A stretch of DNA of 64,000 nt, taken from assembly GCA_964501945.1 (NCBI GenBank), contig CAZCTY010000001.1:49187-113186 (forward strand), in the 5' to 3' direction. Under the pieces are notes generated by a model, which saw only the letters and a list, made by a program, of their open reading frames with translations, searched no databases and was not told the origin of the DNA. Numbering within the stretch: the first letter of the stretch is position 1; every line of letters begins with the position of its first letter. This document shows positions 1 through 64,000 of this stretch, piece after piece. Source of the stretch: an uncultured Methanosarcinales archaeon. GTDB taxonomy: Archaea; Nanobdellota; Nanobdellia; Woesearchaeales; 21-14-0-10-32-9. The position numbers and the translations under genes were made by a program.

Positions 1-642
1 TTATCAAAAAAATACTTAAAAGACCCAGAAAGTGTGAAAGTGAGAAACCAAGTCGACCCAAAACTACTAACACAAGTATACTACGATGTTAGACGAGGAG
101 AAAAGTTATCATTACTAATACATTTAATCAAAAAAGAAACATCACAAAAAATAATGATTTTCTGCAACACAAGAGTGAACGCTGACTTAGTACAACAAAA
201 CCTGCAAAAAAACAATATAAAAGCATCAGCACTGCACGGAGGTTTTACACAAGCAAGCAGAACTAAAGTTATAGAAAAATTCAAAGAAGGAAAATCTAAA
301 GTGCTTGTATGCTCAGATGTCGCAGCTAGAGGAATACACGTAGATGATGTAACACACATATATAACTATGATATACCAAAAGATCCAAACGACTACGTGC
401 ACAGAATAGGAAGAACAGCAAGAGCAGGAAGCGAAGGCCTAGTAATAAATGTTTTATCAGATTTCGACCACCAAAACTTTTCAAGAATACTGCAAAATTA
501 CGATTTTGACATAACAAAAGCAGAAAAACCAAAAGATATGAAAAGAATAAAGTTCGATGCGCCAAGAAGAGATAACAGACAAAACAACAACAAACCACGA
601 GGCAATTTTAGAACAAAAAAAAGGTTTCCGAAAAGAAGATAA
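1..642 (+). CDS. DEAD-box RNA helicase, C-terminal (helicase_C) part; 5'-truncated at the window edge
   Basis: The frame is open from base 1, so the GTG at 34 is an internal codon. The translation carries DEAD-box motifs IV-VI (IMIFCNTR, ALHGGFTQASRTKVIEKFKEG, VLVCSDVAARGIHVDDV, YVHRIGRTARAG). An R/K-rich tail follows. Confidence 0.75.
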   Translation, partial: LSKKYLKDPESVKVRNQVDPKLLTQVYYDVRRGEKLSLLIHLIKKETSQKIMIFCNTRVNADLVQQNLQKNNIKASALHGGFTQASRTKVIEKFKEGKSKVLVCSDVAARGIHVDDVTHIYNYDIPKDPNDYVHRIGRTARAGSEGLVINVLSDFDHQNFSRILQNYDFDITKAEKPKDMKRIKFDAPRRDNRQNNNKPRGNFRTKKRFPKRR

Positions 643-677
643 AAAATAAAAAGAAATCACCACTTCTAAATTAAAAA

Positions 678-2174
678 ATGAGTGATGAAACAAGGAATCT
701 AAAAAACAAAATAGAAGAGCTTGAAAGAGAATTAAAACTAAAAAACATGGCGCTAGAGAACTCGCCAAGCCTTGTATTTGTTACAGATGAAGAAAATAAA
801 ATACTTGCAGCATACGGAACAAAAGAAGAACTTTTAGTACCGGAAGACGAAGTAATAAATAAAAAATTCTCACAATTTTTACCAAAACACGCAGCTACAG
901 ATGTTAGTAGAGCGATAGACAGAGCAAAGAGAACAAAAAAAGTCGCAAGAGCAGAATACGAACTAGATGTAAACGGAACATCAAAACACTACAGCATACG
1001 AGTAAATCAAGGAAGCGATGAAGAACACTACGTACACGTTGTAAATGATATAACAGCAAAAAAAATAGCACAAGAAGAATTAAAAAGAAGCGAACAACAA
1101 TTCAAAACATTATTTGAAACAACACCGGTCGGAATAATAGTCCACGATAAAGATACAGGAGATATAATATCAGCGAATCCAGCAGGGATGAAACTCTACG
1201 GATACGAATCAACAGAAGAATTTAAGAAAAAAGATATGTGGCTCGACGGAGAATATTCTTTTGAAGAAGCACTCAAAAAAATCCAAAAAACAACAAGAGA
1301 AGGACCGCAAAGATTTGAATGGAAAAACAGAAAAAAAACAGGCGAAATATTTTGGGAAGATGTATACTTGAATGTAGCAACCATCGATGGAGAGGAGAGA
1401 GTGCTAGCATCATCAATAGAAATTACAGAAAAAAAAGAATTAGAAAATGAACGAAAGAAAAATTATAAAGAACTAAAAGATGCAAACGAGACAAAAGAAA
1501 AAATGTTTTCAATAATAGGACACGACCTAAAAAGCCCATTTAATACAATATTAGGATTCACACAAATACTAAAAGAAGAATACGAAGATTTAACAGAGAA
1601 GGAGAGAAAAGAATTTATAAATATTGCATATGATTCATCAAAAAAAGCATACGGATTATTAGAACAATTACTAGAATGGTCTCTTGCAAGCCAAAGAGAG
1701 CAAAACTATAATCCACAACCACTAGACATAAGAACAATAATAAATGAAGTATACGAATTAAACGCGAGTTACATACAACAAAATGAAATAAGCTTCTCAA
1801 ATAAAATAAGACCAAACACATACATAGAAGCAGATAAAAACATGCTCTCAACAACATTTAGAAATTTGCTCTCAAACGCGATGAAATACACGCCAGAAAA
1901 CGGAAAAATAACAGTGGAAACACAAGAAAATGAAGATATGTACACAGTAAAAATAACAGACACAGGAACAGGAATGAGTGAGGAAATCAAAGATAGACTA
2001 CTACAAACAACAAAAACAAACCCAACAAAAGGACTTAGAGGAGAAATAGGAACAGGTCTTGGATTAGACCTTGCAAAAAGATTCATAAAAAAACACGAAG
2101 GAACCTTAAACCTTGACAGCGAAGAAGGAGCAGGAACAACATTTTATGTAACACTACCAAAAAAACAAAATTAA
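678..2174 (+). CDS. PAS-domain sensor histidine kinase
   Basis: N-terminal coiled coil, then two PAS-like segments (LFETTPVGIIVHDKDTGDIISANPA). The HisKA H-box is FSIIGHDLKSPFNTILGFTQIL. The HATPase_c N/G boxes are LLSNAMKYTPENGKI, ITDTGTGMS and GTGLGLDLAKRF. Confidence 0.85.
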   Translation: MSDETRNLKNKIEELERELKLKNMALENSPSLVFVTDEENKILAAYGTKEELLVPEDEVINKKFSQFLPKHAATDVSRAIDRAKRTKKVARAEYELDVNGTSKHYSIRVNQGSDEEHYVHVVNDITAKKIAQEELKRSEQQFKTLFETTPVGIIVHDKDTGDIISANPAGMKLYGYESTEEFKKKDMWLDGEYSFEEALKKIQKTTREGPQRFEWKNRKKTGEIFWEDVYLNVATIDGEERVLASSIEITEKKELENERKKNYKELKDANETKEKMFSIIGHDLKSPFNTILGFTQILKEEYEDLTEKERKEFINIAYDSSKKAYGLLEQLLEWSLASQREQNYNPQPLDIRTIINEVYELNASYIQQNEISFSNKIRPNTYIEADKNMLSTTFRNLLSNAMKYTPENGKITVETQENEDMYTVKITDTGTGMSEEIKDRLLQTTKTNPTKGLRGEIGTGLGLDLAKRFIKKHEGTLNLDSEEGAGTTFYVTLPKKQN

Positions 2175-2188
2175 AAAAATTAAAAAAA

Positions 2189-2785
2189 TTAATCGTCAGA
2201 AAAATCAGCAACAGAATACTTAAATTCGCCTTCTTTAACAATGCCTTTTTTCTCAGAGTAAAGCTTAGCTAACAAATAAAAAACCAAACCAAGACTTTTC
2301 TTACCTTTGTTATTACAAGGCACAACCAAATCTAAATTATTAGTCTGATTATTAGTATCACAAAGAGCAATAACAGGCAAACCAATCTTCAAAGCATCCT
2401 CAACAGCATTCTTATCAGGCCAAGAATCAGCAACTAAAATAACCTTAGCCTCGATGAAATTTTTCAAAGAAGGATTAGTTAAAACCCCAGGAGGATACCT
2501 GCCAGCAAAATGCTTAGAACCAGTAACCTCAGAGAAAAGCCTCACAGCCTTCCAACCAGTCTCCCTACGACAAACAACCAAGATTTCCTCAGGCTCATAA
2601 TTAGCAAGAAGATTAGCCGCGAGCCTAATACGCTCATCAATCCTTTGAACATTTAAAACACTAAGCCCATCCGGCCTCGTCTTATAAATAAAATTATCCA
2701 TGTATTTAGTCTTAAATTTAGTCCCAATATGAATACCAGACTTTAAGTACTCATCGTTTGGAATTAATAATGCTTCATCACTCAT
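2189..2785 (-). CDS. rps2: 30S ribosomal protein uS2 (archaeal/eukaryotic type)
   Basis: The translation from the internal Met MSDEALLIPNDEYLKSGIHIGTKFKTKYMDNFIYKTRPDGLSVLNVQRIDERIRLAA..LGLVFYLLA matches the archaeal S2 family. A GGAGGAG Shine-Dalgarno (complement of 2791..2797) lies 5 nt upstream of this ATG at 2785. The longer track ORF starting at 2863 is probably an over-extension. Confidence 0.85.
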   Translation of the reverse strand: MSDEALLIPNDEYLKSGIHIGTKFKTKYMDNFIYKTRPDGLSVLNVQRIDERIRLAANLLANYEPEEILVVCRRETGWKAVRLFSEVTGSKHFAGRYPPGVLTNPSLKNFIEAKVILVADSWPDKNAVEDALKIGLPVIALCDTNNQTNNLDLVVPCNNKGKKSLGLVFYLLAKLYSEKKGIVKEGEFKYSVADFSDD

Positions 2786-3041
2786 ATTTTCTCCTCCAAA
2801 ACTAACCTTTAAAAGAAATCCGCGAATATTTTTTACCTCACGCGGCATTCTCGAAACAAACAAGTCTCAAGGTCGGTTTTAATAAGAAGAAATACAAATT
2901 TATTTATAAATCTTTAGCCAAACACAAATTAACAAATACTCAGCAATAAAACAAAAAAACACGAAATAAAACACAATTCACAACTAATTTTTAGAAAAGT
3001 TTAAATATTTACAAGAAGGCATGATTTTTGGGTGGGTATAG

Positions 3042-4808
3042 TTGAATAAAAAACTCTTATTTTTAATAATAACAATATTTGCAATAACACTCTCATCATT
3101 TGCAATGGGAGCAGAACAAGTAATAGTGAACTCAGAAGATTGGCGAGATGTATATTCAGGACTTTTATATGCGAGCTTAGAAAATAAACAAGGACACTTT
3201 CTAACAAGCACACCTCACTCAAGAATAATTCTAGGAGGCATACCTACAGCATCAGAGAGCGTAGAAATTTTCAGCTCCAGAGCAAATCCATTCGTATCAA
3301 ATTACGAAGGCATACTCGTTAGCGAAGGATACCAAAACGTAGAAGAGACACGAATGCGAAACGCGAATCTAGAAATACTAGAATTATTGCCAAATATAAA
3401 CAAATTCATAATAGTAGATGATTCATACGGATACAACGCGGTATCAGTAGCACCTCTCGCGGCGCTAGGAGACTATTATGTGTTATTCTCAAACCAAAAC
3501 AATGTAAATCAAATAGTAAATGCGTTAGGAGATAGAGAAGTAGAAGAACTAATAATATATGGGCATGTTGAGAGAAGTTTGAGAGAGGACTTAGAAGAAT
3601 ACGACCCAGAAATCATTAATACTGGAGATAGATTCGATAATAATATAGAAATAGTGGAAAAATACCAAGAAATATACACAGAAATAAACGGCCACCCAAG
3701 AAGACAAGCAATACTTACAAACGGAGAATTTTTAGAAATAAGCATAATGAATGGAGCGGATCCAGTTTTATTTATAGGATTTGCAAACGTCCCAGATCAC
3801 GTTAGAGAATACATTGCAGGAAGCGACCTCGAGGTAGGAACACTGATAGGAAACGAACTAATAGGAACAGCCACATATATTAGAAGACAAACAGGACTTA
3901 GCGTGTTCGTAAAATTCGGACAAGGAGCAAGAGTCCCTGAAGGAGCAATAGCACAAGTAGAAGATTTAGACAGATTCGCAATACCAAGATATGACTTAAA
4001 CCTGGCAATCGCAGTAGCAGTTGTAAACACAGCATCAGATTCTCTAGAAGTCACGTACAGAAATTTCGCACCAGTAGCCACGTATTTTAGACCAATAAGC
4101 ATAAGAGTAGTGGATGATAATGTATCAACGACAGTAGAAATACCAAGCACGGAACCAGAATTTATAGATGGAAACGACTTTAAAACAATGATATACCCAC
4201 TAGTTGATGGAGATGGTGAGAGAATAGATTTAACAGGAGAAGACAAAAGATTAGATTTGAGCGTTATATACGGAGAGTCACCTAGAGCATTAGAACAAAC
4301 ACTCGAGACATCAGTTTCTCTAACAGAAGTTTCTATAATAGATGGTACAGACATAGAAATAGTGGATGTCGCATTTAATCTAAGAACAAATTCTTTTGAG
4401 ATAGAAGTGAGAAATATAGGAACAACAGATGCATACGCAACTGCAGAAATACATGATTTAATAGTTGATGGAGAAACACTTATTTTCGGAACAGACCAAA
4501 CAATAAGGCTAAGCCCTGGAAGATCAGGAACAATAACAGTAGAGACAACAATGGAAGAGGAAGATGTACAATTTAATGAGAGAATAAGAGTTAAAGTACT
4601 ATATGGAGAGCGAGAAAACTCACTTATTAAAGTTAGAGAAGGAGTCTTCGATTTCAAATACACATCAACAGACATAATTGTATACGTGCTAATAATACTA
4701 ATAATCTTAGTAGTGCTACTGTTTGTATTTAAGAAGAAATGCAAACACTGCAAAGCAAATAACCCTCCATTTAGAAAAAAATGTAGGCGATGCAAGCATA
4801 GATTATAA
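3042..4808 (+). CDS. Exported surface protein with C-terminal TM anchor and cytoplasmic CxxC-x11-CxxC zinc-ribbon-like tail
   Basis: TTG start immediately after an in-frame TAG. Sec-type signal peptide MNKKLLFLIITIFAITLSSFAMGA. A large hydrophilic ectodomain. The C-terminal TM is IIVYVLIILIILVVLLFVF, followed by KKKCKHCKANNPPFRKKCRRCKHRL. Confidence 0.55.
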   Translation: MNKKLLFLIITIFAITLSSFAMGAEQVIVNSEDWRDVYSGLLYASLENKQGHFLTSTPHSRIILGGIPTASESVEIFSSRANPFVSNYEGILVSEGYQNVEETRMRNANLEILELLPNINKFIIVDDSYGYNAVSVAPLAALGDYYVLFSNQNNVNQIVNALGDREVEELIIYGHVERSLREDLEEYDPEIINTGDRFDNNIEIVEKYQEIYTEINGHPRRQAILTNGEFLEISIMNGADPVLFIGFANVPDHVREYIAGSDLEVGTLIGNELIGTATYIRRQTGLSVFVKFGQGARVPEGAIAQVEDLDRFAIPRYDLNLAIAVAVVNTASDSLEVTYRNFAPVATYFRPISIRVVDDNVSTTVEIPSTEPEFIDGNDFKTMIYPLVDGDGERIDLTGEDKRLDLSVIYGESPRALEQTLETSVSLTEVSIIDGTDIEIVDVAFNLRTNSFEIEVRNIGTTDAYATAEIHDLIVDGETLIFGTDQTIRLSPGRSGTITVETTMEEEDVQFNERIRVKVLYGERENSLIKVREGVFDFKYTSTDIIVYVLIILIILVVLLFVFKKKCKHCKANNPPFRKKCRRCKHRL

Positions 4809-4912
4809 CTTTTTTTTATTTTTTTTTAAAATATTTCTAACACAAACATAAGTAAAAAAATAAGTAAATTTATAAGCAAACCTTTTTAAATAATTAAAAA
4901 CAAGTAACTACT

Positions 4913-5077
4913 GTGAACTTCAAAAGAAAGCTATATACAAGAGGAAATTCGTATGAGACAACAATTCCAAAACCACTACTATTTGAATTAAACCTAAACA
5001 AAAAACAAAACGTAATATTCAAATACGATTCTAAAAACAAAAAATGGTACATAGACTTTGAAGAATGCAAAAAATAA
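4913..5077 (+). CDS. Small (54 aa) AbrB/MazE-like swapped-hairpin DNA-binding protein (candidate; below the ORF-track size cutoff)
   Basis: A GTG-start ORF gives VNFKRKLYTRGNSYETTIPKPLLFELNLNKKQNVIFKYDSKNKKWYIDFEECKK. The pattern g-s-x-x-vtIPK..l..l..g..v-f matches AbrB/SpoVT-type domains. It ends 1 nt before the ATG at 5079. Confidence 0.35.
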   Translation: MNFKRKLYTRGNSYETTIPKPLLFELNLNKKQNVIFKYDSKNKKWYIDFEECKK

Positions 5078-5078
5078 A

Positions 5079-5759
5079 ATGGTAAAAACAAAAGTTATAA
5101 TAAGCGCAATAAGCATAATCATAGTATTACTAATAGGTATTATGTCTTTTTTTATACCCTCAAACATATCAGATATGATAACAGGAAAAACAACAGTCAC
5201 AAGAGCATTCATACACGAGTCATTACCAACAAATTGCACAGTAGAACTAAAACAAGGAATAAACATGGTATCATTTCCATGCGAGACAGGTGAGAGGGGG
5301 TTTAAAGAAGCATTATCTGATAAAAACGGAACACAACTAACCTTTAATAGCGTATTCTTTTTTAGAGCAGAAGATAGAGAAACACCATGGCGGAGCTACA
5401 ACCCAAAACTTCCAAACTGGACAACACAACACAAACCAAACTCAATAGATAGAACAAGAGGATATTTTATTTACATGGAAGAGTCAGGAACATATGAGGC
5501 AGAAGGATTACAATTTCCAATCTCAAACATACAACTAAGAGAAGGATGGAACTTAGTAGGATATCCATCAAACACAACACTTAACACAGAAGACGCCATA
5601 GACTCAATAAAAAATGTTTTCGCATCAATACACACATACAAAGAAGGAGAATGGATGCACTATAAAAACAACACAGAAGGGGATCTAACACACATAGAAC
5701 CAGGACGCGCCTACTGGATACGCGTAAAAGAAGATGCGGTATGGAGGATAAATTGGTAA
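5079..5759 (+). CDS. Hypothetical exported/membrane-anchored protein
   Basis: The ATG at 5079 (MVKTKVIISAISIIIVLLIGIMSFFIP) is preferred over the track's TTG at 5058. It has a short basic N-terminus plus a hydrophobic segment and an N-x-S/T-rich ectodomain with W/Y-rich motifs (GWNLVGYP, AYWIRV). Confidence 0.5.
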   Translation: MVKTKVIISAISIIIVLLIGIMSFFIPSNISDMITGKTTVTRAFIHESLPTNCTVELKQGINMVSFPCETGERGFKEALSDKNGTQLTFNSVFFFRAEDRETPWRSYNPKLPNWTTQHKPNSIDRTRGYFIYMEESGTYEAEGLQFPISNIQLREGWNLVGYPSNTTLNTEDAIDSIKNVFASIHTYKEGEWMHYKNNTEGDLTHIEPGRAYWIRVKEDAVWRINW

Positions 5760-7408
5760 AGAAAAACTATGCAAAGACAACAATCTTAATAGCGCTAGCT
5801 CTTCTACTATTCTTACCACTAATACACGCACAACCAAAAGTACCCATGGAAATATACGGCGAGGCAAGACTATTTAATGCGCCAGTACCACAAGGAACAA
5901 CGATTCACGCATTAAACATGGATGGGGAACATTGCGGCAGATTCACAGTAACACATAGAGGATTTTTTGGAACAATGTCTTGCATGAGCGAGAACACAAC
6001 ACAAGAGATGGGTGGTGCGAGTCCGAACGAGATAATAAGATTTAGAATAGGAAACTTCCCCGCATCAACCCTACTAAACGGAACAGCCGAATCGATAGGA
6101 AATTTAAACTGGGAGAGCGGAACATTTGAGGAAGTGATTTTAGTTTCACCGCCACTTGTTTGCGGAGATGGTTTTTGCGACACATTCGAAAACTGCCATA
6201 CATGCCCAGAAGATTGCGGAGAATGCCCAGAAGGTGAAGGAGATGGAACAGGTGTAGATGACATAACCTCAGATCCAACACTAGGATTGCCAGAAGAACC
6301 GCCACTAAGACCAGAGCCTGAAACACAATACCCAGAAGAGGAGTGCATAGAATCTTGGACTTGCTCAGACTGGGGTCCTTGCCAACCAGAAGGAATACAA
6401 ACAAGAACATGCATAGATGAAAATGACTGCGGAACAGAAGATGATAAACCAGAAACAGAGAGAGAATGCGAATACCAAGAACCAGAAAACATAACAATAA
6501 CAGAACCAGAACCCACTCCGCCAAGAGTAGAGACGCCTATAAGCATAGAAAAATGCGAAGCAAGACTCCCTTTTTGGAGCATGGAATCACTCACGTTTTT
6601 TATACTATTTACGATGCTTATACTAGGACCGCTAGCATACCTAACACATAAAAAGAGAAAAATAAAAAAAGAAAAACTCAAAAAAACAGACGAGTTAATA
6701 AAAATATACAAACTAGAAAACAAAATATACACAGCTATAATAATAATCTCGGTACTATCAATAATAGTTTACCTATACCATTACTTTTTCTACCTCTGCC
6801 CAGAGGTATACTACAACAACTTGTGGCTATTATTGGGCTTTATTTTACTCTCGCCCATAATCATAAACGTACTAATACACATACTCAAATACTCAGAGAG
6901 AAAAAAATTAACCATGGTCAAGCTATTAAAAGACACACACTACAACCACCTAAAATATTTACTAACTCTAATAAACAAAGACCTAACAAAATCAGAAGTA
7001 GAAATATCAAATAAAATCTACGCACTAAATAACAAAAACGAATTTTCAGATGTAATATCGAAAACAAAAGAACTAAAAAAAATATACGGCGACTTGTTGA
7101 AAATTTACTCTTTGTACTCAGAGGGAAAAGACTCATTTAAAGTAGAAAAAGATCTAATAGAACAAATAGAAATACTGGATAAAGACGAACAATTTAACAA
7201 AGTCGCAGAAGAATACCCAGAACTAAAAGGACTAAAAGATAACATTTTATTACTATATGAGGCTGAAACATCAAAACAAGAACTACTCAAAAAAATAAAA
7301 GAAACAGAAAAACAAATAGATCAGGAAGGACTAAAAGAAGAGATAAAAGAAAAACCAGACGAGAGAGAAAACACAAAAGATAGCAAAAACAAGGAAGATA
7401 CGGACTAA
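5741..7408 (+). CDS. Membrane protein with Cys-rich extracellular domain, three TM helices and cytoplasmic coiled coil
   Basis: The signal peptide ends in LIHAQP. Cys-rich stretches include CGDGFCDTFENCHTCPEDCGECPEG and ECIESWTCSDWGPCQPEGIQTRTCIDENDCG. There are three hydrophobic helices and a K/E-rich coiled-coil tail. It overlaps the upstream gene by 19 nt. Confidence 0.55.
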   Translation: MEDKLVKKNYAKTTILIALALLLFLPLIHAQPKVPMEIYGEARLFNAPVPQGTTIHALNMDGEHCGRFTVTHRGFFGTMSCMSENTTQEMGGASPNEIIRFRIGNFPASTLLNGTAESIGNLNWESGTFEEVILVSPPLVCGDGFCDTFENCHTCPEDCGECPEGEGDGTGVDDITSDPTLGLPEEPPLRPEPETQYPEEECIESWTCSDWGPCQPEGIQTRTCIDENDCGTEDDKPETERECEYQEPENITITEPEPTPPRVETPISIEKCEARLPFWSMESLTFFILFTMLILGPLAYLTHKKRKIKKEKLKKTDELIKIYKLENKIYTAIIIISVLSIIVYLYHYFFYLCPEVYYNNLWLLLGFILLSPIIINVLIHILKYSERKKLTMVKLLKDTHYNHLKYLLTLINKDLTKSEVEISNKIYALNNKNEFSDVISKTKELKKIYGDLLKIYSLYSEGKDSFKVEKDLIEQIEILDKDEQFNKVAEEYPELKGLKDNILLLYEAETSKQELLKKIKETEKQIDQEGLKEEIKEKPDERENTKDSKNKEDTD

Positions 7409-7462
7409 AAATTCAAATTTCTGAGGATTTAAACCGCCAAAAAACAAATATGAGTAATTAAA

Positions 7463-7484
7463 GTTATTTTGCTAGCAAAATAAC
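7463..7484. promoter_or_regulatory. Perfect 22-bp palindrome GTTATTTTGC-TA-GCAAAATAAC (terminator hairpin or operator)
   Basis: Read directly from the sequence. It lies 55 nt after the stop of 5741..7408 and 73 nt before the RHH start at 7557, and is followed by a T-rich run. Confidence 0.4.
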
Positions 7485-7556
7485 AAAGTATTTTATTAGC
7501 GAAATATTTATATATCTTTATAGTAATTTGGTAACTAGGAAGAAAAAATAGAGAAG

Positions 7557-7718
7557 ATGAAAAAGCAACTAAACATAAGACTTAGCGAAGAAATACGCAC
7601 CCAAGCTAAAATAACTGCTATTCTAAAAGGACTAACATTAAACGAGTACATAGAGAGAGCTATAAAAAAAGAACTCGAAAAAGATCAAAAAATAAACAAT
7701 TCAAAAAACAAAAAATGA
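7557..7718 (+). CDS. Small (53 aa) ribbon-helix-helix (CopG/Arc-like) DNA-binding protein
   Basis: MKKQLNIRLSEEIRTQAKITAILKGLTLNEYIERAIKKELEKD reads as a beta-strand followed by helix-turn-helix. Its TGA stop overlaps the ATG of the next gene (ATGA at 7715..7718). Confidence 0.5.
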   Translation: MKKQLNIRLSEEIRTQAKITAILKGLTLNEYIERAIKKELEKDQKINNSKNKK

Positions 7719-10444
7719 AAAAAAATAAACAAGACTGGATACTGAAAATAGGGATTTTCATAATTTTAACACTCATAACAATACAAACAACAAACGCACT
7801 AATAATAGAAACACCAGAATTAATAACAACACCAGAAGAGAAAATAGAATTTAAAATAAATATAAAAAACAACTCATCTAACGTAACAATAAAAACAGAA
7901 CCAGACATAGGAAAAATAACAAACCAAACACCTTTCACGTTCACATGGGACGTTAATTACGAGGATAAAACATACAAAGACATAATATTCATAGCAGAAG
8001 ATAACACAACAAAAACCAACTCAACAACAAGATTTGCAAAACCGCCAAAAATCACAGGACTTAATAACGACTCAATAGACAAAGAAACATACGAATTCAC
8101 ACTAAACACAGACATAGAAGCAACATGCAAATACGGATTAGAAAAAAAAGAACACAACGACCTAGAATACACAATGCAAACACAAGATAACAAAGCACAC
8201 AAAGGAACAACGCCAAAACTAAAACAAGACACACACACAATACACATAAACTGCAAAACAAACACAGGAGGAGAGAGTAAAGACTACTTCAAATTAGAAG
8301 TTAACCTGCCACCAACGGCGAGAATAAACCTCGAACCACCATCCCCACTAAGAGCAGGAATAATAGAAGTAGAAGTAATAACATCACAAGACCTAATAAC
8401 AGCGCCCGAACTTAGATATTTCTTCGACGACGATACATCTCCTAGAACAATAACCCTAACAGGCAGAGATAACAGGTGGACAGGACACATGATAATAGAG
8501 GAGACAACAAAAAGAAGAATAGGAACATTCACATTTAAAGGAAGAGACAAAACAAATATGGAGGGAGATGAAATAACCTCGGGAAAAACATTCATCGTAG
8601 ATAATAACAAACCAAAAACAATATCTAGCTTCACAGGAACAATGGAAGAAGATAGGATAAAATTAGAATGGAGATACTTAGATGAAGAGCTAGATGATAT
8701 AAAAGAATACAGAATATATAGACGAGAGAGAACTGGAGGCGTAGATTATACAGATTACTACCAAACAACACGAAACACATATTTTTACGATAGAGACGTA
8801 TCGCATAGCGAAGCATATTACTACAAAGTCACAGCGGTGAACCAAGCAGGAAGAGAGAGCGAACTCTCAAAAGAAATAGCACTAACATTCATCCCAGAAA
8901 CAAGAGAGGTGGAGGAGAGCGAAGAAGAACTAAAACCAATACTAAAAACACAACTAAATATAATAAAAAACCAAATAGATAACAAAATATTGAACTTAGA
9001 GACAACACAATCAAACCTTCAAAACAAGACAGACGAGAAAGCAGAAATAATACAAGATCTAAACTTACTACCAAAAATAATAACAGCCAAAAACAAATTA
9101 GAAAACATAAAAGAAGAACTAACAGACTTTGAGAAAAAATCACTGACAGAAACAGAATTTGAACAAATAACAAACCCACTAATTGAGGACGCAGAAAAAA
9201 TAGCTGAGGAAGCACTACAAGAAATAATAATAGAGGATGTAATAATATATGATGAAGAATTAAAAGAAGATATTGCTGAGAAGACCATAAAAAAATATCT
9301 TGAAACACAAAATATTAACCTAAGCCACAGAGATGCACAAAGATACATAGAGAACGCGATACAAGAACAAACACAATTCACAACAGAAGTAAAAATCATA
9401 AAAGCAAAAATAAAATATGCAAATAGAGAAGAGCCAATAACACATATAACAAAAAAAATAAAGAGTGATGAAAACCAACAAAACATAGTCTTACTAGATA
9501 ATATCAAATTAGATGAATTTGAAGAAATAAAATTCGTAGAATCTGTAACAAAAATAAAAGATGAAATAATAGCAAGACGATTAGATAATGCAGACGGAAA
9601 CAAAATAAGATATTACGCAACAGAGAACATAAGCGCAGATAACATACGTCAAACACAAACAATAATACTAAAAGAAGAAAAACTCGAGGAGACAAGAAAC
9701 CAAATAACAGCTATGGCAACAAAAGAGAGAGGAGATATAGAACACACACTCCTAATACCTCTAATTATAGCAATACTATCAGTACTAATACTATCAGTAT
9801 ACTACTTTAAAGACGATGAAACAACTATCATCGAGCTACTATCATTAAGAAACATAATACCAAAAAAAATATTTAAACAAAACCAACAACAAAGCAGAAA
9901 CCAAAAAATAGAACTAGAACAACCACCATCACTTGAAGAAACCAAAAACCTAGAACTAACTGAAAACGAAACAAAAACACTCACAAAATACACAACAAAA
10001 GAAGCTGATGCAAACAAGATACAAGAAACACAAAAAGAAGAACAAATAACAAAAACACAAGAACAACCAGAAGAACCAGAAGAACCAGAAGATGTATACA
10101 ACGTATTACACGATTTAAAAGACATGATGGAGGAGATATACTACGAAGATGACTTCGACGATTTTGAATATCTAAAAAAACTAAAACAAATAAGAAAAAA
10201 ATACAACAAAAAAGCGCCAGCAGGAAAAGAATTTATTTTAAAGACAGGAGAGAGAATAGACACAATAAATGAACTTAGACAGGCACTAAAAACAATGAGT
10301 AAAGAAACATTTAACCACCATGTAAACCAAGAAAAAAACGACTTCTACAAATGGATAAACGATGTATACAAATATAGGGGTCTTGCAAGAAGAATAAAAA
10401 GAGCAAAAACAAAAAAAGAAATAATAAAAAAACTAAAACCCTAA
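7715..10444 (+). CDS. Type I membrane surface protein: ectodomain with FN3-like module, TM helix, cytoplasmic E/K-rich region and C-terminal KNDF-W module
   Basis: The signal peptide ends in ITIQTTNALIIETP. An FN3-like segment is present (KEYRIYRRERTGGVDYTDYYQTTRNTYFYDRDVSHSEAYYYKVTAVNQAGRES). There is a coiled-coil region and a TM helix HTLLIPLIIAILSVLILSVYYF. The C-terminus reads ETFNHHVNQEKNDFYKWINDVYKYRGLARRIKRAKTKKEI. Confidence 0.7.
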   Translation: MKKNKQDWILKIGIFIILTLITIQTTNALIIETPELITTPEEKIEFKINIKNNSSNVTIKTEPDIGKITNQTPFTFTWDVNYEDKTYKDIIFIAEDNTTKTNSTTRFAKPPKITGLNNDSIDKETYEFTLNTDIEATCKYGLEKKEHNDLEYTMQTQDNKAHKGTTPKLKQDTHTIHINCKTNTGGESKDYFKLEVNLPPTARINLEPPSPLRAGIIEVEVITSQDLITAPELRYFFDDDTSPRTITLTGRDNRWTGHMIIEETTKRRIGTFTFKGRDKTNMEGDEITSGKTFIVDNNKPKTISSFTGTMEEDRIKLEWRYLDEELDDIKEYRIYRRERTGGVDYTDYYQTTRNTYFYDRDVSHSEAYYYKVTAVNQAGRESELSKEIALTFIPETREVEESEEELKPILKTQLNIIKNQIDNKILNLETTQSNLQNKTDEKAEIIQDLNLLPKIITAKNKLENIKEELTDFEKKSLTETEFEQITNPLIEDAEKIAEEALQEIIIEDVIIYDEELKEDIAEKTIKKYLETQNINLSHRDAQRYIENAIQEQTQFTTEVKIIKAKIKYANREEPITHITKKIKSDENQQNIVLLDNIKLDEFEEIKFVESVTKIKDEIIARRLDNADGNKIRYYATENISADNIRQTQTIILKEEKLEETRNQITAMATKERGDIEHTLLIPLIIAILSVLILSVYYFKDDETTIIELLSLRNIIPKKIFKQNQQQSRNQKIELEQPPSLEETKNLELTENETKTLTKYTTKEADANKIQETQKEEQITKTQEQPEEPEEPEDVYNVLHDLKDMMEEIYYEDDFDDFEYLKKLKQIRKKYNKKAPAGKEFILKTGERIDTINELRQALKTMSKETFNHHVNQEKNDFYKWINDVYKYRGLARRIKRAKTKKEIIKKLKP

Positions 10445-11340
10445 GCTGAAGGCGTAGCAGTAAATCTTAGAGTACCAGTACACTCTCCTTGAGGGTTAGG
10501 TGGAACATATAACTGCCAATAAACCTCCCAAATACTAGGAGCAGTCTCATCAGTTGCTTGAGGAATAGTAAAACCCATATCTTGATTAGATTCTGATAGA
10601 GGAGATTTATCTTCCCAATCAACAGAACTTGATGATGAAAACCTTTGATGCTCAACACCAATATCATCACCACGCTCACAAACCAAACCCAAACCATCAC
10701 CTTCTTCAACACCATAACCAAGAACACTAACATTAATATCCATGTTACCAATGTTAGCAATCAAAGCAGGAACATCCAAACTATAACTCATAACCGCCAC
10801 ATCACCATAATCAACAGTATCTGTAACGTTTAAAGCATACAACTCATTTATATCTGTGACATTTTCTAAAGAGCCGTTAAAACCCCAAGAGTCTTGAGCG
10901 CTTACATTACAAAACCACTCACCACTATTAGCATAATGAATAACATCAAAAGTACACGATGAATACGCTATGTATTCTCCATCATTATCATAAATCTCAC
11001 AACTACTATTAGTATAATGGACATTACCATCATCTTCCGCGCCGCTATGCGATGAGGAATGATAAAAAGTACCATTAACAGAAGTTATATCTTCCCAACC
11101 ATTCCAATCACGAATAGTAGCATTACAATAAACAGTCTTAAAATCACCCGCAACCAAAACAATGTCCTGATCAATATTAACTTCGAGCACCTCGGGGAGT
11201 GCGTTAGTAACATTTACACGAGTCACAGCTTCATCATATTCAAAATTTTGCTGCGCTGAAATAAAAGGCAAAAGAGCTAAAATAGATAAACATAGGACAA
11301 GACAAAACACCAATCCTTTGATTTTTAATCCATTCATCAT
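10441..11340 (-). CDS. Secreted protein, cassette family A (copy A1)
   Basis: The signal peptide ends in FISAQQ. It is a clear paralog of 52392..53267 (for example KTVYCNATIRDWNGWEDITSVNGTFY, HYTNSSCEIYDNDGEYIAYSSCTFDVIHYANSGEWFCNVSAQDSWGF, CTGTLRFTATPSA). Its C-terminal domain is also found in the 581-aa protein 22642..24387. Confidence 0.7.
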   Translation of the reverse strand: MMNGLKIKGLVFCLVLCLSILALLPFISAQQNFEYDEAVTRVNVTNALPEVLEVNIDQDIVLVAGDFKTVYCNATIRDWNGWEDITSVNGTFYHSSSHSGAEDDGNVHYTNSSCEIYDNDGEYIAYSSCTFDVIHYANSGEWFCNVSAQDSWGFNGSLENVTDINELYALNVTDTVDYGDVAVMSYSLDVPALIANIGNMDINVSVLGYGVEEGDGLGLVCERGDDIGVEHQRFSSSSSVDWEDKSPLSESNQDMGFTIPQATDETAPSIWEVYWQLYVPPNPQGECTGTLRFTATPSA

Positions 11341-11358
11341 AAAAACCTCATAAATACA

Positions 11359-12105
11359 TCAAGCACCTATTTCAGCATAAAAATAATACGTACTAGTACC
11401 AACAACCTGATCAGGCACAATACTCTGAAAATCAACTAAACTCCCAGTATTATAACTCTGCGTTCCTTTATTGATAGGAGTAGCATAAACCAAATCAGAA
11501 CCACTCGCAAGCAAAATCAAAGGAAAATCAGCATTGTTATGATCTTGAGGATTATTACTTACAAAAGTACTCGTACTCCTACAAGTATTCTCATCAATAT
11601 TAGTTAAACCTATAGATATCGTTGGATGAGTTTCCTCACTAAACGTTCTATTAACACTATCAGCAGAAGTAGAACTAAAACCTAAAGAGGAATCTTCATT
11701 TTCTATATCAATATCGGTAGGACAATCAATATCGGACCAATTAATAGAGTCACTACGACTAATAAAAACATTACCAGTCACATCCTCGTCCTCAAGCTCC
11801 CACCTAAAAATGGATTGACCTGACTCATCATCTAAAGTCAAAACACCTGTAAGGTTCCCCACGTATGCTTTCCACCTAGGGTTTTGCTGAACAACATCAA
11901 CTAAAATAGTATTAATGGTACCACCACTATCAGTTCTAGAGTCAGGAGAAACATCTGATCTACTCTCAGTCACACCGCTTTGAATTTCCAACCCTGTAGG
12001 CTGAGCCACGCTTATCTGAGCAGCTAATAAAAAAAACAAAAATACAGATAATAAGGAAAACAAAAATAACTTCAATTTTCCTTTACTTTTTTTGTTCGTT
12101 TCCAT
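11359..12105 (-). CDS. Secreted protein, cassette family B (copy B1); homologous to the C-terminal domain of the giant surface proteins
   Basis: The signal peptide ends in VAQP. Shared motifs are PRWKAYVGNLTG, IFRWELEDEDVTGNVFISRSDSINWSDIDCP and the C-terminal TYYFYAEI. It is a paralog of 53270..53980 and 55594..56349. Confidence 0.7.
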   Translation of the reverse strand: METNKKSKGKLKLFLFSLLSVFLFFLLAAQISVAQPTGLEIQSGVTESRSDVSPDSRTDSGGTINTILVDVVQQNPRWKAYVGNLTGVLTLDDESGQSIFRWELEDEDVTGNVFISRSDSINWSDIDCPTDIDIENEDSSLGFSSTSADSVNRTFSEETHPTISIGLTNIDENTCRSTSTFVSNNPQDHNNADFPLILLASGSDLVYATPINKGTQSYNTGSLVDFQSIVPDQVVGTSTYYFYAEIGA

Positions 12106-12154
12106 TTTTTTCTTCTCTATTTTTTATTTTTTATAAAAAAAACAAAAAAAGAAT

Positions 12155-12931
12155 TTAGTAAATCTCAACCCAAAAGTAATAAGGCGTTGTATCGCTATTT
12201 CCGAATTGGCCATTTTCAGCAACTAATAATTGAAAATCATAATCGCCACCATCATAACCATCTTTACCTTGCCTTGCACCTTCAGCCCTATCTTCTATTA
12301 TAGATGTAAAGATTAAAGCATCATTTTCATCAGTTAATAAAACAGCAGGAAAATCTCTTTCCGCCTCAGGATCTTCTTGCCTTTCACTATCAACAAAAGT
12401 ATAAGTAGTCCTACAACCATTAACAGTCGTAAAACCAACATAAAACTCAGGATGGCTAGTATAAGGATATGTTATGTTAATATTATCATAGTCTGTATCA
12501 AGCATCCCATAATAATCATACCACATACCTCTAAAAGTATCATCTTCTATATCTGCACAACCAACACTAGTCCAAGAAATAGTGTTATTTACAGACGCAT
12601 AAACTTGACCTTGAGGCTCAGCCGCAGACCAGTCATAAAACCTCATACCAGAAGAATCTTCTAATATGATTGTACCTGACACGTTCCCAAAGAAACCTTG
12701 CCAGCTCTTTGTCTGAGATACACCTGTGATGTTTAGCTCCGTTAAATTACCTGCTAGCGCAGGAACCATAGCTGCAGGGTACAGGCTCGTGTTAGAAGTT
12801 TCACTTCTTATAACAGTCGCGTTTTCAGCACCTAATGGCGCGTTAAACCCGTCGTTAGCAGAAACCAAACCTCCAAAAGCTATGATAAAAAGGCTTGCTA
12901 ACATTGCAATTTTAAACATTTTGACATTCAT
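12155..12931 (-). CDS. Secreted protein, cassette family C (copy C1); distant relative of family B
   Basis: The signal peptide ends in VSANDG. Shared motifs are SWQGFFGNVSG, FYDWSAAEPQGQVYASVNNTISWTSVGCADIEDD and the C-terminal TPYYFWVEIY. It is a paralog of 54009..54731. Confidence 0.7.
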   Translation of the reverse strand: MNVKMFKIAMLASLFIIAFGGLVSANDGFNAPLGAENATVIRSETSNTSLYPAAMVPALAGNLTELNITGVSQTKSWQGFFGNVSGTIILEDSSGMRFYDWSAAEPQGQVYASVNNTISWTSVGCADIEDDTFRGMWYDYYGMLDTDYDNINITYPYTSHPEFYVGFTTVNGCRTTYTFVDSERQEDPEAERDFPAVLLTDENDALIFTSIIEDRAEGARQGKDGYDGGDYDFQLLVAENGQFGNSDTTPYYFWVEIY

Positions 12932-13163
12932 TTTGATTTTTCACCTCTCGGTTTTTTTTATTGATCACGCACAAACCACGTAAACTCATATACAAATATG
13001 TATACTGATATATAAATCTTTCGAAAGGGGTTGGTTTTTCATCCTAAAAAATCAAAATTTTCAAGAAAGAAAGCCCAAAAACAAAAAATACATCAAAAGA
13101 AGAATATTTAACCAAAACAGAAGAAATAGACGAAGAACATATAAAGATATAAAAAAGAAACTA

Positions 13164-14087
13164 TCAATAATTTTCTAATAAATTAAGTAATTCCTCTCTA
13201 CTATAAACGCTTCTAATCTTGCGAGCGAGCTTCTCCTCACCAAAAACATGAAGCACCCACTCAGCAAAATCATTTTTACCCTCAAAGACATGCTTTTTAA
13301 AAACATCATCAGACATACCACGCAACTCATGAACCAAATCATTTAAACAAAGCAACAACTTACCATCAGCGAGAACAAAAGCCTTATCATGAGACACGTT
13401 TTTATTAAATAACTTAAAACGATCAGCCTTCCTAATTAACGCCTTAAGCTCCTCAGAAACCCTACCGATCTCATCTTCTTTTTCAACCAAAAGCTCCTTT
13501 GCAGCATTAAACTCTCTCGCCCTAATCAACCATTCCTCTTCAATTTCTTTTAATTTAAGCATTTTTTTATACAAAACATCTTCCAAATCCTGCTCGTGAA
13601 AAAAGAAATGCTCCCCTCTTGAACGAGCAGAATGATAACGCTTCATCATATCAACCAAATCAGATGAAATGTGCTTATCACTATCAGACTCACCGAGCTT
13701 TTTCTCTAAAACCTCAAAGAAAGACGGAAGCTTCTTAGACGAGACTTCCTCGCCAACATTATTATCTTGACTAGGCGAATTCTGGATAGGTGATTCTTGA
13801 TGGCTTTGCTTAATTGCATCGTTGTTTGAAGTATCACTATCTTTATTTTCAGAGGAATGCTCTTTAAAAAATTCAACACTAGATGAATTATCAAGCTTAT
13901 CAACAAAAATTTTTTTATCAGCAAGATCTTTTGGAAGCTGCCTCGGATGAGCTTCCTTAGACGCGACAGAACTTGATTCTTGATTAGCCAAACCATAAGT
14001 ATCAATTAAAGAATCAGGAAGAGACTTAGGAGCATCCAAACTAACATCTTTTTCAGAATCCTCACTTTTTTTATCCAACAAACCCAA
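13164..14087 (-). CDS. Cytoplasmic protein with disordered S/D/K-rich N-terminal half, coiled coil and C-terminal KNDF-W module
   Basis: No signal peptide or TM helix. The C-terminus reads LLLCLNDLVHELRGMSDDVFKKHVFEGKNDFAEWVLHVFGEEKLARKIRSVYSREELLNLLENY. Confidence 0.6.
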   Translation of the reverse strand: MGLLDKKSEDSEKDVSLDAPKSLPDSLIDTYGLANQESSSVASKEAHPRQLPKDLADKKIFVDKLDNSSSVEFFKEHSSENKDSDTSNNDAIKQSHQESPIQNSPSQDNNVGEEVSSKKLPSFFEVLEKKLGESDSDKHISSDLVDMMKRYHSARSRGEHFFFHEQDLEDVLYKKMLKLKEIEEEWLIRAREFNAAKELLVEKEDEIGRVSEELKALIRKADRFKLFNKNVSHDKAFVLADGKLLLCLNDLVHELRGMSDDVFKKHVFEGKNDFAEWVLHVFGEEKLARKIRSVYSREELLNLLENY

Positions 14088-14210
14088 AAAAACCCCTCTT
14101 TTTTACAATTAAAAATAATAACTAAATATATAAAGCTTTTTATTAAAAAAATAATAATAAAAATAACAAAAAGATTTAAAATAAAACAAAACTAAAACAC
14201 AAAATATACC

Positions 14211-15179
14211 ATGACATACCACAAACTACTAAAAAAAGTTCCAAAAGACAAAGAATTGAAACTAATAAGAGGAGTTACAGCACAAAACTACGAAGAATTA
14301 CTCACACAACTAATAAAAATAAAAGATGAAGATTTCAAAAAAATAATCAAAAAAGAAAACAAAATAATCAAATGGATAAAAGAAAACTACAATGACGAAA
14401 CACTAATTAACGAATTAAAAAATAAGAAAACCAAAAAAGAATACATGAAAAAAATATATGAGAGAATAGAGACAATAAAAAAAGAATCACAGGACCTCTC
14501 AACACTAATCAACCAAAGACAAAAACTAATAAAAAAGAAAACAAGCATCATGCCAATAATCTGGCTAAGTATATACATAATTTTAATCATACTACTAATA
14601 ACACAACACACATACTACACAAAACAAACAGACTACCTAAAAAACCGCGTAATAGACGAACAAGAAATAACAAAAAAATTCTACGAAGACAATATAAGAC
14701 TTAGAGAAAAAGAAACAGAACTGAGAGATGAAATACAAAAATTAAACGAAACAATAACCGAAATAGAGGAACAAAACACAGACCTAATGCAACAAATACG
14801 CGCACTAAACCTTGGAAGAACACAAGGACCAAAACCAAGGATTACAGAAGAAAACATAACAATAATAGATGAAGGCGTTATAATAAACGTTGATAATCCC
14901 TTATTTGCAATGTTTGAAGACACAAAATCAATGATACCAACAATAAACACCGATACAAAAGCAATACAAATAAAACCAAAAAATCCAGAAGACATACAAA
15001 AAGGAGATATAATAAGCTATGAGACGGAAGAGAAAATAATAATACACAGAGTTATAGAAGTAAATCAAGACGAAGAAGGATGGTACGCTACAACAAAAGG
15101 AGATAACACAAGACAACCAGACAGAGAAAAAGTAAGATTTGAACAAATAAGACGAATACTCATAGCACTAATATACTAA
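14211..15179 (+). CDS. Type I signal peptidase (S26B/Sec11-like) with an unusual N-terminal cytoplasmic extension, TM helix and coiled coil
   Basis: The C-terminal domain carries SPase boxes: the nucleophile box KSMIPTI, KGDIISY, the His box IIIHRVIEV (archaeal/ER Ser-His type) and GDN in TKGDNTRQPD. The TM helix is MPIIWLSIYIILIILLIT. The N-terminal approximately 90 aa resemble the KNDF-W module (EELLTQLIKIKDEDFKKIIKKENKIIKWIKENYNDETLINEL). Confidence 0.6.
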   Translation: MTYHKLLKKVPKDKELKLIRGVTAQNYEELLTQLIKIKDEDFKKIIKKENKIIKWIKENYNDETLINELKNKKTKKEYMKKIYERIETIKKESQDLSTLINQRQKLIKKKTSIMPIIWLSIYIILIILLITQHTYYTKQTDYLKNRVIDEQEITKKFYEDNIRLREKETELRDEIQKLNETITEIEEQNTDLMQQIRALNLGRTQGPKPRITEENITIIDEGVIINVDNPLFAMFEDTKSMIPTINTDTKAIQIKPKNPEDIQKGDIISYETEEKIIIHRVIEVNQDEEGWYATTKGDNTRQPDREKVRFEQIRRILIALIY

Positions 15180-15190
15180 AAAAAACATAA

Positions 15191-18100
15191 TTAAATTATC
15201 TCAATGTAAAAAGCCAACTTCTCATTACTACCAGAATAAGTCCTAAGCGTAGCAGGCACCCTGACTTCAAAGTCATAAATACCGAAACGACCCTCGCTAC
15301 TAGGATTAATCTCAGTAACAAAAACAACAGTTTCTTTGTCTGCAGAGTCAAAACGCTCATTACCAGAATCATCACTAGTATCCCAAAGGATGCCAGTAAC
15401 AAAATCATCATACTCAGTACTCGCAACAACAGGAACATTATTAACAGGGCCACTTGGAAGATTAAAAGTACGAGTCTCAACAGGCACCTCAGAACCCGCG
15501 CCCCACGTATTCCTAATAGAATCACTAAGACCCGCCGTGCCCATAACATCATCTAACGCAGAAAAATCACCACTCACAAGGCCGCCATCAACGTTCCGAG
15601 TGAGCGCTTGCAAATCACCATAAGAAAAGGACGCATCAACATCAGAAAAGAAAACCAAACCTCCTCTACTAGAGAGATTACGATACTCAATGAACATAGA
15701 CAAATCATCCTTACCAAGAACAATATCAGAACTAGAACTACCAAAATAATACTGATAAAGCTCAACATACAAAGAATTATTAGCAACATTGTTATCAACA
15801 GTAGTTTCATTAACAACGTCCTCAGGATCAACCACCACAAAAACATTATTAGAACCAAAAGACAAATCAAAATCAGCACCAACACTTACAACATCCAAAC
15901 TACCAAGCCCAGGAACTAAAGACGAGCTAATAAACTCCCCTCCCTCAACAGGATTACCAAGATAAAAAGAAACATTAAATGACTCCTCAGCATCACTAAG
16001 ACCCTCATTAGAAACATTAGCAAAAACACTAACCTCAACACCCTCAATTAACTCATCATAATCAAACCAAATATCATCATCACGAACAACCAAGTCAGGC
16101 GCAGAAATATTCAACAAGAAGTTCTCATCCGCAAAACCAACATTATCATAAGAATCAACACACTCAACGTTCCACTCATGAATACCAATATCAACAAGAA
16201 CACCCTCAAAAGTATTAGTTTCATTACTCACAACGTTAACATCAGTAACAACTTCCTCCAAGACACCACCATTACTACCCAAAAACAAAGTACAGTTATC
16301 CAAATTAAAATCATAAGGACGATAACTAAAATCAAACAAGCCCCTACCAGCCTCAAAACCATCCTCAGGATTAATAAGTGAAACATTAGGAGGAGTCACA
16401 TCAGGTGCAACCTCAAAAGTTGTAAAACTAGTCGCATCATCATAAGATTCAGCAGACGCTAAAACAACAGACGAATACAAACCTAAATCAACCCCTTGAG
16501 TATTCCACGAAAAAGAATCACAACCACAACTACCACTAGTCTCACCACTAAAAGAATCAACAAGAACTTCTTCACCAGAGACAAGAACCTCATCAACATC
16601 AGAATCTTTGATGTAAGTAACATTTAACTCAACCCAATACAAATACATAGTAATAGTAGCAGCCCCGCCACTCTTTACAACTTCTCCCTGAAGCCTAGTC
16701 CTATTAAGCTCAGACCAAGAAAGAGAAGAATAAGACTCAGTGATATCAAACCACTGCGAAGTCGTCTTACCAATAGTACCAGAAAAACGATTTAACTCAG
16801 TATAACTAGCACCATCATCAACACTATAATGAAAAATCCTATTACTGGCGCCTCCGCTCTCAGGCACCTCATACCTAAATCTGGCCTCAACTCTTTCAAT
16901 ATCCCCAAAAGTTTCATCAATAAAATCACGCCCATGAAGCAAAACATAACGATCACCACCACCGCTAGCCTCAATTACCGCGAAAGAATCATCATCCTTA
17001 CCAAGAATACTATCCAAATCAGAAAAAGAACCCCCTTCTTCATCATCAATATCACGATCATTAGCATTAAATAAAGCACTCTCAACCAAATCAAGCTCAA
17101 CAGAAGGACCGCCGGCGTTAGGATTATCATAATAAACATAATAAGAATCATAATTAACAATGTTAGCGTCAAGATTAACAGCGAAAGATACAAAACAAGA
17201 ATCAAGCGTTTCCCCATGAACAGTAAACAAAGACTCAACAGGATCTAAAGACTCATGATTAACAAACCTTAATTCATCACAACTCTCAACGCTACCCTCA
17301 AGACCGGTAATATTAACACTAGCCACGCCATCAACTAACTCAACACCAGAAGTTTCATTCATAACAATATTTCTTCTTCTACCCCAATCAGAATCCCACC
17401 AAGGAACACCAGTTTCACCACTAATAATGAACGCATCAAAAAAAGTATTAAGAGGACTTAAAAAAGCATCAGTACTATTAACCAAAATAGACGCAGGCGT
17501 GCCCACCTCCCATGAAGCCTCAGTCGAGACTTCAATGTTAATAGTATCATCATCAACACCAGTAAAAAAACGAGTCTCACTAACACCAGTATTATCAAAT
17601 ACATCAGTACACTCAACCCTCCAAGAATAATCATCCTCAACAACGCTTAGAGAAAAAAACTGAGAGGTGAACCTAGCAACATCCTCATCAACCTGATTTA
17701 ATTCACCATTAACATACAAAGAACAACTCTCAATAGGAGATGAATCATTAACATTATAATTTAAACTCCGCGTCCCAGTAGAAATTAAAGAATTATTACC
17801 AGGACTCTCAAGCAAAACAACAGGAGGAGACACATCTAAAACATTAACAGAATAAGTAATATTATCATAAAAATAATTATCAGTCTCATTGAAAACCAAA
17901 GAAACATTATAAGAACCAGGATCCTCAAATAATAAATCTTCCTCAACAAAACCATTACCAGAAGATATTAAATCATTATTCAAATACAATTCTAAATAAC
18001 CCTCATCAGGAATAGCAACGTCTCCTGCGATGCTTACAACTTCATTTTCATCAATAACCAAATCATCCTCAACACCATTTAAAGAAAGACTAAACACTGG

Positions 18101-21100
18101 CAAAGACTTATTAACAAAATAAGAAAAAGAAGACGTCTCATTAAAATTACCAGAAGAATCATTAGCAAACCAAGAATAACTATAAAGACCAGCATCCAAA
18201 TCCTCAACTGAAAAACTATAAACACCATTAACTAAAAATAATTCTTTTTCAACAAATTCACCAGAGAAATTATGCTGAAGTAAAACAGTATCAACCCCAA
18301 AATTATCCTCCCAAGAAATATTAAAATAATAAACCCTCTCAGCATAACTAACAGGAGACTGCGGGCTAACAACGATGTCGCTATATTCAGGAGCCTCAGT
18401 ATCAACACTCAAAGAAAAATTCTCAGAGGCAAAACTCACCCTAGAACTTTTATCAACACATAAAACATTCCAAGAAAAAGAACCACTAGGAACACTAACA
18501 CTAAAAACGTTTTGTGAACCACTAACAGGACTTGAATCACTCGCGGTTTCCTCAAAAGAACCACTAACATTACTATACAAAAAACACTCATCAAGATTTT
18601 CATCAAAAGGAGTGTACACAAAATTCACATCATCAAAATTTAAAAAAGCACCATCCTCAGGAATGTTCAAATCAACCACGGGGTCAGTCAAATCAACAGT
18701 GAAAAACTCAACACTCGAAAAACCAATATTATTCTCAGAACTATTATCAACGCAAGAAACACTCCAATTATACAAACCCTCAGAAAAATCACTAAGAGAA
18801 AAAGTATTAACCTCAAAATTATCAACACTAAAACTTTGAGCATCTAACTCATCATCAACAAACAAAGAACAACTCTCAATGCCAGTCGCATCCTCAACTA
18901 AGTATTCAAATAAAATACTAGATGAATTCAAAAATTCATCACTCTCAGGATTTAAAAGAGAAATAACAGGAGGATCAGTATCCAAAGATTCAACAGTTAA
19001 AAAACGAGAATCACTAACCTCAAAGTTACCAAGAGAATCAAAACAACGAACGTTCCACTCATAATAATTATTAGATAAAAAAGTAGACATATTAAAAGGA
19101 ACCTCATCAACAATATCGCTCTTAGTTTCTCTAACAGAACCATTAACTAATAATTCACAATAATCAATACCAGAAACATCACAACACGCACCCGCAGAGA
19201 AAGTTACAACGTTAGTATCATCAATCAAAGCACCATCATCAGGACTGAACAAAGAAATATCAGGGCCGGATTGATCAATAATAAAAGACCACGCATCAGA
19301 AATACCATCATTACCAGCCTCATCAAAACAATGAACCTCCCACTCAAAAGTATTTTCAAACAACTCACGCTCAAAAGAATTAACAACACCTTCAATAGGA
19401 GAAGAATCCACATCAACAACTTCTAAGACGCCAGACTCATTTGTATGCAACTCACAATGACTAAGCGTGTTTTCCTCACTTGGAATATATGAAAAAGAAA
19501 CCAAAGAATCACTAGTTAAAAAATTATCAACAGGAGCTTCCAAACTAACAACAGGAGCAGTCCTATCAGTTATGTACTTGAAAACACTACTAGACTCAAC
19601 AGAATTACCAAATACATCATACGCAATAACCTTCCAATAATAAATGCGGTTAGCATCCAACGCGAAATCTAAAGAATACTCACTTTGAGAAATACTACTA
19701 GATGAGTAAACAAAATCAGGACTGCTAAGAGAAGGATTATCAGCAATGATTAAAGTGTAATTATCAAAATCAGGAGTCACAGTCTCCTCCCAAGACATAG
19801 TCGGATTTAACTCACGAGACTCCGTAGCATTAAGAGGATTTAACAAATCAAATTCGGTGGGAGGCACAACTTCAACCTCGAACCACAAATCAACACTTTT
19901 CTCACTGCTCTGACCAAGAGTATCGTTCGCCCAAATATTAGTTATGTTGTAAATGCCCTCATCTAAAGTATCTGTGAAAACAAAAAAGAATTCATCACCA
20001 TCTCTTTCTAACTCATGCTCAACAACAGAAGAATCAGGATACATCGCGGTTATAGAAGCAATATCAACACCGAAACTATCAGTTATACTAACACTAAAAC
20101 GAACAGACCTGTTCTGTCTTATGATTGTTTCATTAAGTGCTTCATTTTCAATTAACGGAGGCTGAGCGTTAATAAAAACAGTCCTATTATCATCAGCGAA
20201 AGCAAATCTTTCATCCTCGTTCTCACACCTAACGTTCCACTCATAAACACCATCACTAGGACTAAGACTAAAACTAGTAAGCGTATCAGTATCTACATCA
20301 CTGAGAGTAGCAGAAATATCCCATGAACCAGTAATATTAGTATAAAGATCACAAGTTAAAGTAGAATAAGTCTCATCACTAGCACTAAATGAAAAGTCTA
20401 CTGGGGTGTTAGAAACAATCTCATTATCACCAGGCGCACTCAAAGAAACCTCTGGCGGAGGCGTACCAGTATCAACTTCCAAGTAAGCCGCATAAACAAC
20501 GGCATCAGTAGGCCTACCACCACTCGCTCTTTCAACATGTCCAAAATGAACACTCAAATCATCAAGAGAACCAGAAGGATCACTCCAAGTACAACTAGAC
20601 CAAGAAGTAGAACTACCTCCTGGAACGAGATTACTACAAACAGTAGTTCCGCCTTGCCTTAAAGAATAAGTAAACTCAGCAGTATTACCAGTATTAGAAT
20701 ATACCCACAAAGTAATCTCCTCAACACCTGTCTCAACAACACTAGAAAAACCAAACTCAGACTCTTCCTCATCACCCATCCCACTTGCTATGCTGGTAGC
20801 GGTACTAGGCGCACTGGGCTGACGAGTACCTTTGCTGATTTGCGTGTAAGAAGTACCAGAACCAGAACTCCACTCAGTAGTTATATCGCTTGTAGGATCA
20901 TAATACGTAATAGGATCAATAGCCAAGTACCAAGGACGAGCCTCTTCAAATAATTTAACCTCACTTTCTTTCTCATAATCAATGAAACTTTGAAAAGCCC
21001 AAAGATACGGAATAATAAAAGGAGAATTAAAACTATATGAGGCAGAAAAATCACCATTTAAATTACTCCAAGTCAAATAAATATTATCAGCATCACGCGT

Positions 21101-22600
21101 CTTAACCGCGGAACCATAATCCTCAACAGAGAAACTAGAAGGCAAAACCTCTGTAAAAGAATAATCACTAATATTAACCCTAGGAGATACATTAACACTT
21201 GATTTAAAAGGACCTTGATAAGGATCAATAGTCACAGGAGTATCCCTTATAATATCAAACTCGTACTCATCACGCACAACAAAAAAAGAAACCATAGAAT
21301 CATCAACATTCCGCCCAATAGCAGACACACCCAAATCATACCTGCCCTCAACACTAGTTGTATGATTCAAATAATAAATACCAGTACCTGCATCAACTAT
21401 ATCAGACGGACCATACTCAAAGAATTCACCACGAGGATCAGTGATATTAATAATGACATCCGCGCCAGGAGTTAAATAACCATCACGATCAAGAACAACC
21501 ACAACTAACTCAGCCACATCACCTGATTGATAAATAGATTTTTTAGAATTAATAGACGCAACACCAGTTTCAGCATAAGCATTATCATCAGATTTACTCA
21601 AAACAAGCTCATATTCCTCACCAGGCACCAAGTCTTTGACCTTACTCCAACTACCTTCACATTCTTGAGATTCAAAAACCCAAGAATCACACATCAACAA
21701 CTCAGAACCCTCAGCAACATTAACCAAAACAATCTCGTCAAATTCAAAATCAAAACCAAGAGATAAAATCTTACTATTTTTATCATTTAAACGAACATTT
21801 CGAATCTCCTCCAACCCAAAACGAGCATTAGGAGAATTATCAAAACCCCGCATCTTAATTTCTCTAACGCCCAGGCCACGAGGCTGAATATTAAAATCAG
21901 AAACATCACCAGAAGACAAAACACCAACGCCTCGACTCGCATCCTCAGACACATCAATTTTAACATCCCTAAAATTACCACGAGAATTAACAACACCAAA
22001 AGGAGCCATCGAAGATTCAACGTCCTCAACAAAGAAAACACCTTCAAAAGTCTCTCCTGAATCATCTTCAACTAAAACATAGTATTCACCAGGCTCAGAC
22101 GGGAAAAAACTAACAGGAAACGTAGGAGTCCCAGAGAAAGAAAACTCACGCTCACCAAATTTAATAACTAACTTATTAACATTTAAATCCTCAGATAAAT
22201 CAATCTCAACCTCCTCACCAATCCTATAATTCTCACGCCCAGTAAAAACAACATCGTCTGGGCTAGCATCAAAAGACTCCTCAGCAAAACCATCTTCTCC
22301 GATAACAGAAAAAGAAGCACTACCAACAATATCAGAACCATTAATAACATTAATAACATAATCCCCAGAGCTTTCAGGAAAAAAACTATGACTTCCAAGA
22401 ACGTCCCCAACCATTCTAAAAACACGATCATCATGAACAATTTCTAAACGAGTACCATTAAAAGAGACATAAAAATCAACTTGCACCCCCAAATCAAAAA
22501 CATCATCTTCTAAATCAACAAAGCCACTAACAAAAGGTACAAAAGAGAGAAAACTAATAATAAACAAAATACACAATCCCCAAAAAATCCTTCCCCTCAT
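15191..22600 (-). CDS. Giant (2469 aa) secreted cell-surface protein built of tandem approximately 95-aa beta-sandwich modules; conserved B/C-like C-terminal domain
   Basis: The signal peptide ends in FVPFVSG. There are at least 10 modules ending in a Y-x-W-x-V-x-C-x-D-x-x-G-N motif (YEWNVRCENEDE, FEWEVHCFDEAGN, YEWNVRCFDSLGN, YNWSVSCVDNS, FSWNVLCVDKS, YSWRVECTDVFDN, HEWNVECVDSYDN). N-x-S/T sequons are very frequent. The C-terminus TGILWDTSDD..FEVRVPATLRTYSGSNEKLAFYIEII aligns with the B-family proteins. Confidence 0.8.
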   Translation of the reverse strand: MRGRIFWGLCILFIISFLSFVPFVSGFVDLEDDVFDLGVQVDFYVSFNGTRLEIVHDDRVFRMVGDVLGSHSFFPESSGDYVINVINGSDIVGSASFSVIGEDGFAEESFDASPDDVVFTGRENYRIGEEVEIDLSEDLNVNKLVIKFGEREFSFSGTPTFPVSFFPSEPGEYYVLVEDDSGETFEGVFFVEDVESSMAPFGVVNSRGNFRDVKIDVSEDASRGVGVLSSGDVSDFNIQPRGLGVREIKMRGFDNSPNARFGLEEIRNVRLNDKNSKILSLGFDFEFDEIVLVNVAEGSELLMCDSWVFESQECEGSWSKVKDLVPGEEYELVLSKSDDNAYAETGVASINSKKSIYQSGDVAELVVVVLDRDGYLTPGADVIINITDPRGEFFEYGPSDIVDAGTGIYYLNHTTSVEGRYDLGVSAIGRNVDDSMVSFFVVRDEYEFDIIRDTPVTIDPYQGPFKSSVNVSPRVNISDYSFTEVLPSSFSVEDYGSAVKTRDADNIYLTWSNLNGDFSASYSFNSPFIIPYLWAFQSFIDYEKESEVKLFEEARPWYLAIDPITYYDPTSDITTEWSSGSGTSYTQISKGTRQPSAPSTATSIASGMGDEEESEFGFSSVVETGVEEITLWVYSNTGNTAEFTYSLRQGGTTVCSNLVPGGSSTSWSSCTWSDPSGSLDDLSVHFGHVERASGGRPTDAVVYAAYLEVDTGTPPPEVSLSAPGDNEIVSNTPVDFSFSASDETYSTLTCDLYTNITGSWDISATLSDVDTDTLTSFSLSPSDGVYEWNVRCENEDERFAFADDNRTVFINAQPPLIENEALNETIIRQNRSVRFSVSITDSFGVDIASITAMYPDSSVVEHELERDGDEFFFVFTDTLDEGIYNITNIWANDTLGQSSEKSVDLWFEVEVVPPTEFDLLNPLNATESRELNPTMSWEETVTPDFDNYTLIIADNPSLSSPDFVYSSSSISQSEYSLDFALDANRIYYWKVIAYDVFGNSVESSSVFKYITDRTAPVVSLEAPVDNFLTSDSLVSFSYIPSEENTLSHCELHTNESGVLEVVDVDSSPIEGVVNSFERELFENTFEWEVHCFDEAGNDGISDAWSFIIDQSGPDISLFSPDDGALIDDTNVVTFSAGACCDVSGIDYCELLVNGSVRETKSDIVDEVPFNMSTFLSNNYYEWNVRCFDSLGNFEVSDSRFLTVESLDTDPPVISLLNPESDEFLNSSSILFEYLVEDATGIESCSLFVDDELDAQSFSVDNFEVNTFSLSDFSEGLYNWSVSCVDNSSENNIGFSSVEFFTVDLTDPVVDLNIPEDGAFLNFDDVNFVYTPFDENLDECFLYSNVSGSFEETASDSSPVSGSQNVFSVSVPSGSFSWNVLCVDKSSRVSFASENFSLSVDTEAPEYSDIVVSPQSPVSYAERVYYFNISWEDNFGVDTVLLQHNFSGEFVEKELFLVNGVYSFSVEDLDAGLYSYSWFANDSSGNFNETSSFSYFVNKSLPVFSLSLNGVEDDLVIDENEVVSIAGDVAIPDEGYLELYLNNDLISSGNGFVEEDLLFEDPGSYNVSLVFNETDNYFYDNITYSVNVLDVSPPVVLLESPGNNSLISTGTRSLNYNVNDSSPIESCSLYVNGELNQVDEDVARFTSQFFSLSVVEDDYSWRVECTDVFDNTGVSETRFFTGVDDDTINIEVSTEASWEVGTPASILVNSTDAFLSPLNTFFDAFIISGETGVPWWDSDWGRRRNIVMNETSGVELVDGVASVNITGLEGSVESCDELRFVNHESLDPVESLFTVHGETLDSCFVSFAVNLDANIVNYDSYYVYYDNPNAGGPSVELDLVESALFNANDRDIDDEEGGSFSDLDSILGKDDDSFAVIEASGGGDRYVLLHGRDFIDETFGDIERVEARFRYEVPESGGASNRIFHYSVDDGASYTELNRFSGTIGKTTSQWFDITESYSSLSWSELNRTRLQGEVVKSGGAATITMYLYWVELNVTYIKDSDVDEVLVSGEEVLVDSFSGETSGSCGCDSFSWNTQGVDLGLYSSVVLASAESYDDATSFTTFEVAPDVTPPNVSLINPEDGFEAGRGLFDFSYRPYDFNLDNCTLFLGSNGGVLEEVVTDVNVVSNETNTFEGVLVDIGIHEWNVECVDSYDNVGFADENFLLNISAPDLVVRDDDIWFDYDELIEGVEVSVFANVSNEGLSDAEESFNVSFYLGNPVEGGEFISSSLVPGLGSLDVVSVGADFDLSFGSNNVFVVVDPEDVVNETTVDNNVANNSLYVELYQYYFGSSSSDIVLGKDDLSMFIEYRNLSSRGGLVFFSDVDASFSYGDLQALTRNVDGGLVSGDFSALDDVMGTAGLSDSIRNTWGAGSEVPVETRTFNLPSGPVNNVPVVASTEYDDFVTGILWDTSDDSGNERFDSADKETVVFVTEINPSSEGRFGIYDFEVRVPATLRTYSGSNEKLAFYIEII

Positions 22601-22641
22601 AATAACAATATAATCACTTAACCTTTTTAATTCTTATTTTT

Positions 22642-24387
22642 TTAACCATTAACCGAAAACACAATCATCCCCTCACAATCAGCTACCTCAGACGGAGGCG
22701 CCAGCAATTCCCAAAAAGTACTCTGACTAACCAACTCAGAGGAAGATTGCTTCTCCAAATCTTCAAATATAATACTAAAATCAGAGGACAAAACACTTTT
22801 AGATTCAAAAGGAACACCTTCCACAGTTGAAAAACGACTATTACCAACAGGAATATCAACATCATTATCACAAAACAAAGCAAACCCAGAACCCTCAAGA
22901 GGATCACTACCACCATAACCCCTAACAAAAACACTCACAGGCATATTACCCACATTAAAAACATCCAAAGAAACCTCCTCAGAAACATCACCAGCAGGAA
23001 TTTCGCCATAATCAAGATTAAAACTAGACAAATTAATAGCATAAAGCTCATCAACAAAACTCAAATTAAAACCAGAACCACTAAGACCTTGAGCATCAAA
23101 CGAGGTAACATTACAAACCCAAGAACCATTACTCGCATAATGCAACAAATCAAAAGAACAACTAAACTCACCAATATCCCCAAAAGTACTAACTAAATCA
23201 CACTCATCATAATAAACAATTTTATCATCAAGAGAAAAATCACCAATACCTTCTAAATGAAAAAAAGCCTCAACACTAGAAATATCACCCGCGCCATTGC
23301 CGTCTTCAACCAACACATCACATGTAACCTCTTTAGTAGAACCAGGATTGAGATTTACAACATCAGGAACACTAACACTTACAACTTGAGGAGGATGAAC
23401 CTCAACGAATAAATCAAAAATAGAAGATGAACCAGTCAAAAAAGGATTATCACACTCAACAAACCAAGTATAAAAACCATTACTAAGATTAACCACGAAC
23501 TCTTGCACAACACCAGAACTAACATCAAAAACAGTTTTATTTAAAGAATCATTAATAAACAAACGACACTCATCAATACTAGAATAATCCTCAACCAAAT
23601 AAGAGAAAACAATTTCATTATCAGCCATCTCAACACTCTCATTTTCAGGATCAATTAAAGTAACATTCGGAGGAGTGTCAGGAATAACCTCAACATCAAA
23701 TACTGTATCTTTATTATTACCCTCAAACACTACATCATCACTCTCACAAAAAACAGAAACCTCCAAATCAGATGAACCAAAACCAAAACTCTCCAACTCA
23801 AAGACAACATCCACGATTTCAGATTCAGGAATTAAAGTTACAAAAAGAGAATCACTCCCTTTAACATCCATAGAATCAGTATTACTAATAAAAAGCTCAA
23901 CATCACAATTCTCAGAATCACTAACAAGGGATGAGAGCTCAACAGAGACATTAAAATCAGAATAAGAACTAACCTCAAAATTATCAACAGGCTCAGATAT
24001 ATTAACAACGACTTCAGGAGGCCTAACAATATCTAAAGAAACATTAATTTCCTCAGAGGAACCACTCAAAACCCTAAACGTCTCACCATAAAAAGAATCA
24101 TTAAACGCACGAACAAGAACCTCATCACCAGAACTCGCAGTTATAGCAAGAGAATAAAAACCCTCAAAACCAGGAACACTCGGCGCAGAAACCTCAGTGA
24201 AAAAAACCTCGCCAGTATAAGTATTATTAACAATAACAGGCACACCATCAGGCGCCCCAACGCCATTATCTAAAAACACAAAACCATCAATATTAAAAGG
24301 AACAATTGGCTGAGTTGAAACAAAAACAGAGAAACAAATAATGAGACTAAACAAAACAACAAAACCCCTCAAAATTTTAAAAATCAT
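22642..24387 (-). CDS. Secreted 581-aa surface protein; its C-terminal domain is shared with cassette family A
   Basis: The signal peptide ends in FVSTQP. An internal W-x-V-x-C module is present (YTWFVECDNPF). The C-terminal part (FSCSFDLLHYASNGSWVCNVTSFDAQG...CEGMIVFSVNG) aligns with A1/A2 (SSCTFDVIHYANSGEWFCNVSAQDSWGF...CTGTLRFTATPSA). The start overlaps the upstream gene by 4 nt. Confidence 0.7.
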   Translation of the reverse strand: MIFKILRGFVVLFSLIICFSVFVSTQPIVPFNIDGFVFLDNGVGAPDGVPVIVNNTYTGEVFFTEVSAPSVPGFEGFYSLAITASSGDEVLVRAFNDSFYGETFRVLSGSSEEINVSLDIVRPPEVVVNISEPVDNFEVSSYSDFNVSVELSSLVSDSENCDVELFISNTDSMDVKGSDSLFVTLIPESEIVDVVFELESFGFGSSDLEVSVFCESDDVVFEGNNKDTVFDVEVIPDTPPNVTLIDPENESVEMADNEIVFSYLVEDYSSIDECRLFINDSLNKTVFDVSSGVVQEFVVNLSNGFYTWFVECDNPFLTGSSSIFDLFVEVHPPQVVSVSVPDVVNLNPGSTKEVTCDVLVEDGNGAGDISSVEAFFHLEGIGDFSLDDKIVYYDECDLVSTFGDIGEFSCSFDLLHYASNGSWVCNVTSFDAQGLSGSGFNLSFVDELYAINLSSFNLDYGEIPAGDVSEEVSLDVFNVGNMPVSVFVRGYGGSDPLEGSGFALFCDNDVDIPVGNSRFSTVEGVPFESKSVLSSDFSIIFEDLEKQSSSELVSQSTFWELLAPPSEVADCEGMIVFSVNG

Positions 24388-26171
24388 CTAACAACACCCA
24401 ACCATCTTTTTTTGAAAATAAAATGAATAAAAACAAAAACAACCAAAACAAACAAAAGAATAAAGTACGTAGATAAAAAAGTATCATTTTCTTTTTCAAT
24501 TAAGAATACAAACTCATTTACACCAGAACCCAAAATTAAAGTATCTTCCACAATTAAATCATCATAAAAAAGACGAAGACTCAACTCATCACCCAAAGAA
24601 CCAAAAACATCACCCGTATAAAAAAAAGAACCATCAAAAACTAACAAATCCAAAAAGAACTCATCACCTGTATTTTTATTAACAACTTCTAAAAATAAAG
24701 AATCAGAAACATTACTAATCTCAGCATCAGAAAAAGAAACTAACTTACCATTATCCAAAAACAAAACCTTGCCAAAAACAGAGAAACTGGGCTTAACTTC
24801 ATGAACCAACATAGGCTTTCTCACAGGAACAACATCTTCTCTATGAGTAATACCAAAAAAAGACAAACCATCAAAGATAGACTCAAAAAAGAACTCACCA
24901 CCATCTTCTTTTAAAAAAGATGTAGGCAACTCAACCCAATCACGATCCTCAAACCTAACTAGGACAATATCATCAACACCAAGACCTGTATCATTAAGCC
25001 ACGAACCACTAACAGAGAAAACCAAACTAACACTATCACTGAAAGATTCGTTTACATCAACACGAAAATACTCATAAGTCCTAGTACTCAAAGAACTAAT
25101 ACCCTCAGTCCTCGGAGAAAACTCACTAACACTTAAAGATAAAGACCTAAAAGTATCAAGCTCAACGCGCCTTAAAGCAAAACCTTTCTCGCTAAATGAT
25201 GCAGAAAAAGAATCCTTATCAGAGGTCGCTGCGGAAACATTACTAAAAAAAACCCTCTGACGCGAAGACCTCTCACGAGGCTCATCTACGGTTAAGAAAA
25301 ATATTTGCCGCACAACCTCACCGAGCAAATCCTCAACATCAATTATAATAATATACTCCCCACTATGATGACTTTCAGGCTCAAAAGTTAAAACATTACC
25401 ATCAAAAAACATACCCTCAGGACCTCTAAAAACAGAATAATTCAAAAAATCAACATCCTCATCCAAAACCTCAACTTCATACTCAAAAACATCACCTCGC
25501 ATAACAGATGTAACAGGCTCAGAGACAATACGAGGATCCTCTTTTTCAACAAAGACCTCAACAAAAAACTCCTGCAAAGAATAATCCACGCCATCAGAAG
25601 CATTAATCACAACGCTATGATTACCAAACTGATACCTCTCAGGAACCCAATAAACTACATTATCAGATAAAGACATACCACTAGGCGCATCAACCAAAGA
25701 ATATGAAATAACATCCTCATTCCAATCAAAAACCTCAACTTCATAAGAATATTCTTCACCAGCTAAAGCTTCAACTACAGGATCAGAAATAAAACTAGGC
25801 GCAACATTACCAATACTCATATTCAAATACAAATCAACATTACGATGCATACCACTGAGAGTAAAATTTGAACTATCAACAAAAAAAGAATTAGACACAC
25901 TAACATTTACATGACTACCCACGCTCCAATTTAAAACAACAGAGAAACGACCAGAACTACCACGACCAGTACGAGCAGTAATTACCTCGCCAGTGTCAAC
26001 ATTAGTAATATTAACAGGAACATTCTCAAATAATTCCCTGCCCTTTAAGTTGTACACAGAACCATCAACACCTAAAGGAACAGGATTTGCAAAAACAACT
26101 ACGAAAGATAAAATAAAAAATAAAAAAGACGCCATGAATGCAAATAAAATTTTATTATTCATGAATATCAC
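24384..26171 (-). CDS. 595-aa type I membrane surface protein
   Basis: The signal peptide ends in VVFANP. A carboxypeptidase-regulatory-like N-terminal beta domain is present (VPLGVDGSVYNLKGRELFENVPVNITNVDTGEVITARTGRGSSGRFSV). The C-terminal TM is TYFILLFVLVVFVFIHFIF, followed by KKRWLGVVR. Confidence 0.7.
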   Translation of the reverse strand: MIFMNNKILFAFMASFLFFILSFVVVFANPVPLGVDGSVYNLKGRELFENVPVNITNVDTGEVITARTGRGSSGRFSVVLNWSVGSHVNVSVSNSFFVDSSNFTLSGMHRNVDLYLNMSIGNVAPSFISDPVVEALAGEEYSYEVEVFDWNEDVISYSLVDAPSGMSLSDNVVYWVPERYQFGNHSVVINASDGVDYSLQEFFVEVFVEKEDPRIVSEPVTSVMRGDVFEYEVEVLDEDVDFLNYSVFRGPEGMFFDGNVLTFEPESHHSGEYIIIIDVEDLLGEVVRQIFFLTVDEPRERSSRQRVFFSNVSAATSDKDSFSASFSEKGFALRRVELDTFRSLSLSVSEFSPRTEGISSLSTRTYEYFRVDVNESFSDSVSLVFSVSGSWLNDTGLGVDDIVLVRFEDRDWVELPTSFLKEDGGEFFFESIFDGLSFFGITHREDVVPVRKPMLVHEVKPSFSVFGKVLFLDNGKLVSFSDAEISNVSDSLFLEVVNKNTGDEFFLDLLVFDGSFFYTGDVFGSLGDELSLRLFYDDLIVEDTLILGSGVNEFVFLIEKENDTFLSTYFILLFVLVVFVFIHFIFKKRWLGVVR

Positions 26172-29100
26172 CTAACGGATTATGCAACCAAACACTACTT
26201 TGCTTTGAGTTAAAATAATAAGAGTTTAAAGGCGTTAAATTAATCGCACGACTCCAACCATACGAAACATCATTAACAACGAAGTGAGACGAAGACACAA
26301 AACTGTTCTTATCAGGATCATAAAAATTAACATGAGATATAGAAAACTCAGGATCAGTATTAATTACAGGACCATCATAATTTCCAGTGAGCGGTAAAGA
26401 CTTTTCTTTCAAAGATAGCCAAGGAACCAAGTTTTGACCCTCATCTAAATTAATAGAAACATCACTATCAGGCACAACACCTCCAATCTTCAAGCTACAC
26501 GTATCATCTGCTTCAAAGAAGTAACCGTTCATAGGATCAAATTCAACAAAACTCTCACTTCCCTCACTTGGAACAAAAACACCATCAACCAAATCAACCC
26601 TCAAAAAAGAATTAGAAGAAGAATCAAACTCCCAAATCGCAACCAAACAATCAGAAAAAAACCTCAAACCATCATTATACCCATCAAATAATTCATACTC
26701 AGATAAATAAAAAGGAACACTAACCATATTAAAACCCTCTTTTAGAGTATGAGATGAAACACCAGCAAAACTACTATTAAAAGATTCAAAACCATTAGAT
26801 TCAGAAGTTATCTTAAAAAAAACATCACTTAAACCAGAAACATTATACTCAAAAAAAGACTCAGAGACAGAAAAATTAACCTCGTCAGAAAAATTATCAA
26901 AACTATTCGCTACATAAACATTATAAGAATCCGCCCCTTCAACTAAATCCCACGAGATAACAAAAGAATCATTCTCATACAAATCACTACTAACAACAGG
27001 CCTTGGCACAAAAACATCAAAAGAAAAATTCTCATCAGCAAAATCAAAATTACCAAAAGAATCATTACACCAAACATTCCAAACGTACTTTCCATAATCA
27101 AGCTCAACTTCAAAAGAATTCAATCCATTAGAAACATTACTACTAGAAACATTCAAAGACAAATTACTCTCATCACCTAAGTAAAGAGAACACGATTCTA
27201 AATTATGATCAAATACACTAAATGAAAAATTAACAACGCCCCTGTCTTGAAGAGAACCATTTAAAGGACTCAACAACTCAACACTTGGAGGAGTAACATC
27301 AGGAACTAAAGAGATAAAAGAAAAATTCTTCGCAGAATCAAAACCACTCCTACTAGCACTAACAACCAAAGAATAATCACCAACCCCTAAATCTTGCGTG
27401 CTCCAATTAAAACTAAGAAAACCAGAAGACGACGCATCACGAGAAAAAGTACCAACAAGCAACTCCTCACCTAAAAGAGCAGTATCAGTTACAACAACAT
27501 CCTTTTTATAAGAAACATTCAATTCAAACCAAAAAACATCAACAGTCGTATGACCTCCCCCACCATCTTTTTGCATAGTCCCTCTCAAAACAGTGCTGTT
27601 TAAAACATTCCACGAAAGAGATGAAAACTCCCCTGTGATATCATCCCAAGGGCTTGTTGTTTTACTAACAGCATTAACACCTGAAAAAGAATTAACAAAA
27701 CCAGAACCCTCAACATTATAACTAAGATACCAACCAACAAAATTATTAGCATTAGGAACAGCGTACCTATAACGAACAAAAACTTCTTCTGCAGATCCAA
27801 GAGGAATGAAATCAACAAACCCTGATCCGAGAACAGAAATAGTGCTAGGACCTCCACCCACAGCCTCTAACCTCGCAAAGGTATCATCATTTTTACCAAG
27901 AACATTTTGAGGATTTTGAACATTACCATCCTCATCAAAATCATGCGCATTAAACAAAACACTATCAAACAAATCCAAAGCATCAGATGGGGCACTCGCA
28001 TCAGAATTATTATAATACACAAAATAATCTGAGCTAAAAGAATTACTAGGAACACTAACTTCAAATAAAACCTCACACCAACCACTACCAGAATTATTAA
28101 CCAAAAACAAAACTTCCTCAGAATCAACACTTTCATGATTAACTACACGAACCTCATCACAAACAACTCCAGGAGAGCTAACATTAATACTTGCAATACC
28201 TTCAATAATGTCCTCGCCAAGAGTCTCATTTAAAACAATGTTTTGACGAGAAACCCAAGAAGAATTCCACCAAGGCACACTACTATTACCCGAAATAGCA
28301 AAAGAATCAACACTAGCAGACAGATAATCTCCAAGCAAATCAAAAACACTAACATTAAAATTAATAAGAGCTCCCTGCTCAAATTCATCACCAACAGACA
28401 AATTAACAAACAAATCACTCAAATCAAGAACTTCAAAAGACCAAGAATCACTAACACCAAGATTACCAAAAGAATCAACACACTCAACACGCCACACATA
28501 AAAACCCTCATCAATACTCAAATAAAATTCTTCAACAAAATCACGAGGAACACCACTAACATTATCAACTAAAGAACCATCAACAAAAAAAGCACAATGA
28601 TCAATAGGACTGGAATCACTCACAGAAAAACCAAAATATCTAGGTCCTGCGCTGATCTGAGTATTGTTTAAAGGATACTCTAAACTAACAACAGGAGGAG
28701 TTACATCAATAACATCAACAAAAAAACTAATACGCCGCCCCAAAAAATTATCAGTCTCATTAAAAACTAAAGAAACATTATAAGACCCAGGCTCAGCAAA
28801 AAAATAATCTAAACTAAAAGAACCATTTTCTAAAAGAACAACACTCCCGTCAATTAATAAAGAAAACTCTCCATCCAAAGGATCTAAAACTTCTCCTGAA
28901 ATATTTACAAAAGAACCCTCAACAACAGACAAATTATCACTAGTACTATTAAGATACAAATTAATATCAGGCAAACCCCTCAAAACATCATAATCAAAAA
29001 AATCAGTAACATTACTATTACCAGCAGAGTCATTTGCATGCCACCTAAAACTATAACTACTAGCATTTAATTTTGTTGCAAACCAATAAACATCACTTCC

Positions 29101-31866
29101 AAGAATTGTCTCATTAACAAACTCACCTGAAAAATTATGCTCAAATAAAACAGAATCAACACCAAAATTATCAAACCAAGAAATACTAAAATTATGAACT
29201 TTACCCTCACTAAAATTAGTAGGACTTAGAAAAGAAGTATTAATATCAAAATACTTAGGAGGTGTAGTGTCAACTAAAACAGAAAAAGTCTCAGCGAAAG
29301 AAGACCTACCACTAAGATCAAAACACCTAACACTCCAAGAAAACACACCATCATCTAAACTTCTAGAAATAATATTTTGAGAACCACTAACAGGATTTAA
29401 TAAGCTATCAACCACATCAAAAGAACCAGACTCATTAGTATAAAGAGAACAATAATCTAAATTATCATCAAGCGGAATAAAAACAAAATCAACAACATTA
29501 GAAGTATACCAAGAATCATTAACAGGAGATATTAAATCAACAACTGGATCAACCAAGTCAACAAAAAAAGTCCTAGTATCAGATACACCAACCTGATTAT
29601 CCAAAGAATCATCAACACACTCAACCCGCCAAGAATGAGAACCATCAAAACCACCAATACTAAAATTAAAAGAAGAAAAAGTATCAACATCCTCAACAGT
29701 TTCATTAAGCGAATCATCAACAAATAAAGAACAATTATCAATACCAACAGCGCTCTCAACAACTAACTCAAAGAAAATAGTAGAAGAATTCAAAAAAACA
29801 TTATCGTCAGGATTTAAAAGAGAAATAACAGGAGGATCAACTTCTAAAGCCTCAACTTCAAGAGAATAAACATCAGAAAAACCAACCCAATTAGAAGAGT
29901 CAACACAAGAAACCTGCCAAGAATAAATACCATCAGACAAAAACCTCTCAAAAGAATTAAAACCCTCAAAGACATCAAAAGAAGTACGCTCAACACTACC
30001 ATTAATTAAAAGAGAACAAGACTCAACATCAGAGTAAGAATCAAAAACACTATAATTAAAAAAAACAAGATTAGACTCATTAAACAAGTAACCATCCACA
30101 GGAGAAACCAAATCAATAACAGGAGGAGACAAATCAACAACCAAAGTCCTATTATCCGATGCAAAAGCACTATTACCTGCCAAATCAAAACACTCAACAT
30201 TCCACAAATTAAAACCCTCAACTAACTGACCAGATAAAAAATTAGAACCCTCACTAATTGTATCAGAAGAATTAATAACGCTCCAAGAATTAGAAGAATT
30301 AGTATACAAATAACAAACATCTAAAGTATTATCATCAAACACAGAGAATTCAAATTCAAAAAAAGAATAATTACTAATAAAAAAATCAGCAGTACTCAAA
30401 GAAACACTAGGAGGCGTGTTATCAGTAGTATACATAAAAACAGAACTATTAACAACATTACCAAAAACATTGTACGCTGACACGCCCCAAAAATAAGTCT
30501 CATCAAAACCAAGATTAGAAGATAAAAACAATCCAGTCTCAAAAACATCAAACGAAGACTCAACAAATAAAGGATCAGACAAATCACTATTCAAAGAAAC
30601 AAACAAAGTATAATTACCAAAAAAATCCTCGCTAGTAGGCTCCCACGAAAATAACGGAGATAAGTTTTTTGATTCAAAACCATCAACAGGACTAAGCAAA
30701 TCAAAATCATCAGGAACAACCTTTTCAACAACAAAACTCAAATCAGGATAAAAAACACCGCTCTTACCAAGATTATCCTCCGCATAAATACTAACAACTT
30801 CGTACGTACCACTACTCATCGTATCAGAAAAATCCAAAAAGAATTCATCACCATCACGATCAAGCAAGAAAACTTCCTCAACGCCAGAAGGATACTTAAT
30901 TGTAACATTAGCATAATCAACACCAAAATAATCAGTTATAGAAACATTAAACCTAATAGTCTCACTTTGATTAATAACAGTTTCATTTAACGTAGCACCC
31001 TCAAAGATAGGGGGCTCAGAATTCATAAAAAAAGAAAAATTATCCTCACCAAAAGATGACCTACCAAAATCATTCTCACAGAGAACATTCCAAGAATAAT
31101 AACCATCATTCTCAGAGATAGAAAAAGATGAAACAGTATCATTACCAACATCAACCAACTCATCAACAAAATCCCAAGAACCACTAAAATTACCAAACAA
31201 AGAACAAGAACTAATACTAGAATAAAAATCATCAATCACAACGAAATCAAGACTCGCAGGAGATGTTAAAATAACATCATCAACCTCTGGCGATAAAAGA
31301 GAAACAACAGGAGGAAGAGGACCAGTATCAACCTCTAAATAAGACGCATAAACCAAAGCATTCGTAGGCTGACCACCACTAGCTCTCTCAACCGTCCCTA
31401 AATAAAGACGCAAATCATCAAGAGAACCAGAAGGACTATCCCAAGTACAACTAAACCAACCAAGACCAGAACTACCAGGAACGAATTCACTACATACATT
31501 ATTTGAACCTTGCCTTAAATAAAAAGTAAACTCAGCAGTATTACCAGTACTTGCATAAACCCAAAGAGTGATATTTTCAACAAATTCTTCAACAACTTCA
31601 GGAAAACCAAACTCAGACGAAACACCATCTCCCATTCTAGAGTCAACAAAACTACTAGTACTAGGACTGTCAGGAAAACGAGCAGAATCAATGATTTCTT
31701 CATGACCCAAAGAACCAGTAGAGCCCCAACCATCTAAAATAGTACTACTAGGATCATAAGTTGCAATTAAACCACTAACAAAACTAGTCGTTGCAGACAA
31801 AAATAAAAGAGATACAACTAATAACAAAAAAATTTTCACACATCCCCCAATTTTTTTTTCAAACAT
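26155..31866 (-). CDS. Giant (1903 aa) secreted cell-surface protein, paralog of 15191..22600 with shuffled module order
   Basis: The signal peptide ends in FLSATTSFVSG. The N-terminal approximately 170-aa module (ITLWVYASTGNTAEFTFYLRQGSNNVCS..CTWDSPSGSLDDL..VERASGGQPTNALVYASYLEVDTG) is about 65% identical to an internal module of the 2469-aa protein. Many W-x-V-x-C-x-D modules and N-glycosylation sequons are present. Confidence 0.8.
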   Translation of the reverse strand: MFEKKIGGCVKIFLLLVVSLLFLSATTSFVSGLIATYDPSSTILDGWGSTGSLGHEEIIDSARFPDSPSTSSFVDSRMGDGVSSEFGFPEVVEEFVENITLWVYASTGNTAEFTFYLRQGSNNVCSEFVPGSSGLGWFSCTWDSPSGSLDDLRLYLGTVERASGGQPTNALVYASYLEVDTGPLPPVVSLLSPEVDDVILTSPASLDFVVIDDFYSSISSCSLFGNFSGSWDFVDELVDVGNDTVSSFSISENDGYYSWNVLCENDFGRSSFGEDNFSFFMNSEPPIFEGATLNETVINQSETIRFNVSITDYFGVDYANVTIKYPSGVEEVFLLDRDGDEFFLDFSDTMSSGTYEVVSIYAEDNLGKSGVFYPDLSFVVEKVVPDDFDLLSPVDGFESKNLSPLFSWEPTSEDFFGNYTLFVSLNSDLSDPLFVESSFDVFETGLFLSSNLGFDETYFWGVSAYNVFGNVVNSSVFMYTTDNTPPSVSLSTADFFISNYSFFEFEFSVFDDNTLDVCYLYTNSSNSWSVINSSDTISEGSNFLSGQLVEGFNLWNVECFDLAGNSAFASDNRTLVVDLSPPVIDLVSPVDGYLFNESNLVFFNYSVFDSYSDVESCSLLINGSVERTSFDVFEGFNSFERFLSDGIYSWQVSCVDSSNWVGFSDVYSLEVEALEVDPPVISLLNPDDNVFLNSSTIFFELVVESAVGIDNCSLFVDDSLNETVEDVDTFSSFNFSIGGFDGSHSWRVECVDDSLDNQVGVSDTRTFFVDLVDPVVDLISPVNDSWYTSNVVDFVFIPLDDNLDYCSLYTNESGSFDVVDSLLNPVSGSQNIISRSLDDGVFSWSVRCFDLSGRSSFAETFSVLVDTTPPKYFDINTSFLSPTNFSEGKVHNFSISWFDNFGVDSVLFEHNFSGEFVNETILGSDVYWFATKLNASSYSFRWHANDSAGNSNVTDFFDYDVLRGLPDINLYLNSTSDNLSVVEGSFVNISGEVLDPLDGEFSLLIDGSVVLLENGSFSLDYFFAEPGSYNVSLVFNETDNFLGRRISFFVDVIDVTPPVVSLEYPLNNTQISAGPRYFGFSVSDSSPIDHCAFFVDGSLVDNVSGVPRDFVEEFYLSIDEGFYVWRVECVDSFGNLGVSDSWSFEVLDLSDLFVNLSVGDEFEQGALINFNVSVFDLLGDYLSASVDSFAISGNSSVPWWNSSWVSRQNIVLNETLGEDIIEGIASINVSSPGVVCDEVRVVNHESVDSEEVLFLVNNSGSGWCEVLFEVSVPSNSFSSDYFVYYNNSDASAPSDALDLFDSVLFNAHDFDEDGNVQNPQNVLGKNDDTFARLEAVGGGPSTISVLGSGFVDFIPLGSAEEVFVRYRYAVPNANNFVGWYLSYNVEGSGFVNSFSGVNAVSKTTSPWDDITGEFSSLSWNVLNSTVLRGTMQKDGGGGHTTVDVFWFELNVSYKKDVVVTDTALLGEELLVGTFSRDASSSGFLSFNWSTQDLGVGDYSLVVSASRSGFDSAKNFSFISLVPDVTPPSVELLSPLNGSLQDRGVVNFSFSVFDHNLESCSLYLGDESNLSLNVSSSNVSNGLNSFEVELDYGKYVWNVWCNDSFGNFDFADENFSFDVFVPRPVVSSDLYENDSFVISWDLVEGADSYNVYVANSFDNFSDEVNFSVSESFFEYNVSGLSDVFFKITSESNGFESFNSSFAGVSSHTLKEGFNMVSVPFYLSEYELFDGYNDGLRFFSDCLVAIWEFDSSSNSFLRVDLVDGVFVPSEGSESFVEFDPMNGYFFEADDTCSLKIGGVVPDSDVSINLDEGQNLVPWLSLKEKSLPLTGNYDGPVINTDPEFSISHVNFYDPDKNSFVSSSHFVVNDVSYGWSRAINLTPLNSYYFNSKQSSVWLHNPLGDIHE

Positions 31867-31867
31867 A

Positions 31868-34800
31868 TTATTTTATCTCCGTATAAAAAATAACCCTCTC
31901 CAAATCAGGACCTTGATACTCACGAAGAGTGGCAGGAACCCTAATTTCAAAATCATTAATACCGCCCTGATAACCAACTTGATCTTTATTAACCTGAGTT
32001 ATGAAAACAACGTTCTCAGAACCCGAATACTGAGAAGACTCAGAATGATCCCACAAAATACCAGTCTTAAAATTATCAGACGTAGTACTATTTACAACAG
32101 GAACATCCTCAATGGTTTGACCAAAAATTTCAAAAGTCACACCACTTAAAATCTCGCCATTCCTAGTATAAGTATTATTAATAGAATCACCAAACTCATC
32201 AGCACCAAGCGCGTTATCAAGCAACACAAAATCCTCCATACGCACATTATCATTTACATCTTTTCCAAGCGCTTGAAGAGTAGTCCACGAAATCTGAGAA
32301 TCAAAATCCGTAACATAAATATTACTACCAGTAGAATTATCAACATTCCAATCAAACAACAAACCAAGAGATGCATCCGTTACGCGAAGAGAATCATCAG
32401 TAGTACCAAGAGCGTAATGCCAAAACTCTACGCTAATATTACGAGAAGCAATGTTGTTATCATAATCACTTTCAACAACTCTCTGATCAGGATTTACCAC
32501 TGCAAAGATTTCAGTGGAACCAATAGGAACATTAAACGATGTAGAAACATTAATAGCAGAGCCCTCACCTAAAGAATCAACATTAATAGTATCGCCTATT
32601 TGATTACCAACAACATCGACCTCATTAGCCCAAAACTCAACATCAAAATCCTCAGCTAAACCCTCCCCAATGTTCCTAATAGTAGCAGTCACATTAATTA
32701 ATTCTCCCTCACGCGGATTAGTCTCATTGAAATAAATCTCAGTGTTATTAACGCTCAAATCAGGAATAGGAACAAAGAACTCCCATGTATCGCTCACACC
32801 AGGATTCCCTGCGAAATCAAAACAAGTCACATTCCAAACATAAAGACCACCAATCAAACCAGTTAACTCAACAATTTCCTCAACGCCATTAGAAACAGAC
32901 AAATCCTCTCTAACAAGATCGTTGTTTAGAGTTACATCACACACTAAAGGATCAGCTATGTTATCAGTAGCAGTAAAACTAAGATTCACATCACTACTAA
33001 AAACCTCAGAATCATTAACAGGATAATTTAAATTAACAACTGGCGGAACAGTATCAATATTAATAATCAAGGTTTCACTAATATTAACATTACCAGCCAA
33101 ATCCTCTGCGATAACGAAGACTTCATAAGAACCATCAGTTAAACCAGAGAGCTCAGATGACGTTACAACGCCATTATTACCAGAACCACTATCTTCCAAA
33201 GAACCATTCACATAAACCTCGTAATCAATAACGTTCGCCAAATCATCTTCTAAAATAAATTCTAAAATGGGCGAATCATTAAACCAAGTATCATTCTCTG
33301 TAACAAAGGAAACACTAGGAGGAACCAAGTCAACATTTAAAGTCCTCGTATTAGAAACTCCAAGAACATTCAAAACAGTAGTATCAATACACTCAACTCT
33401 CCAACTATAAATGCCTTCCATGTTATTTACAAAGAAAGAATTCTGAGCGTCATTTAAAACAGAAGTATCAGTTTGGTTCAGTTCGTCATTAATAAACAAA
33501 GAACACTGCTCAACACCGGTATCATCAAATACGCGATAGACAAATTCCTGATTAGTTACATTAGTCCAAAGATTATCATCAGGACTAATCAACGTAATTT
33601 CAGGAGGAATAAAAACACTAAAATCACGAGTCTCACTCTCATCAACGTTTCCTGCGAGATCACGACAAGTCACACTCCACGTATGATTATCCTCGCTCAA
33701 ACCAAAAACAGATTCTTGATACGGCACACCGTTTAAAACCTGAATGTTCTCACTTTCAACCTCGCCGTTTATGTTAAGATCACAATACAAAACAGGACTC
33801 AACAAATCAGTAACAGTCCAATTAAAAACAATCGGACTCTCATCTAATAATTCATCTTGCAAAGGATTATGAAGTTCAACTTCAGGAGCTAATAAATCAA
33901 CATAAAAAGAAAAAGGCTCAGGCGCAAAAACATTATTATCAAGATCAGTACACGCAACAGTCCAATTATACTCACCCTCATCTAAATCATCAAGCTCAAA
34001 AGTGTTCAAATTCTTATTTAAAACAGAACTCGTAGATTCAATTACTTCATCATTAATTATTAATTCACATTGAGAAATACCAAAATCATCCTCAGGCAAA
34101 TAAGTCAAAGTTACACTATCAGTATTAAACCAAGAATAATTTTCAGGACTAACTAATGTAACATTAGGAGGCGCATCAACCTCAAAGAAAAACTCCTCTG
34201 ACTGATTATATAAGCCTGCGATGTCAGAACAAAAAACACTCCAAGAATAATTCCCATCAGGCAACAAATAACTAAAATTATGAACAGTATTATTTTCAAC
34301 AAGCAAACTGTCTGGTGTAAGCGAATAAGTATCAACAACAGGCTCATACTCAGTTAAAATAACATCACAATACATCTCAGGACTAACCTCGTCCCTAGCT
34401 AAAAAACTAAACGTGACATTATTAAAAATTTCAACTGTTTCATTTAACGGATTAAACATTAAAATTTCGTAAGGAGGCTCAGTATCAACATAATAAATCC
34501 AAGAATCATCAGCAGAACCAGTCATATCATTAGTATCTGTGCACTGAACGTTCCACCCATAAGCACCATCATCCATGTTCTCAACTAAAAAAGTACTAAC
34601 CTCTCCAAGAGGAGCATCACTAATAGTATCAACAACATCATTATTTAATATCAAAGAACAAACAGGGAATTCCCCACTACCCTCGCTTGGAATAAAACTA
34701 AACTCAGTATCCTGAGAATCACTACCAGTATTATTCGCAGGACTTACAAGAGTAACTTTCGGAGGCAATAAAACCTCGAAGTTAATAGTATCACTAACAT

Positions 34801-37800
34801 TAATGTTCCCAGCTTCATCACTACAAGCAACACTCCAATTATATGAACCAGTAAAAAAACCACCAATCTCTACAGCTACCTCAGAGTTGTTTTCAACAAT
34901 TAAAGATTCAACTAATTCATCATCCAAGAAAACATCACAAGACATATTACTTGAGAATTCATCAATAACATTAAACCTAAAATCATAAGATGACGTTTCA
35001 ACAACTTGCGCATCTAAAGGATCTAAAAGAGATAAACTAGGAGGCGTCCTATCAACGACGAAACTCCAAGTATCGCTCACATTAACATTAGAAAACATAC
35101 CTGAATCCTGACACAAAACACTCCAATCATACAACCCTTCATCTAAATCAGGAACCAAGAAACTAGAAAGCTCACCACTTGAAACATTAGATGAATTACT
35201 CATCTCAAATTCATCGTTTAAATACAACTCACAAAAATCAAAACCATCATTATCAAACGCAAAATAAGACAAATTAATAACTAAATCATTTAAATGAGAC
35301 CCAATAAGAGGAGAATCTAAATTAATAGTAGGGCTTTCATTAATAGTAAAATCACGAGTCTCACTAACATTAACATTACCACCAATATCAACACACATAA
35401 CATTCCAATCATGAAAACCATCAGGCAAACCACTAACAGTTTCTGAAACAGTAACACCGCTCGTAGTGTTAGAGCTAAAAAGAGGCTCATCATTAAAATT
35501 AACAGTACAAGTTAGAGGGTCCCAATTATCAAAACCAGTATAAGAAAACAAAACACTAGAATCTGGGAAATAAGCATCATTAACAGGGCTGTGAAGCTCA
35601 ATAGTCGGTGGAGTAAAATCACCAAAGAAAACCCACGTATCACTAATACCAGTATTATCATTTGAATCTAAACACTCAACGCGCCAAGAATAAGCCTCTT
35701 CCAAGGCATTAAAAGAAAAAGAATTAACTTCATTAGGAACAACCCCTGTATCAGTTTCCTCAAGAGTATCATTTATGAAAAGAGAACATTGCTGCAAACC
35801 AAAACCATCAAACGGAACATACTCTAAAGCGACTGGGCTTGTATTGACGCCGGTAAAATTTTCAGGACTCACCAATTCAACAACAGGAGGAACATCAACA
35901 ATACTAAGATTAAAAGTATCACTAACATTAACATTGCCTGCCAAGTCTTCACACTCAATTCTCCAAGTATAATTACCAATATCAAAACCCTCAACTGTAA
36001 CATTAGACACAGTATCATTAAATGAAGTAACACTCTCAGTTAGAACATCATCAACAAAAATATTACAAGTCATCTCAGAAGACCTAGCATCACGAACAAT
36101 CCACTCAAAATTAACCCAAGACTGAGTCAGAGTATCCTCAGGGATTTGAGGGCTGAAAATGTTTAACTCGTATGGAGGAGTTCTATCAACATCAAAAAAA
36201 GAAACATTAGACTCACCAACAAGGCCACCTATATCAACACATGTAACACTCCAATTATAACTATTCTCACTTAAGCCAGAGACACTAAAAGAGTTCTGAG
36301 AATTAGCACTAGGAGACGTATCAGTGTCCTCAAGAGAACCATCAACGTATAACTCACAATAATCAAGAGTTGAAAAAGTTTGAGGAGTATACAAAAAATC
36401 AATAGGCTCATCATTCACCCAAGAATTATTCTCAGGGAAATCAAGACTAATAACAGGAGGCTCAGTAGTCGCAACAATAACTTCCTCAAAATCACTAACA
36501 GCAGAAGAATACTTTGACTCGACCAAACAACGAACATCAACAACACCAGGAGTTCCACCCTCAAGTGAAATAGTTACAGGCACAGTAGAATTAAAAACAT
36601 CACCTGCAAACTCAGGATTACTTTGCTCAGAGCCAAGAACAACAACACCTGATGTACCAACATCGCTCCAAGAACCACCACTGCGAACCTGCGCGTAAAC
36701 ATCAACATCCAAACAAGAACCTTGCTCACACGCCACATCACAAACCAAATCAAAAGAACCACCCTGACCAACACTCAAAGACTCATTAGGCTGATTCAAA
36801 AAAGCACTAAGACTACCAATTTGAGTAAAACCAAGAACATCAACAAAACTTTCAGGATGATCAACTAAATGATTAAAACTCCTCGCTTGATTAGGATGAT
36901 CATTTTCAATACGAATAACATAAAACAGAGAATCCGTACTCTCAAGCCTAATATCGCTAGGAATAGAACAAGAACCAATATTCGCACTATTATCACTACT
37001 AGCACTAGTACTCTCCTCAGAACAAATCAAAGTATTATCGCCACTATCAGACCGCTTATATAATTGCCAAGAAGGCGTTAAACGATTATCGCCTGCAGAA
37101 AAATAAGTACTAAAATCAACACTAGAACCGCCACTAATCTCTGCACCATTAGAACTCATAAAAGGACTTGTGGCCTCAACTATGGTTACTGTTTGACCAG
37201 ATGAAACAGAACCCGAAATACTATCTTCATCACCATCAGTTTCTTGCGCTAAACCAATCTCACACGGAAAAGTAGAACAATCACCTGTAGCAGTCTCAAA
37301 CCACAAACCCTCATAAATAACAGGAGGCACATCAACAGTTAAAGACCTAGTATCACTAACCGCATCATTACCTGCAACATCATAACACATAATATTCCAA
37401 TTAAAAACATTATTACTAAAAACACTGCTAATAATAACTTCCTCATCACGAGGAACATCATACAAAGTGTTAACCACGCTATCATTTACTAAAAGAGAAC
37501 AATTACTAATGGGGGAATCATCACTAACCTCAAAAGCAAAAGAAACAACACTAGAATCAGTTTCAACAAAATTATCAATAGGACTTACAAGAGAAATACT
37601 AGGAGGAGTTCTATCAATATGAATCGTCCTATTATTAATCCCCCACGCAACATCGGAGTTCTCATCTTCACATAAAACGTTCCAAGAATAAGAACCCTCA
37701 TCACTAAACGAAGCACTCAAAGAATTAACAGAACCCTCAACGACATTACTAGTAGAATTTTTAGAACTCCAACCACCCTCACTAGTATAAAGAGAACAAC

Positions 37801-39274
37801 TCTCAATTAAAGTAGATTCACTATTTGGAACAAACTCAAATAATTGATCTGGGTCTGCACGAGTAATAAAATTATTATTAGGACTTTCCAATACAACAGC
37901 AAAATCGCCAGGCTCAGTATAATTAATAGTAGTCTCAACCTCATTTAAAATCAAACTAAAATAAATAAACCTGTTCTGATTACCAGGAGCATTATAAGTA
38001 ACATCTCCTTCAAGATGAATATAATAAGTACAATAATCAGGCCAATTATCACAATTATCCTCATTAAATGATTGACTGCCGGTTTCATCAATATCACTAT
38101 TAGTCCAAGTAAGAGTTGAAGGCGTAGTAACACTTGATGAACCAACAAGGATTTCATTACCATTACCAAGAACATCATCATTATCAAAATAACCACTCTG
38201 AGAACTACTAGTTATACTAACAGGACCCGCACTATCAAAATCAGCATCAACAACATAAGTTATTTCCTCTAAGAAAAAAGAAACAGCGTTTTGAGGAACC
38301 TGAATAGTATGCTCACAGACAACACTATCACTAAGAGTGCCACCAGAACCTGTAGTGTCAATTACAAAACCACAATCAAGATCATCATCGACCTCAACAA
38401 ATAAAGGATCCTCAGGAGTTAGAGTGAAAGTGTAAACCTCGCCAGGAGTAATATCACGTTTTTTTTGCAAATCACCAAAACACTCCTGAGTAGAAAAATT
38501 ATACTCTTTACAAATATACAAAGTAGTACCCTCAGCAACCACGGAAACAGTAGCCTCATCAAAATCAACAGTCGTAGGATCAATTGCATAACTTTTAACA
38601 CTATCTCTGCCACGAATACTTATAGGATGCGTGATATCTTCAATACCAAGCCGAGGAGGAGCAGTATCACGCAAGCCCCTAAACAAAATATTTTCAACCG
38701 CGTTAATAGGACGATCCAAGGACAAACCACGACCCCTAAAAGTGCCAACCTCTTCGAACCTAACAGGCCTTTTAACATTCGCATGATTTTCAACAATTAA
38801 ACCACCAGGATTATTAATAAAAGAATCTTTTGAACCATCAACTTTTAACTCAGATAAAAAATCATCAACGTCCTCACCCTCAACAAACTCATCATCAAAC
38901 TCACGCGTATCAACAACAACCTCACTAATAACAATATCAGCAGTTTTATCAAACAATTTTATAACATACCTATCAGGCTCAATCAAATTAAACTTAACAG
39001 GAAACTCAGGAACACCAATATAATTATATACTTGAGAACTAGTCTCAACACTCAAAGACAAATAATCAAAATCATCACCTAAAAGCTCAGGCTCAGTATC
39101 AATAAAAATAACATCCTCCCCAGACACAACTTTTTCTCGAGCAATAAGATCTATATCAGAAAACTCAAAATCAGCAAACCCAGATATAGGGACAAAAAAT
39201 AAAAAAAGAGTAAGAACTAGGACGAAACTACAAAGTACTCCTAACCACCCTTTCTTCAACATCTTAAAAAACAC
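31868..39274 (-). CDS. Giant (2468 aa) secreted cell-surface protein with about 15 tandem W-x-V-x-C-x-D-x-x-G-N modules and a B/C-like C-terminal domain
   Basis: The signal peptide ends in FFVPISGFA. Modules include YSWNVLCEDENSD, FNWNIMCYDVAGN, YNWSVTCVDIGG, YTWRIECEDLAGN, YSWRVECLDSNDN, HDWNVMCVDIGGN, YDWSVLCQDSG, YNWSVACSDEAGN, YGWNVQCTDTNDM, YSWSVFCSDIAG, YNWTVACTDLDNN, HTWSVTCRDLAGN, YSWRVECIDTTV, EVFVIAEDLAGN and YVWNVTCFDFAGN. The C-terminus TGILWDHSE..FEIRVPATLREYQGPDLERVIFYTEIK matches the other giant protein and family B. Confidence 0.8.
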   Translation of the reverse strand: MFFKMLKKGWLGVLCSFVLVLTLFLFFVPISGFADFEFSDIDLIAREKVVSGEDVIFIDTEPELLGDDFDYLSLSVETSSQVYNYIGVPEFPVKFNLIEPDRYVIKLFDKTADIVISEVVVDTREFDDEFVEGEDVDDFLSELKVDGSKDSFINNPGGLIVENHANVKRPVRFEEVGTFRGRGLSLDRPINAVENILFRGLRDTAPPRLGIEDITHPISIRGRDSVKSYAIDPTTVDFDEATVSVVAEGTTLYICKEYNFSTQECFGDLQKKRDITPGEVYTFTLTPEDPLFVEVDDDLDCGFVIDTTGSGGTLSDSVVCEHTIQVPQNAVSFFLEEITYVVDADFDSAGPVSITSSSQSGYFDNDDVLGNGNEILVGSSSVTTPSTLTWTNSDIDETGSQSFNEDNCDNWPDYCTYYIHLEGDVTYNAPGNQNRFIYFSLILNEVETTINYTEPGDFAVVLESPNNNFITRADPDQLFEFVPNSESTLIESCSLYTSEGGWSSKNSTSNVVEGSVNSLSASFSDEGSYSWNVLCEDENSDVAWGINNRTIHIDRTPPSISLVSPIDNFVETDSSVVSFAFEVSDDSPISNCSLLVNDSVVNTLYDVPRDEEVIISSVFSNNVFNWNIMCYDVAGNDAVSDTRSLTVDVPPVIYEGLWFETATGDCSTFPCEIGLAQETDGDEDSISGSVSSGQTVTIVEATSPFMSSNGAEISGGSSVDFSTYFSAGDNRLTPSWQLYKRSDSGDNTLICSEESTSASSDNSANIGSCSIPSDIRLESTDSLFYVIRIENDHPNQARSFNHLVDHPESFVDVLGFTQIGSLSAFLNQPNESLSVGQGGSFDLVCDVACEQGSCLDVDVYAQVRSGGSWSDVGTSGVVVLGSEQSNPEFAGDVFNSTVPVTISLEGGTPGVVDVRCLVESKYSSAVSDFEEVIVATTEPPVISLDFPENNSWVNDEPIDFLYTPQTFSTLDYCELYVDGSLEDTDTSPSANSQNSFSVSGLSENSYNWSVTCVDIGGLVGESNVSFFDVDRTPPYELNIFSPQIPEDTLTQSWVNFEWIVRDARSSEMTCNIFVDDVLTESVTSFNDTVSNVTVEGFDIGNYTWRIECEDLAGNVNVSDTFNLSIVDVPPVVELVSPENFTGVNTSPVALEYVPFDGFGLQQCSLFINDTLEETDTGVVPNEVNSFSFNALEEAYSWRVECLDSNDNTGISDTWVFFGDFTPPTIELHSPVNDAYFPDSSVLFSYTGFDNWDPLTCTVNFNDEPLFSSNTTSGVTVSETVSGLPDGFHDWNVMCVDIGGNVNVSETRDFTINESPTINLDSPLIGSHLNDLVINLSYFAFDNDGFDFCELYLNDEFEMSNSSNVSSGELSSFLVPDLDEGLYDWSVLCQDSGMFSNVNVSDTWSFVVDRTPPSLSLLDPLDAQVVETSSYDFRFNVIDEFSSNMSCDVFLDDELVESLIVENNSEVAVEIGGFFTGSYNWSVACSDEAGNINVSDTINFEVLLPPKVTLVSPANNTGSDSQDTEFSFIPSEGSGEFPVCSLILNNDVVDTISDAPLGEVSTFLVENMDDGAYGWNVQCTDTNDMTGSADDSWIYYVDTEPPYEILMFNPLNETVEIFNNVTFSFLARDEVSPEMYCDVILTEYEPVVDTYSLTPDSLLVENNTVHNFSYLLPDGNYSWSVFCSDIAGLYNQSEEFFFEVDAPPNVTLVSPENYSWFNTDSVTLTYLPEDDFGISQCELIINDEVIESTSSVLNKNLNTFELDDLDEGEYNWTVACTDLDNNVFAPEPFSFYVDLLAPEVELHNPLQDELLDESPIVFNWTVTDLLSPVLYCDLNINGEVESENIQVLNGVPYQESVFGLSEDNHTWSVTCRDLAGNVDESETRDFSVFIPPEITLISPDDNLWTNVTNQEFVYRVFDDTGVEQCSLFINDELNQTDTSVLNDAQNSFFVNNMEGIYSWRVECIDTTVLNVLGVSNTRTLNVDLVPPSVSFVTENDTWFNDSPILEFILEDDLANVIDYEVYVNGSLEDSGSGNNGVVTSSELSGLTDGSYEVFVIAEDLAGNVNISETLIINIDTVPPVVNLNYPVNDSEVFSSDVNLSFTATDNIADPLVCDVTLNNDLVREDLSVSNGVEEIVELTGLIGGLYVWNVTCFDFAGNPGVSDTWEFFVPIPDLSVNNTEIYFNETNPREGELINVTATIRNIGEGLAEDFDVEFWANEVDVVGNQIGDTINVDSLGEGSAINVSTSFNVPIGSTEIFAVVNPDQRVVESDYDNNIASRNISVEFWHYALGTTDDSLRVTDASLGLLFDWNVDNSTGSNIYVTDFDSQISWTTLQALGKDVNDNVRMEDFVLLDNALGADEFGDSINNTYTRNGEILSGVTFEIFGQTIEDVPVVNSTTSDNFKTGILWDHSESSQYSGSENVVFITQVNKDQVGYQGGINDFEIRVPATLREYQGPDLERVIFYTEIK

Positions 39275-40329
39275 TATTTCTTTTTAAACAATTTTTTAAA
39301 AAAACCTTTTTTCTCCTCCACAGTTTTCTCCTTATCAACACTTTTGTCTTGCTCATCAGGCTTTGATGCGGAACTATCTTCCTTTGATGCAGAAGTATCA
39401 TCTTTTGAAGATACAACACTTTCACCACCTACATCTTCAACTTTCAAATTTAACTGCCTAATCGCCGAATCTAATTTTGACTTAATCTCTTTTTTTAACA
39501 AAGACATATTTTTCTTAACATCCTCATTAGTTGATTTAGAACGCTTATCCATCAAATCAATAATCTTAGTGGTGTGCTTTTCAAAATCATTAAACTTATT
39601 GATAAATTTCAAAAGCTCTTTTTTATCAGTCTTATCTTCCAACTTAACTTTCATTTTATCAAAGTCGCCCTGAATTTTTTCAAAAGAACGCTTCAAATCC
39701 TTAACAGAATCATTGAACTTATCAAACTCAGTAAACTTCTTTTCAACCTCTACATAAATAGTTTCAACTTTGTTACTATGCCTATCAATCTCACCCTCAA
39801 TTTTTTTAATTTGAATAAGCTCATCTTTAATTTCTTCATTGAGCTTAGTAACTTGTTCAATACCCTTATAAAAATCCATTTTCTTACGCATCTCTTTAAC
39901 TTCTTTCATCATATCAGACATTAAAGATTCAGAACTCTCAACGCCAGCTTTAACGCTCTCAATTTTAGAATCTTGCTTTCTAACTTCAAGCATTAATTTA
40001 TCAGGCTTCACGCTTTCAACTAAGTCAATCGCCTTAGTTGCAGACGCCTCAATGTTACCAACACTTTTGTTAGTATCCATAATCATGCCGCGAATCTCAC
40101 CAATCTCCTCACTAATACGAGAAAAACGCTCATTAGTCGCCTGACGCTGTTCGTTTAAACCCTCAAGCTGAGCCTTAATTTTAGTAACCTCAACGCCCAA
40201 CTTCGAATCGCCAAGATCATCTTCCTTTTTATTATTAGCAGCCTCTTTTTCTTCAAGCTCTTGCTGCTGCGCCTCAATATTTTTTTTAATTAATTCCTCA
40301 TCACTAACTTTTTTCTTAAACAAACCCAT
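39274..40329 (-). CDS. 351-aa cytoplasmic coiled-coil protein with K-rich termini
   Basis: Heptad-rich and E/K-rich throughout (MGLFKKKVSDEELIKKNIEAQQQELEEKE ... KKGFFKKLFKKK). No TM helix. Its stop overlaps the downstream start by 1 nt. Confidence 0.6.
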   Translation of the reverse strand: MGLFKKKVSDEELIKKNIEAQQQELEEKEAANNKKEDDLGDSKLGVEVTKIKAQLEGLNEQRQATNERFSRISEEIGEIRGMIMDTNKSVGNIEASATKAIDLVESVKPDKLMLEVRKQDSKIESVKAGVESSESLMSDMMKEVKEMRKKMDFYKGIEQVTKLNEEIKDELIQIKKIEGEIDRHSNKVETIYVEVEKKFTEFDKFNDSVKDLKRSFEKIQGDFDKMKVKLEDKTDKKELLKFINKFNDFEKHTTKIIDLMDKRSKSTNEDVKKNMSLLKKEIKSKLDSAIRQLNLKVEDVGGESVVSSKDDTSASKEDSSASKPDEQDKSVDKEKTVEEKKGFFKKLFKKK

Positions 40330-40340
40330 ACTTCATCCTC

Positions 40341-41333
40341 TCAATTTTTTAATTTATTTTTTTTAATGACATCTCCATTAACATTAGCCTTTTCCAAAAC
40401 TTCTTTTTTTATGTCAAGCTCAACAAATTGCTCAGCACTAGCAATTTCCTCCTCAACCTCGTCTAACAAGTTTTTAACTTTGTCTCTTGCCTCAAAAGAA
40501 TTATCAACTTCTAAGAAATGAATCTTAGGCTTAATCAATTTAAGCTTCATAAAAGGAATAAGCATATCAATACCTCTCCTCCTTTTCGCAGATATCAAAG
40601 AATAAAGAGATTCATACCTCTCATTAATATCAGAAACATTAGCCTTTAAAACTTCCTCGTTTAAATAAGTATTTTGCTTCATTTTCTTTGTTTTTTCTAA
40701 AAGTTGCTCACTACGCTCAGATAATGAAGCAGGAGCTGAGGTCTCAAAATCTTTTTCAGTAGAGGAGTCTTTATTCAAACTATCATTTGTTGAAGAAGGC
40801 TGTTCTATTTTTTCAGAAACATTATTAGAAGCATCACTGTCATTAGAATTTTCGACATCTTCCTTTTTAGTTTTATTTACATCAACTTCTGTTTTATTCT
40901 CTGAATTATTTTCATCAAGAGAAGCCACATCATTTGATATATTTTCATCAGATTCTTTTTTATTTCTTTTAAACAGATTCTTTAGATAATTTTTTTCTTT
41001 TTTTCTTTTATTTTCATGAGGCTTACTAATATCAGTTTTATTTTTTTTTCTAAAACTAATCTTTTTTTTCTTTTTCTTTCCATTCAAATGCTCATTAAGA
41101 ATACTTAATAAATCCTCAGGAGAACTTTTTTTCGAAAAAGAGTTAGCCAAATCTTCTTTTCCAAAAAAGCCTCTAACCCAATTCGCATAATCATTATTAG
41201 TGTCAGTAACATGTCTTTGAAAATTATGAAGATTAATTCCCTTAACATTTTTTTCTAATTCTTCTTTCAATTCGCTTAAATCTCTGAGAACTTCACCATT
41301 ACTAAAATAAAAATATTTATCTGGACTAACCAT
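40341..41333 (-). CDS. 330-aa cytoplasmic protein: N-terminal KNDF-W-like module, K/N-rich linker, C-terminal coiled coil
   Basis: The N-terminus SNGEVLRDLSELKEELEKNVKGINLHNFQRHVTDTNNDYANWVRGFFGKEDLANSF aligns with the recurring module. Its start overlaps the upstream ATPase gene by 8 nt. Confidence 0.6.
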   Translation of the reverse strand: MVSPDKYFYFSNGEVLRDLSELKEELEKNVKGINLHNFQRHVTDTNNDYANWVRGFFGKEDLANSFSKKSSPEDLLSILNEHLNGKKKKKKISFRKKNKTDISKPHENKRKKEKNYLKNLFKRNKKESDENISNDVASLDENNSENKTEVDVNKTKKEDVENSNDSDASNNVSEKIEQPSSTNDSLNKDSSTEKDFETSAPASLSERSEQLLEKTKKMKQNTYLNEEVLKANVSDINERYESLYSLISAKRRRGIDMLIPFMKLKLIKPKIHFLEVDNSFEARDKVKNLLDEVEEEIASAEQFVELDIKKEVLEKANVNGDVIKKNKLKN

Positions 41334-44300
41334 TTCTAAGCACCTCTTTTATAGCTGCCCTATCTTTCGCATGACGAATTTTCTCAGCTAATTCTTTTTC
41401 ATCAAACACGTGCTCTACCCAATTTGCAAAGTCGTTTTTCTCAGAAGTTACGTGCTTATAAAAAATATCGTCAGAAATTTTATCTAATAAATTATAAAGA
41501 TCTTTTATACTATGCAATTTTAATCCAGTCTCAAGCAAGAATGTTTTATCATCAGGCGCAATTTTTTCAAAAGCAGAGGAAACCTTAGAAGAAGTTTCAT
41601 CATCGAATTGCTCTTCTTCATCCTCTTCTTGATTCTTTTTTTCAACAGATTCATCAGATGAAGCAGCAGATTCTTTTTTAATAACGTCTTCGCTATCACT
41701 GCTTTCTTTTTTTACAGGATCTTCTTTTTCATTGCTTTCATTTTTTTCGTTTTCTTGTTCTTTGTTTTCTGCTTCAGCGTTTCCTTGTGTTTCTTTTTCA
41801 GCGCTTTCTTGTTTGTTTTCGTCGGTTGCTTCTTGTTTGTTTTCTTGTGTTTCTTTTTCGGTGTTTTCTGGTTCGTTTTCGTCGGTTTCTTTTTCTTGTT
41901 TGTCGTCATTATCGTCTTTTTTGTTTTTTGTTTCAGCACTTTCTTGTGTTTCTTTTTCTTTTTCAGTGTTTTCTGGTTCGTTTTCGTCGGTTTCTTCTTT
42001 TTTGTCTTCAGACTCTTTTTTTTCTAAAGGAGGCAGTTTTTCACCCTTGCCACGCTTATCAAGCAAATCAAGAATTTCTTTTCTATCCTTAGTATTAGCT
42101 AAATGCTCGCCTAATTCAATGTCGCCGACAGCGTTTTTAAACCAATCAGCGAAATCATTCTTTTTATCATTAACATGAAATTCAAAATCAGAGTCTTTCA
42201 TGGCTTCAATTTCAGAATACAAACTACTAGGAGTTACAACTAACATGTCATTGTTAAGCTTTAAGATTTTATCAGGAGGAACATCTTTTTTAAATTTCTC
42301 AGAAGGACTCTCTTCTTTAGAATCTCCACCACTTTCTTCTTTTTTATTTTCTTTATCAAACTTATCACGCTCACTTTGCGCCTTTTTCAAATCTTTTTCC
42401 AACTCTTCTTTAGAAACCATTTTAGGCTTTAGAATCTTAGGTTCTTTACCAATCTTATCCCACAATTTCTTTAACCTAGGTTCAAGACCCTCAATGTAAA
42501 TTTTAACCATGTTAAAATTACCAGCCTTGACTTTATCAAGTGCTAATTTAAGCTCTAACTTTAAATCAAAAACATCCTGACCTTCCTCTTCTAATTGTTC
42601 CATTTCATAAGTCATCTGATCAATTTTTTTGTTATACTCATTATACTGAGAAATTTCATCATCACTCAAACGAGCAACAGAGTGCAAGATAGGCCTGAAA
42701 GTAGTAAAATAAGGCCGACCTCTATTGTAAGCAGAGTTTTGAACCATACCAGTACCAATACTTGCCTTAACTAAGCTTTGAAGAACATCCGCGCCATACT
42801 TAGTTTTAATACGATCAAGATCTCCCTCGTCCCTAGTTCTCATCTGAATTTCTGTGTTAATGTTAGCTTTAATTTGACCAACGAAATCCGCGAGTACCTG
42901 AGATATAAGCATAACACCAATACCCCACTTCCTAAACTCACGACAAGCACGCTCAATTTGCAAGAAACCCTCACCACTACCACCAAACTTAGGCAACAAC
43001 CTGTGAACCTCATCGTAAACCAAACAAAGCCTTAAAGGCTCAGACTCATCAAAATTAGCATGAAACACCTCTCGCACAGTGTTTGCTACGAAGATATCAA
43101 TATCTTTAGGATCAAGCTTGTGAACCGCAAATACCTGAATCTCACCCGGCTTCATATATTTACGAATATCAATTAACTCACGAGCATTATCAATTTGACG
43201 AATGTTACCAACAAAAGGACGCGCATCTTTAGGCTTCATACCAAAACTCGGATACAAACCCATCAAACCTTTATTTGTAAGCTTACGAAGCATACCAGTC
43301 CATTGAGCAGTAGGATCAAAAACAATAACAGCAACATCCTTCATTAACATTTCTTCAATAATAACTTGAGCGGAAAAACTCTTACCACCACCAGTACTAC
43401 CAGCTACGATTGTGTGAGTTTTAAAATTTTCAAGATTCATATAAGACTTCTTTTCAGTCTCAGCAATCTTACCAACAAAAGCACTACGAGGCCCAGGCTT
43501 AGGCAACTCAGAATATTCAACTTTTAAATGATACTTCTTTTTAGCCTCCATCCTTTTCTTAAAAACTATTATTCCAATAATAATACCAAAGAGCAACAAA
43601 CTTCCAAGAATAGCATGCCAAACCCGCACACCCCAAAACAAAGTATATTGGTGAAATGGCAAACTAACAGTGAAAACATGACTCGAACTAGAACTCAAAT
43701 CTAAATAATTCGCAGTTACACGAATAACATACTCACCAGGAGGTAAATTATTAGGCAACTCAACGTTTCTAAGCAAAGAAACAGTAGTCTTCAAGAAAAC
43801 ATTCGCAGACTGAGTCCAAATAGTTTCCTCACCAGAAATATCTTGAATGCTAAAGAGAACATTAACAGGATACTCCCTATCAGATAACATATTAGTAAGA
43901 TCAGTTCTAAACGTGAACCTAGAACCAGAATAAATAGTTCTATCAGACATACTAATACCAATAAGAAGAGCCTGAATAGGAATTTTATCTTTATCAAGAA
44001 TTTCAATCTCAACAGGAATATTCGCATCAATATCCCCAGTTATATTAATAGTACCATTATAAATACCAGGAGTTTGATTACCAAAGAAAGTTAAAGTAAC
44101 GCGACCATCACCCCTTGCACCAATAGAAATACTGTCCCTATCAATATTAGTAATATTTTTAAAATCACCAACTAAGTCAAAATTAACCTGCATGGTGCCA
44201 TCTCTAAAACTTTGAATAACAACAGTTTCTTGAGCAAACTCTCCCTCACGAATACGCTTAGTTATACGATTAAAAGGAATCCAAAATTCCTGCCCCTCAA

Positions 44301-45459
44301 TTTCAGCAGGACGCTCAATTTGAAAAGGAACCTCACCAGGACCAACATCTTCCCCAAAATCAGGGCCTATATCAGGATGCATATCAACAAAATCAACAGG
44401 AGGCGCATCTATCTCAAGCATTATATTATGCTCAGTTTCTTCATTTAATGTAACGTTTATATCACTCTCATAAGTAGAGTAACCTTCCAAAATAGCAATT
44501 ATCTTTGACGGGCCCGCCCTAGTAGTCAAGTTATAAAAACCTTGACCATCAGTTACAGTAGAATAACCTGCAACAGTTATCAAAACATCTTCCAAAGGAT
44601 TACCAGATAAATCAGTCACAGAACCATAAACAATACCTTGCTCCTCAGGCTCATCATCCCCTCCGACACAGACATTGAAAGGATCAATAAAAACATGATA
44701 CGTAGTGGTTGAATTGTCTATAATAGGTAACAAGAATTGATAATTATAAAAACGATTATTAAAACCTCTCGAAAGAGCCTCATTTAACTCAGCGACATAA
44801 ACATAATTATCGTTTTCATCTTTTAAAATACCAGTATTAAACATACCCTCAGGTGTATCGGTGCCAACATTAGTTTTAACAGCAGGAATATTACTAATCG
44901 TTCGCTCCCCAAGAGTTATACTCATAGTTTCAGTAAAAGTCTTAGTAGCAGAATCATAATAAGACGCATCAATACCGATGAGCGCATCAATTTCTTCAGG
45001 TGATGCAGGAGTTAGAGAGTTAATAGACACCTCGGCTTCAGGAACATAACTTGCAAATAACAAATTAACCTTATCAGGCTCAACACAATCAAAAAACATA
45101 TTCGCCTCATTAGTGCTACCTTGCTCAATATCAAACATCCACGGCTGTTCTTGACCCACACCGAAAGCAGCACCATACAAACCAGCCCAATTAAAAGCAG
45201 GCTTTTTATACAATAACTCCATTTGATAAATAGTCCCGCCAATACCTTCATGATACGCAACATAACCAGTATAAATAGTAGTAGACGCGAGCAAAATAAT
45301 ACTCAAAACAAATAAAGAAATTAATAATATGTCGCTAAAAGATTTACGCTTATTCTTTTTAGGAACTGAACGATTATTAATAGCATCATCAATACTAATA
45401 TCTTTTTCCTCAAACAATTTATTTACAAAATTCCTCAAATTCCACTTCTTCTTACTCAT
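41326..45459 (-). CDS. 1377-aa membrane-anchored FtsK/HerA/VirB4-superfamily (DUF87-like) P-loop ATPase with large extracellular domain and two C-terminal KNDF-W modules
   Basis: An N-terminal TM (ILLISLFVLSIILLASTTIY) is followed by an ectodomain of about 560 aa containing a carboxypeptidase-regulatory-like beta domain (GIVYGSVTDLSGNPLEDVLITVAGYSTVTDGQGFYNL). A second TM (WHAILGSLLLFGIIIGIIVF) is followed by the ATPase core: Walker A THTIVAGSTGGGKSF, IVFDPTAQW and Walker B CLVYDEVHRLLP. Then come a coiled coil, a KNDF-W module (KNDFADWFKNAVGD), an acidic low-complexity stretch of about 170 aa and a second module (KNDFANWVEHVFDEKELAEKI). Confidence 0.8.
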   Translation of the reverse strand: MSKKKWNLRNFVNKLFEEKDISIDDAINNRSVPKKNKRKSFSDILLISLFVLSIILLASTTIYTGYVAYHEGIGGTIYQMELLYKKPAFNWAGLYGAAFGVGQEQPWMFDIEQGSTNEANMFFDCVEPDKVNLLFASYVPEAEVSINSLTPASPEEIDALIGIDASYYDSATKTFTETMSITLGERTISNIPAVKTNVGTDTPEGMFNTGILKDENDNYVYVAELNEALSRGFNNRFYNYQFLLPIIDNSTTTYHVFIDPFNVCVGGDDEPEEQGIVYGSVTDLSGNPLEDVLITVAGYSTVTDGQGFYNLTTRAGPSKIIAILEGYSTYESDINVTLNEETEHNIMLEIDAPPVDFVDMHPDIGPDFGEDVGPGEVPFQIERPAEIEGQEFWIPFNRITKRIREGEFAQETVVIQSFRDGTMQVNFDLVGDFKNITNIDRDSISIGARGDGRVTLTFFGNQTPGIYNGTINITGDIDANIPVEIEILDKDKIPIQALLIGISMSDRTIYSGSRFTFRTDLTNMLSDREYPVNVLFSIQDISGEETIWTQSANVFLKTTVSLLRNVELPNNLPPGEYVIRVTANYLDLSSSSSHVFTVSLPFHQYTLFWGVRVWHAILGSLLLFGIIIGIIVFKKRMEAKKKYHLKVEYSELPKPGPRSAFVGKIAETEKKSYMNLENFKTHTIVAGSTGGGKSFSAQVIIEEMLMKDVAVIVFDPTAQWTGMLRKLTNKGLMGLYPSFGMKPKDARPFVGNIRQIDNARELIDIRKYMKPGEIQVFAVHKLDPKDIDIFVANTVREVFHANFDESEPLRLCLVYDEVHRLLPKFGGSGEGFLQIERACREFRKWGIGVMLISQVLADFVGQIKANINTEIQMRTRDEGDLDRIKTKYGADVLQSLVKASIGTGMVQNSAYNRGRPYFTTFRPILHSVARLSDDEISQYNEYNKKIDQMTYEMEQLEEEGQDVFDLKLELKLALDKVKAGNFNMVKIYIEGLEPRLKKLWDKIGKEPKILKPKMVSKEELEKDLKKAQSERDKFDKENKKEESGGDSKEESPSEKFKKDVPPDKILKLNNDMLVVTPSSLYSEIEAMKDSDFEFHVNDKKNDFADWFKNAVGDIELGEHLANTKDRKEILDLLDKRGKGEKLPPLEKKESEDKKEETDENEPENTEKEKETQESAETKNKKDDNDDKQEKETDENEPENTEKETQENKQEATDENKQESAEKETQGNAEAENKEQENEKNESNEKEDPVKKESSDSEDVIKKESAASSDESVEKKNQEEDEEEQFDDETSSKVSSAFEKIAPDDKTFLLETGLKLHSIKDLYNLLDKISDDIFYKHVTSEKNDFANWVEHVFDEKELAEKIRHAKDRAAIKEVLRNG
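41740..42000. repeat. Intragenic imperfect tandem duplication (unit roughly 100 bp) in the acidic low-complexity region of the ATPase gene
   Basis: ggtgttttctggttcgttttcgtcggtttct at about 41861 recurs as agtgttttctggttcgttttcgtcggtttct at about 41961. The protein reads KETDENEPENTEKE...KETDENEPENTEKE. Confidence 0.5.
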
Positions 45460-48443
45460 TTTAATTTCTTCAACTCATCACCAAGCAATAAAACTTGATC
45501 CTTGAAACTTTTTTGAATATCAACATCAGCCTTATTGAAAACATCAGATAAAAGATTGTAAGTTTTAATAGCATCATCTACACTGCCTTCTTTTTGAGAG
45601 GCATGCACGCGATTAATTAAATATTCAATGTACTTTTCATTTAATAAATTCACAAGTAAAGAAATATCGTCATATACCTGATTTTTAATTTTTCCAGGAG
45701 CATTTTCATACAACATTTTAATTTCTTTGTATATAAGATTCGCACGCTCTAAATTCTGAATTTCCAAATAATCTTTAGCATCATTTATGAGAACCTTCAA
45801 CTCTTTCATCTTACGATCACTTCTAAAATTATTAACAAAACCAAACAACTTATCTTTAACATTAAAGGCATAAAACAAATAAGCCAAAACCAATATTATC
45901 AACAATAAAAACAAACCAGTGGTATGATCAACATCTCCAGCTCTTGAAGTTACCATGCCTGTAAAACTAGGAATATTGCTTCTAGAACTACTAGAAGAGA
46001 ATGCGTCCCCACCCAAAAGCAAAGTATGGGCTTTTTTAACATCATCTAAAGAAGAATGACCAACAGAGTAATAAGTTATAAAATCTGGCTTTTCTAAAAC
46101 CAATAATTCATTTCTTATAAGAGAGTCATGACTTTGCAACACAGTCAAATCAGAACGTAAATTCTCAGGCACACTTTCCAATAAAAATTGATCCCTTTTA
46201 GTCTCGCCAGTATACTCAACAGTTTTATGAACTAAAGTAATATCTTTAGTAGACCCATCCAAATAAGTAATAGTTAAATGAGCAGTGAAAGTACGAGTTC
46301 TAAAAAGATTTTGAAGCCTTTCAACTTCCCTCATGTTAACGCCGCCTTGAAGATTCCTATTTTCAAAATAAGCACTAGCAATCTCTTCCAATTCATCAGA
46401 GTCAGGATACGCAATGAACTCCTCAGATTTTTCAAGCTCAATTAATAAAGGCGTTTCTTTTTCTAATTCACGAATCAAATCTTTATATTCCTCAATTCTC
46501 TCCTCTTTTTGAACATCACTTAAATCTCGTCTCAAAGCCAAACTATTAATATCTCTTAAAATACGCTCATAATCCCTTAAACTAACTCTGAGCGTTTCCT
46601 CAACATTTAAAGCATCAGCAGCCCTTCTCGCCTCAAGCTCTAAATCATTAAAATTATCATTAGCGTTCTCAATTTTTCTCCTCAACTCACCAGCATCAAT
46701 TATATCAGATATATCATCCGCGGTAGTTGCTGAAAAACTTTCTTGAGACGCTGAAACACTCAAATCACGTACCTCAGAATCCTCATCACCACAACTAATC
46801 TGCCAACTATACTCCCCGTCATCAAGCTTTTCAACAAAAGATAGAGAGCCTTCCTTAACATCTTCTTTTTTAGCAAGATCTGCAAACCAAGAACTACCTT
46901 TTTCAGCAATTAAAAGACTACAAGTTTTTTCTTCTTCTAAAGATAAAATAGCTTCAAAACTCACTTCCTCGCGGGAGATAGATGCGCCAGCCTCAGGTGA
47001 CTGCAAAAATATAGGTGAGGTGCTATCGCTCGTGCTACTTGGGGAGGACTCAATTTTATCTAACCTAATTGTCACAGATAAATCTTCATCTAATTCAATG
47101 TCTTGATTTCTACTTGAATGACCCTCACCGCCAACTCTTAAACGATAATCATCTTCACGAAGCCTGAAAGTTACACGGCCATTACTATCAGTAAAATCAG
47201 ATTTTCTCAAATCAACAATTTGAACATCAGCATCTTCCATTACATTATTTTCATGATCTCTAACTTCAACAACCAAATCATAATACCTATCAACATCAAT
47301 TTCAAAATCTTTAACTTTCCTATTACCGCGAGAATCAACAACGATTAAAGAAACTTCGTGGGATCCAGCACTGGAGAAAGACAAATCAACCTCATCATCA
47401 GATTCAGTTTCGCCATCAAACTCCCAAGTATATTCATAAGGAGAAATACCTCCTGAAGCACTAGCTTTCAAAGTTATTTCTTCATCAACTTCCAAATCTT
47501 TTTTTCCACTCAAAGAAATATCAATAGTGTTCGTTACTTTGTATGAAACATTATGAGTAACACCAGATTCTTTTAAAATAAAATCAAGCCTATAATCTCC
47601 TGCGACGAATGCTTTTTCAAAATCAATTTTTTGCCACAACTTACCATCTTTATTGATGTTCAAATTATCAATTGTGAACTCTTCAGATTTTTCTAAGGTT
47701 TCAAAGTTAGGATTTTTCTCAGAACGCAACCAAACCTTTAATTCAAATTCTAAACCTTCCTCGCCATGAACTAAAAGATAACCTTCCTCGCCAAGAGAGA
47801 AATTTTTATCACTCAACTCAACATAAAAAGGCTCAACCACATCAACCTTTCTAATAACTTGCATAGGAGTATAATTTTCATTTTCATTGAACCTAGCGGT
47901 GATTTCATAAGTTTTGAAATCTTCAAATTTTTCACTTGACGATAATTTTGAAGCATTAGCTTTGCTCAAAACAACCTCGCCATCAATTAATAATTCTAAT
48001 TCGCCTTTAACATCAGAATCTATAGATATGTTTACAGTTTCATTTCTAAAAACAGTCAAATCTTCTGTTTTACCATTTAAAGATAAATTAAGTTTCGGCG
48101 TGGCTTTTTCAATTTCATAATTACCGGAAATATTAGTTGTGTTAGTTTCATTTCCTTTTTCCCACAAGTAATTATATTCTCCAGCGCTTAAATCATCTAT
48201 ATTTACCAAATAAGAATTTCTTTCTTTGTCATAATCAACTTTTTCCCTTGATAAAATTACTAATTTATCTTTAGATAGCTTAAACCAAACAGTATCGTTT
48301 AACTCTTCTAAATCAAGCATAAAATCATAAGATTTATCAGGCTCATAAACAGGAGATTCAGGATGGACATTACTAATAGCTGAAATAGTTGGAACTAATA
48401 GCAATATCATTAAAGTTGCCAGATAAAATATTTTGTTTTTCAT
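45456..48443 (-). CDS. 995-aa type I membrane protein with PKD-like and carboxypeptidase-regulatory-like extracellular domains, a TM helix and a cytoplasmic tail of about 130 aa
   Basis: The signal peptide ends in LLLVPTISAIS. A PKD-like segment is GGISPYEYTWEFDGETESDDEVDLSFSSAGSHEVSLIVVDSRGN. A CarboxypepD_reg-like segment is YDLVVEVRDHENNVMEDADVQIVDLRKSDFTDSNGRVTF. The TM is TGLFLLLIILVLAYLFYAF. Four-nucleotide overlaps occur at both ends. Confidence 0.75.
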   Translation of the reverse strand: MKNKIFYLATLMILLLVPTISAISNVHPESPVYEPDKSYDFMLDLEELNDTVWFKLSKDKLVILSREKVDYDKERNSYLVNIDDLSAGEYNYLWEKGNETNTTNISGNYEIEKATPKLNLSLNGKTEDLTVFRNETVNISIDSDVKGELELLIDGEVVLSKANASKLSSSEKFEDFKTYEITARFNENENYTPMQVIRKVDVVEPFYVELSDKNFSLGEEGYLLVHGEEGLEFELKVWLRSEKNPNFETLEKSEEFTIDNLNINKDGKLWQKIDFEKAFVAGDYRLDFILKESGVTHNVSYKVTNTIDISLSGKKDLEVDEEITLKASASGGISPYEYTWEFDGETESDDEVDLSFSSAGSHEVSLIVVDSRGNRKVKDFEIDVDRYYDLVVEVRDHENNVMEDADVQIVDLRKSDFTDSNGRVTFRLREDDYRLRVGGEGHSSRNQDIELDEDLSVTIRLDKIESSPSSTSDSTSPIFLQSPEAGASISREEVSFEAILSLEEEKTCSLLIAEKGSSWFADLAKKEDVKEGSLSFVEKLDDGEYSWQISCGDEDSEVRDLSVSASQESFSATTADDISDIIDAGELRRKIENANDNFNDLELEARRAADALNVEETLRVSLRDYERILRDINSLALRRDLSDVQKEERIEEYKDLIRELEKETPLLIELEKSEEFIAYPDSDELEEIASAYFENRNLQGGVNMREVERLQNLFRTRTFTAHLTITYLDGSTKDITLVHKTVEYTGETKRDQFLLESVPENLRSDLTVLQSHDSLIRNELLVLEKPDFITYYSVGHSSLDDVKKAHTLLLGGDAFSSSSSRSNIPSFTGMVTSRAGDVDHTTGLFLLLIILVLAYLFYAFNVKDKLFGFVNNFRSDRKMKELKVLINDAKDYLEIQNLERANLIYKEIKMLYENAPGKIKNQVYDDISLLVNLLNEKYIEYLINRVHASQKEGSVDDAIKTYNLLSDVFNKADVDIQKSFKDQVLLLGDELKKLK

Positions 48444-48709
48444 TTTTTAAGCTCCATTATTATGTTTTGAAGTTCTTCAAGCAATTTTTCTTTGTCTTTA
48501 GTTTCTTTTGTGTTTGAAATTTTCTGTTCTAATTGCTCTCTCATTTTTTGCACTTCGTATTTGTAGGGGGATTGATGCTGCTCACATTTTTTTCTTATGA
48601 TTGTTCTTATTTGCTCAGATAAATCTAAGTAATGATTTTCTTGGGCGAGCTCTTTTAATTCTTGAACTAACGTATTCGGGAGACGTATGCTCACAACTGT
48701 ATCTTTCAT
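48440..48709 (-). CDS. Ribbon-helix-helix transcriptional regulator (89 aa) with coiled-coil tail
   Basis: MKDTVVSIRLPNTLVQELKELAQENHYLDLSEQIRTIIRK is an RHH fold pattern. There are ATGA overlaps with the upstream RHH ORF and with the downstream 995-aa gene. Confidence 0.55.
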   Translation of the reverse strand: MKDTVVSIRLPNTLVQELKELAQENHYLDLSEQIRTIIRKKCEQHQSPYKYEVQKMREQLEQKISNTKETKDKEKLLEELQNIIMELKK

Positions 48710-48870
48710 ATCTCGCCCCCTCTTCGTTTAAGTTTTTGTTCTTGAACGTATTCGCGTAAGAATTCTCTGATTGCCTCAGATCTAGAACTGAATGTTTTTT
48801 CTTCAAGCAGAGGCTCGAGCCTTTTGAGAAGTTCTTTTGGCACCCTCACGTTTATTACTTCGGTTTTCAT
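48706..48870 (-). CDS. Ribbon-helix-helix transcriptional regulator (54 aa; below the ORF-track cutoff), first gene of the long minus-strand gene string
   Basis: Translated by hand from the minus strand: MKTEVINVRVPKELLKRLEPLLEEKTFSSRSEAIREFLREYVQEQKLKRRGGEI. This is a classic CopG-like RHH. Its TGA overlaps the ATG of the next RHH gene. Confidence 0.5.
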   Translation of the reverse strand: MKTEVINVRVPKELLKRLEPLLEEKTFSSRSEAIREFLREYVQEQKLKRRGGEI

Positions 48871-49132
48871 TATTGTCCTCAAAAAAACACTGCGTTAAAA
48901 CAAATTGTGTGTTTTTTGTAGTTTTTTATATGATTTTTGTATGACAAATGTAAGACATTTTATACCATTTTTGTATATTTGTATTACAAATGTGTGCTTT
49001 TTATACTTTTTTTGTGTGATGATAGTATATAAATGTTTTGGTTTTTAGAGAATAAAACAAAATTTACAATATGGAAAATAATTAAAAATTATTTATAAAA
49101 AAGAATTTAAACAAAACAAATATTATGATTGT
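48871..49132. promoter_or_regulatory. Divergent promoter/operator region with a repeated TTTTTGTAT / ACAAAT(T)GTGTG motif array
   Basis: acaaattgtgtgttttttgta (about 48899), atttttgtatgacaaatgt (about 48933) and atttttgtatatttgtattacaaatgtgtgc (about 48967). The TTTGTA/TACAAA half-sites are mutually inverted. TATA-like tttataaaa lies about 35 nt before the 49133 ATG. Confidence 0.4.
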
Positions 49133-49843
49133 ATGTTTGAGCCAAAAACTGTTTTTAAAAAAAACTTTCTTATATTAATTTTTATAATTCTATTAATGGT
49201 CCAAGTTCAAGCAAACGAATTATACGCAGATATAGAAATAAGACTAAATCAGAGAGGGGATGCAATAATTACAGGTGTGACAAATCACCCAACGCTTATA
49301 GGAACCTATAAAGACATGACTTCAAAACAAGAACAATACTGGCTTTTTAACTTAACAAAAGAAAATTTCACTAGCGCACTTTTTCGCATAGATTTCCCTG
49401 AAGATGTTATCATAACATATATAAGAAGCACAGCACGAATAAATATTGGAGCTGATGACGCGCCTTTTATTAAAGGAACATTAAGAAATAAACCACTAGA
49501 AATAATAGTACAATACTATTTTGACGAACCTTCTGAAGTGAGAACAAACTATTTACAAATAATAATCAGCACTATACTTATATTATTAGGAATATATATA
49601 ATGTTTTTTCATAAAAAGAAAAAAGAGAGTATAAAAGAAGAAAAGGGTCTAAGCGAGAGACAAAAAAAAATTATAGAACTTCTGGGAAAAAAAGACGGCG
49701 TAACACAAAAATACATAGAAGAAAAATTAAACTTGCCAAAATCATCAATTTCAAGAAACATATCAACACTTGAGAGAAAAGGCATAATAAAAAAAATAAC
49801 AAAAGGATTTAGCAACACAATATATTTGAATAAAAACAAATAA
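49133..49843 (+). CDS. Membrane-tethered winged-HTH transcriptional regulator (extracytoplasmic domain, TM helix, cytoplasmic wHTH)
   Basis: N-terminal signal/TM (FLILIFIILLMVQVQA). An ectodomain of about 130 aa. The TM is ISTILILLGIYIMFF. The cytoplasmic tail LSERQKKIIELLGKKDGVTQKYIEEKLNLPKSSISRNISTLERKGIIKK is a MarR/ArsR-type wHTH. Confidence 0.6.
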   Translation: MFEPKTVFKKNFLILIFIILLMVQVQANELYADIEIRLNQRGDAIITGVTNHPTLIGTYKDMTSKQEQYWLFNLTKENFTSALFRIDFPEDVIITYIRSTARINIGADDAPFIKGTLRNKPLEIIVQYYFDEPSEVRTNYLQIIISTILILLGIYIMFFHKKKKESIKEEKGLSERQKKIIELLGKKDGVTQKYIEEKLNLPKSSISRNISTLERKGIIKKITKGFSNTIYLNKNK

Positions 49844-49850
49844 ACGAGGA

Positions 49851-49921
49851 GTTCCACCTACTTACTAGTTGTTCCGCTAAGTTCCGGGCAAAAACTATAT
49901 GCTGTTCCACCTTACTAATAT
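49851..49921. promoter_or_regulatory. Array of four GTTCC direct repeats (two extended copies GTTCCACCT(AC)TTACTA)
   Basis: gttccacctacttactag at 49851, gttccgctaa at 49871, gttccgggca at 49881 and gttccaccttactaatat at 49904. They lie between the wHTH gene and the 49957 ATG. Confidence 0.35.
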
Positions 49922-49956
49922 TGTCAAACCCCAAAAAGGGATGCGAGGTGAAAAAA

Positions 49957-50838
49957 ATGAGAAATATAACAAAAACATTTCTTGTGGCTTTTACTTTGTT
50001 ATTAGCTTTGCCATTAACCATGGCACAAGCAGATATAACAAATGAAGTCGGACAAGAAACTAATGCACGCGAGGTAATGCCTTTTGAAACAATTCATGGC
50101 GCAGAAATGAGATTGCTACAATTAGAGAGAGCAATACACAGAAATATATTAAACGGCGAAACAATAATTGAAAGCCTTGATGCAGAATTAGAAAATGAAA
50201 CAATTATAGAATTAGAAGCAATTCTTCAAAGCATGATTGACTTAAAAGAAGAAGTATCTGCATACGAAGTAGGCACAGAAGACGATGTTGAAAATTTTGT
50301 GAGCTTTAGACAAGAAGCATCAGCCCTAACAAAAGAATTTAGAGACACAGTGAGAGAAACCGTTGATGAGGAAAGAGCACAAGAAATTAGAACCGCTGCA
50401 AATGAGCGAGCAAGAGATGCCATAGCGGAGTACCAAGAAAACATAAATGAGCGCGCTAGGGCACACAACGAAGAAATAACACAGAGAAGAATAGAAGTTC
50501 AAGGAATTATTAGCGAAGACTTACTTGAGAAAATAAGAACTGGAGAAATAGAACCTCAACAAATAAGAGAAGAAGTACTGAATCTAGTTAGAGAAAACCT
50601 AGGAGAACAAGCTAGTGACGCAATAGAAAACATGCGCGAGGATGCACTCAGGCAAGAGATAACTGCTAGAGAAAACATAAATAGAATAAGAGAAGAAGTC
50701 CTAGAAAATAATACGGCGCGAGCAAAAGAGAGAATCCAAGAAGTAAGAGATAGACTGCCTGATGATTTAGAACAAAACATTAGCGAGAGAATAAAAGATT
50801 TAAATGAGAGAATACAAAATAGAGGAGGGATAAGATGA
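49957..50838 (+). CDS. Secreted coiled-coil protein (E/R-rich)
   Basis: The ATG at 49957 follows GAGGTGA. The signal peptide MRNITKTFLVAFTLLLALPLTMAQA is followed by a long E/R/I-rich helical region. The track's TTG at 49921 would add 12 aa before the signal peptide. Confidence 0.6.
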   Translation: MRNITKTFLVAFTLLLALPLTMAQADITNEVGQETNAREVMPFETIHGAEMRLLQLERAIHRNILNGETIIESLDAELENETIIELEAILQSMIDLKEEVSAYEVGTEDDVENFVSFRQEASALTKEFRDTVRETVDEERAQEIRTAANERARDAIAEYQENINERARAHNEEITQRRIEVQGIISEDLLEKIRTGEIEPQQIREEVLNLVRENLGEQASDAIENMREDALRQEITARENINRIREEVLENNTARAKERIQEVRDRLPDDLEQNISERIKDLNERIQNRGGIR

Positions 50839-51026
50839 AATACTTAATAGCAATATTGCTGATTTCAGTTTTGGCAATTACAGCCTGCGCGCCTGAAGAT
50901 GTAGACATACCACCTGAAGACCCTATAATAGATGATGAAGATGATGCAGATGATGAAGCACAAGAAGACATCTTATCAGACTTAGTAGACGAAGATGAAG
51001 ATATAGAAATCGGCGAGATGATATAG
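50835..51026 (+). CDS. Small acidic lipoprotein-like protein (63 aa)
   Basis: MKYLIAILLISVLAITAC is a lipobox-like signal. It is followed by a D/E-rich tail. There is an ATGA overlap with the upstream gene. Confidence 0.45.
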   Translation: MKYLIAILLISVLAITACAPEDVDIPPEDPIIDDEDDADDEAQEDILSDLVDEDEDIEIGEMI

Positions 51027-51029
51027 ACT

Positions 51030-52250
51030 TCAAAACTTTTTTCTTTTTTTCTTTTTTTCTTTTCTCAAAATCAAAAAAACCAACAAGAAAAATATAACAA
51101 CTAAAACAGAAAAGAACCAAACAATGAAATCAACACTCCCAGCTACACTACCTTCTTCATCAAAGTTAACATTAATAATAGTACCCCTCTCATAAGAAAC
51201 CCTGTTATTAAAATGAACCCTACCAGAAACCCTGTACTGACCAGAATCATCAGGCGAGAAAAACGAATCCAACTCAACCTCCGAGTCAGGAGGAACATTA
51301 ATAACATCAGATTCTACGATCTCAATAACCCTATCATCTTTTGTTACAGTTCCTTTAAACTGAGCACTCACAGTTCTAGAACCTTCGTTTTTAAAAGTAG
51401 CAATAATCGGAACAATTTCACCAACAGAAGCCCACGTTTTAGCACTAACTTTTTCTAAAACCCCTGTATCACTAATACCACCACGCTCTAAAACACTAAA
51501 TGTAATCATAGACCTAGAACCACAAACGGGCTCAGAAACCTCGGCCCAATACTGACCAGGATCTAAATCAAGATTAAAAGAACCCTCAATTAAAGAAGTC
51601 CTAGTAGGAATTATATCTTCGTTATGGCTATAAGTATATTCTTTGACTACCTCATCTTGCATTTGAGAAAACACTTTAACATCAAAAGCAGGAGAATACC
51701 TAACATTACCAGTATTTCTAACCCTCGCAGAGATAACATTTTCCTCATCAATTTCAACATCACTAATATCTAAACCACCAGCAGTACAAGAAACAATTTG
51801 AGTATCAGTAATATTGATGAGAACATCAACCTCAAATGCAACAACGACATTAGAACCCATAGCAGAACTAACATTACCAAGTGCGCCAGTACTAATAAAA
51901 ACAGTGCCCTCATAAGAATCAACACGAGCATCACTAGGAGGCTCAACCATCACCGAAATAACACCAGGATCACCTTCACTCACAAAAAAACTACCCTCGG
52001 ATGGCTCAAAACTAATCCAATCAGCAATCTCACCACGCGCCTCAAAGAAAACAAAGACATCATCAGGACGACCAATACTAACAATAATTTCTTCTTCAGC
52101 AAAACCCCCTCTTAAAACATTATCAAACGTAACAGATGCACGATTAACACCAAGAATAGCAGCATCAACAAAAGATGCACTAAATAAAATAAAAACTAGA
52201 ACAATAAATACAAAAACCAAATTAGCAAACACTTTTTTATTCATCATCAC
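51030..52250 (-). CDS. Surface protein with C-terminal TM anchor and poly-K tail
   Basis: The signal peptide ends in FSASFVDAA. The beta-rich ectodomain is followed by a C-terminal TM (VDFIVWFFSVLVVIFFLLVFLIL) and then RKEKKKKRKKF. Confidence 0.6.
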   Translation of the reverse strand: MMMNKKVFANLVFVFIVLVFILFSASFVDAAILGVNRASVTFDNVLRGGFAEEEIIVSIGRPDDVFVFFEARGEIADWISFEPSEGSFFVSEGDPGVISVMVEPPSDARVDSYEGTVFISTGALGNVSSAMGSNVVVAFEVDVLINITDTQIVSCTAGGLDISDVEIDEENVISARVRNTGNVRYSPAFDVKVFSQMQDEVVKEYTYSHNEDIIPTRTSLIEGSFNLDLDPGQYWAEVSEPVCGSRSMITFSVLERGGISDTGVLEKVSAKTWASVGEIVPIIATFKNEGSRTVSAQFKGTVTKDDRVIEIVESDVINVPPDSEVELDSFFSPDDSGQYRVSGRVHFNNRVSYERGTIINVNFDEEGSVAGSVDFIVWFFSVLVVIFFLLVFLILRKEKKKKRKKF

Positions 52251-52391
52251 ACAAAAACAAACAAGCTTTTTTTAAATCTTCCTGAAATTACAAGCCAAGA
52301 GAAAAATCTAACAAAATATCTTGACTAATATTCTCAACGTCTTTTACATAATCTTTCATAATATCAAACCTCCCACAAAAAAATATAATAT

Positions 52392-53267
52392 TTAAGGAAC
52401 TGTAGCAGTAAACCTCAAAGTACCAACACACTCCCCGAAAGGATTAGGCGGCACGAATAACCTCCAATAAAGTGACGATTCAACAGGTGAGGTAGCATCA
52501 GTAGGCTGCAAAAGAGTAATACCAACATCCTGATAATCAGAACTCAACGCAGTTTTTTCCTCCCACAAATTGTCAGTGTCTAAAGAAAAACGCTGATTTT
52601 CAACAGTTATGTTAGAACCCTCATCACAAACCAAACCTAAACCATCACCTTCCTCAACGCCATAACCTAAGACACTAACATTAATATCAACATTACCAAA
52701 ATTAGTAATGGACGATAAAACATCAGGACTGTAATCTAAAACAGATAAGTCTCCATAATCAATAGTATCAGTAACATTGAGAGCATATAATTCATTTATA
52801 GTCGTCTCATTTTCCAAAGAGTCAACAAAACCAAAAGAATCCTCAGCACTCACATTACAAACCCAATCACCATTATTAGCATAATGCAAAACCTCAAATG
52901 TACATGAAGAATAAGCTATGTACTCCCCATCATTATCATAAATCTCACAACTACTATTAGTATAATGAAGATTACCATCATCAACGTCACCACTAAAACT
53001 GTCAGGCTCATAAAAGAAAGTTCCATTAACAGCAATTACATCTTCCCAACCATTCCAATCACGAATAGATGCATTACAATAAACAGTCTTCACGCCTCCA
53101 GCATTAAGAGTTATGTCCTCATCAACAATAACTTCTAAAATCTCAGGCACCGCATTAGTAATGTTTGCCCTCGTGATAACATCAACGTCTTCATAATTAT
53201 AAGCGCTAACGCTACTTATAAGAAGCACTAAGCTAAACACTGCAAACGTTAATATATTAAATTTCAT
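52392..53267 (-). CDS. Secreted protein, cassette family A (copy A2)
   Basis: Paralog of 10441..11340 (KTVYCNASIRDWNGWEDVIAVNGTFF, HYTNSSCEIYDNDGEYIAYSSCTFEVLHYANNGDWVCNVSAEDSFGF, CVGTLRFTATVP). Confidence 0.7.
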   Translation of the reverse strand: MKFNILTFAVFSLVLLISSVSAYNYEDVDVITRANITNAVPEILEVIVDEDITLNAGGVKTVYCNASIRDWNGWEDVIAVNGTFFYEPDSFSGDVDDGNLHYTNSSCEIYDNDGEYIAYSSCTFEVLHYANNGDWVCNVSAEDSFGFVDSLENETTINELYALNVTDTIDYGDLSVLDYSPDVLSSITNFGNVDINVSVLGYGVEEGDGLGLVCDEGSNITVENQRFSLDTDNLWEEKTALSSDYQDVGITLLQPTDATSPVESSLYWRLFVPPNPFGECVGTLRFTATVP

Positions 53268-53269
53268 AA

Positions 53270-53980
53270 TTATCCGCCCAACTCCACATAAAAGTAATAA
53301 GTCGTTGTATCTTCAGGATTGTTAGCCATAATTAACTGAAAATCAAATAAAGACCCGCCATCATAACCAACAGTTGAAGGATTAATAGGCGTTACATAAA
53401 TCAAGTCAGTAGGATCTTCTAATAATACAATAGGAAAATCCGAACCACTCTGATCTTGCCTAGCACTATCAACGAAGGTACTAGTCGCAGGACAATTATC
53501 CTGATCAGCCAAACCAACAGTTATAGTAGGGTGAACAGTTTCATTGAAAGTATTGGAAATACTATCAGCAGAAGCACTACTTATCGAGAGAAAAGACTCT
53601 TCTGAGGAAATAGTCGCACCAGCTGCACAATCAATATCTCCCCAATCAATGCTATCACTCCTACTCGAATAAATCTCACCGCTAATACTTGCTTGATCAA
53701 GAGCCCAATTAAAGATAGTATTGCCATCACCATCATCAAGAGTTAAACTACCTGTGATGTTCCCTACGTAGGCTTTCCACCTAGGGTTTTGCTGAAGAGC
53801 ATCAACAACTAAAGTAGTAATAGTACCTCCATCGTCAGTCCTACTATCAGGCGGACTTTCTTCAACCAAGTCAGTAACAATGTGGGTGACATCTGTTCCA
53901 GTCGGCTGAGCTAAGACGAAGGAGGAAACAATTAATACGAACCCTACAAACAAAGCCAAAAAACTCAAATTCTTAATCAT
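53270..53980 (-). CDS. Secreted protein, cassette family B (copy B2)
   Basis: The signal peptide ends in VLAQPTG. Motifs PRWKAYVGNITGSLTLDDGDGNTIFNWAL, IDWGDIDCAA and the C-terminal TTYYFYVELGG. Confidence 0.7.
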   Translation of the reverse strand: MIKNLSFLALFVGFVLIVSSFVLAQPTGTDVTHIVTDLVEESPPDSRTDDGGTITTLVVDALQQNPRWKAYVGNITGSLTLDDGDGNTIFNWALDQASISGEIYSSRSDSIDWGDIDCAAGATISSEESFLSISSASADSISNTFNETVHPTITVGLADQDNCPATSTFVDSARQDQSGSDFPIVLLEDPTDLIYVTPINPSTVGYDGGSLFDFQLIMANNPEDTTTYYFYVELGG

Positions 53981-54008
53981 TTTAATTCATTCCCTCCTAT
54001 GTATTGTC

Positions 54009-54731
54009 TTATTGCAACTCCAAGTAAAAGTAGTACGGAGTAGGATTTTCATCAGTACCGTCTTCACCAACAAGTAATTGGAAATGCCAAGGAAGACCAT
54101 CGAAACCAGCAGGACTAGTATCTTCTATTATGGTTGTGTAAACCATATCATCTCCTGCCTTTAACAAAACCTGCCAAAAAGCATTACCTTGCTCACCACT
54201 CGCATTATATGCTTGAGTCGTAGGACAACCAGTAATCGCTTGACCACCAACTTCAAAAGCAGGGTGATCTGTATTAGTAAAAGTATTATTAACACTATCA
54301 GGATCATCAGGCGATTGACCCAAAGCAGCCGCCTCATCAGATATATCAGTTACATCAGGACACAAAATAGTATCCCAACTCACAGCATCGTTCCTACTAG
54401 CATAAACCTGACCTGTAGGTACAGAAACATTCCAGTCATAAAAATTATTACCACTAGAATCTGCAAGGACAATTTCCCCTGTTATGTTACCATAGAAACC
54501 TTGCCAATGCCTAGTTACAGACAAACCATGCAAGGACAATTCAGTCACATTACCTGCCTGCGCATCAACTTCTTGCGGCGCGATTTCTTCTTCAAACCTC
54601 GAACTCTCTATTACGTCTGCTGTCTCAGCACCCAAAGGCTGCGCTGCTACAAAACTTACCATTAGTAGCAAAGAGAGAGCAAACACTCCCAAAAAATATG
54701 TTCTCCCCTTCATTTTCTTTTTTTCCTCCAA
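54009..54731 (-). CDS. Secreted protein, cassette family C (copy C2)
   Basis: The signal peptide ends in FVAAQP. Motifs HWQGFYGNITGEIVLADSSGNNFYDWNVSVPTGQVYASRNDAVSWDTILCPD and the C-terminal TPYYFYLELQ. Confidence 0.7.
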   Translation of the reverse strand: MEEKKKMKGRTYFLGVFALSLLLMVSFVAAQPLGAETADVIESSRFEEEIAPQEVDAQAGNVTELSLHGLSVTRHWQGFYGNITGEIVLADSSGNNFYDWNVSVPTGQVYASRNDAVSWDTILCPDVTDISDEAAALGQSPDDPDSVNNTFTNTDHPAFEVGGQAITGCPTTQAYNASGEQGNAFWQVLLKAGDDMVYTTIIEDTSPAGFDGLPWHFQLLVGEDGTDENPTPYYFYLELQ

Positions 54732-54749
54732 ATCTTTTTTAACTTTATT

Positions 54750-55322
54750 TTAAGTTATCATCCTCTTACTAATTTTATGAGGATCGTAAATAGGATAGTA
54801 GCTTTCTTGAGATGCCTCAACATCACCAACAGTGATTTCTTCAACACCCAAACCATCAACTAATTTTTTTGAAACATTATCCTTGAAAATTATTTTAACA
54901 CTTGATTTAGGAGATTCTTCAACAAAAATCCCAGCTATTTGATCGATGCTTTCTTTTAACGCGAAGTACGTTTTTTCTATTTCCTCGTGCTTGTTACTGT
55001 ATGGATAGAGCCAAATTTTAATCAAAGCTTTTTTGTGCTCGTCAATACTGATCATTTTTTTCTCAACGAAACCATCAGCTGTTACAATTAAGTAAGCATT
55101 ATCTTTCGCGATGCTATAAACAACTCTTGGCTGGCCCTTGTCACGATTACTTATTCTCTCACTTTTTACGATGTTTGCAAGCTCGAGGAATCTTAATGAT
55201 TGGCTGATGTTTGACATTGAAGTATTTGCAAGCTTTGCCAATTCTAAAGGTGATTTTTTTTCTCGAGCTAACGCTTTCAAAATGTTCCATTTTGCGCTTG
55301 TAAAAAGTGTCTCTTGATCCAT
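54750..55322 (-). CDS. Winged-HTH transcriptional regulator (ArsR/MarR-like N-terminal domain plus C-terminal domain), first gene of the C2-B2-A2 cassette
   Basis: The start is taken at the internal ATG MDQETLF (the track ORF extends to 55385). The wHTH segment is AKWNILKALAREKKSPLELAKLANTSMSNISQSLRFLELANIVKSERISNRDKGQPRVVYSI. Confidence 0.6.
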   Translation of the reverse strand: MDQETLFTSAKWNILKALAREKKSPLELAKLANTSMSNISQSLRFLELANIVKSERISNRDKGQPRVVYSIAKDNAYLIVTADGFVEKKMISIDEHKKALIKIWLYPYSNKHEEIEKTYFALKESIDQIAGIFVEESPKSSVKIIFKDNVSKKLVDGLGVEEITVGDVEASQESYYPIYDPHKISKRMIT

Positions 55323-55515
55323 TTTTGCTCTTTTTTCTCTCCTAAACAAACACAAAAATGCGTCTTTTAAGCCACGTATATACAAAATCGTTGCTTGTGG
55401 CTTTTAGTATACATTTTTGTATTCTGATTTAATCAATGTGATAGCTCATATTTAAATGTTTCGTTTTTTACAATAAAATTTAATTTGTAGAAGTTGAAAA
55501 TAAACAAAAATAAAG

Positions 55516-55549
55516 TTATTACACTAATTAAGTTATTTATGAATTAGTT
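55516..55549. repeat. Left copy of a perfect 34-bp inverted repeat (ttattacactaattaagttatttatgaattagtt)
   Basis: It is the exact reverse complement of 57045..57078. The pair was found by direct comparison of the two intergenic regions. Confidence 0.75.
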
Positions 55550-55593
55550 ATTTTTAAAGCCTGAAAACTAAAAATTTTTGATAATTGCAGAAA

Positions 55594-56349
55594 TCAATAA
55601 ATTTCTGCAAAGAAATAATAAGTTGTAGGATCGGCAGCAGTCGGATCTTCAGGAACAATTAATTGAAAATCATAAAACTGAGAATCATAACCAACTTGAG
55701 CTTGCTCTATTAACGATGCAAAAACCAAATTACTAGATCCATCTTCAAGCAAAATTTCCTGGAAACTAGACTCGACAGACGGCTCTTGCCTAGCATCATC
55801 AACGTAAGTTGCAATAGCTCTACAAGAACTTTCAACTATTTGAGTGGTTCCAACAAAGAAACTCCTATGAATTGTTTCGTTAAACGTTCTATTTATACTA
55901 TCAGCACTCTCATCATCAATATTCAAATTGAGTTGCTCACTTAATATGCTCTGCTCACTCGCACAATCTATGCTTGCCCAATCAATATCTTCATGACGTG
56001 TAACATAAACTTGACCTGAAACAGTGACTAAATCCCAATCATAAATAGATTGGCTGCTCGCATCTTGCAGAGCAAGTCTACCGGAGACGTTACCAACATA
56101 CGCTTTCCAACGAGGAGTTTGAAAAGTACCATTTAAAACAAGCGTAGTAAATGTTCCGCCAGCAGTAGTTAACTCGGCAGCAGGCTCAGGAGTAATAGTT
56201 TCAGTTTCGTTTAGTGATATATCTACACCGGCAGGCTGAGCACTAACACTGCTTGAAATATTTAAAGCCCCAAAAGAGCTTGTTATGAGTAAAACTAAGA
56301 GGAATACAATAACTAATTTCTCCATCCGCAAATTAGTCGCTTTACTCAT
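55594..56349 (-). CDS. Secreted protein, cassette family B (solo copy B3) inside the IR-bounded segment
   Basis: The signal peptide ends in SVSAQPAG. Motifs PRWKAYVGNVSGRLALQDASSQSIYDWDL, IDWASIDCAS and the C-terminal TTYYFFAEIY. Confidence 0.7.
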   Translation of the reverse strand: MSKATNLRMEKLVIVFLLVLLITSSFGALNISSSVSAQPAGVDISLNETETITPEPAAELTTAGGTFTTLVLNGTFQTPRWKAYVGNVSGRLALQDASSQSIYDWDLVTVSGQVYVTRHEDIDWASIDCASEQSILSEQLNLNIDDESADSINRTFNETIHRSFFVGTTQIVESSCRAIATYVDDARQEPSVESSFQEILLEDGSSNLVFASLIEQAQVGYDSQFYDFQLIVPEDPTAADPTTYYFFAEIY

Positions 56350-56845
56350 TTTTTACACCTTTTTTATCGAGCTTTTTTTTGGCCCTGCTCAAAACAGTCC
56401 AAACAGTTTTCTCATTTTTTCCTAAAATTAAAGCAATTTTTTTAACACTAAATCCAAGATTTTTCAAATACAGAGAAACAGACTCTAAAACAGACAATTC
56501 TCTATTTTTTAGAACATCACTACTTATGCTGACGGTTGGGCAAGAATTGTTTTCCTTGAAGAAAATTTGCTTGGATTTGGCTTTGTTGTAAGTTACCCAA
56601 ACAGTTCTTTGATCTCGGTTAATTAAAGAACCTATCTTAGAGTATTGCATAGAATGTTGCTCTTTTAGATATTTTACAATCGCCTCTAAACCGCTAAGTC
56701 CTTGTCTGAAAATCTCGCAAGGAATACTTATTTTGATGCCTTCATCAATGTTTTGAAGGTTTTGATTGAAATTATTTTGCGAGATGGAGAGCTCCATTTT
56801 GCTTTCATAAGAATTTTTATCAATAGAGCTCTCTGTAAAAAACAT
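56342..56845 (-). CDS. Small regulator with two tandem sigma70-region-4/LuxR-like HTH modules
   Basis: The two internal repeats are LSGLEAIVKYLKEQHSMQYSKIGSLINRDQRTVWVTYNKAKSK and LSVLESVSLYLKNLGFSVKKIALILGKNEKTVWTVLSRAKKKL. It overlaps B3 by 8 nt. Confidence 0.55.
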   Translation of the reverse strand: MFFTESSIDKNSYESKMELSISQNNFNQNLQNIDEGIKISIPCEIFRQGLSGLEAIVKYLKEQHSMQYSKIGSLINRDQRTVWVTYNKAKSKQIFFKENNSCPTVSISSDVLKNRELSVLESVSLYLKNLGFSVKKIALILGKNEKTVWTVLSRAKKKLDKKGVKNE

Positions 56846-56948
56846 AAATACTTATTATGTGGGGTTTATTTATAAATGTTTTGATGATGTTTTTAATAAA
56901 TGCTTATTATGTAAGATTAATTTTTTTATTAATACTTATTATGTAGGG
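56846..56948. repeat. Three direct repeats AA(T)RCTTATTATGTRRG in the promoter of the double-HTH regulator
   Basis: aaatacttattatgtgggg (56846), aaatgcttattatgtaag (56898) and taatacttattatgtaggg (56930). Spacings are 52 and 32 bp. TATA-like tttataaat lies at about 56871. Confidence 0.5.
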
Positions 56949-57044
56949 TTGTTTTTTAGGGGTTTTTTAGTTTTTGGGGTTGTTGTTTTGGCGTTGTGTT
57001 TTTTTGCGATTGTTTATAATTTTGCTTTTTTAGGGCTTTAAATA

Positions 57045-57078
57045 AACTAATTCATAAATAACTTAATTAGTGTAATAA
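57045..57078. repeat. Right copy of the perfect 34-bp inverted repeat (aactaattcataaataacttaattagtgtaataa)
   Basis: Exact reverse complement of 55516..55549. Confidence 0.75.
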
Positions 57079-57262
57079 ATTAAATTTATTGTTTAATGAA
57101 GTATTGTGGTTTATGAAGTGTTGTGTTTTTTAAAATATTGTTTTTTTATAATTATTGTGGGATATGTAATTGTGAATTAGCGGTATTGTGGACGAGAAAA
57201 ACTAAAAAAAACAATTTATGCGTAGAAAAAACTAAAAAATAAGAATGAAAAACAACGAAAAA

Positions 57263-58336
57263 TCAATTTTTATGATTATCAAAAGGCTCTAAGAAATTAC
57301 TAAGTTGTTGATTTACCATGATAAAAGTCGTACGCTTACTAAACTCACGCAGATTCCTCGCACCGATATAAGTTCCCGTACTACGAAGAGAACCAAGAAC
57401 TTCCTGAACGAAATTATTAACGTCGCCTTTGTAAGGCACCTCTGTAGTTCTACCTTCGCTCGCGCGATGCTCATCAACTTTTCCGTAGAATTTGTTCATA
57501 GCGGTTTTTGAGCTCATCCCGAAGTGTTCTTTGAATTTTTGACCATTCTTTTCAATCAAGTCTCCTCCGCTCTGCTCATAACCTGCAAACATAGAACCAA
57601 CCATGACAAAGTCAGCTCCACCACCAAAAGCCTTTGCAATACACGAAGGGCTGGTAATTCCTCCATCACTCATAATTCTCCCAGCGCCTTCTCCTTTGCT
57701 TATGCCGTGAGCAGCGTCTCCGCATTCTATTACTGCGCTTAGCTGAGGATAGCCAACACCTGTTTGTTTTCGCGTTAGACAAGCACTACCACTCCCAATA
57801 CCAATTTTTACTATGTCTGCCCCTTCTAATAATAATTGTTCTGTTATCTCATTTGTTACAACGTTACCAGCAATTATTATATGCTCAGGGCATAAGCTTC
57901 TGAGTTTTTTTACTGCGCCTGAAAATCTTTCTAAGTATCCGTTAGGAACATCTAAACAAAGAAAGCTAAAGTTATCTAACAATTTTTTTTCTTTCATAAA
58001 ATGTAATTTTTCAAAGTCCTCATCTCTAATACCTAAGGTGTATGCTACATAATCAGGATTGTTAAATTCTTGAAAGAATTTTTCAAATTCTTCAACGGAG
58101 TAAAATTTATGAAAAGCAGTAATCATTTTGTGTTTGCTTAACGCATGCGCCATGCCAAACGTTCCTGAAGTTGCCATGTTCGCCGTGATTATAGGAATAC
58201 CGGTCCAAGTCTTAGGCGAGTGTAAGAATTTAAATGTACGCTCTAAAACAACATCTTTTCTAGATGTTAGGGTGCTTCGCTTCGGCCTTATTAATACGTT
58301 CGAAAAATCTAACTTGGGTTCATGATCTATTCTCAT
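57263..58336 (-). CDS. guaC: GMP reductase
   Basis: The protein aligns along its whole length with GuaC (LDFSNVLIRPKRSTL, GIPIITANMATSGTFGMA, CLDVPNGY, IIAGNVVT, GADIVKIGIGSGSACLTRKQTGVGYPQLSAVIECGDAAHG, SDGGITSPSCIAKAFGGGADFVMVGSMFAG). It is 357 aa and has no CBS insert. Confidence 0.88.
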   Translation of the reverse strand: MRIDHEPKLDFSNVLIRPKRSTLTSRKDVVLERTFKFLHSPKTWTGIPIITANMATSGTFGMAHALSKHKMITAFHKFYSVEEFEKFFQEFNNPDYVAYTLGIRDEDFEKLHFMKEKKLLDNFSFLCLDVPNGYLERFSGAVKKLRSLCPEHIIIAGNVVTNEITEQLLLEGADIVKIGIGSGSACLTRKQTGVGYPQLSAVIECGDAAHGISKGEGAGRIMSDGGITSPSCIAKAFGGGADFVMVGSMFAGYEQSGGDLIEKNGQKFKEHFGMSSKTAMNKFYGKVDEHRASEGRTTEVPYKGDVNNFVQEVLGSLRSTGTYIGARNLREFSKRTTFIMVNQQLSNFLEPFDNHKN

Positions 58337-58471
58337 AAAAATATAAGAATTTTAAGAAGTATATTAAAGTTTCTCAAAAACAAGAAAATTTGTCACCATT
58401 AATAAATAGAAAATTTTATATAGGTGATAGGTTTTAACAAAAATAATAGCTAAAATCAGGGAAAAATTACT

Positions 58472-58969
58472 ATGCAAAATGAAGATTCTATACAAGACCA
58501 ACAATTATTCCACTTAATTAAAAATATAGCAAATAGAACTGAAAACGGGGTAGAAACAAACCTAATAGTGGGATATAGCTTGTTTAAAGCACTATCAAGA
58601 TATGAACCAGAATCACAAAATATATCACCAGAACAAGCAAAATTCGATGAAATAAAACAAGTTTACAGAGAACTAAAACAAAATCTACAATACTGCATAA
58701 AACACGGAGGACAAAAAACATTTTTGAACCTTATTCCAACAGAAGGAGTCATGCGAGAGTATGCAACAGAACAAATGAAACCGAGAAGCAAATTACTAGA
58801 ACAAATAGTTAGAACAAACTCTTTTCAACGAGCAGAGAAAAACTTCGGAGACTACGTAGAGACAAAAGCAGACAAATTACAAGAAATAGTTTTAGATAGA
58901 GGAGAGTTTAAAGGAAATAAGAATACACTCACAAACGATTATGAGGCAGTTTTAAAATCATTTTTATAA
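58472..58969 (+). CDS. Hypothetical protein (165 aa)
   Basis: Open reading frame with typical composition. No recognisable motif. Confidence 0.4.
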   Translation: MQNEDSIQDQQLFHLIKNIANRTENGVETNLIVGYSLFKALSRYEPESQNISPEQAKFDEIKQVYRELKQNLQYCIKHGGQKTFLNLIPTEGVMREYATEQMKPRSKLLEQIVRTNSFQRAEKNFGDYVETKADKLQEIVLDRGEFKGNKNTLTNDYEAVLKSFL

Positions 58970-58996
58970 AAAAACAGTTTTTTTGAGGGGGAAGTA

Positions 58997-60613
58997 ATGA
59001 CTAATGCAAACCAATACCACAATATATATGTGCCTTTAGCAGACGTAATAGATTTATCAGGACCAGGAGTCTTAAAAGAGTTCGAACCTAAAGCAGAAGA
59101 TGAAAAAAACTTAATTGTTTTACATGAAGGGATGAAAAAAGAGCTTACAAGATTAAAAAATAGAGGCTCAGTCGCCGCAAGAGATTTTCTAAGAGAAATG
59201 CAACAATCAACAGATAAAATAAGTTGGAATGAATCAAAACCAGATGACTATGTAATACATAATATTTCAAGCAAATTAGATGTTGCCTTTTTGAAAGGAG
59301 AGATAAGAAATGAAGCCGAATTTAAAGGACTTGAAGATAGAATAAAAAAAACATGGTCAGCAACAGATTTAGATGAAAAAAATCCATATACAAAACCAAT
59401 ATTTATCACAACGAAAGATGAAGATGTAATAGATTTAAAACACCAAAAAATAATATCACAAAAACCAGACTTTTTAATAGTGGATTCAGATGTAGTAAAA
59501 AAAGGAGTTGTAACAGCGACGTCTTCAAAATTCATACAAAGAATCTTCTCTGACCCGAATAATACTATGAGCTTAGATGAGGCAATAGACTTAATAAGAC
59601 CGCAAGGAGATGTATTATACCCGAATCAATTCATAAGAATAAGGGGGGGAGGCGAGGAACAATACGCAAAAGTAGCATGCGATTTAATAAAATCACCATC
59701 AGGAAAAATAATAGGATATGAAAATGCACGAGTCGAACTTTTTGGAAAAAAAGAATACGGAAAAGAAATTAAAATAGGAGAGCGTAGAAGAACGCCAGAC
59801 ATTTTAGGAATCACGCCACAAGACATGGAACAATACATAGCATTCCAACACATGTTCTACAACCAAGACGTAGAAGTAGTATTTTTAACAGGATACGCAG
59901 GCTCAGGAAAAACATTACTATCATATGCGGCAGCAATAGACCACGTACTACAATACGATAAAGAAGTAGCTAAATTAAGAGGTAGTGGACTAGACAAATA
60001 TGGAAAAGAGAGAAGAAGCTTTTTTGATAAAGCACTACTAATAAAACCAGACGACTTCGTCGGAGGCAGAAACCCAGGATGGCTACCAGGAGATTTGTTT
60101 AAAAAATTAAAAGATCACTTCAAACCATTTCTACACGCACATGAAGAGACAGTTTTAGATGAGACTATGAGATTTGATGATTTATTTGCACACCCAAAAA
60201 GAGGCAACGATTATTTTGAAAAACCAAGAGAGGAGGGTGTGAGTAGAGCAAAAATAAATGGCGAGGCATATTTACCTTCAAAAAATGAAGCATTAGTACC
60301 AATACACATAGGACATATAAGAGGAGCATCAATGAAACACTTAATAGTAGTTGATGAACCATCAAATCTAACACCCTACGAGATGAAAACACTCATGGAG
60401 AGAGCAGCACCAGGCTCTAGAATATTCATATCAGGAGACCCAAAACAAGTAGATAACCCGAGATGCACAACGGATATAAATGGATTAACACACGCAGTAA
60501 AACACTACCTGCCATCACCAATCTCAGCAGTACTACACCTAACAAGAAATTACAGATCAGCAGCCGCAGAACACGCTAGAACGTGGAACGTGTACCAAGA
60601 CTCACACCAATAA
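58997..60613 (+). CDS. PhoH-like ATPase with N-terminal PIN-like domain (YlaK-type)
   Basis: The N-terminus NIYVPLADVIDLSGPGVLKEFEP...NLIVLHEGMKKELTRLK is a PIN-like pattern. Walker A is VVFLTGYAGSGKTLLS. PhoH-family motifs are HLIVVDEPSNLTPYEMKTLMERAAPGSRIFISGDPKQVD and NGLTHAV. Confidence 0.75.
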   Translation: MTNANQYHNIYVPLADVIDLSGPGVLKEFEPKAEDEKNLIVLHEGMKKELTRLKNRGSVAARDFLREMQQSTDKISWNESKPDDYVIHNISSKLDVAFLKGEIRNEAEFKGLEDRIKKTWSATDLDEKNPYTKPIFITTKDEDVIDLKHQKIISQKPDFLIVDSDVVKKGVVTATSSKFIQRIFSDPNNTMSLDEAIDLIRPQGDVLYPNQFIRIRGGGEEQYAKVACDLIKSPSGKIIGYENARVELFGKKEYGKEIKIGERRRTPDILGITPQDMEQYIAFQHMFYNQDVEVVFLTGYAGSGKTLLSYAAAIDHVLQYDKEVAKLRGSGLDKYGKERRSFFDKALLIKPDDFVGGRNPGWLPGDLFKKLKDHFKPFLHAHEETVLDETMRFDDLFAHPKRGNDYFEKPREEGVSRAKINGEAYLPSKNEALVPIHIGHIRGASMKHLIVVDEPSNLTPYEMKTLMERAAPGSRIFISGDPKQVDNPRCTTDINGLTHAVKHYLPSPISAVLHLTRNYRSAAAEHARTWNVYQDSHQ

Positions 60614-61222
60614 AAGAAATAAATAAGCCAAACCAAAATATAAGGCTTCAAGAAAAATAGATAAGAAACTAGACATAATAAAAATAGCAAAAAGCATAGG
60701 ATATACTTCTCGCCAAGTCAAACTATAAATAGATGTTAATAACAAATACAAAAAGATAGATGTAATAATAGCATCAACTAAGAAAATAGGCGTACCTGCA
60801 AAAACAAGAAAAGCACTCAAAAAAAAGCCCACAATTAAACTTTCTTTAAATGAGGAAACATCTTGCTTGATACGAGCCCTATAACCTCTAAGAAACCAAT
60901 GAAGAACGGACGCAATAAAAAAACTATAAAATAAGAATAAAACAAGGCTAGGAACAATAGAAACAAAACTCCCAGTATCAAATAAAAACCAATAAATAAC
61001 AAGAAAAATAAAAATACCGGTAGTGTACAAATAAAAGTATTTAGCAAAAAAAGACAAAACAAGATCAAAACCCTTAGACGAAAAACTCTTAGTTTCCTCT
61101 AAAGTCTCATCAATTAAAGATTCCTCAACACCAAGCTCTAAGAATTTACGCTTAATAAAATCATCATCAATTCTTTTTTTCCTCAAATCAATAATACTTC
61201 TGCGAAGCTCACCTTTTTTCAT
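60602..61222 (-). CDS. Polytopic membrane protein, unknown function
   Basis: Charged N-terminal 45 aa followed by 5-6 hydrophobic helices. Convergent 12-nt overlap with the PhoH-like gene. Confidence 0.5.
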   Translation of the reverse strand: MKKGELRRSIIDLRKKRIDDDFIKRKFLELGVEESLIDETLEETKSFSSKGFDLVLSFFAKYFYLYTTGIFIFLVIYWFLFDTGSFVSIVPSLVLFLFYSFFIASVLHWFLRGYRARIKQDVSSFKESLIVGFFLSAFLVFAGTPIFLVDAIITSIFLYLLLTSIYSLTWREVYPMLFAIFIMSSFLSIFLEALYFGLAYLFLLLV

Positions 61223-61338
61223 AAAATAAAAATAAAAAGCCAGGCTTTAAATATTTTTATACTAAAGATAAAAATAAAAAAAGCTAAGAAAATCAAAAAA
61301 TTATATAAACAAAGAACAAAATATAAAAAAATAAGAAG

Positions 61339-62103
61339 ATGAAAATGAAAATAATAACGATAATAACACTATTACTTCTAGTAGCTCTAACAAGCTGCAC
61401 AACACAAGAACAAGTAACAATACCAGAAGAGAAACAAGTAAGACTCGATATAAACCTCGGATTTACACCGAATATAAACCCAGAGTTTAACGCATCAATG
61501 ACAACACCATCACCAAGCCTTTACGCATACAAAGAAAACGAAACCGAGAATATAATAGCGCACGACACAAGATTATACAAATTCAGCCATTACAAAATAG
61601 AACCAGAAAACGAAGAAAAATACGAAGTAACAAAGAATAATTACACATTAAACCTAACCCAAAATTACACGGTGACAGCATTTTTCGGATGCCAAATAAC
61701 ACAAGCATGCAATAAAGTGAGCATATGCGAAAATAATAAGTGCAAATCAATAATCGAACAAGAACCACAACCAAAAGCAACAATAACTAAACCAAACTCA
61801 ACAATACGAATAGATGAAACGCTCGCAACAAGAATAGATAATATACTAAAACAACTAAAATTTGAAAACATAGAGCACCAAACATTTGAAGAAATGACAA
61901 TAAATCAAACACACAACCAAACAACAATAGCAATATTCGAACAAGAAATAGCAATAATTAGAGGTAAAGACACAGACCTCGCCCAAGGCGTATTTGAAAG
62001 ATTAATAAAAGATACACTAATAGGTCAAGGAATAGATGAGGCACAAATAAAAAATATAAGAAGCAACCAATTAAGACGAGATTTATATGAAATATTTATA
62101 TAA
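61339..62103 (+). CDS. Putative secreted lipoprotein
   Basis: MKMKIITIITLLLLVALTSC is a lipobox-like signal. The mature part is N-x-S/T-rich with two Cys pairs. Confidence 0.5.
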   Translation: MKMKIITIITLLLLVALTSCTTQEQVTIPEEKQVRLDINLGFTPNINPEFNASMTTPSPSLYAYKENETENIIAHDTRLYKFSHYKIEPENEEKYEVTKNNYTLNLTQNYTVTAFFGCQITQACNKVSICENNKCKSIIEQEPQPKATITKPNSTIRIDETLATRIDNILKQLKFENIEHQTFEEMTINQTHNQTTIAIFEQEIAIIRGKDTDLAQGVFERLIKDTLIGQGIDEAQIKNIRSNQLRRDLYEIFI

Positions 62104-62108
62104 AAAAA

Positions 62109-64000
62109 CTAATCATACTTCTTCTCAACAACATCATTAATCTTCTTAGCCTTCTTCTCACCAACTAAGTCAACCTTTCTCAAATCAGAAACATCGGCAT
62201 TAATAACGCTTTTAACAGAACCAAAACGCTTCAACAAATAAGGCGCAATCCTAGCACCAACACCAGGAAGACTAGAAACAATGAACTCTTGACGCTCCCT
62301 ATCAGATAACGGCTTTGAGGAATGATACTGAAAATCCTTAGACTCAGGATTTTGCTCCTTTTCCGCAATAAATAACAAATAAGAGGCAGTATCTTTAGGA
62401 TTTTTAGTAAAAATAATAGGAATCTTAAAAACAGACGTTAGAGTATAAACCATGCCACGAATAGCATTAGAATGAACACGACGCTGAGCATAAATGTCCT
62501 CAGAACCCTCAACGATAAATAAAGGCCTACTATACTGCTTCAAATCTTTCGCTTGAGAGAGCAAACGACCATCAACAATACTATCAACAAAATCCTTAAC
62601 AGTTTTAAACTCAACAACACAATCCTCACTTAGATGAAAATCACCCACCTGCAAACTCTCAAGCTCTAAACTAACACCCAAATTAAGCAAAGCCTTCATA
62701 ACAGCAGAACCCTTCTCACGATAATCAACCAATAAAGTCACGTTTTTACTATCAAAATCAACAAGAGACTTTTGAGGCGCACGATCCATAGACGAAACCT
62801 TACGCTTAATATTATCAAGAACACGATACATCCTCTTCTCCTTATGATGCGCAACCCACCTAGTATTCTCATCACGAGTATCCCTAGTTAAAAGAACAAC
62901 AACCCTACCAGCCTTATGACGCCCAGTCCTACCACGACGCTGAACAGTCCTAATAGCACTAGGAACAGGCTCATAGAAAATAACAAGATTAACCTCAGGA
63001 ATATCCAAACCTTCCTCACCAACACTGGTCGCAACCAAACAACTAAAACCATTATCACGAAACTTATCAATCATAGCCTTCTGATTCTTCTGAGAGAGCC
63101 CAGTATTATTCTTCTTAGCCTGACCAGTAAACAACTCACTTTTAACAAAACAAGAATCAAGCAACTCCTTAATTTTAACACCACTCTCCCTAAACTGAGT
63201 AAAAACAATAATTCTAGACGAAGGATTCTTTTCAAGCTCACCTAAAACCAAAGACTTAACAGAATCAATTTTAGGATGAGAATAATCCCTATCTTTAATC
63301 GCTTTTGCCGCGATTAAAGCAGAACGAAAATTAACATCACGAACCAAGTTCTTAACAGCACGAGTATTAGAAGATAAAGCTTGCTTTTCCAAACCCTCAA
63401 GATATGCAACCAACGGATGAATGCCCTGCGTTTCAACAAGATCTTGCGCGTGCTGAACCTTTAACGCCTCACTTAACAAACTAATAGTCTTTAAAACCTC
63501 AAAATTCTTCTCACCAACCGCGACCTTACCATGAAGCTCAGAGACCAATTTTAAAAGAGCAGTCTTAGAATAAGCAGACTTATCACTAATATAACCAAGA
63601 ACAGCAGCATCTTTTAATTTAGAATCAAAACATTTGTCGAGAAACATTTTAACACGCTTAAGCTCATCAGGCAAATCAACTTTTACATACTCAACATCCA
63701 AATCCTGAACATAAAGAGAAACATCAGGAGAATCAACAGAACGATACTCAACCTCCTCAATACCAAGATTACGACAAACATCAAGAATGGTCTCCTCATC
63801 ACTACCAGGACTCGCAGTTAAACCAAGAACACGAGGATTATTAGCAACCTCCAAATACTTTTTAGCAATAAAAACATAAGAATAATCCCCAACCGCGCGA
63901 TGAGCCTCATCAAAAACAATGAGGGACACGTCTTTTAAAGAGATACGATTACTAATAACATCATTCTCAAAACCCTGAGGAGTACTCACAAACAAATTAT
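62109..64000 (-). CDS. hef: Hef (helicase plus ERCC4/XPF-type nuclease) DNA repair protein; N-terminus lies beyond the window
   Basis: Helicase motifs LIVFDEAHRAVGDY, LGLTASPG and VATSVGEEGLDIPEVNLVIFYEPVPSAIRTVQRRGRTGR. The ERCC4 nuclease segment is LLVDYREKGS...LQVGDF...FKTVKDFVDSI. The HhH2 segment is SSLPGVGARIAPYLLKRFGSVKSV. The frame stays open to base 64000. Confidence 0.85.
   Translation of the reverse strand, partial: NLFVSTPQGFENDVISNRISLKDVSLIVFDEAHRAVGDYSYVFIAKKYLEVANNPRVLGLTASPGSDEETILDVCRNLGIEEVEYRSVDSPDVSLYVQDLDVEYVKVDLPDELKRVKMFLDKCFDSKLKDAAVLGYISDKSAYSKTALLKLVSELHGKVAVGEKNFEVLKTISLLSEALKVQHAQDLVETQGIHPLVAYLEGLEKQALSSNTRAVKNLVRDVNFRSALIAAKAIKDRDYSHPKIDSVKSLVLGELEKNPSSRIIVFTQFRESGVKIKELLDSCFVKSELFTGQAKKNNTGLSQKNQKAMIDKFRDNGFSCLVATSVGEEGLDIPEVNLVIFYEPVPSAIRTVQRRGRTGRHKAGRVVVLLTRDTRDENTRWVAHHKEKRMYRVLDNIKRKVSSMDRAPQKSLVDFDSKNVTLLVDYREKGSAVMKALLNLGVSLELESLQVGDFHLSEDCVVEFKTVKDFVDSIVDGRLLSQAKDLKQYSRPLFIVEGSEDIYAQRRVHSNAIRGMVYTLTSVFKIPIIFTKNPKDTASYLLFIAEKEQNPESKDFQYHSSKPLSDRERQEFIVSSLPGVGARIAPYLLKRFGSVKSVINADVSDLRKVDLVGEKKAKKINDVVEKKYD

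What the first reader, a model, noticed from the sequence alone, without database searches (positions are those of the whole stretch)
10441..12931. Duplicated three-gene secreted-protein cassette A-B-C (second copy at 52392..54731, solo B at 55594..56349); B/C proteins are homologous to the C-terminal domain of the giant proteins
A1/A2, B1/B2/B3 and C1/C2 are clear paralog pairs kept in the same order and orientation. The B and C families share a PRWKAYVGN / WQGFFGN motif, a W-rich central strand and a terminal YYF-x-E-I strand. The last 200 aa of the 2469-aa and 2468-aa proteins follow the same pattern (ILWD..DFE-RVPATLR..FY-EI). The family A C-terminal domain recurs in the 581-aa protein. 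This points to a shared assembly or anchoring domain used both in free small subunits and in the giant proteins.
Basis: seen in the sequence. Interest (0 to 1): 0.75.

Follow-up and report, generated by a model that had tools for sequence, protein, structure and literature searches.

The report
Shared docking domain of archaeal surface proteins
A tiny symbiotic-type archaeon (Woesearchaeota) encodes an undescribed ~190-residue extracellular domain three ways, as small secreted proteins, as the tail of giant adhesin-like proteins and as the outer part of a membrane ATPase, which suggests a common plug that holds a cell-surface apparatus together.

Summary

**Paralogs.**
- A1/A2 are 64% identical.
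- B1/B2/B3 are 40-50% identical.
- C1/C2 are 40% identical.
- B and C form one family (E 1e-23 to 1e-43).

**Shared domain.** The C-terminal ~190 aa of the two 2.47-kaa giants is homologous to B/C. Profile-profile probability is 97.4% (E 1e-11; score 82.6 against 13.9±2.4 for column shuffles). Nearly all of mature A recurs as the C-terminus of the 581-aa protein (E 3e-55).

**New here.**
- The same B/C fold is the membrane-proximal ectodomain of a 1377-aa HerA/FtsK-type ATPase (97.7%, E 1e-12). It is conserved in three other genomes.
- The two cassettes are ancient, separately conserved modules across about 70 Woesearchaeota loci, not a recent duplication.
- An archaeal signal peptidase I fusion lies in the cluster.
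- The family has about 1,300 clusters at 50% identity. It has no Pfam or NCBIfam model, no solved-structure relative and no description in the literature searched.
- In long proteins the domain always sits at the extreme C-terminus.

**Most likely function (inferred).** The domain is a protein-protein docking module. It would tether giant adhesins that lack a membrane anchor to a scaffold of free A/B/C subunits held by membrane proteins. This has not been tested.

The parts
10441..11340 (-). A1, a secreted protein of two Ig-like domains (299 aa). Last gene of the giant-adjacent cassette (module 3).
   Evidence: 64% identical to A2. A-family HMM E 1e-134. The A2 model has pLDDT 92.4 and two beta-sandwiches. 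K 1.3%, pI 4.05, 8 Cys.
11359..12105 (-). B1, a stand-alone B/C-fold protein (248 aa) with the PRWKAYVGN motif.
   Evidence: B/C HMM E 9e-101. 50% identical to B2 and 40% to B3.
12155..12931 (-). C1, a stand-alone B/C-fold protein (258 aa) with the WQGFFGN motif. It has its own BRE/TATA-like element about 85 nt upstream.
   Evidence: B/C HMM E 1e-65. In other genomes, C proteins downstream of a P307-like gene are C1-type in 14 of 18 cases. The promoter element is my own reading of the sequence.
13164..14087 (-). P307, a Lys-rich cytoplasmic protein with a C-terminal DUF5752-like domain. It is the conserved gene between the giant and the C1-type cassette.
   Evidence: The order 'G - d - C - B' recurs in many loci. 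Domain repeats are seen, and the Pfam DUF5752 match is weak. K 11.4% and no hydrophobic segment.
14211..15179 (+). P322, a fusion of a DUF5752-like N-terminus, a TM helix, a coiled coil and an archaeal-type signal peptidase I (SipW-like).
   Evidence: TIGR02228 scores 60.3 bits against a cutoff of 51.85 (E 1.9e-16). The SipW model gives E 3.7e-12. TM at aa 110-135. Homologues sit next to cassettes in L020, L023, L037 and L049.
15191..22600 (-). G2469, a giant Ig-repeat surface protein (2469 aa) with a signal peptide and no other anchor.
   Evidence: Pfam Big_7, CARDB, Big_3_3 and Big_13. Only one hydrophobic segment, at the N-terminus.
15194..15745 (-). The C-terminal B/C-like domain of G2469 (about aa 2286-2469).
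   Evidence: Giant-C-terminus HMM E 2.3e-76. 32% identical to the G2468 C-terminus over 411 aa. The direct match to the B/C profile covers only the last 43 aa.
22654..23391 (-). The A-module forming the C-terminus (aa 333-578) of the 581-aa secreted protein (gene 22642-24387).
   Evidence: A-family HMM E 3e-55. hhalign 99.9%. BLASTP E 1e-36.
31871..32431 (-). The C-terminal B/C-like domain (about aa 2282-2468) of giant G2468 (gene 31868-39274).
   Evidence: hhalign 94%, E 1.2e-7. B/C HMM E 8.5e-7. Profile-profile 97.4%, E 1.4e-11, with a shuffle control.
41326..45459 (-). P1377, a two-TM membrane protein. Its ectodomain holds a B/C-like domain, CarboxypepD_reg and Ig-like domains. Its cytoplasmic part holds a HerA/FtsK-type ATPase, coiled coils and two DUF5752-like domains.
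   Evidence: Pfam DUF87 E 1.6e-10, 41.9 bits against a cutoff of 23.2, plus CarboxypepD_reg and DUF5752. PDB HerA chains at E 1e-6. TMs at about aa 39-65 and 610-635. Ectodomain K 2.2% against 13.2% in the cytoplasmic part.
44677..45255 (-). The B/C-like ectodomain of P1377 (about aa 69-261), starting a few residues after TM1.
   Evidence: hhalign 95%, E 2.5e-8. A four-genome profile gives 97.7%, E 1.3e-12, score 90.1 against 14.6±3.0 for shuffles. B/C HMM hits on the homologues in L018, L019 and L034.
51030..52250 (-). P406, with a signal peptide, CARDB-like Ig domains, a C-terminal TM helix and a poly-Lys tail. It is the conserved last gene of module 1 and a candidate membrane anchor.
   Evidence: The order A followed by M occurs in 11 loci. 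TMs. The CARDB match is weak.
52392..53267 (-). A2 (291 aa), module 1.
53270..53980 (-). B2 (236 aa), module 1.
   Evidence: 164 homologues, all about 240 aa and annotated as hypothetical. AF2 pLDDT 83.
54009..54731 (-). C2 (240 aa from the TTG start; public gene calls use a 234-aa start), module 1.
   Evidence: B/C HMM E 8e-73. C proteins next to an ArsR-type HTH gene are C2-type in 48 of 49 cases.
54750..55385 (-). P211, an ArsR-type HTH protein and the conserved first gene of module 1.
   Evidence: Pfam HTH_5 E 9e-7. The order hA-C-B-A recurs in about 50 loci.
55594..56349 (-). B3 (251 aa), the solo B of module 2.
   Evidence: B/C HMM E 1e-95. B proteins next to a sigma-70-region-4-like HTH gene are B3-type in 45 of 45 cases.
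56342..56845 (-). P167, a sigma-70-region-4-like HTH protein whose gene overlaps the B3 start by 8 nt. It is the conserved partner of solo B.
   Evidence: Pfam Sigma70_r4_2 E 4e-8. The hS-B pair occurs in 46 loci.
7715..10444 (+). P909, with a signal peptide, an FN3-like ectodomain, a TM helix and a cytoplasmic DUF5752-like tail. It converges on A1 and is a conserved neighbour of module 3.
   Evidence: The order 'C B A d-(~1050-1110 aa)' occurs in L016, L018-L020, L022, L023 and L033. Domain.

Best explanation
The window comes from a Woesearchaeota (DPANN) archaeon. It carries a lineage-specific cell-surface gene system built around two previously undescribed extracellular modules.

**The B/C module.** This is a domain of about 190 aa, predicted to be a beta-sandwich with helical inserts and one conserved Cys pair, ending exactly at the protein C-terminus. 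It occurs in three forms.
1. Five stand-alone Sec-exported proteins (B1-3, C1-2). These are encoded in three conserved modules, each headed by a small cytoplasmic gene. The heads are an ArsR-type HTH protein, a sigma-70-region-4-like HTH protein and a DUF5752-like protein.
2. The extreme C-terminus of two 2.47-kaa Ig-repeat proteins that have no membrane anchor.
3. The membrane-proximal ectodomain of a two-TM HerA/FtsK-type ATPase.

**The A module.** This is two Ig-like domains. It occurs free (A1, A2) and as the C-terminus of a 581-aa secreted protein.

**Most likely mechanism (inferred, not shown).** The B/C fold is a protein-protein docking and assembly module. Free B and C, together with A, would associate through it into an extracellular scaffold. 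That scaffold would be held to the membrane by proteins carrying the same or partner domains, namely the P1377 ectodomain and the TM-anchored P406. The giant adhesin-like proteins would plug in through their C-terminal copy and so be displayed on the cell. The clustered signal peptidase I fusion (P322) would process the exported subunits. The recurring cytoplasmic DUF5752-like domains may link the membrane components on the inside.

**Shown:** homology, architectures, conserved synteny, predicted topology, and the absence of any known family.

**Inferred:** physical association, anchoring, and any role of ATP hydrolysis.
For: - **One family for B and C.** BLASTP E-values run from 1e-23 to 1e-43.
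- **Giant C-termini are homologous to B/C.**
  - Reciprocal HMM hits confirm it.
  - A shuffle control rules out composition.
- **ATPase ectodomain is homologous to B/C.**
  - It matches the B/C profile.
  - The domain is also present in three other genomes.
  - A four-genome profile gives 97.7% probability.
- **Position of the domain.**
  - In 1,342 representative clusters it is either the whole protein (about 240 aa) or the extreme C-terminus of proteins of 468-2359 aa.
  - 23 giants in related loci show the same placement.
- **The giants need an anchor.** G2468, G2469 and the 581-aa protein have only an N-terminal hydrophobic segment.
- **Extracellular location.** Lys-depleted, acidic composition marks all these parts as extracellular, while neighbouring cytoplasmic parts have 11-19% Lys.
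- **Conserved synteny across about 70 loci.**
  - The recurring orders are giant-d-C-B-(A), hS-B and hA-C-B-A-M.
  - The true ATPase homologues are adjacent in L018, L019, L034, L071, L073 and L077.
- **Ancient modules.** Paralogs group by module context across genomes: C 77/77, B 100/110, A 43/50.
- **Signal peptidase in the cluster.** P322 scores above the curated cutoff for archaeal signal peptidase I.
- **Autoprotease in other family members.**
  - Some long members carry a Nup98-type S59 autopeptidase with an HFS motif upstream of an Ig domain and the B/C domain.
  - In other systems, the fragment downstream of such an autoprotease is the part that stays tethered to the cell.
Against: - No experiment or multimer prediction shows that B/C-fold domains bind each other.
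- Residues 24-53 of B2 are disordered in the model even though they contain invariant P26 and G28. The role of this N-terminal extension is unexplained.
- The third giant (1903 aa) lacks the domain and any anchor. The domain therefore cannot be the only way such proteins are retained.
- Conserved Trp, Tyr, Asn, Gln and His residues would suit a glycan-binding site equally well.
- Nothing links ATP hydrolysis on the cytoplasmic side to the ectodomain.
- The giant C-terminal fold was not predicted.
Confidence: 0.5

Rival explanations
1. The system is a donor-strand pilus or fibre. B and C would be fibre subunits that polymerise head-to-tail by donating their conserved, disordered N-terminal extension (A|QPxGxx[IV]xxNxT) to the next subunit. 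The giants would be tip adhesins, with an N-terminal binding region and a C-terminal pilin-like domain as in FimH and PapG. The SipW-like peptidase would process the subunits, as in the TasA system.
For: - A conserved N-terminal extension follows the signal-peptide cleavage site. It has invariant P26 and G28, a short beta-prone segment and an N-x-T sequon, yet it is disordered in the monomer model.
- The domain always ends at the protein C-terminus with a conserved terminal strand.
- There are several paralogous 'major/minor' subunits per genome.
- A SipW-type signal peptidase lies in the cluster.
- Chaperone-free donor-strand fibres are known in archaea: threads (PMC9715654) and cannulae (bioRxiv 10.1101/2024.12.30.630787).
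Against: - There is no Pfam or NCBIfam match to camelysin/TasA or to a SipW-cognate signal peptide.
- In long proteins the extension motif is internal, so a free N-terminus is not required.
- Both the giant-type and the ATPase-type domains lack the extension. Two 'acceptor-only' ends are hard to fit into one polar fibre.
- No multimer modelling was possible.
Confidence: 0.2
2. The B/C fold is a lectin-like or ligand-binding module rather than a homotypic docking domain. It would bind a glycan or protein of the archaeon's own envelope or of a host cell. Free B/C proteins, the giants and the ATPase ectodomain would then all recognise the same ligand.
For: - The fold is a beta-sandwich with invariant aromatic and polar residues typical of carbohydrate-binding sites (W68, W92, N74, H150, F214, Q215, Y228).
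- DPANN archaea depend on contact with a host (general knowledge; PMC11329633).
Against: - Several invariant B/C residues, such as H150, are not kept in the giant-type or ATPase-type copies. That is unexpected for a shared ligand site.
- A domain pressed against the organism's own membrane right after TM1 of the ATPase is badly placed to bind a host ligand.
Confidence: 0.12
3. The C-terminal domain is a sorting or secretion signal, comparable to the T9SS C-terminal domain. The HerA/FtsK-type ATPase machinery would recognise it and export or attach the cargo.
For: - The domain is strictly at the extreme C-terminus in otherwise unrelated long proteins: Ig-repeat, beta-helix, DUF2341 and others.
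- The ATPase gene neighbours the cassettes in several genomes.
Against: - All carriers have ordinary N-terminal Sec-type signal peptides, and archaea have a single membrane, so no second export step is needed.
- Most family members consist of the domain alone, with no cargo.
- The ATPase's own copy lies outside the cell while the motor lies inside. The motor therefore cannot meet a C-terminal signal before export.
Confidence: 0.07
4. There is no common assembly. A, B and C are simply an expanded family of independent secreted proteins, for example S-layer-like or nutrient-binding proteins. Domain shuffling placed copies on other proteins without any functional coupling.
For: - All function is inferred.
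- Lineage-specific hypothetical families carrying signal peptides are common in archaea (PMC9258230).
Against: - Gene order is strongly conserved across divergent genomes, with GC from 28 to 62%.
- Orthology follows the module, not the genome.
- The domain-bearing giant and ATPase genes are repeatedly adjacent to the cassettes.
Confidence: 0.1

Closest known systems
Chaperone-usher pili of Gram-negative bacteria (FimH/PapG adhesins with FimA/PapA pilins)
   Same: - Small free subunits occur alongside larger adhesins whose extreme C-terminal domain is homologous to the free subunit.
- Several paralogous subunits are encoded in one cluster.
- The C-terminal strand and end are conserved.
- There is an N-terminal extension on the free subunits.
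   Different: - There is no sequence or fold match.
- There is no PapD-like chaperone or usher. A has two Ig-like domains, but its structural neighbours are generic and no chaperone appears among the top 60.
- The organism is a single-membrane archaeon.
- A HerA-type ATPase carries the domain.
- Donor-strand exchange has not been shown.
TasA/TapA/SipW biofilm fibres of Bacillus, and the archaeal bundling pili (AbpA), threads and cannulae
   Same: - Sec-exported beta-rich subunits of about 200-260 aa.
- A SipW-type signal peptidase I encoded with them.
- These fibres are known to assemble without a chaperone in archaea (PMC9715654; 10.1101/2024.12.30.630787).
   Different: - No Peptidase_M73/TasA or SipW-cognate signal model matches.
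- None of those systems has giant proteins or an ATPase carrying the subunit fold.
Modular surface-display systems: cohesin-dockerin, SLH-domain anchoring, and SlaA/SlaB S-layers
   Same: - The logic is the same: one small module, reused on many large extracellular proteins, attaches them to a cell-bound scaffold.
- A membrane-anchored partner (P406, P1377) corresponds to the stalk or anchor.
   Different: - The folds and sequences are unrelated.
- Here the module also exists as abundant stand-alone paralogs.
- Binding partners are unknown, and no lattice or complex has been observed.
Type IX secretion C-terminal domains (CTD)
   Same: A beta-sandwich domain at the extreme C-terminus of very large adhesins and of smaller proteins.
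   Different: - The T9SS CTD is a cleaved outer-membrane sorting signal in Bacteroidota.
- Here there is no outer membrane.
- Most members are the domain alone.
- There is no sequence match.
HerA/FtsK-superfamily membrane ATPases (CedB/CedD of the crenarchaeal DNA-import system, VirB4/TraD of conjugation)
   Same: - P1377 has a DUF87/HerA P-loop domain behind TM helices.
- It has weak P-loop-only matches to CedD and TraD models.
   Different: - Scores are far below the family cutoffs (for example CedD 28 bits against 600).
- No Ced, Ted or T4SS partners are seen.
- P1377 has a 545-aa ectodomain that starts with the B/C fold. I found this architecture in none of the matched HerA/FtsK-type models or solved chains; from memory it is not known for those ATPases.

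Membership tests
TasA / camelysin (Peptidase_M73) fibres with SipW-cognate signal peptides | Sequence match to the Peptidase_M73/TasA family or to the SipW-cognate signal-peptide model | tested here: not met
   No Pfam or NCBIfam hit at E ≤ 1 for any of A, B or C.
TasA / camelysin (Peptidase_M73) fibres with SipW-cognate signal peptides | TasA-like jelly-roll fold | tested here: not met
TasA / camelysin (Peptidase_M73) fibres with SipW-cognate signal peptides | A dedicated SipW-type signal peptidase in the locus | tested here: met
   The P322 C-terminus scores 60.3 bits on TIGR02228 against a cutoff of 51.85. The SipW model gives E 3.7e-12.
Chaperone-usher pilins | A PapD-like chaperone and an usher encoded with the subunits | tested here: not met
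Chaperone-usher pilins | An incomplete Ig fold completed by a neighbour's N-terminal strand | not testable with these tools
   Only monomer prediction was available. The N-terminal extension is disordered in the model.
Archaeal donor-strand fibres (threads, cannulae, bundling pili) | Structural similarity to Saci_0406, CanA or AbpA subunits | tested here: not met
Type IV pilins / archaellins | A class III (prepilin) signal peptide cleaved before the hydrophobic helix, with the N-terminal helix retained | tested here: not met
   The N-termini are ordinary Sec-type signal peptides: an n-region, a hydrophobic stretch, then A-x-A and the mature QPxG. This is my reading of the 52-sequence alignment. 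No predictor was run.
HerA/FtsK-superfamily ATPases (for P1377) | A DUF87/HerA central P-loop domain scoring above the curated threshold | tested here: met
   PF01935 scores 41.9 bits against a cutoff of 23.2 (E 1.6e-10). PDB HerA chains match at E 1e-6 to 5e-4.
Ced / conjugative coupling ATPases (CedD, TraD) | A full-length match above the NCBIfam cutoff | tested here: not met
   CedD scores 28 bits against 600 and TraD 25 against 366. Only the P-loop region matches, about 55 aa.
Archaeal signal peptidase I (for P322) | TIGR02228 above its cutoff, with the Ser and His catalytic motifs | tested here: met
   60.3 bits against 51.85. The SMIPT, HRV and GDN motifs are visible in the sequence (my own reading).
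S-layer proteins | Formation of a two-dimensional lattice, or a match to a known S-layer family | not testable with these tools
   No S-layer Pfam or NCBIfam match. Lattice formation can only be shown by experiment.
New 'B/C-fold' family as defined here | A domain of about 190 aa with (R)W(K/Q)(A/G)(Y/F)xGN near its start, a conserved Cys pair, DSIN.TF, DF(Q/E).(I/V).P, and (Y/F)Y..E(I/L) at the protein C-terminus | tested here: met
   - B1-3 and C1-2 score E 1e-65 to 1e-101.
- P1377 scores 3e-9 and G2468 8.5e-7.
- G2469 joins through the giant-type profile.
- The Cys pair and H150 are specific to the stand-alone type.

The most novel reading that the evidence does not exclude
The cluster encodes a DPANN-specific trans-envelope machine. 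A hexameric membrane HerA/FtsK-type pump (P1377) would present a ring of B/C-fold ectodomains. Secreted B and C subunits, with A, would stack on that ring into a tube or fibre tipped or decorated by the giant adhesins. ATP hydrolysis would drive DNA, protein or other macromolecules through this structure between the Woesearchaeote and its host. That would be an attachment and transfer organelle with no homologue among known secretion, conjugation or pilus systems.
Probability: 0.12. Interest if true: 0.9.

Novelty: new variant of a known kind. Interest (0 to 1): 0.62.

Why it matters
How DPANN archaea such as Woesearchaeota attach to and exploit their hosts is largely unknown, and no Woesearchaeote is in culture.

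This finding defines a widespread protein domain, with about 1,300 clusters at 50% identity. The domain is conserved within the lineage and has no Pfam or NCBIfam model, no solved-structure relative and no description in the literature searched. It ties three things into one conserved gene neighbourhood: small secreted subunits, anchorless giant adhesin-like proteins and a membrane HerA/FtsK-type ATPase.

That yields concrete, testable candidates for the cell-surface apparatus of these organisms. It gives an annotation handle for hundreds of 'hypothetical proteins'. It also shows an architecture I found in none of the HerA/FtsK-type models or solved structures matched here: a pumping ATPase whose ectodomain shares a fold with secreted partners. 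If the docking model holds, the system would be an archaeal counterpart of bacterial modular surface-display or pilus-adhesin systems, built from an unrelated fold.

Tried and rejected
- **Protein-family searches.** Pfam and NCBIfam on A, B, C and the 581-aa protein gave nothing meaningful.
- **PDB sequence searches.** Profile searches with the B/C and A alignments found nothing.
- **Specific families rejected.** TasA, thread, cannula and type IV pilin identities were rejected on sequence, fold or signal-peptide grounds.
- **Compositional artefact.** This was rejected by column-shuffle controls.
- **Recent tandem duplication.** This was rejected by context-specific orthology. However, A and B of modules 1 and 3 are somewhat more alike within a genome (0.50-0.52) than between genomes (0.41-0.43). 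Some gene conversion is therefore possible.
- **Other copies in the window.** A search for cryptic B/C or A domains in P406, P595, P995, P909 and the 1903-aa giant found none at ≥50% probability.
- **S59 autopeptidase.** I looked for the 'HFS' motif seen in other family members. It is absent from the window's proteins.
- **Inverted repeat.** I tested whether the repeat flanking the P167-B3 module is general. It is absent from 39 other loci.
- **Literature.** Searches for DUF5752, Woesearchaeota giant or surface proteins, and DPANN filaments found no description of this family.
- **RNA genes.** There are no tRNA or Rfam matches in the window.
- **Not run.**
  - A structure prediction of a giant C-terminal fragment.
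  - Any multimer prediction.

Full report
**1. What is in the window**

The window has about 34% GC, and its closest relatives are Woesearchaeota/Nanoarchaeia MAGs. All seven ORFs named in the finding exist on the minus strand at the stated coordinates. Each has one N-terminal hydrophobic segment.

In a 52-sequence alignment of the B/C family, that segment ends in a conserved A-x-A context followed by [QDEA]-P-x-G. The mature parts are strongly acidic (pI about 4) and contain only 1-3% Lys. Neighbouring cytoplasmic proteins have 11-19% Lys. Together these features support the view that A, B and C are exported. No dedicated signal-peptide predictor was available.

**2. Check of the paralogy**

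An all-against-all BLASTP of the window's proteins gave these results.
- A1/A2: 64% identity, E 1e-133.
- B1/B2/B3: 40-50% identity, E 1e-48 to 1e-77.
- C1/C2: 40% identity, E 2.5e-50.
- B versus C: 27-35% over the full length, E 2e-23 to 9e-43. B and C are therefore one family with two motif variants, PRWKAYVGN and WQGF(F/Y)GN.

An HMM of the A family hits the 581-aa protein at aa 333-578 with E 3e-55, and hhalign gives 99.9%. Because the A2 model consists of two Ig-like sandwiches spanning residues 42-289, the recurring part is essentially the whole mature A protein.

**3. Check of the link to the giants**

- The B/C profile aligns to the last 190 aa of the 2468-aa protein with 94% probability (E 1.2e-7, 157 columns).
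- A search with that fragment found five further C-terminal fragments.
- A profile of seven giant C-termini aligns to the B/C profile at 97.4% (E 1.4e-11).
- As a control I permuted the alignment columns 60 times. The real score is 82.6, against 13.9±2.4 (maximum 20.1) for the permutations and 18.3 for the reversed profile. The similarity is therefore not compositional.
- In the reciprocal direction, the giant-C-terminus HMM scores both giants at E 1e-76 to 1e-86, then C2, B2, B3 and C1 at 1e-7 to 7e-5. In related loci it recovers 23 giants and then more than 100 stand-alone B/C proteins.

Two caveats apply. The 2469-aa protein matches the B/C profile directly only over its last 43 residues. 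The 1903-aa giant is a shortened paralog of G2469 (45% identity over about 1,600 aa) and has a different C-terminus.

**4. A third carrier of the domain**

BLASTP and the HMM also hit the 1377-aa protein encoded at 41326-45459. Its layout is as follows.
- A cytoplasmic N-terminus, then TM1 at about aa 39-65.
- A Lys-poor ectodomain of 545 aa, then TM2 at about aa 610-635.
- A Lys-rich cytoplasmic part containing a HerA/DUF87 P-loop domain, which scores above the Pfam cutoff, plus two DUF5752-like domains.

The B/C-like domain starts a few residues after TM1. hhalign gives 95% probability (E 2.5e-8, 174 columns). Homologues in three other genomes (L018, L019, L034) carry it too. A four-sequence profile reaches 97.7% (E 1.3e-12), with a score of 90.1 against 14.6±3.0 for shuffles.

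**5. Distribution and architectures**

B2 has 164 word-indexed homologues. All are about 240 aa, annotated as hypothetical, and lack any Pfam domain. A full HMMER pass over 1.84 billion representatives finds 1,342 clusters at E ≤ 1e-3 and 967 at E ≤ 1e-10.

Among the best 150 hits, most are stand-alone proteins. About a dozen are proteins of 468-2359 aa that carry a complete domain, always ending at the last residue.

Their N-terminal parts vary and include beta-helix, Big_7, DUF2341 and 3-keto-disaccharide hydrolase domains. Several share a module made of a Nup98-type S59 autopeptidase with an HFS motif, an Ig domain and a C-type B/C domain. The window's own proteins have no HFS motif.

**6. 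Conserved synteny**

A scan of one genome per species found 296 coding matches, of which 72 loci were kept. Most records are titled Woesearchaeota, Nanoarchaeota or Nanoarchaeia. About 20 are titled Methanosarcinales or Saccharibacteria; I did not verify those labels, but the loci show the same gene order.

Labelling ORFs by their best window homologue shows three recurring modules.
1. ArsR-type HTH, then C, B, A, and often a P406-like TM-anchored protein.
2. A sigma-70-region-4-like HTH, then a solo B.
3. A giant with the C-terminal domain, then a P307-like DUF5752 protein, then C, B and sometimes A. A P909-like membrane protein often converges on this module.

In many genomes all three modules are contiguous. 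True P1377-type ATPase homologues lie adjacent in six loci.

The paralogs sort by module rather than by genome. The nearest neighbour in another locus has the same module context for 77/77 C, 100/110 B and 43/50 A proteins. The window's two cassettes are therefore ancient, separately maintained modules, not a recent duplication. A and B of modules 1 and 3 are slightly more similar within a genome, which suggests some gene conversion.

**7. Structure**

Neither protein matches any solved structure by sequence.

**8. Other cluster components**

- **P322.** This ORF is divergently oriented between G2469 and P307. It carries an archaeal-type signal peptidase I domain that scores above the curated cutoff (TIGR02228, 60.3 bits against 51.85) and also matches the SipW model at E 3.7e-12. 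The domain follows a DUF5752-like N-terminus, a TM helix and a coiled coil.
- **The DUF5752-like domain.** This ~80-aa domain recurs in P307, P330, P909, P322 and twice in P1377. It always lies on the predicted cytoplasmic side. Its profile weakly hits PDB 4cso, 'OrfY, transcription factor' (E 7e-4).

**9. Interpretation**

Shown:
- a new extracellular domain family;
- its three architectures;
- a second reusable module, A;
- conserved co-location with the giants, a membrane ATPase, a signal peptidase and small putative regulators.

Inferred: the B/C fold is a docking or assembly module that tethers the giants to a scaffold held by membrane proteins. The reasons are these.
1. The giants have no anchor of their own.
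2. The domain is always C-terminal.
3. It sits at the membrane surface on P1377.
4. It lies downstream of an autoprotease in other members.

Whether the scaffold is a fibre built by donor-strand exchange, a lattice or a ring on a hexameric ATPase cannot be decided here. A lectin-type role and a sorting-signal role are less likely but are not excluded.

**10. Comparison with known systems**

The logic resembles three known kinds of system:
- chaperone-usher adhesins, which pair a receptor-binding region with a C-terminal pilin domain;
- TasA/SipW fibres;
- modular display systems such as cohesin-dockerin, SLH domains and SlaA/SlaB.

Every membership test that could be run failed, except for the HerA-superfamily ATPase and the signal peptidase. 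Searches of the held literature found no description of the family or the cluster.

**11. Verdict**

The finding is confirmed and extended. It is an undescribed, lineage-wide surface system whose parts are well defined and whose mechanism remains inferred. I score interest at 0.62. Novelty is 'new variant of a known kind': a modular surface assembly built from an unrelated fold, with an unusual fusion to an ATPase.

Noticed in passing
window 55501-55576 and 57018-57095 (repeat finder reports the arms as 55507-55593 and 57001-57087): An inverted repeat of about 79-87 nt (86% identity, blastn E 1e-18) exactly brackets the P167-B3 module and its promoter region. 39 other loci with this module lack such a repeat, but the module's orientation relative to its neighbours differs among genomes. 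This could be an invertible segment or the scar of an inversion. No recombinase gene was seen nearby.
   Followed up: partly
window 56844-56966: Three direct repeats with the core ACATAATAAG(T/C)ATT lie just upstream of the P167 start codon. They are a candidate operator for one of the HTH proteins.
   Followed up: no
window 14211-15179 (+): An archaeal-type signal peptidase I (SipW-like, above the TIGR02228 cutoff) is fused to an N-terminal DUF5752-like cytoplasmic domain, a TM helix and a coiled coil. The Pfam scan returned no signal-peptidase family for it at E ≤ 0.1.
   Followed up: yes
window P307 aa 222-307, P330 aa 1-85, P909 aa 824-909, P1377 aa 1050-1140 and 1292-1377, P322 aa 1-88: A domain of about 80 aa (K..F.L..G..L....EL....F..HV...KNDFA.WV) recurs six times, always in predicted cytoplasmic parts of cluster proteins. 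It matches Pfam DUF5752 weakly and PDB 4cso (OrfY, 'transcription factor') at E 7e-4. It may be a cytoplasmic hub or a regulatory domain.
   Followed up: partly
whole window, for example P1377 ectodomain against its cytoplasmic part: Composition is sharply two-sided. Exported proteins and ectodomains have 1-2% Lys and pI about 4, while cytoplasmic proteins and tails have 11-19% Lys. This also explains the strand-independent positive AT skew. The closest relatives carry isolate names beginning 'CSSed' or 'CSBr'. From memory these are soda-lake samples, which would fit alkaliphile-style Lys depletion. I did not check this.
   Followed up: partly
proteins P0204, P0240, P0245 and P0225 (other genomes): A recurring C-terminal tri-module consists of a Nup98-type S59 autopeptidase with an intact HFS cleavage motif, an Ig-like domain and a C-type B/C domain. 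It sits behind varied N-terminal regions, including a 1,200-aa beta-helix. This suggests autoproteolytically split surface proteins. The motif is absent from the window's proteins.
   Followed up: partly
protein P0124 (Logan contig, 195 aa): The N-terminal ~55 aa resemble the coiled-coil segment of the P1377 ATPase (VKIYxEGL..R.KK.WDK.G). They are joined directly to a giant-type C-terminal domain (my reading by eye). This may be a chimeric assembly or a real recombinant.
   Followed up: no
window 26155-31866 (-): The 1903-aa giant is a shortened paralog of G2469 (45% identity over about 1,600 aa). It lacks G2469's N-terminal ~560 aa and its C-terminal CARDB and B/C domains. It has an unrelated C-terminus of about 275 aa and no anchor.
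   Followed up: partly
window ~13005-13020, ~55450-55465 and ~56870-56885: BRE/TATA-like elements (AAAGATTTATATAT, AACATTTAAATAT and AACATTTATAAATA on the minus strand) lie upstream of C1, P211 and P167. The three modules therefore probably have separate promoters. This is my reading.
   Followed up: no
window 54009-54731 and 54750-55385: The longest ORFs of C2 (240 aa) and P211 (211 aa) start at TTG. Public gene calls on identical contigs use later starts, giving 234 aa and 190 aa.
   Followed up: no
loci L015, L017, L019-L021, L023, L024, L034 and others: About 20 related loci come from records titled 'uncultured Methanosarcinales archaeon' or 'Saccharibacteria', yet they have the same Woesearchaeota-type gene order. 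The taxon labels are probably wrong. GC among related loci ranges from 28 to 62%.
   Followed up: partly

Follow-up and report, generated by a model that had tools for sequence, protein, structure and literature searches.

A predicted Sec11-type signal peptidase of tiny DPANN archaea, probably linked to an adjacent surface-protein machine by its stalk and an added cytoplasmic domain

Archaeal signal peptidases have been described as a simple membrane anchor joined to a catalytic domain, and signal peptidases are thought to require an active site at the membrane surface. Specialised extra signal peptidases exist in H. volcanii and Bacillus subtilis (PMC9245690, PMC4343526), and work on TasA-like pili in archaea turned up no dedicated peptidase (PMC9245690). 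The best solved relatives of the enzyme described here are SEC11A and SEC11C (PDB 7P2P, 7P2Q); SEC11 belongs to a four-subunit complex in which the active site lies against a thinned patch of membrane. Our literature search on DPANN and signal peptidases found nothing relevant.

We analysed a 64-kb stretch of DNA (the window) containing a gene that, judged by sequence and predicted structure, encodes a Sec11/SipW-type (MEROPS S26B) type I signal peptidase (Table 1). The protein shares boxes B, D and E and an N-terminal N-in/C-out anchor with archaeal SPI enzymes, including M. voltae SPI and H. volcanii Sec11a and Sec11b (PMC4343526). Unlike canonical archaeal enzymes, it has 110 extra cytoplasmic residues (a DUF5752 module and a helix), an additional beta-hairpin before box B (aa 216-225, at the N-terminal end of the 110-aa catalytic domain) and no C-terminal transmembrane helix or tail, the sequence ending in ...ALIY. 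Its transmembrane helix and catalytic serine are separated by 109 residues, including a stalk of ~65 aa, rather than by the few residues found in canonical enzymes. Compared with SEC11, the catalytic domain is minimal and lies far from the anchor, and we saw no homologues of the accessory subunits of the signal peptidase complex. B. subtilis SipW, from the tapA-sipW-tasA operon, resembles the peptidase in being Sec11-type and in being encoded beside secreted proteins that it possibly processes. However, SipW has neither such a cytoplasmic domain nor a stalk, and the SipW model (NF046067) matches the peptidase (E 4e-11) at 42.8 bits – far under its equivalog cut-off of 190.

Table 1. Predicted features of the peptidase gene and of neighbouring genes in the window (aa, residues of the encoded protein).
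Feature	Position	Strand	Basis or remark
Stalked S26B signal peptidase, long form, whole gene	14211..15179 including stop codon	+	322 aa, ATG to TAA
DUF5752-type ('KNDF-W') module, cytoplasmic, aa 4-85	14220..14465	+	Module HMM, alignment, AlphaFold
Long cytoplasmic helix after the module, aa 75-108	14433..14534	+	AlphaFold
Single transmembrane helix, aa 113-133	14547..14609	+	Hydropathy maximum 2.75
Extracellular helical stalk, heptad (coiled-coil-like), aa 134-198	14610..14804	+	AlphaFold, heptad test, weak coiled-coil Pfam
Flexible linker with invariant Pro207, aa 199-212	14805..14846	+	pLDDT dip; invariant column
Minimal signal-peptidase catalytic domain, aa 213-322	14847..15176	+	TIGR02228, SEC11A/C profile, Foldseek
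Ser240 codon, predicted nucleophile, box B (SMxP)	14928..14930	+	Invariant; aligns with GSMEP Ser of SEC11A/C
His279-Arg280 codons, box D; His predicted general base, Arg partner of Asp298	15045..15050	+	
Asp298 codon (GDN), equivalent of SEC11A Asp116	15102..15104	+	Alignment
Asp304 codon, equivalent of SEC11A Asp122, third triad member	15120..15122	+	Alignment
Soluble 307-aa protein: disordered N-terminus, coiled coil, C-terminal DUF5752 module; candidate cytoplasmic partner	13164..14087	-	Divergent neighbour
Secreted 258-aa protein, '250-aa family', Sec signal peptide; candidate substrate	12155..12931	-	
Secreted 248-aa paralogue, '250-aa family'; candidate substrate	11359..12105	-	
Secreted 299-aa protein	10441..11340	-	Syntenic with peptidase in L004, L017
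909-aa type I membrane protein, cytoplasmic tail ending in DUF5752 module	7715..10444	+	Syntenic in L004, L017
2469-aa secreted protein, Ig-like repeats (Big_7, Big_13, CARDB); candidate substrate	15191..22600	-	Convergent
1377-aa membrane protein: ectodomain, cytoplasmic HerA/FtsK-type ATPase, DUF5752 modules aa 1053-1136 and 1294-1376	41326..45459	-	
Soluble 330-aa protein, N-terminal DUF5752 module	40341..41333	-	
995-aa PKD/CarboxypepD_reg membrane protein	45456..48443	-	Upstream of ATPase gene

The assignment to the Sec11 type, which an initial annotation made from the DNA letters had proposed, was borne out by profile and residue-level comparisons. The peptidase matches TIGR02228 at 56.7 bits, above that model's cut-off of 51.85 (aa 238-313; model positions 38-114 of 158). 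This model matches all 22 aligned family members at E<=1e-3, the SipW model also matches all 22, and the family profile finds human SEC11C/A at E 2e-7. The SEC11 alignment holds residue for residue: Ser240, His279 and Asp304 correspond to the SEC11A triad Ser56/His96/Asp122, Asp298-Arg280 corresponds to the Asp116-Arg97 salt bridge, and the two aspartates are six residues apart in both proteins. The four catalytic boxes named in the annotation are all present (S240-M-I-P243-T, G265-D-I-I, I276-I-I-H279-R-V-I and G297-D-N). The proper alignment that it had called for matched the catalytic Ser and His to SEC11A/C and found both invariant across the 22-sequence family alignment, as are Arg280, Asp298 and Asp304. 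The base in box D is His279, not Lys, and H279-R280 aligns with the IVHRV of SEC11A (His96-Arg97).

Identification came from NCBIfam; Pfam gave no S24 or S26 match on the peptidase, only weak coiled-coil matches. The top Foldseek matches of the AlphaFold catalytic domain were SipA (4n31, E 5e-3), SpsB, LexA and UmuD, which hints at the clan SF (LexA/signal peptidase) beta fold. We rejected a self-cleaving S24 enzyme of the LexA/UmuD type, given His279 in the base position and no conserved Ala-Gly or AxA motif in aa 199-235. A PR-10 allergen match in a single-sequence PDB search was spurious; SEC11 was marginal in that search (E 0.14), and the family profile settled the identity.

The gene is intact. 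Its reading frame holds no internal stop and no frameshift, and an in-frame stop lies five codons upstream of the ATG (stop-to-stop frame from 14196), so a longer N-terminus is impossible. The N-terminal part is thus not a separate gene severed by a frameshift – module and peptidase form one open reading frame. Four independent metagenome assemblies contain this protein unchanged, flanked by the same pair of neighbours. The convergence on a giant-protein gene described in the annotation is also real, with 11 bases separating the stop codon of the peptidase from that of the gene for the 2469-aa protein.

The annotation had further noted that ~110 cytoplasmic N-terminal residues resemble a module recurring in the window. 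We found this to be true homology: aa 4-85 match an HMM built from nine non-peptidase modules at E 2.5e-15. The peptidase copy has diverged, with another residue in place of the His and NKI where other copies read NDF, and retains L30, F42 and W55. AlphaFold predicts a beta-hairpin and four helices with pLDDT >90. This 'KNDF-W' module is half of Pfam DUF5752 (PF19027), whose 208-position model spans two modules. The Pfam model matches 11 of 15 aligned modules, peptidase orthologues among them, and does not match the peptidase's own N-terminus at E<=0.01. The module profile also matches Thermoproteus tenax OrfY (PDB 4CSO) at E 4e-5. OrfY and the Pfam model each contain a pair of modules within a single soluble chain; the peptidase carries a lone module joined to a membrane enzyme. 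Our literature search turned up no paper on either DUF5752 or OrfY. For OrfY, 'transcription factor' is a putative label given by the depositors.

Further copies of the module lie in proteins encoded elsewhere in the window (Table 1); only the HerA-type protein carries two. All copies in the window have a predicted cytoplasmic location, consistent with a role in docking. The module with its helix also occurs as free ~100-aa proteins at other loci, and in the sequence examined it is otherwise almost confined to proteins of the giant-protein/HerA system.

The sole hydrophobic segment of the peptidase (aa 110-135) is preceded by ~110 residues. A KKK sequence lies on the N-terminal side of the transmembrane helix, so the predicted topology is N-in/C-out. 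AlphaFold draws one unbroken helix from aa 114 to 198, comprising the transmembrane helix and ~65 extracellular residues. I, L, M or V occupy 56% of the a/d positions in a single heptad register (shuffle p 0.0015), most strongly at aa 162-196. An 80-aa coiled coil had been expected before the catalytic boxes; a heptad helix is indeed there, but its extracellular part is ~65 residues long and the rest of the helix is the transmembrane segment. The stalk would be ~9-10 nm long if straight, and is followed in the AlphaFold model by a linker of ~14 aa. Because ~65 helical residues follow the transmembrane helix, the catalytic serine lies 109 aa beyond the anchor, and not shortly after it as would mark an active site at the membrane surface.

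This architecture is not peculiar to the window. The long form – DUF5752 module and helix, one transmembrane helix, stalk, short linker and 110-aa catalytic domain, in that order – is kept in at least 25 clusters (50% identity clustering) from Woesearchaeota/Nanoarchaeia at ~30-35% identity. Spacing from transmembrane helix to serine is 94-114 aa in long forms (n=27), tightly kept in length and variable in sequence. Short forms lack the module and have flexible, low-complexity spacers, giving a spacing of 55-133 aa. The whole family comprises 495 clusters at E<=1e-30, seen only in DPANN metagenomes. Members with any source-given name are all called 'hypothetical protein', and Pfam is blind to the family. 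One member (P0149) has tandem peptidase domains, the first degenerate and the second intact.

Module and peptidase are also found as separate genes. At five split loci (L026, L027, L030, L049 and L058) a gene for transmembrane helix, coiled coil and catalytic domain lies beside a gene for a free module and helix of ~100 aa, and at L052 the gene beside a short-form peptidase encodes module, helix and transmembrane helix. Six of the seven module matches in short-form flanks immediately adjoin the peptidase gene. The split and fused arrangements suggest fusion or fission, and they point to a functional connection of module and peptidase.

The neighbours of the peptidase gene include candidate substrates and partners. 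The proteins of the locus carry Sec signal peptides of the usual AxA type, with the site adjoining the hydrophobic region. Members of the 250-aa family share an invariant P-x-G motif and a ~35-aa disordered stretch after the signal peptide, and a C-terminal domain is common to this family and the Ig-rich giants. Predicted cleavage sites in the 258-aa and 248-aa pre-proteins read A|QPxG or VSA|ND. Pfam matches none of the neighbouring secreted proteins, and an AlphaFold model of a candidate substrate resembles no PDB entry; these proteins are not detectably TasA-like. Homologues of the divergent 307-aa protein are kept beside the peptidase in L004 and L017, both of which are syntenic with the window. 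The pair encoding the PKD protein and the HerA-type ATPase is kept beside long-form peptidases in L005 and L018 (44-48% identity for the ATPase); in L018 peptidase, PKD protein and HerA follow in operon-like order on a single strand, and in L005 2.6 kb separates the peptidase from the pair.

Taken together, we favour an explanation that, as a whole, seems to us somewhat better than an even bet. The peptidase would be a catalytically competent member of a DPANN-specific subfamily, its catalytic domain tethered to the anchor by a long spacer, that matures local secreted proteins and is held near their assembly by pairing between modules. Its substrates would be the 250-aa family and the Ig-rich giants encoded around it, from which it would cleave Sec signal peptides. 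Its cytoplasmic module would pair with other DUF5752 modules – those of the free 100-300-aa module proteins and of the tails of the HerA-type ATPase and the 909-aa membrane protein – imitating the two-module OrfY and keeping the peptidase in or near an envelope-spanning assembly. That the enzyme is dedicated and was recruited to the giant-protein assembly, as the annotation proposed from the sequence, is a plausible hypothesis. The giants may be exported by the HerA-type ATPase. Several observations count against this explanation: the serine lies so far past the transmembrane helix that a rigid stalk would hold the domain ~10 nm from the site of signal-peptide cleavage, the gene forms a monocistronic unit that is convergent with or divergent from its neighbours and gives no sign of co-regulation, and many long-form loci have no system gene nearby.

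The last point concerns linkage across genomes, which the annotation had singled out for checking and which proved partial. System genes (the HerA/PKD pair or a giant/250-aa cluster) adjoin the peptidase at 5 of 12 loci of the long form and at 3 of 41 of the short form. At 6-7 of the 12 long-form loci no system gene lies within 10 kb, and a search for other conserved neighbours there found none. In the short-form cases, the peptidase gene directly adjoins a 250-aa-family cluster at L015, with a gap of 21 bp, and at L032; at L056 its neighbour is an Ig-repeat giant. With the window, L004 and L017, these are the family members found beside the 250-aa family or giants; most other loci have no such neighbour.

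These counts bear on the strongest alternative, in which the protein is a general, possibly the sole, type I signal peptidase – the DPANN Sec11 – whose module regulates or positions the enzyme, the giant locus being incidental or a large substrate load. We regard this as a serious contender that falls short of even odds. Most short forms sit among housekeeping genes; in L008, for example, a contig of 938 kb places the gene next to UvrD, RpiB and enolase and 9 kb from SRP54. A family of 495 clusters has the breadth expected of a core enzyme. Adjacent peptidase-DUF5752 gene pairs also exist away from giant loci, which suggests that the module may work for the enzyme itself and not for that one assembly. 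Against a general enzyme, 5 of 12 long and 3 of 41 short loci beside system genes exceed the expectation of a few percent when 20 kb of a ~1-Mb genome are inspected, and the near-restriction of the module to system proteins in the sequence examined would not be anticipated.

The search for a second signal peptidase pertains to the same alternative. Six-frame translation of the 64-kb window and ~0.8 Mb of flanks, queried with the family HMM and a canonical-type sequence, revealed none, an uninformative negative. In a genome scan with a narrow pattern, none of the 49 assemblies in the scan had two family members and none had both a long and a short form. These results fit a sole enzyme. However, the scan was built on nine sequences and its pattern, WYA[ITV]TKGD, fits only ~25-50% of family members; the scan could easily have overlooked a second copy. 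At most weakly informative, the absence of long and short forms from the same assembly is as compatible with a sole housekeeping enzyme as with a dedicated one.

A different function is suggested by the stalk. An active protease held ~10 nm above the membrane might trim N-terminal extensions or propeptides of exported subunits, for example exposing a strand for fibre assembly. The long spacing of the long forms, kept in length while its sequence varies, would suit such an enzyme, as would a post-stalk linker of merely ~14 aa and the invariant P-x-G and disordered stretch that follow the signal peptide in the 250-aa family. However, the spacers of short forms would allow membrane contact, the sequence is akin to those of signal peptidases, the AxA sites of the substrates are normal and lie by the hydrophobic region, and no second cleavage motif was identified. 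Tilting or flexibility could also bring the catalytic domain of the long form back to the membrane. We consider trimming unlikely.

The Foldseek match to SipA raises the prospect of a non-catalytic, peptidase-like assembly chaperone resembling S. pyogenes SipA/LepA (4N31) in pilus polymerisation. Both proteins are associated with surface-fibre genes, the peptidase gene lying beside possible fibre subunits. SipA, however, is defined by loss of its catalytic residues, whereas the peptidase keeps Ser240, His279, Arg280, Asp298 and Asp304 invariant in its family, and P0149, whose first half is the sole degenerate domain found, has an intact domain in tandem with it; a chaperone is therefore very improbable. 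An artefact joining a DUF5752 gene to a short peptidase gene through sequencing or assembly error, which the split versions in other lineages might invite, is effectively refuted by the identical sequence in four independent assemblies, by the same continuous architecture in at least 25 diverged clusters and by the split-locus genes lying on opposite strands, where a frameshift could not fuse them.

A wider reading, which we offer tentatively and think rather less likely to hold than the favoured explanation, is that DUF5752 is the cytoplasmic docking module of a previously undescribed envelope-spanning machine of Woesearchaeota/Nanoarchaeia – a new archaeal system for secretion or for assembling fibres that includes its own processing enzyme. 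Its parts would be the membrane-embedded HerA/FtsK-type ATPase with its ectodomain, the PKD membrane protein, the 909-aa membrane protein, coiled-coil scaffolds in the cytoplasm and the stalked peptidase. Set at a fixed height, the peptidase would mature the 250-aa subunits and the Ig-rich giant adhesins with their shared C-terminal domain.

At the level of the family, these results describe a DPANN spacer-tethered peptidase family, one clade of which adds a rigid stalk and a cytoplasmic DUF5752 domain. DUF5752 gains a first functional context, fused to or beside a peptidase and on the tails of the HerA-type ATPase system. Annotation would also benefit, as DPANN genomes with this family may otherwise seem to lack a signal peptidase. 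The extra domain and the stalk probably tie the peptidase to the neighbouring surface-protein machine, and the enzyme gives a testable way into the making and processing of giant surface proteins by ultra-small archaea that are probably attached to hosts.

By sequence and active site, the 322-residue product of 14211..15179(+) is a member of the Sec11/archaeal signal peptidase I family. Pfam does not recognise the peptidase; the NCBIfam archaeal signal peptidase I model (TIGR02228) matches residues 238–313, scoring 56.7 bits (curated cut-off 51.85), and the NCBIfam SipW model matches with an E-value of 4e-11. Both models match 22/22 aligned family members, and a family profile matches human SEC11C and SEC11A (E about 2e-7). 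In the family profile alignment, Ser240 (SMIPT) aligns with the serine of GSMEP in SEC11A/C, His279-Arg280 (IIIHRVI) with IVHRV, and Asp298 (GDN) and Asp304 with SEC11A Asp116 and Asp122, respectively. Cryo-EM and mutagenesis of the human complex defined a Ser56/His96/Asp122 triad and an Asp116-Arg97 salt bridge (10.1101/2020.11.11.378711), and characterized archaeal enzymes (M. voltae SPI, H. volcanii Sec11a/b) use the same Ser/His/Asp chemistry, with 1–2 TM segments (PMC4343526). Ser240, His279, Arg280, Asp298 and Asp304 are invariant in the 22-sequence alignment, and the catalytic serine and histidine proposed in the initial annotation thus stand up in a proper alignment. The gene encodes an S26B peptidase domain with all catalytic residues present.

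An AlphaFold model of the peptidase (mean pLDDT 88.7) contains a beta-rich domain (residues 213–322) whose best PDB matches – S. pyogenes SipA, S. aureus SpsB, LexA and UmuD, all of clan SF – have weak scores (best E 5e-3). SipA-like and LexA-like readings of the peptidase are ruled out by its residues. The catalytic domain is minimal, ending ...ALIY without a C-terminal TM segment, 82 residues past the serine – a spacing kept in nearly all family members examined. A beta-hairpin ahead of box B (residues 216–225) is specific to this peptidase family.

The initial annotation described the peptidase as fused to a recurrent N-terminal module and convergent with a giant-protein gene, and both descriptions are borne out (see table). 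Within the AT-rich window (G+C about 33–37%), the gene is an uninterrupted ORF with an ATG start, and an in-frame stop five codons upstream means that the N-terminus cannot extend further. The protein is identical in four independent metagenome assemblies, between the same 307-aa and 2469-aa genes, and homologues at 30–35% identity share its full-length architecture. These observations rule out a frameshift or a fusion created by assembly, and module and peptidase constitute one gene.

Coordinates of the peptidase gene and associated features in the window
Feature	Position	Strand	Remarks
Secreted 588-aa protein	3042-4808	+	C-terminal TM, Cys-rich (zinc-ribbon-like) tail
233-aa membrane protein	5058-5759	+	
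909-aa protein	7715..10444		module at C-terminus
250-aa-family paralogues, five in total	11359-12931 and 53270-56349	-	
307-aa protein	13164..14087	-	module at C-terminus; divergent from peptidase, AT-rich spacer of 123 bp
Peptidase	14211..15179	+	322 aa
Ig-repeat protein, 2469 aa	15191..22600	-	convergent with peptidase, 11 bases between stop codons
2468-aa giant	31868-39274	-	250-aa-family domain at aa 2288-2467 (E 2e-9), ending the protein
Soluble 351-aa protein	39274-40329	-	almost all coiled coil; weak SMC/Rad50 coiled-coil matches
330-aa DUF5752 protein	40341..41333		module at N-terminus
1377-aa protein	41326-45459	-	N-terminal TM, ectodomain ~540 aa, second TM, cytoplasmic HerA/FtsK-type P-loop ATPase, two C-terminal DUF5752 modules
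Second 250-aa cluster	52392-56845	-	3 genes of the 250-aa family plus a 291-aa paralogue of 10441..11340
ArsR-type HTH protein	54750..55385		within second 250-aa cluster
Sigma-70 region-4-like HTH protein	56342..56845		within second 250-aa cluster

The N-terminal module, a unit of ~80 aa ('KNDF-W'), is real and recurrent in the window. Nine modules, all from proteins other than peptidases, were used to build an HMM that matches peptidase residues 4–85 (E 2.5e-15). Pfam names the module of the 1377-aa protein DUF5752 (PF19027; 35.7 bits versus a cut-off of 23) and matches 11/15 aligned modules; it makes no call on the window peptidase's own copy because that copy is too diverged, having lost the His and the NDF motif. 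The module profile also matches Thermoproteus tenax OrfY (PDB 4CSO; E 4e-5), which holds two modules – DUF5752 is therefore a tandem of the unit. OrfY, the sole solved relative of the module, was deposited as a 'transcription factor', and literature searches for DUF5752 and OrfY turned up nothing. In the AlphaFold model, the module forms a beta-hairpin and four short helices (residues 16–69), with a long helix (residues 75–108) after it, and every stretch in the window that carries the module has a predicted cytoplasmic location.

A single hydrophobic segment (residues 113–133), with KKK on its N-terminal side, follows the module. AlphaFold predicts one continuous helix at residues 114–198, of which extracellular residues 136–198 contain neither proline nor glycine. 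In a one-register heptad test, I/L/M/V occupied 56% of a/d positions (p 0.0015 versus shuffles); the pattern peaks at residues 162–196 and is likewise found in most long-form homologues, the family members that carry the N-terminal module. This long helical stalk places the catalytic serine 109 residues past the TM end, whereas the SEC11 active site abuts the membrane. A membrane-proximal active site is thus the one defining trait of the archaeal SPase I/Sec11 family that the peptidase lacks. Tilting might still bring an active site held by a rigid stalk to a cleavage site at the membrane surface, or the enzyme may act away from the membrane.

Searching 1.84 billion representative proteins with a profile yielded 495 clusters at E<=1e-30, and among the best 150, about 25 have lengths of 297–326 aa. 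Among 27 long forms examined, 26 have a significant N-terminal module followed by a TM segment, helical spacer and catalytic domain; in the lone exception (P0285) the module falls below threshold. Their TM-end-to-serine distance is 94–114 aa (n=27), spanned by a helical stalk, and that of short forms, which lack the fused module, is 55–133 aa, spanned mostly by low-complexity linkers. In a rough neighbour-joining tree of catalytic domains, nearly all long forms occupy a single region. Where named in sources, family members are 'hypothetical proteins' from MAGs of Woesearchaeota, Nanoarchaeia, Pacearchaeota or Aenigmatarchaeota. Several MAGs with clearly DPANN-type genes (L004/L011, L013, L016, L017 and others) have record titles that read 'uncultured Methanosarcinales archaeon' or 'Candidatus Saccharibacteria bacterium'; these are probably labels inherited from the taxonomy given in automated binning. 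One 297-aa metagenomic relative (P0149) has two tandem peptidase domains, the second intact and the first degenerate (His to Ser, GDN to KDD), and may be a pseudo-dimeric variant.

We examined the genomic context of 12 distinct long-form loci (window included) and 41 short-form loci. Two long-form loci (L004, L017) show synteny with the window, comprising a giant, the 13164..14087 homologue, the peptidase, two 250-aa-family genes, a 299-aa family, the 7715..10444 homologue and, divergent from the peptidase, a free DUF5752 protein (about 100 aa). In L018, genes for the peptidase, a PKD membrane protein and a HerA-type ATPase (44% identical to 41326..45459) follow in order on one strand, and in L005 the peptidase lies 2.6 kb from a PKD-ATPase pair (ATPase 48% identical). 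At L001 the divergent 100-aa DUF5752 gene is the sole such neighbour, and no conserved neighbour was found in the other six of the 12. Among short forms, the peptidase gene lies 21 bp from five clustered 250-aa-family genes (L015), precedes two such genes (L032) or abuts an Ig-repeat giant (L056). Proximity of the peptidase gene to the HerA/giant/250-aa system is thus recurrent without being universal; among long forms it is seen, besides the window, at L004, L017, L018 and L005.

Five short-form loci (L026, L027, L030, L049, L058) encode a peptidase comprising a short N-terminus, TM segment, coiled coil and catalytic domain beside a convergent gene for a free module-plus-helix protein of about 100 aa – exactly the piece fused in the long form. 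In L052 the neighbouring gene encodes module, helix and TM segment, and 6/7 module matches in short-form flanks immediately adjoin the peptidase gene. The N-terminal module, a DUF5752 homologue, is repeatedly fused or adjacent to this peptidase family, and the fusion/fission pattern is the strongest evidence that module and peptidase work together.

The three largest window genes encode secreted arrays of Ig-like domains. The 1377-aa ATPase matches HerA, CedD and TraD models weakly and has the look of a motor for an envelope system not yet described. Its ectodomain includes, besides a CarboxypepD_reg domain, a portion of the 250-aa-family domain (E 4e-9), and its homologues in L005 and L018 (44–48% identity) are always preceded by a PKD membrane protein. 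The 351-aa coiled-coil protein, encoded between the giants and the 330-aa DUF5752 protein, may be a cytoplasmic scaffold of this system. The 588-aa and 233-aa genes are syntenic with the locus in L004, and a 588-aa homologue (41% identity) adjoins the short-form peptidase and DUF5752 gene in L052.

Five members of the 250-aa family are encoded in the window; its homologues number at least 294, all DPANN and named at most 'hypothetical protein'. Members have Sec signal peptides immediately followed by an invariant P-x-G motif; further features are about 35 disordered residues, a beta-rich core containing two conserved cysteines, and a C-terminal YYF[YWF]xE[IL] ending. The 2468-aa and 2469-aa giants both end in the 250-aa-family domain, with a similar last strand (KLAFYIEII, VIFYTEIK). 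From the common end domain and this strand, the 250-aa proteins and giants may be subunits or cargo of one kind. Foldseek found no PDB matches for the AlphaFold model of the 250-aa family, leaving a TasA-like identity without support. Both regulator types interleaved with the genes of the second cluster also accompany the five 250-aa-family genes in L015.

We propose that the peptidase would cut signal peptides off locus proteins, and that module-module pairing, by analogy with two-module OrfY, would dock it to cytoplasmic partners and the ATPase tail. It may be an extra enzyme dedicated to this assembly, as the initial annotation suggested, or the cell's only signal peptidase. A second signal peptidase was absent from the 64-kb window and 0.8 Mb of flanks, and a genome scan with a narrow search pattern found no assembly with two family members. 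Like SipW, the peptidase is encoded beside candidate substrates; this likeness is loose only, and the peptidase falls short of the SipW equivalog score. The architecture of cytoplasmic DUF5752, TM segment, stalk and minimal domain is unannotated in database records of the homologues examined.

What the first reader, a model, noticed from the sequence alone, without database searches (positions are those of the whole stretch)
15191..48870. A 33.7-kb gene string on one strand, joined by overlaps: RHH pair, PKD membrane protein, membrane-anchored HerA/VirB4-like ATPase, coiled-coil proteins and five giant surface proteins; candidate novel surface/translocation apparatus
Twelve consecutive minus-strand genes are joined by ATGA or other 1-17 nt overlaps, with only two short gaps. 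That arrangement implies a single transcription unit with translational coupling. The pairing of a membrane-anchored FtsK/HerA/VirB4-type ATPase with megadalton-scale adhesin-like proteins and dedicated regulators does not match any named archaeal secretion, archaellum/pilus or Ced/conjugation locus that I can recall. It could be a host-attachment or translocation machine of an episymbiotic archaeon.
Basis: partly seen in the sequence, partly recalled or inferred. Interest (0 to 1): 0.9.

Follow-up and report, generated by a model that had tools for sequence, protein, structure and literature searches.

The report
Split giant-adhesin ATPase surface system
A tiny symbiotic-type archaeon (Woesearchaeota) carries one long operon that pairs a membrane-anchored motor ATPase with several huge sticky surface proteins. 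It is a multi-gene version of the single giant "SPEARE" proteins known from salt-loving nano-archaea, and a shared outer domain suggests how the pieces plug together.

Summary
The gene string is real: 11 (not 12) minus-strand ORFs at 15191-48882, with no gap above 41 nt and four ATGA overlaps. The core order RHH-RHH-PKD membrane protein-ATPase-(DUF5752 protein)-coiled-coil protein is conserved in about 80% of 80 Woesearchaeota/Nanoarchaeia species loci. Giant Ig-repeat proteins follow in about 60% of the loci long enough to show them.

Three findings tie the surface proteins to the ATPase:
- In relatives, the same ATPase domain sits at the C-terminus of 2,000-6,253-aa proteins.
- The first external domain of the ATPase ("S domain") is homologous to the C-terminal domain of giants g7 and g11, and to five small secreted proteins in the window (hhalign 96.8-99.6%).
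- The coiled-coil protein g6 also follows a fused giant ATPase.

A TTGTMWTACAA palindrome occurs almost only upstream of the first RHH gene, in the window and in 14 other loci.

The fused architecture is already published for Nanohaloarchaeota (SPEARE; giant proteins with a VirB4/TraG-like ATPase). This is therefore a new variant of a known kind, not a wholly new apparatus. What the ATPase moves or powers is unresolved. Direct homology to a bona fide SPEARE sequence could not be tested.

The parts
48937..48989 (.). Two copies of the palindrome TTGTMWTACAA (48937-48947 and 48979-48989, 42 nt apart), upstream of g1. Candidate operator of the RHH pair, next to an A/T-rich TATA-like stretch.
   Evidence: These are the only matches in the 64-kb window (0.25 expected). 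In 88 loci the motif occurs in 15; in 14 of those it lies within about 300 nt upstream of the g1 homologue.
48706..48882 (-). g1, a ribbon-helix-helix protein (54 aa from the ATG at 48870).
   Evidence: Pfam RHH_1 31.9 bits against a cut-off of 20.5. CdrS, aCcr1 and NikR N-domain hits are far below their cut-offs. A homologue is found upstream of the g2 homologue in 42 of 52 loci.
48440..48709 (-). g2, a second RHH-like protein (89 aa) with a C-terminal helical extension.
   Evidence: RHH_1 17.4 bits, below the cut-off. It has ATGA overlaps with g1 and g3 and is conserved with g1.
45456..48443 (-). g3, a single-pass membrane protein of 995 aa. It has a signal peptide, an Ig/PKD/CarboxypepD_reg ectodomain, a TM helix at 844-862 and a helical cytoplasmic tail of about 130 aa.
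   Evidence: It lies directly upstream of the ATPase in 43 of 52 loci at only 22-38% identity. The best-conserved parts are aa 300-460 and the cytoplasmic stretch 876-925.
41326..45459 (-). g4, a two-pass membrane ATPase of 1377 aa. Order of parts: cytoplasmic N-terminus; TM1 at 44-62; external loop (S domain about aa 90-262, CarboxypepD_reg 277-348, acidic linker, two Ig-like domains 399-599); TM2 at 615-633; FtsK/HerA/VirB4-superfamily ATPase about 659-921 (Walker A 687-694, Walker B DE 816-817); helical bundle 933-1003; low-complexity stretch; two DUF5752-like modules (about 1055-1140 and 1295-1377).
40341..41333 (-). g5, a cytoplasmic protein of 330 aa: N-terminal DUF5752-like module, low-complexity middle, conserved C-terminal helices.
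   Evidence: BLASTP to both g4 modules, alignment and conservation profile. A homologue lies between the ATPase and g6 in many loci.
39274..40329 (-). g6, a cytoplasmic all-helical protein of 351 aa. It is the most conserved partner of the ATPase.
   Evidence: 36-75% identical across loci. 202 homologues, none with a family assignment. AF2 model has four long helices, pLDDT 75. It lies within 3.5 kb downstream of the ATPase in 53 of 67 loci. It also follows the fused 4862-aa giant ATPase in L088 (hmmsearch 2.7e-48).
31868..39274 (-). g7, a secreted Ig-repeat giant of 2468 aa (Big_7, Big_13, Big_3_3, CARDB) that ends in an S-like domain (aa about 2269-2468).
   Evidence: S-family HMM 4.4e-12 at aa 2288-2467. 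Sg profile against the S family: 98.4%, E 4e-15; against the g4 N-terminal ectodomain: 96.8%, E 2.8e-10.
26155..31866 (-). g8, a secreted Ig-repeat giant of 1903 aa. It is a paralogue of g11 (45% over 1600 aa) with its own C-terminus and no S-like domain.
24384..26171 (-). g9, a 595-aa surface protein with He_PIG and PGF-pre-PGF domains and a C-terminal TM anchor.
   Evidence: Its N-terminal 120 aa are 32% identical to g10.
22642..24387 (-). g10, a 581-aa secreted protein whose C-terminal 250 aa form a 'T domain', homologous to the free ~300-aa T proteins in the window.
   Evidence: hmmsearch 2.7e-56; BLASTP 35% over 237 aa.
15191..22600 (-). g11, a secreted Ig-repeat giant of 2469 aa (Big_7, CARDB, Filamin/MG2-like) that ends in an S-like domain.
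   Evidence: Its C-terminal 400 aa are 32% identical to g7. Sg HMM 3.9e-82 (g11 was in the seed). The same domain sits at the extreme C-terminus of the complete 2460-aa giant of L036 (2.5e-62).
14211..15179 (+). Neighbour, convergent with g11: an archaeal/SipW-type signal peptidase I with an unusual N-terminal cytoplasmic DUF5752-like module, a TM helix and a coiled coil.
   Evidence: TIGR02228 56.7 bits against a cut-off of 51.85; SipW 4e-11. Module alignment. Homologues lie next to the cluster in 6 loci, in two (L024, L026) directly after g6.
10441..12931 (-). Neighbouring triplet of small secreted proteins: T (10441-11340), S (11359-12105), S (12155-12931).
   Evidence: The same T/S sets lie beside the ATPase cluster in 14 loci. 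In several they sit where the giants sit here; in L018 an S gene lies between g3 and g4; in L077 one lies directly after g6.
52392..56349 (-). Second T-S-S set (52392-53267, 53270-53980, 54009-54731), a wHTH gene (54750-55385) and a further S gene (55594-56349).
13164..14087 (-). Cytoplasmic 307-aa protein with a C-terminal DUF5752-like module.
   Evidence: 46% identity over 80 aa to the last module of g4.
7715..10444 (+). A 909-aa single-pass membrane protein (signal peptide, Ig/FN3-like ectodomain, TM helix) whose cytoplasmic tail ends in a DUF5752-like module.

Best explanation
This is the Woesearchaeal, multi-gene ('split') form of the giant membrane-anchored ATPase proteins described in Nanohaloarchaeota as SPEARE proteins.

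Shown:
- One compact, conserved gene string encodes two RHH proteins, a single-pass Ig/PKD membrane protein (g3), a two-pass membrane protein (g4), two cytoplasmic helical partners (g5, g6), and secreted Ig-repeat proteins of 60-270 kDa.
- The cytoplasmic half of g4 is an apparently catalytically intact FtsK/HerA/VirB4-superfamily ATPase.
- The 550-aa external loop of g4 begins with an 'S domain'. Giants g7 and g11 end in a homologous S-like domain. The window also encodes five small secreted S proteins.
- In related genomes the same ATPase is covalently fused behind ectodomains of 2,000-5,600 aa.
- g6 is the constant partner of the ATPase in both split and fused forms.

Inferred:
- The ATPase forms a hexamer in the membrane. 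Its external S domains bind the S-like ends of the giants and of the small S proteins. The long adhesin arms are thus mounted non-covalently on an ATP-driven base.
- DUF5752-like cytoplasmic modules on g4, g5, a dedicated signal peptidase and other membrane proteins hold the accessory proteins at this base.
- The RHH pair autoregulates the operon through the TTGTMWTACAA palindromes.
- The assembly serves cell-cell (host) attachment.

The ATPase most likely drives passage of a macromolecule at the contact site, as its relatives HerA, VirB4, TrwB, FtsK and EccC all translocate DNA or protein. Mechanical work on the arms is not excluded.
For: Operon and conservation:
- At least 420 species genomes carry the ATPase family.
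- Core order is kept in about 80% of loci and giants follow g6 in 23 of 38 loci.

ATPase class:
- Pfam DUF87 scores 41.9 bits.
- Walker A, Walker B and downstream motifs are nearly invariant.

Rosetta-stone fusions:
- Of the 150 best relatives among 1.84 billion representatives, dozens are 2,000-6,253 aa long with the ATPase at the C-terminal end.
- Those with names are from Woesearchaeota.
- P0209 has an N-terminal subtilase, and its ATPase region gives the same weak ResIII-type hit that led to the SPEARE 'restriction enzyme' label (PMC6642349; PMC10266531).

Shared S domain:
- Evidence is, with negative controls.
- The domain is on the ATPase in 67 loci and in 25 representatives of 875-1730 aa, but not in the fused giants. 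This is the complementary pattern expected if S-S docking replaces the covalent link.
- In some genomes S/T genes lie inside the core operon, directly after g6, or a few kb downstream of it where giants sit here.

Other support:
- g6 follows the fused giant in L088.
Against: - No binding, expression or localisation data exist. S-S docking is inferred from homology and complementary distribution only.
- g8, g9 and g10 lack the S-like end.
- About 40% of loci with room show no giant within 6 kb of g6.
- The conserved set has no polytopic membrane protein. g3 has one TM helix and g4 has two, so a classical translocation channel is not evident.
- Direct sequence comparison with a Nanohaloarchaeal SPEARE protein was not possible. 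That link rests on architecture and on the papers' statements.
- No host or symbiotic lifestyle is shown for this organism.
- The fold of the S domain matched nothing informative.
Confidence: 0.55

Rival explanations
1. Envelope-building machine. The Ig-repeat giants and the S/T proteins are the organism's own wall or S-layer-like coat. The ATPase platform, together with its dedicated signal peptidase, assembles or anchors that coat. No host contact or transport is involved.
For: - The family is near-universal in the lineage, with at least 420 species genomes, as expected for a housekeeping envelope function.
- The giants are acidic, rich in N-glycosylation sequons (1.9-3.4 per 100 aa) and have signal peptides.
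- g9 has a PGF-pre-PGF domain typical of archaeal surface proteins.
- A SipW-type signal peptidase recurs next to the cluster.
- Small S proteins share a conserved 'AQP(T/L/A)G' cleavage region.
Against: - Sec-exported wall proteins do not normally need a cytoplasmic HerA/VirB4-type ATPase.
- The giants vary strongly in number, size and sequence between genomes, which is more typical of adhesins than of a lattice protein.
- The published relatives are interpreted as host-interaction proteins (PMC6642349, PMC10266531).
Confidence: 0.2
2. The conserved core (RHH pair, g3, g4, g5, g6) has a function of its own, for example an FtsK-like DNA pump for segregation or division. It merely sits next to a hypervariable surface-protein island.
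For: - The core is conserved much more widely than the giants.
- RHH proteins resemble CdrS/aCcr1-type cell-cycle regulators at low score.
- HerA and FtsK relatives pump DNA.
Against: - The ATPase itself carries the S domain shared with the giants and the S proteins.
- Relatives fuse giant ectodomains to the ATPase.
- S genes occur inside the core operon in L018 and directly after g6 in L077.
- CdrS and aCcr1 scores are far below their cut-offs.
Confidence: 0.1
3. A divergent type IV secretion, conjugation or Ced-like DNA-transfer system. The RHH proteins would act as DNA-processing accessory factors and g4 as the coupling or VirB4 ATPase.
For: - The two-TM-then-ATPase topology resembles type IV coupling proteins.
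- Weak NCBIfam hits to CedD and TraD appear.
- PMC10266531 proposes a T4SS-like 'straw'.
Against: - Searches found no relaxase, VirB6-, VirB8-, VirB9- or VirB10-like protein, CedA-like polytopic protein, pilin, or CagE_TrbE_VirB N-domain.
- CedD scored 28 bits against a cut-off of 600, and TrwB_AAD_bind is below its cut-off.
- The best plasmid matches are only 24-27% identical DUF87 proteins on non-mobilisable plasmids.
- The cluster is a lineage-wide chromosomal feature, not a mobile element.
Confidence: 0.08
4. A surface motor. ATP hydrolysis in the cytoplasmic hexamer is transmitted through the TM helices to move the giant 'legs'. This would give gliding, pulling or retraction on a host surface, analogous to the Mycoplasma mobile Gli123/349/521 machinery.
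For: - The cluster combines an ATPase, cytoplasmic coiled-coil proteins and 200-270-kDa surface proteins in one gene string.
- The lack of any polytopic channel component fits a mechanical rather than a transport role.
- The ectodomain is a loop held by TM helices at both ends, in g4 and in several fused giants.
Against: This is purely analogical. No homology to Gli proteins or to their F1-like motor was found, and no motility data exist.
Confidence: 0.05

Closest known systems
SPEARE proteins / giant membrane-anchored ATPase proteins of Nanohaloarchaeota (NAR1_1133, SVXNc_0300, BNXNv_0298; PMC6642349, PMC10266531)
   Same: - A long adhesin-type Ig-repeat ectodomain, a TM helix, a cytoplasmic FtsK/HerA/VirB4-superfamily ATPase as the most conserved part, then a coiled coil.
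- DPANN lineage.
- Hamm et al. report similar cytoplasmic domains in Woesearchaeota.
- Woesearchaeal fused relatives of g4 reach 6,253 aa, and one (P0209) has an N-terminal subtilase.
- Proteomics of the Nanohaloarchaeal protein found the ecto and TM/cytoplasmic parts in different size fractions. That would fit a separable assembly, though the authors also allow a preparation artefact.
   Different: - Here the system is split over at least 11 genes. The ATPase has only a 550-aa external loop, and the giants are separate secreted proteins.
- A shared S domain appears to replace the covalent link.
- There is a conserved accessory set (RHH pair, g3, g5, g6) and a DUF5752-like module network that the SPEARE papers do not describe.
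- There is no second VirB4-type ATPase downstream and no laminin-G domain.
HerA (HerA-NurA DNA-end resection helicase; anti-phage HerA systems; DptH/DndH)
   Different: - No HAS-barrel N-domain.
- No NurA, Sir2 or nuclease partner.
- It is membrane-embedded with an ectodomain.
Type IV coupling proteins and VirB4 (TrwB, VirD4, DotL, TcpA, VirB4)
   Different: - The loop is 550 aa, up to 5,600 aa in relatives, rather than tens of residues.
- No other T4SS parts and no relaxase are present.
- Family HMMs score below their cut-offs.
Type VII secretion ATPase EssC/EccC
   Different: There is one ATPase domain instead of three, no FHA domain, and no WXG100/LXG substrates or EccD-type polytopic protein. 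The candidate partners here carry Sec signal peptides.
arCOG01314 / MoxR-vWA predicted archaeal secretion complex (PMC5898192)
   Same: A predicted archaeal membrane complex with Ig-domain surface or S-layer-like proteins.
   Different: It is built around a MoxR AAA+ ATPase, vWA and DUF4350 proteins. None of these is present here.

Membership tests
SPEARE-type giant membrane-anchored ATPase proteins (DPANN) | Cytoplasmic P-loop ATPase of the FtsK/HerA/VirB4 superfamily placed directly after a TM helix | tested here: met
SPEARE-type giant membrane-anchored ATPase proteins (DPANN) | Coiled-coil or helical region after the ATPase | tested here: met
   Helices 933-1003 in the model.
SPEARE-type giant membrane-anchored ATPase proteins (DPANN) | Multi-thousand-residue adhesin ectodomain covalently joined to the ATPase in one polypeptide | tested here: not met
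   The g4 ectodomain is about 550 aa and the giants are separate genes. The feature is met in Woesearchaeal relatives P0198, P0209, P0216 and others.
SPEARE-type giant membrane-anchored ATPase proteins (DPANN) | Specific sequence homology of the ATPase domain to a bona fide Nanohaloarchaeal SPEARE protein | not testable with these tools
   No SPEARE sequence could be retrieved. The link rests on PMC6642349 (similar sequences in Woesearchaeota) and on the ResIII-type weak hit in P0209.
SPEARE-type giant membrane-anchored ATPase proteins (DPANN) | Laminin-G and serine-protease domains in the ecto part (original definition) | tested here: not met
   Only Ig-type domains are found in g7, g8 and g11. 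Peptidase_S8 is found in relative P0209.
HerA (HerA-NurA type) | HAS-barrel N-domain before the RecA-like core | tested here: not met
   Only about 20 residues of beta-hairpin lie between TM2 and Walker A.
HerA (HerA-NurA type) | Pfam DUF87 / HerA central domain above the gathering score | tested here: met
   41.9 bits against a cut-off of 23.2, covering only aa 662-727.
HerA (HerA-NurA type) | Adjacent NurA or other nuclease partner | tested here: not met
   None among g1-g11 or the flanking genes.
Type IV secretion / conjugation | VirB4 N-terminal domain (CagE_TrbE_VirB) or T4CP all-alpha domain above cut-off | tested here: not met
   No PF03135 hit. TrwB_AAD_bind scores 13.6 bits against a cut-off of 20.5.
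Type IV secretion / conjugation | Polytopic channel protein, VirB8/9/10-like scaffold, pilin, relaxase | tested here: not met
   No such Pfam or NCBIfam hits in the cluster.
Ced DNA-import system | Ced ATPase at equivalog score together with a polytopic CedA | tested here: not met
   NF053655 CedD scores 28.1 bits against a cut-off of 600. No polytopic membrane protein is present.
Type VII secretion (EssC/EccC) | Three tandem FtsK/SpoIIIE ATPase domains, FHA domain, WXG100 substrates | tested here: not met
   There is a single ATPase domain. FtsK_SpoIIIE scores 17 bits against a cut-off of 24.
Ribbon-helix-helix (CopG/RHH_1) DNA-binding proteins | RHH_1 profile above cut-off | tested here: met
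   g1 scores 31.9 bits against 20.5 and meets the cut-off. g2 scores 17.4 bits, which is inconclusive.
Archaeal signal peptidase I (neighbour 14211-15179) | TIGR02228 above its trusted cut-off | tested here: met
   56.7 bits against 51.85. SM..P, HR and GDN motifs are visible.

The most novel reading that the evidence does not exclude
The S domain may be a self-associating building block. On this reading, rings of S domains from the ATPase hexamer, the five small S paralogues and the giants' C-termini stack into an extracellular stalk or tube on top of the membrane ATPase. T-domain proteins and a dedicated, platform-tethered signal peptidase would complete the assembly. The whole would be a DPANN-specific, contact-dependent conduit whose envelope-spanning parts are unrelated to T4SS, T7SS, Ced or type IV filaments. 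Powered by the HerA-like motor and its g6 stalk partner, it would move host DNA or other macromolecules.
Probability: 0.15. Interest if true: 0.9.

Novelty: new variant of a known kind. Interest (0 to 1): 0.62.

Why it matters
DPANN archaea make up a large share of archaeal diversity. Most are thought to live attached to hosts, yet the molecular basis of attachment and exchange is unknown. The only candidate machines so far are pilus-like loci and the enigmatic SPEARE giants of Nanohaloarchaeota.

This cluster shows three things:
- The SPEARE-type ATPase belongs to a much larger, lineage-wide family in Woesearchaeota.
- It has a fixed set of partners: g6, g3, g5 and an RHH pair with a recognisable operator.
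- Giant adhesins can be either fused to the ATPase or encoded separately with a shared end domain.

That gives concrete, testable hypotheses: S-S docking, an ATPase-g6 complex, and RHH-operator binding. It also gives smaller, tractable proteins for structural work on a system that is otherwise locked in polypeptides of up to about 1 MDa.

Tried and rejected
- **arCOG01314/arCOG02884/arCOG02487 'novel secretion system' (PMC6393860, PMC5898192).** Followed as a lead and rejected. It is MoxR/vWA/DUF4350-based, and none of those parts is here.
- **g6 as an ESCRT-III/PspA-like protein.** The idea came from its N-terminus MGLFKKK (from memory) and is not supported. Pfam scans of 46 members gave only generic coiled-coil hits. 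Foldseek found no PDB hits and a PDB profile search found nothing.
- **g1/g2 as CdrS or aCcr1 cell-cycle regulators.** Scores are far below the cut-offs.
- **Mobile element or plasmid origin.** There are no tRNA or Rfam features, and plasmid tblastn gave only 24-27% identical DUF87 hits.
- **Exact look-up of g4.** Nothing was on record. The source contig was found through g6 instead: ENA ERZ27266011 k141_11777, 79 kb.
- **Homologue search with the g7 S-like end.** It returned only four fragments. These were used as extra seed sequences.
- **Sigma-70 promoter and intrinsic-terminator scan.** It is uninformative for an archaeon and was close to the shuffle expectation.
- **Literature searches.** Searches for this operon in Woesearchaeota found no description. 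DUF5752 appears in no paper in the library.

Full report
**The observation**

The window (34% G+C, strongly negative GC skew over the region) carries 11 maximal minus-strand ORFs from 48882 down to 15191. The junctions are -4, -4, -4, -8, +11, -1, +1, -17, -4 and +41 nt, and four are ATGA overlaps. I count 11 genes rather than 12 and three small gaps rather than two. With the start used in the public gene call (2464 aa), the g6/g7 junction is also a gap of about 11 nt. No tRNA or Rfam family lies in the window. The 250-nt region upstream of g1 is a divergent intergenic region.

**What the products are**

- g1 is a ribbon-helix-helix protein above the Pfam cut-off. g2 is RHH-like but below it.
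- g3 (995 aa) has a signal peptide, PKD and CarboxypepD_reg domains, one TM helix and a helical cytoplasmic tail of about 130 aa.
- g4 (1377 aa) has TM helices at 44-62 and 615-633 with a 550-aa external loop between them. A DUF87/HerA-type ATPase follows (Walker A GSTGGGKS at 687, Walker B DE at 816-817, both nearly invariant among 38 homologues). After that come a helical region, a low-complexity stretch and two DUF5752-like modules.
- An AlphaFold2 model of g4 residues 1-1010 (pLDDT 77.6) shows no HAS barrel.
- g5 begins with a DUF5752-like module.
- g6 is all-helical, with four long helices (pLDDT 75), and has no family assignment.
- g7 (2468 aa), g8 (1903 aa) and g11 (2469 aa) are secreted, acidic, sequon-rich Ig-repeat proteins with Big_7, Big_13, Big_3_3, CARDB and Filamin/MG2-like domains.
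- g8 and g11 are paralogues, 45% identical over 1600 aa. g7 and g11 share their last 400 aa.
- g9 (595 aa) has He_PIG and PGF-pre-PGF domains and a C-terminal TM anchor. g10 (581 aa) is secreted.
- 'Megadalton-scale' is therefore an overstatement for any single product.

**Organism and conservation**

The ATPase is 45-75% identical to proteins of Woesearchaeota/Nanoarchaeia MAGs. The window matches an ENA metagenome contig of 79 kb. A scan of one genome per species found at least 420 genomes with a relative. The 80 best are almost all labelled Woesearchaeota or Nanoarchaeota.

I compared the window proteins with all ORFs of these loci:
- g3 lies directly upstream of the ATPase in 43 of 52 loci with room upstream.
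- The g1-g2 pair lies upstream of g3 in 42 of those 52.
- g6 lies within 3.5 kb downstream in 53 of 67 loci with room downstream.
- A giant Ig-repeat ORF lies within 6 kb after g6 in 23 of 38 loci long enough to show it.
- Median junctions are -4 to -11 nt.

The flanking genes differ between genomes. The cluster is therefore a conserved chromosomal module of the lineage, not a local accident and not an obvious mobile element.

**Evidence that the surface proteins belong to the ATPase**

1. *Fusions.* An exhaustive HMMER search with the ATPase domain found 1266 representatives, 368 of them at E <= 1e-30. Among the best 150, dozens are 2,000-6,253 aa long with the ATPase near the C-terminal end. 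Examples are P0216 (6253 aa), P0239 (5743 aa) and P0198 (4862 aa). Those with names come from Woesearchaeota. Several have an N-terminal TM or signal sequence and a second TM just before the ATPase. P0209 adds an N-terminal subtilase.
2. *A shared domain.* Five small secreted proteins in the window form the 'S family': 11359-12105, 12155-12931, 53270-53980, 54009-54731 and 55594-56349. They are homologous to the first external domain of g4 (hmmsearch 2e-11; profile-profile 99.6%, E 8.5e-23) and to the extreme C-terminus of g7 (4.4e-12) and g11. A profile of the giants' ends matches the S family (98.4%, E 4e-15) and the g4 domain (96.8%, E 2.8e-10). It also finds the same domain at the very end of the complete 2460-aa giant of L036. 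Other parts of g4 give 1.5% or less.
3. *Complementary distribution.* The S domain is on the ATPase in 67 loci and in 25 representatives of 875-1730 aa. It is absent from the fused giants. This is the pattern expected if S-S contact replaces a covalent link.
4. *Gene position.* In some genomes small S and T genes lie a few kb downstream of g6, where the giants sit here. One S gene lies between g3 and g4 in L018, and one lies directly after g6 in L077. The C-terminal 250 aa of g10 belong to the T family (2.7e-56).
5. *A constant partner.* The gene after the fused 4862-aa ATPase in L088 is a g6 homologue (2.7e-48). ATPase plus g6 is therefore the invariant pair.

**Further parts of the picture**

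- A roughly 75-aa cytoplasmic module, the C-terminal part of Pfam DUF5752, occurs six times in the window. It is present twice on g4 and once on g5. It is also on a 307-aa protein (13164-14087), on the cytoplasmic tail of a 909-aa membrane protein (7715-10444), and at the N-terminus of the gene convergent with g11 (14211-15179).
- That last gene is an archaeal/SipW-type signal peptidase I above its trusted cut-off. It recurs beside the cluster in six loci, in two (L024, L026) directly after g6.
- The small S proteins share a conserved 'AQP(T/L/A)G' stretch at the end of their signal peptides. This may be the site cut by the signal peptidase.
- The palindrome TTGTMWTACAA occurs twice upstream of g1, 42 nt apart, and nowhere else in the 64 kb. 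Across about 1.6 Mb of fetched loci it occurs in 15 loci. In 14 of those it lies within about 300 nt upstream of the g1 homologue. That is good comparative evidence for a dedicated operator, most simply that of the RHH pair.

**Comparison with the literature**

- Hamm et al. (PMC6642349) described SPEARE proteins of Nanohaloarchaeota, up to 8,553 aa. They are mostly extracytoplasmic, with a TM helix near the C-terminus. The most conserved part is a cytoplasmic region read as a type III restriction enzyme domain, and similar sequences occur in Woesearchaeota.
- The same paper found the ecto and TM/cytoplasmic parts in different gel size fractions.
- La Cono and colleagues (PMC10266531) re-analysed these proteins and two new ones (9,409 and 8,880 aa). 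They concluded that the cytoplasmic part is a VirB4/TraG-like ATPase followed by a coiled coil, and proposed a type IV-like 'straw'.
- The architecture of the Woesearchaeal fused relatives found here is the same. In P0209 the ATPase region even gives the weak ResIII-type hit that explains the original 'restriction enzyme' label.
- The theme 'giant adhesin plus membrane HerA/VirB4-like ATPase in DPANN' is thus known.
- I found no description of four things: the split operon, its accessory set (RHH pair, g3, g5, g6), the S/T domains, and the DUF5752-like module network including a signal peptidase.
- I could not obtain a Nanohaloarchaeal SPEARE sequence, so family membership is inferred and not tested.

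**Mechanism**

Shown: the gene string is conserved and compact, the ATPase looks catalytically intact, the ATPase shares an external domain with secreted proteins, fused and split forms both exist, g6 is a constant partner, and there is a conserved palindrome.

Inferred:
- The ATPase forms a hexamer, like its structural relatives.
- S-S docking mounts giants and small S proteins on the ATPase base.
- DUF5752-like modules gather g5, the signal peptidase and other membrane proteins at the base.
- The RHH pair autoregulates the operon.
- The assembly serves host contact.

What the ATPase powers is open. Its relatives all translocate DNA or protein, which favours transport. However, the conserved set has no polytopic membrane protein, with at most two TM helices per ATPase protomer and one in g3. 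That weakens a classical channel model and leaves room for a mechanical or assembly role.

**Rivals**

The rivals are an envelope-building role, a core operon that is only adjacent to surface genes, a divergent T4SS or Ced system, and a Mycoplasma-like surface motor. Each is set out separately with its evidence. The second and third are contradicted by tests done here.

**Verdict**

It is best called a new, split variant of the SPEARE-type system, with several undescribed components. It is of moderate to high interest because it makes the system dissectable.

Noticed in passing
window 10441-12931 (-) and 52392-56349 (-): Two sets of small secreted proteins with no Pfam or NCBIfam family: T (~300 aa) followed by S and S (~240 aa), plus an extra S gene at 55594-56349. 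The S proteins share the signal-peptide end 'AQP(T/L/A)G' and the C-terminus 'YYF(Y/W/F)xE(I/L)'. They may be filament or stalk subunits.
   Followed up: partly
window 14211-15179 (+): An archaeal/SipW-type signal peptidase I fused to an N-terminal cytoplasmic DUF5752-like module, a TM helix and a coiled coil. This is an unusual architecture, and the gene recurs beside the cluster in six other genomes.
   Followed up: partly
window 7715-10444 (+), 13164-14087 (-), 14211-15179 (+), g4 and g5: A ~75-aa cytoplasmic module (motif ...F..HV....NDFa.Wv....LA..I, matching the C-terminal part of Pfam DUF5752) occurs six times in the window, on otherwise unrelated proteins. DUF5752 is mentioned in no paper in the library.
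   Followed up: partly
L068, L072, L076, L082, L084 (also L066, L071): A second, paralogous form of the system: a longer g3-like protein (1177-1413 aa) followed by a short ATPase (~780 aa) that lacks the S domain. L068 carries both forms.
   Followed up: partly
window 49133-49843 (+): A 236-aa protein transcribed divergently from the operon promoter. It has an N-terminal signal or TM segment, a second TM helix and a C-terminal winged-helix domain (DUF7343/MarR-like), so it may be a membrane-bound regulator. It has no homologue in the fetched loci.
   Followed up: no
window 49921-50838 (+): A 305-aa secreted, extremely Glu/Arg-rich helical protein with no family hit and no homologue in the fetched loci.
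   Followed up: no
window 51030-52250 (-): A 406-aa protein with a signal peptide, CARDB-like beta domains, a C-terminal TM helix and a poly-Lys tail. It recurs near the cluster in L069, L079 and L081 at 30-36% identity.
   Followed up: no
window 3042-4808 (+): A 588-aa ORF that is 41-45% identical to ORFs lying near the ATPase cluster in L084, L079, L076 and L067. Its function was not examined.
   Followed up: no
P0209 (4192 aa, JGI metagenome): A fused giant ATPase with an N-terminal Peptidase_S8 domain. It also has a DUF835 domain after the ATPase, where g4 has DUF5752-like modules.
   Followed up: no
L005, L008, L011, L023 and other 'binchicken' MAG records: Contigs that carry this Woesearchaeota-type cluster at 48-62% ATPase identity are titled 'Methanosarcinales' or 'Saccharibacteria'. 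These are probably mis-binned or mislabelled records.
   Followed up: no
window 39274-40329 (g6): g6 starts with a conserved MGLFKKK (F4 nearly invariant) and ends in a basic amphipathic KKGFFKKLFKKK. This suggests membrane contact at both ends of a long helical protein.
   Followed up: partly
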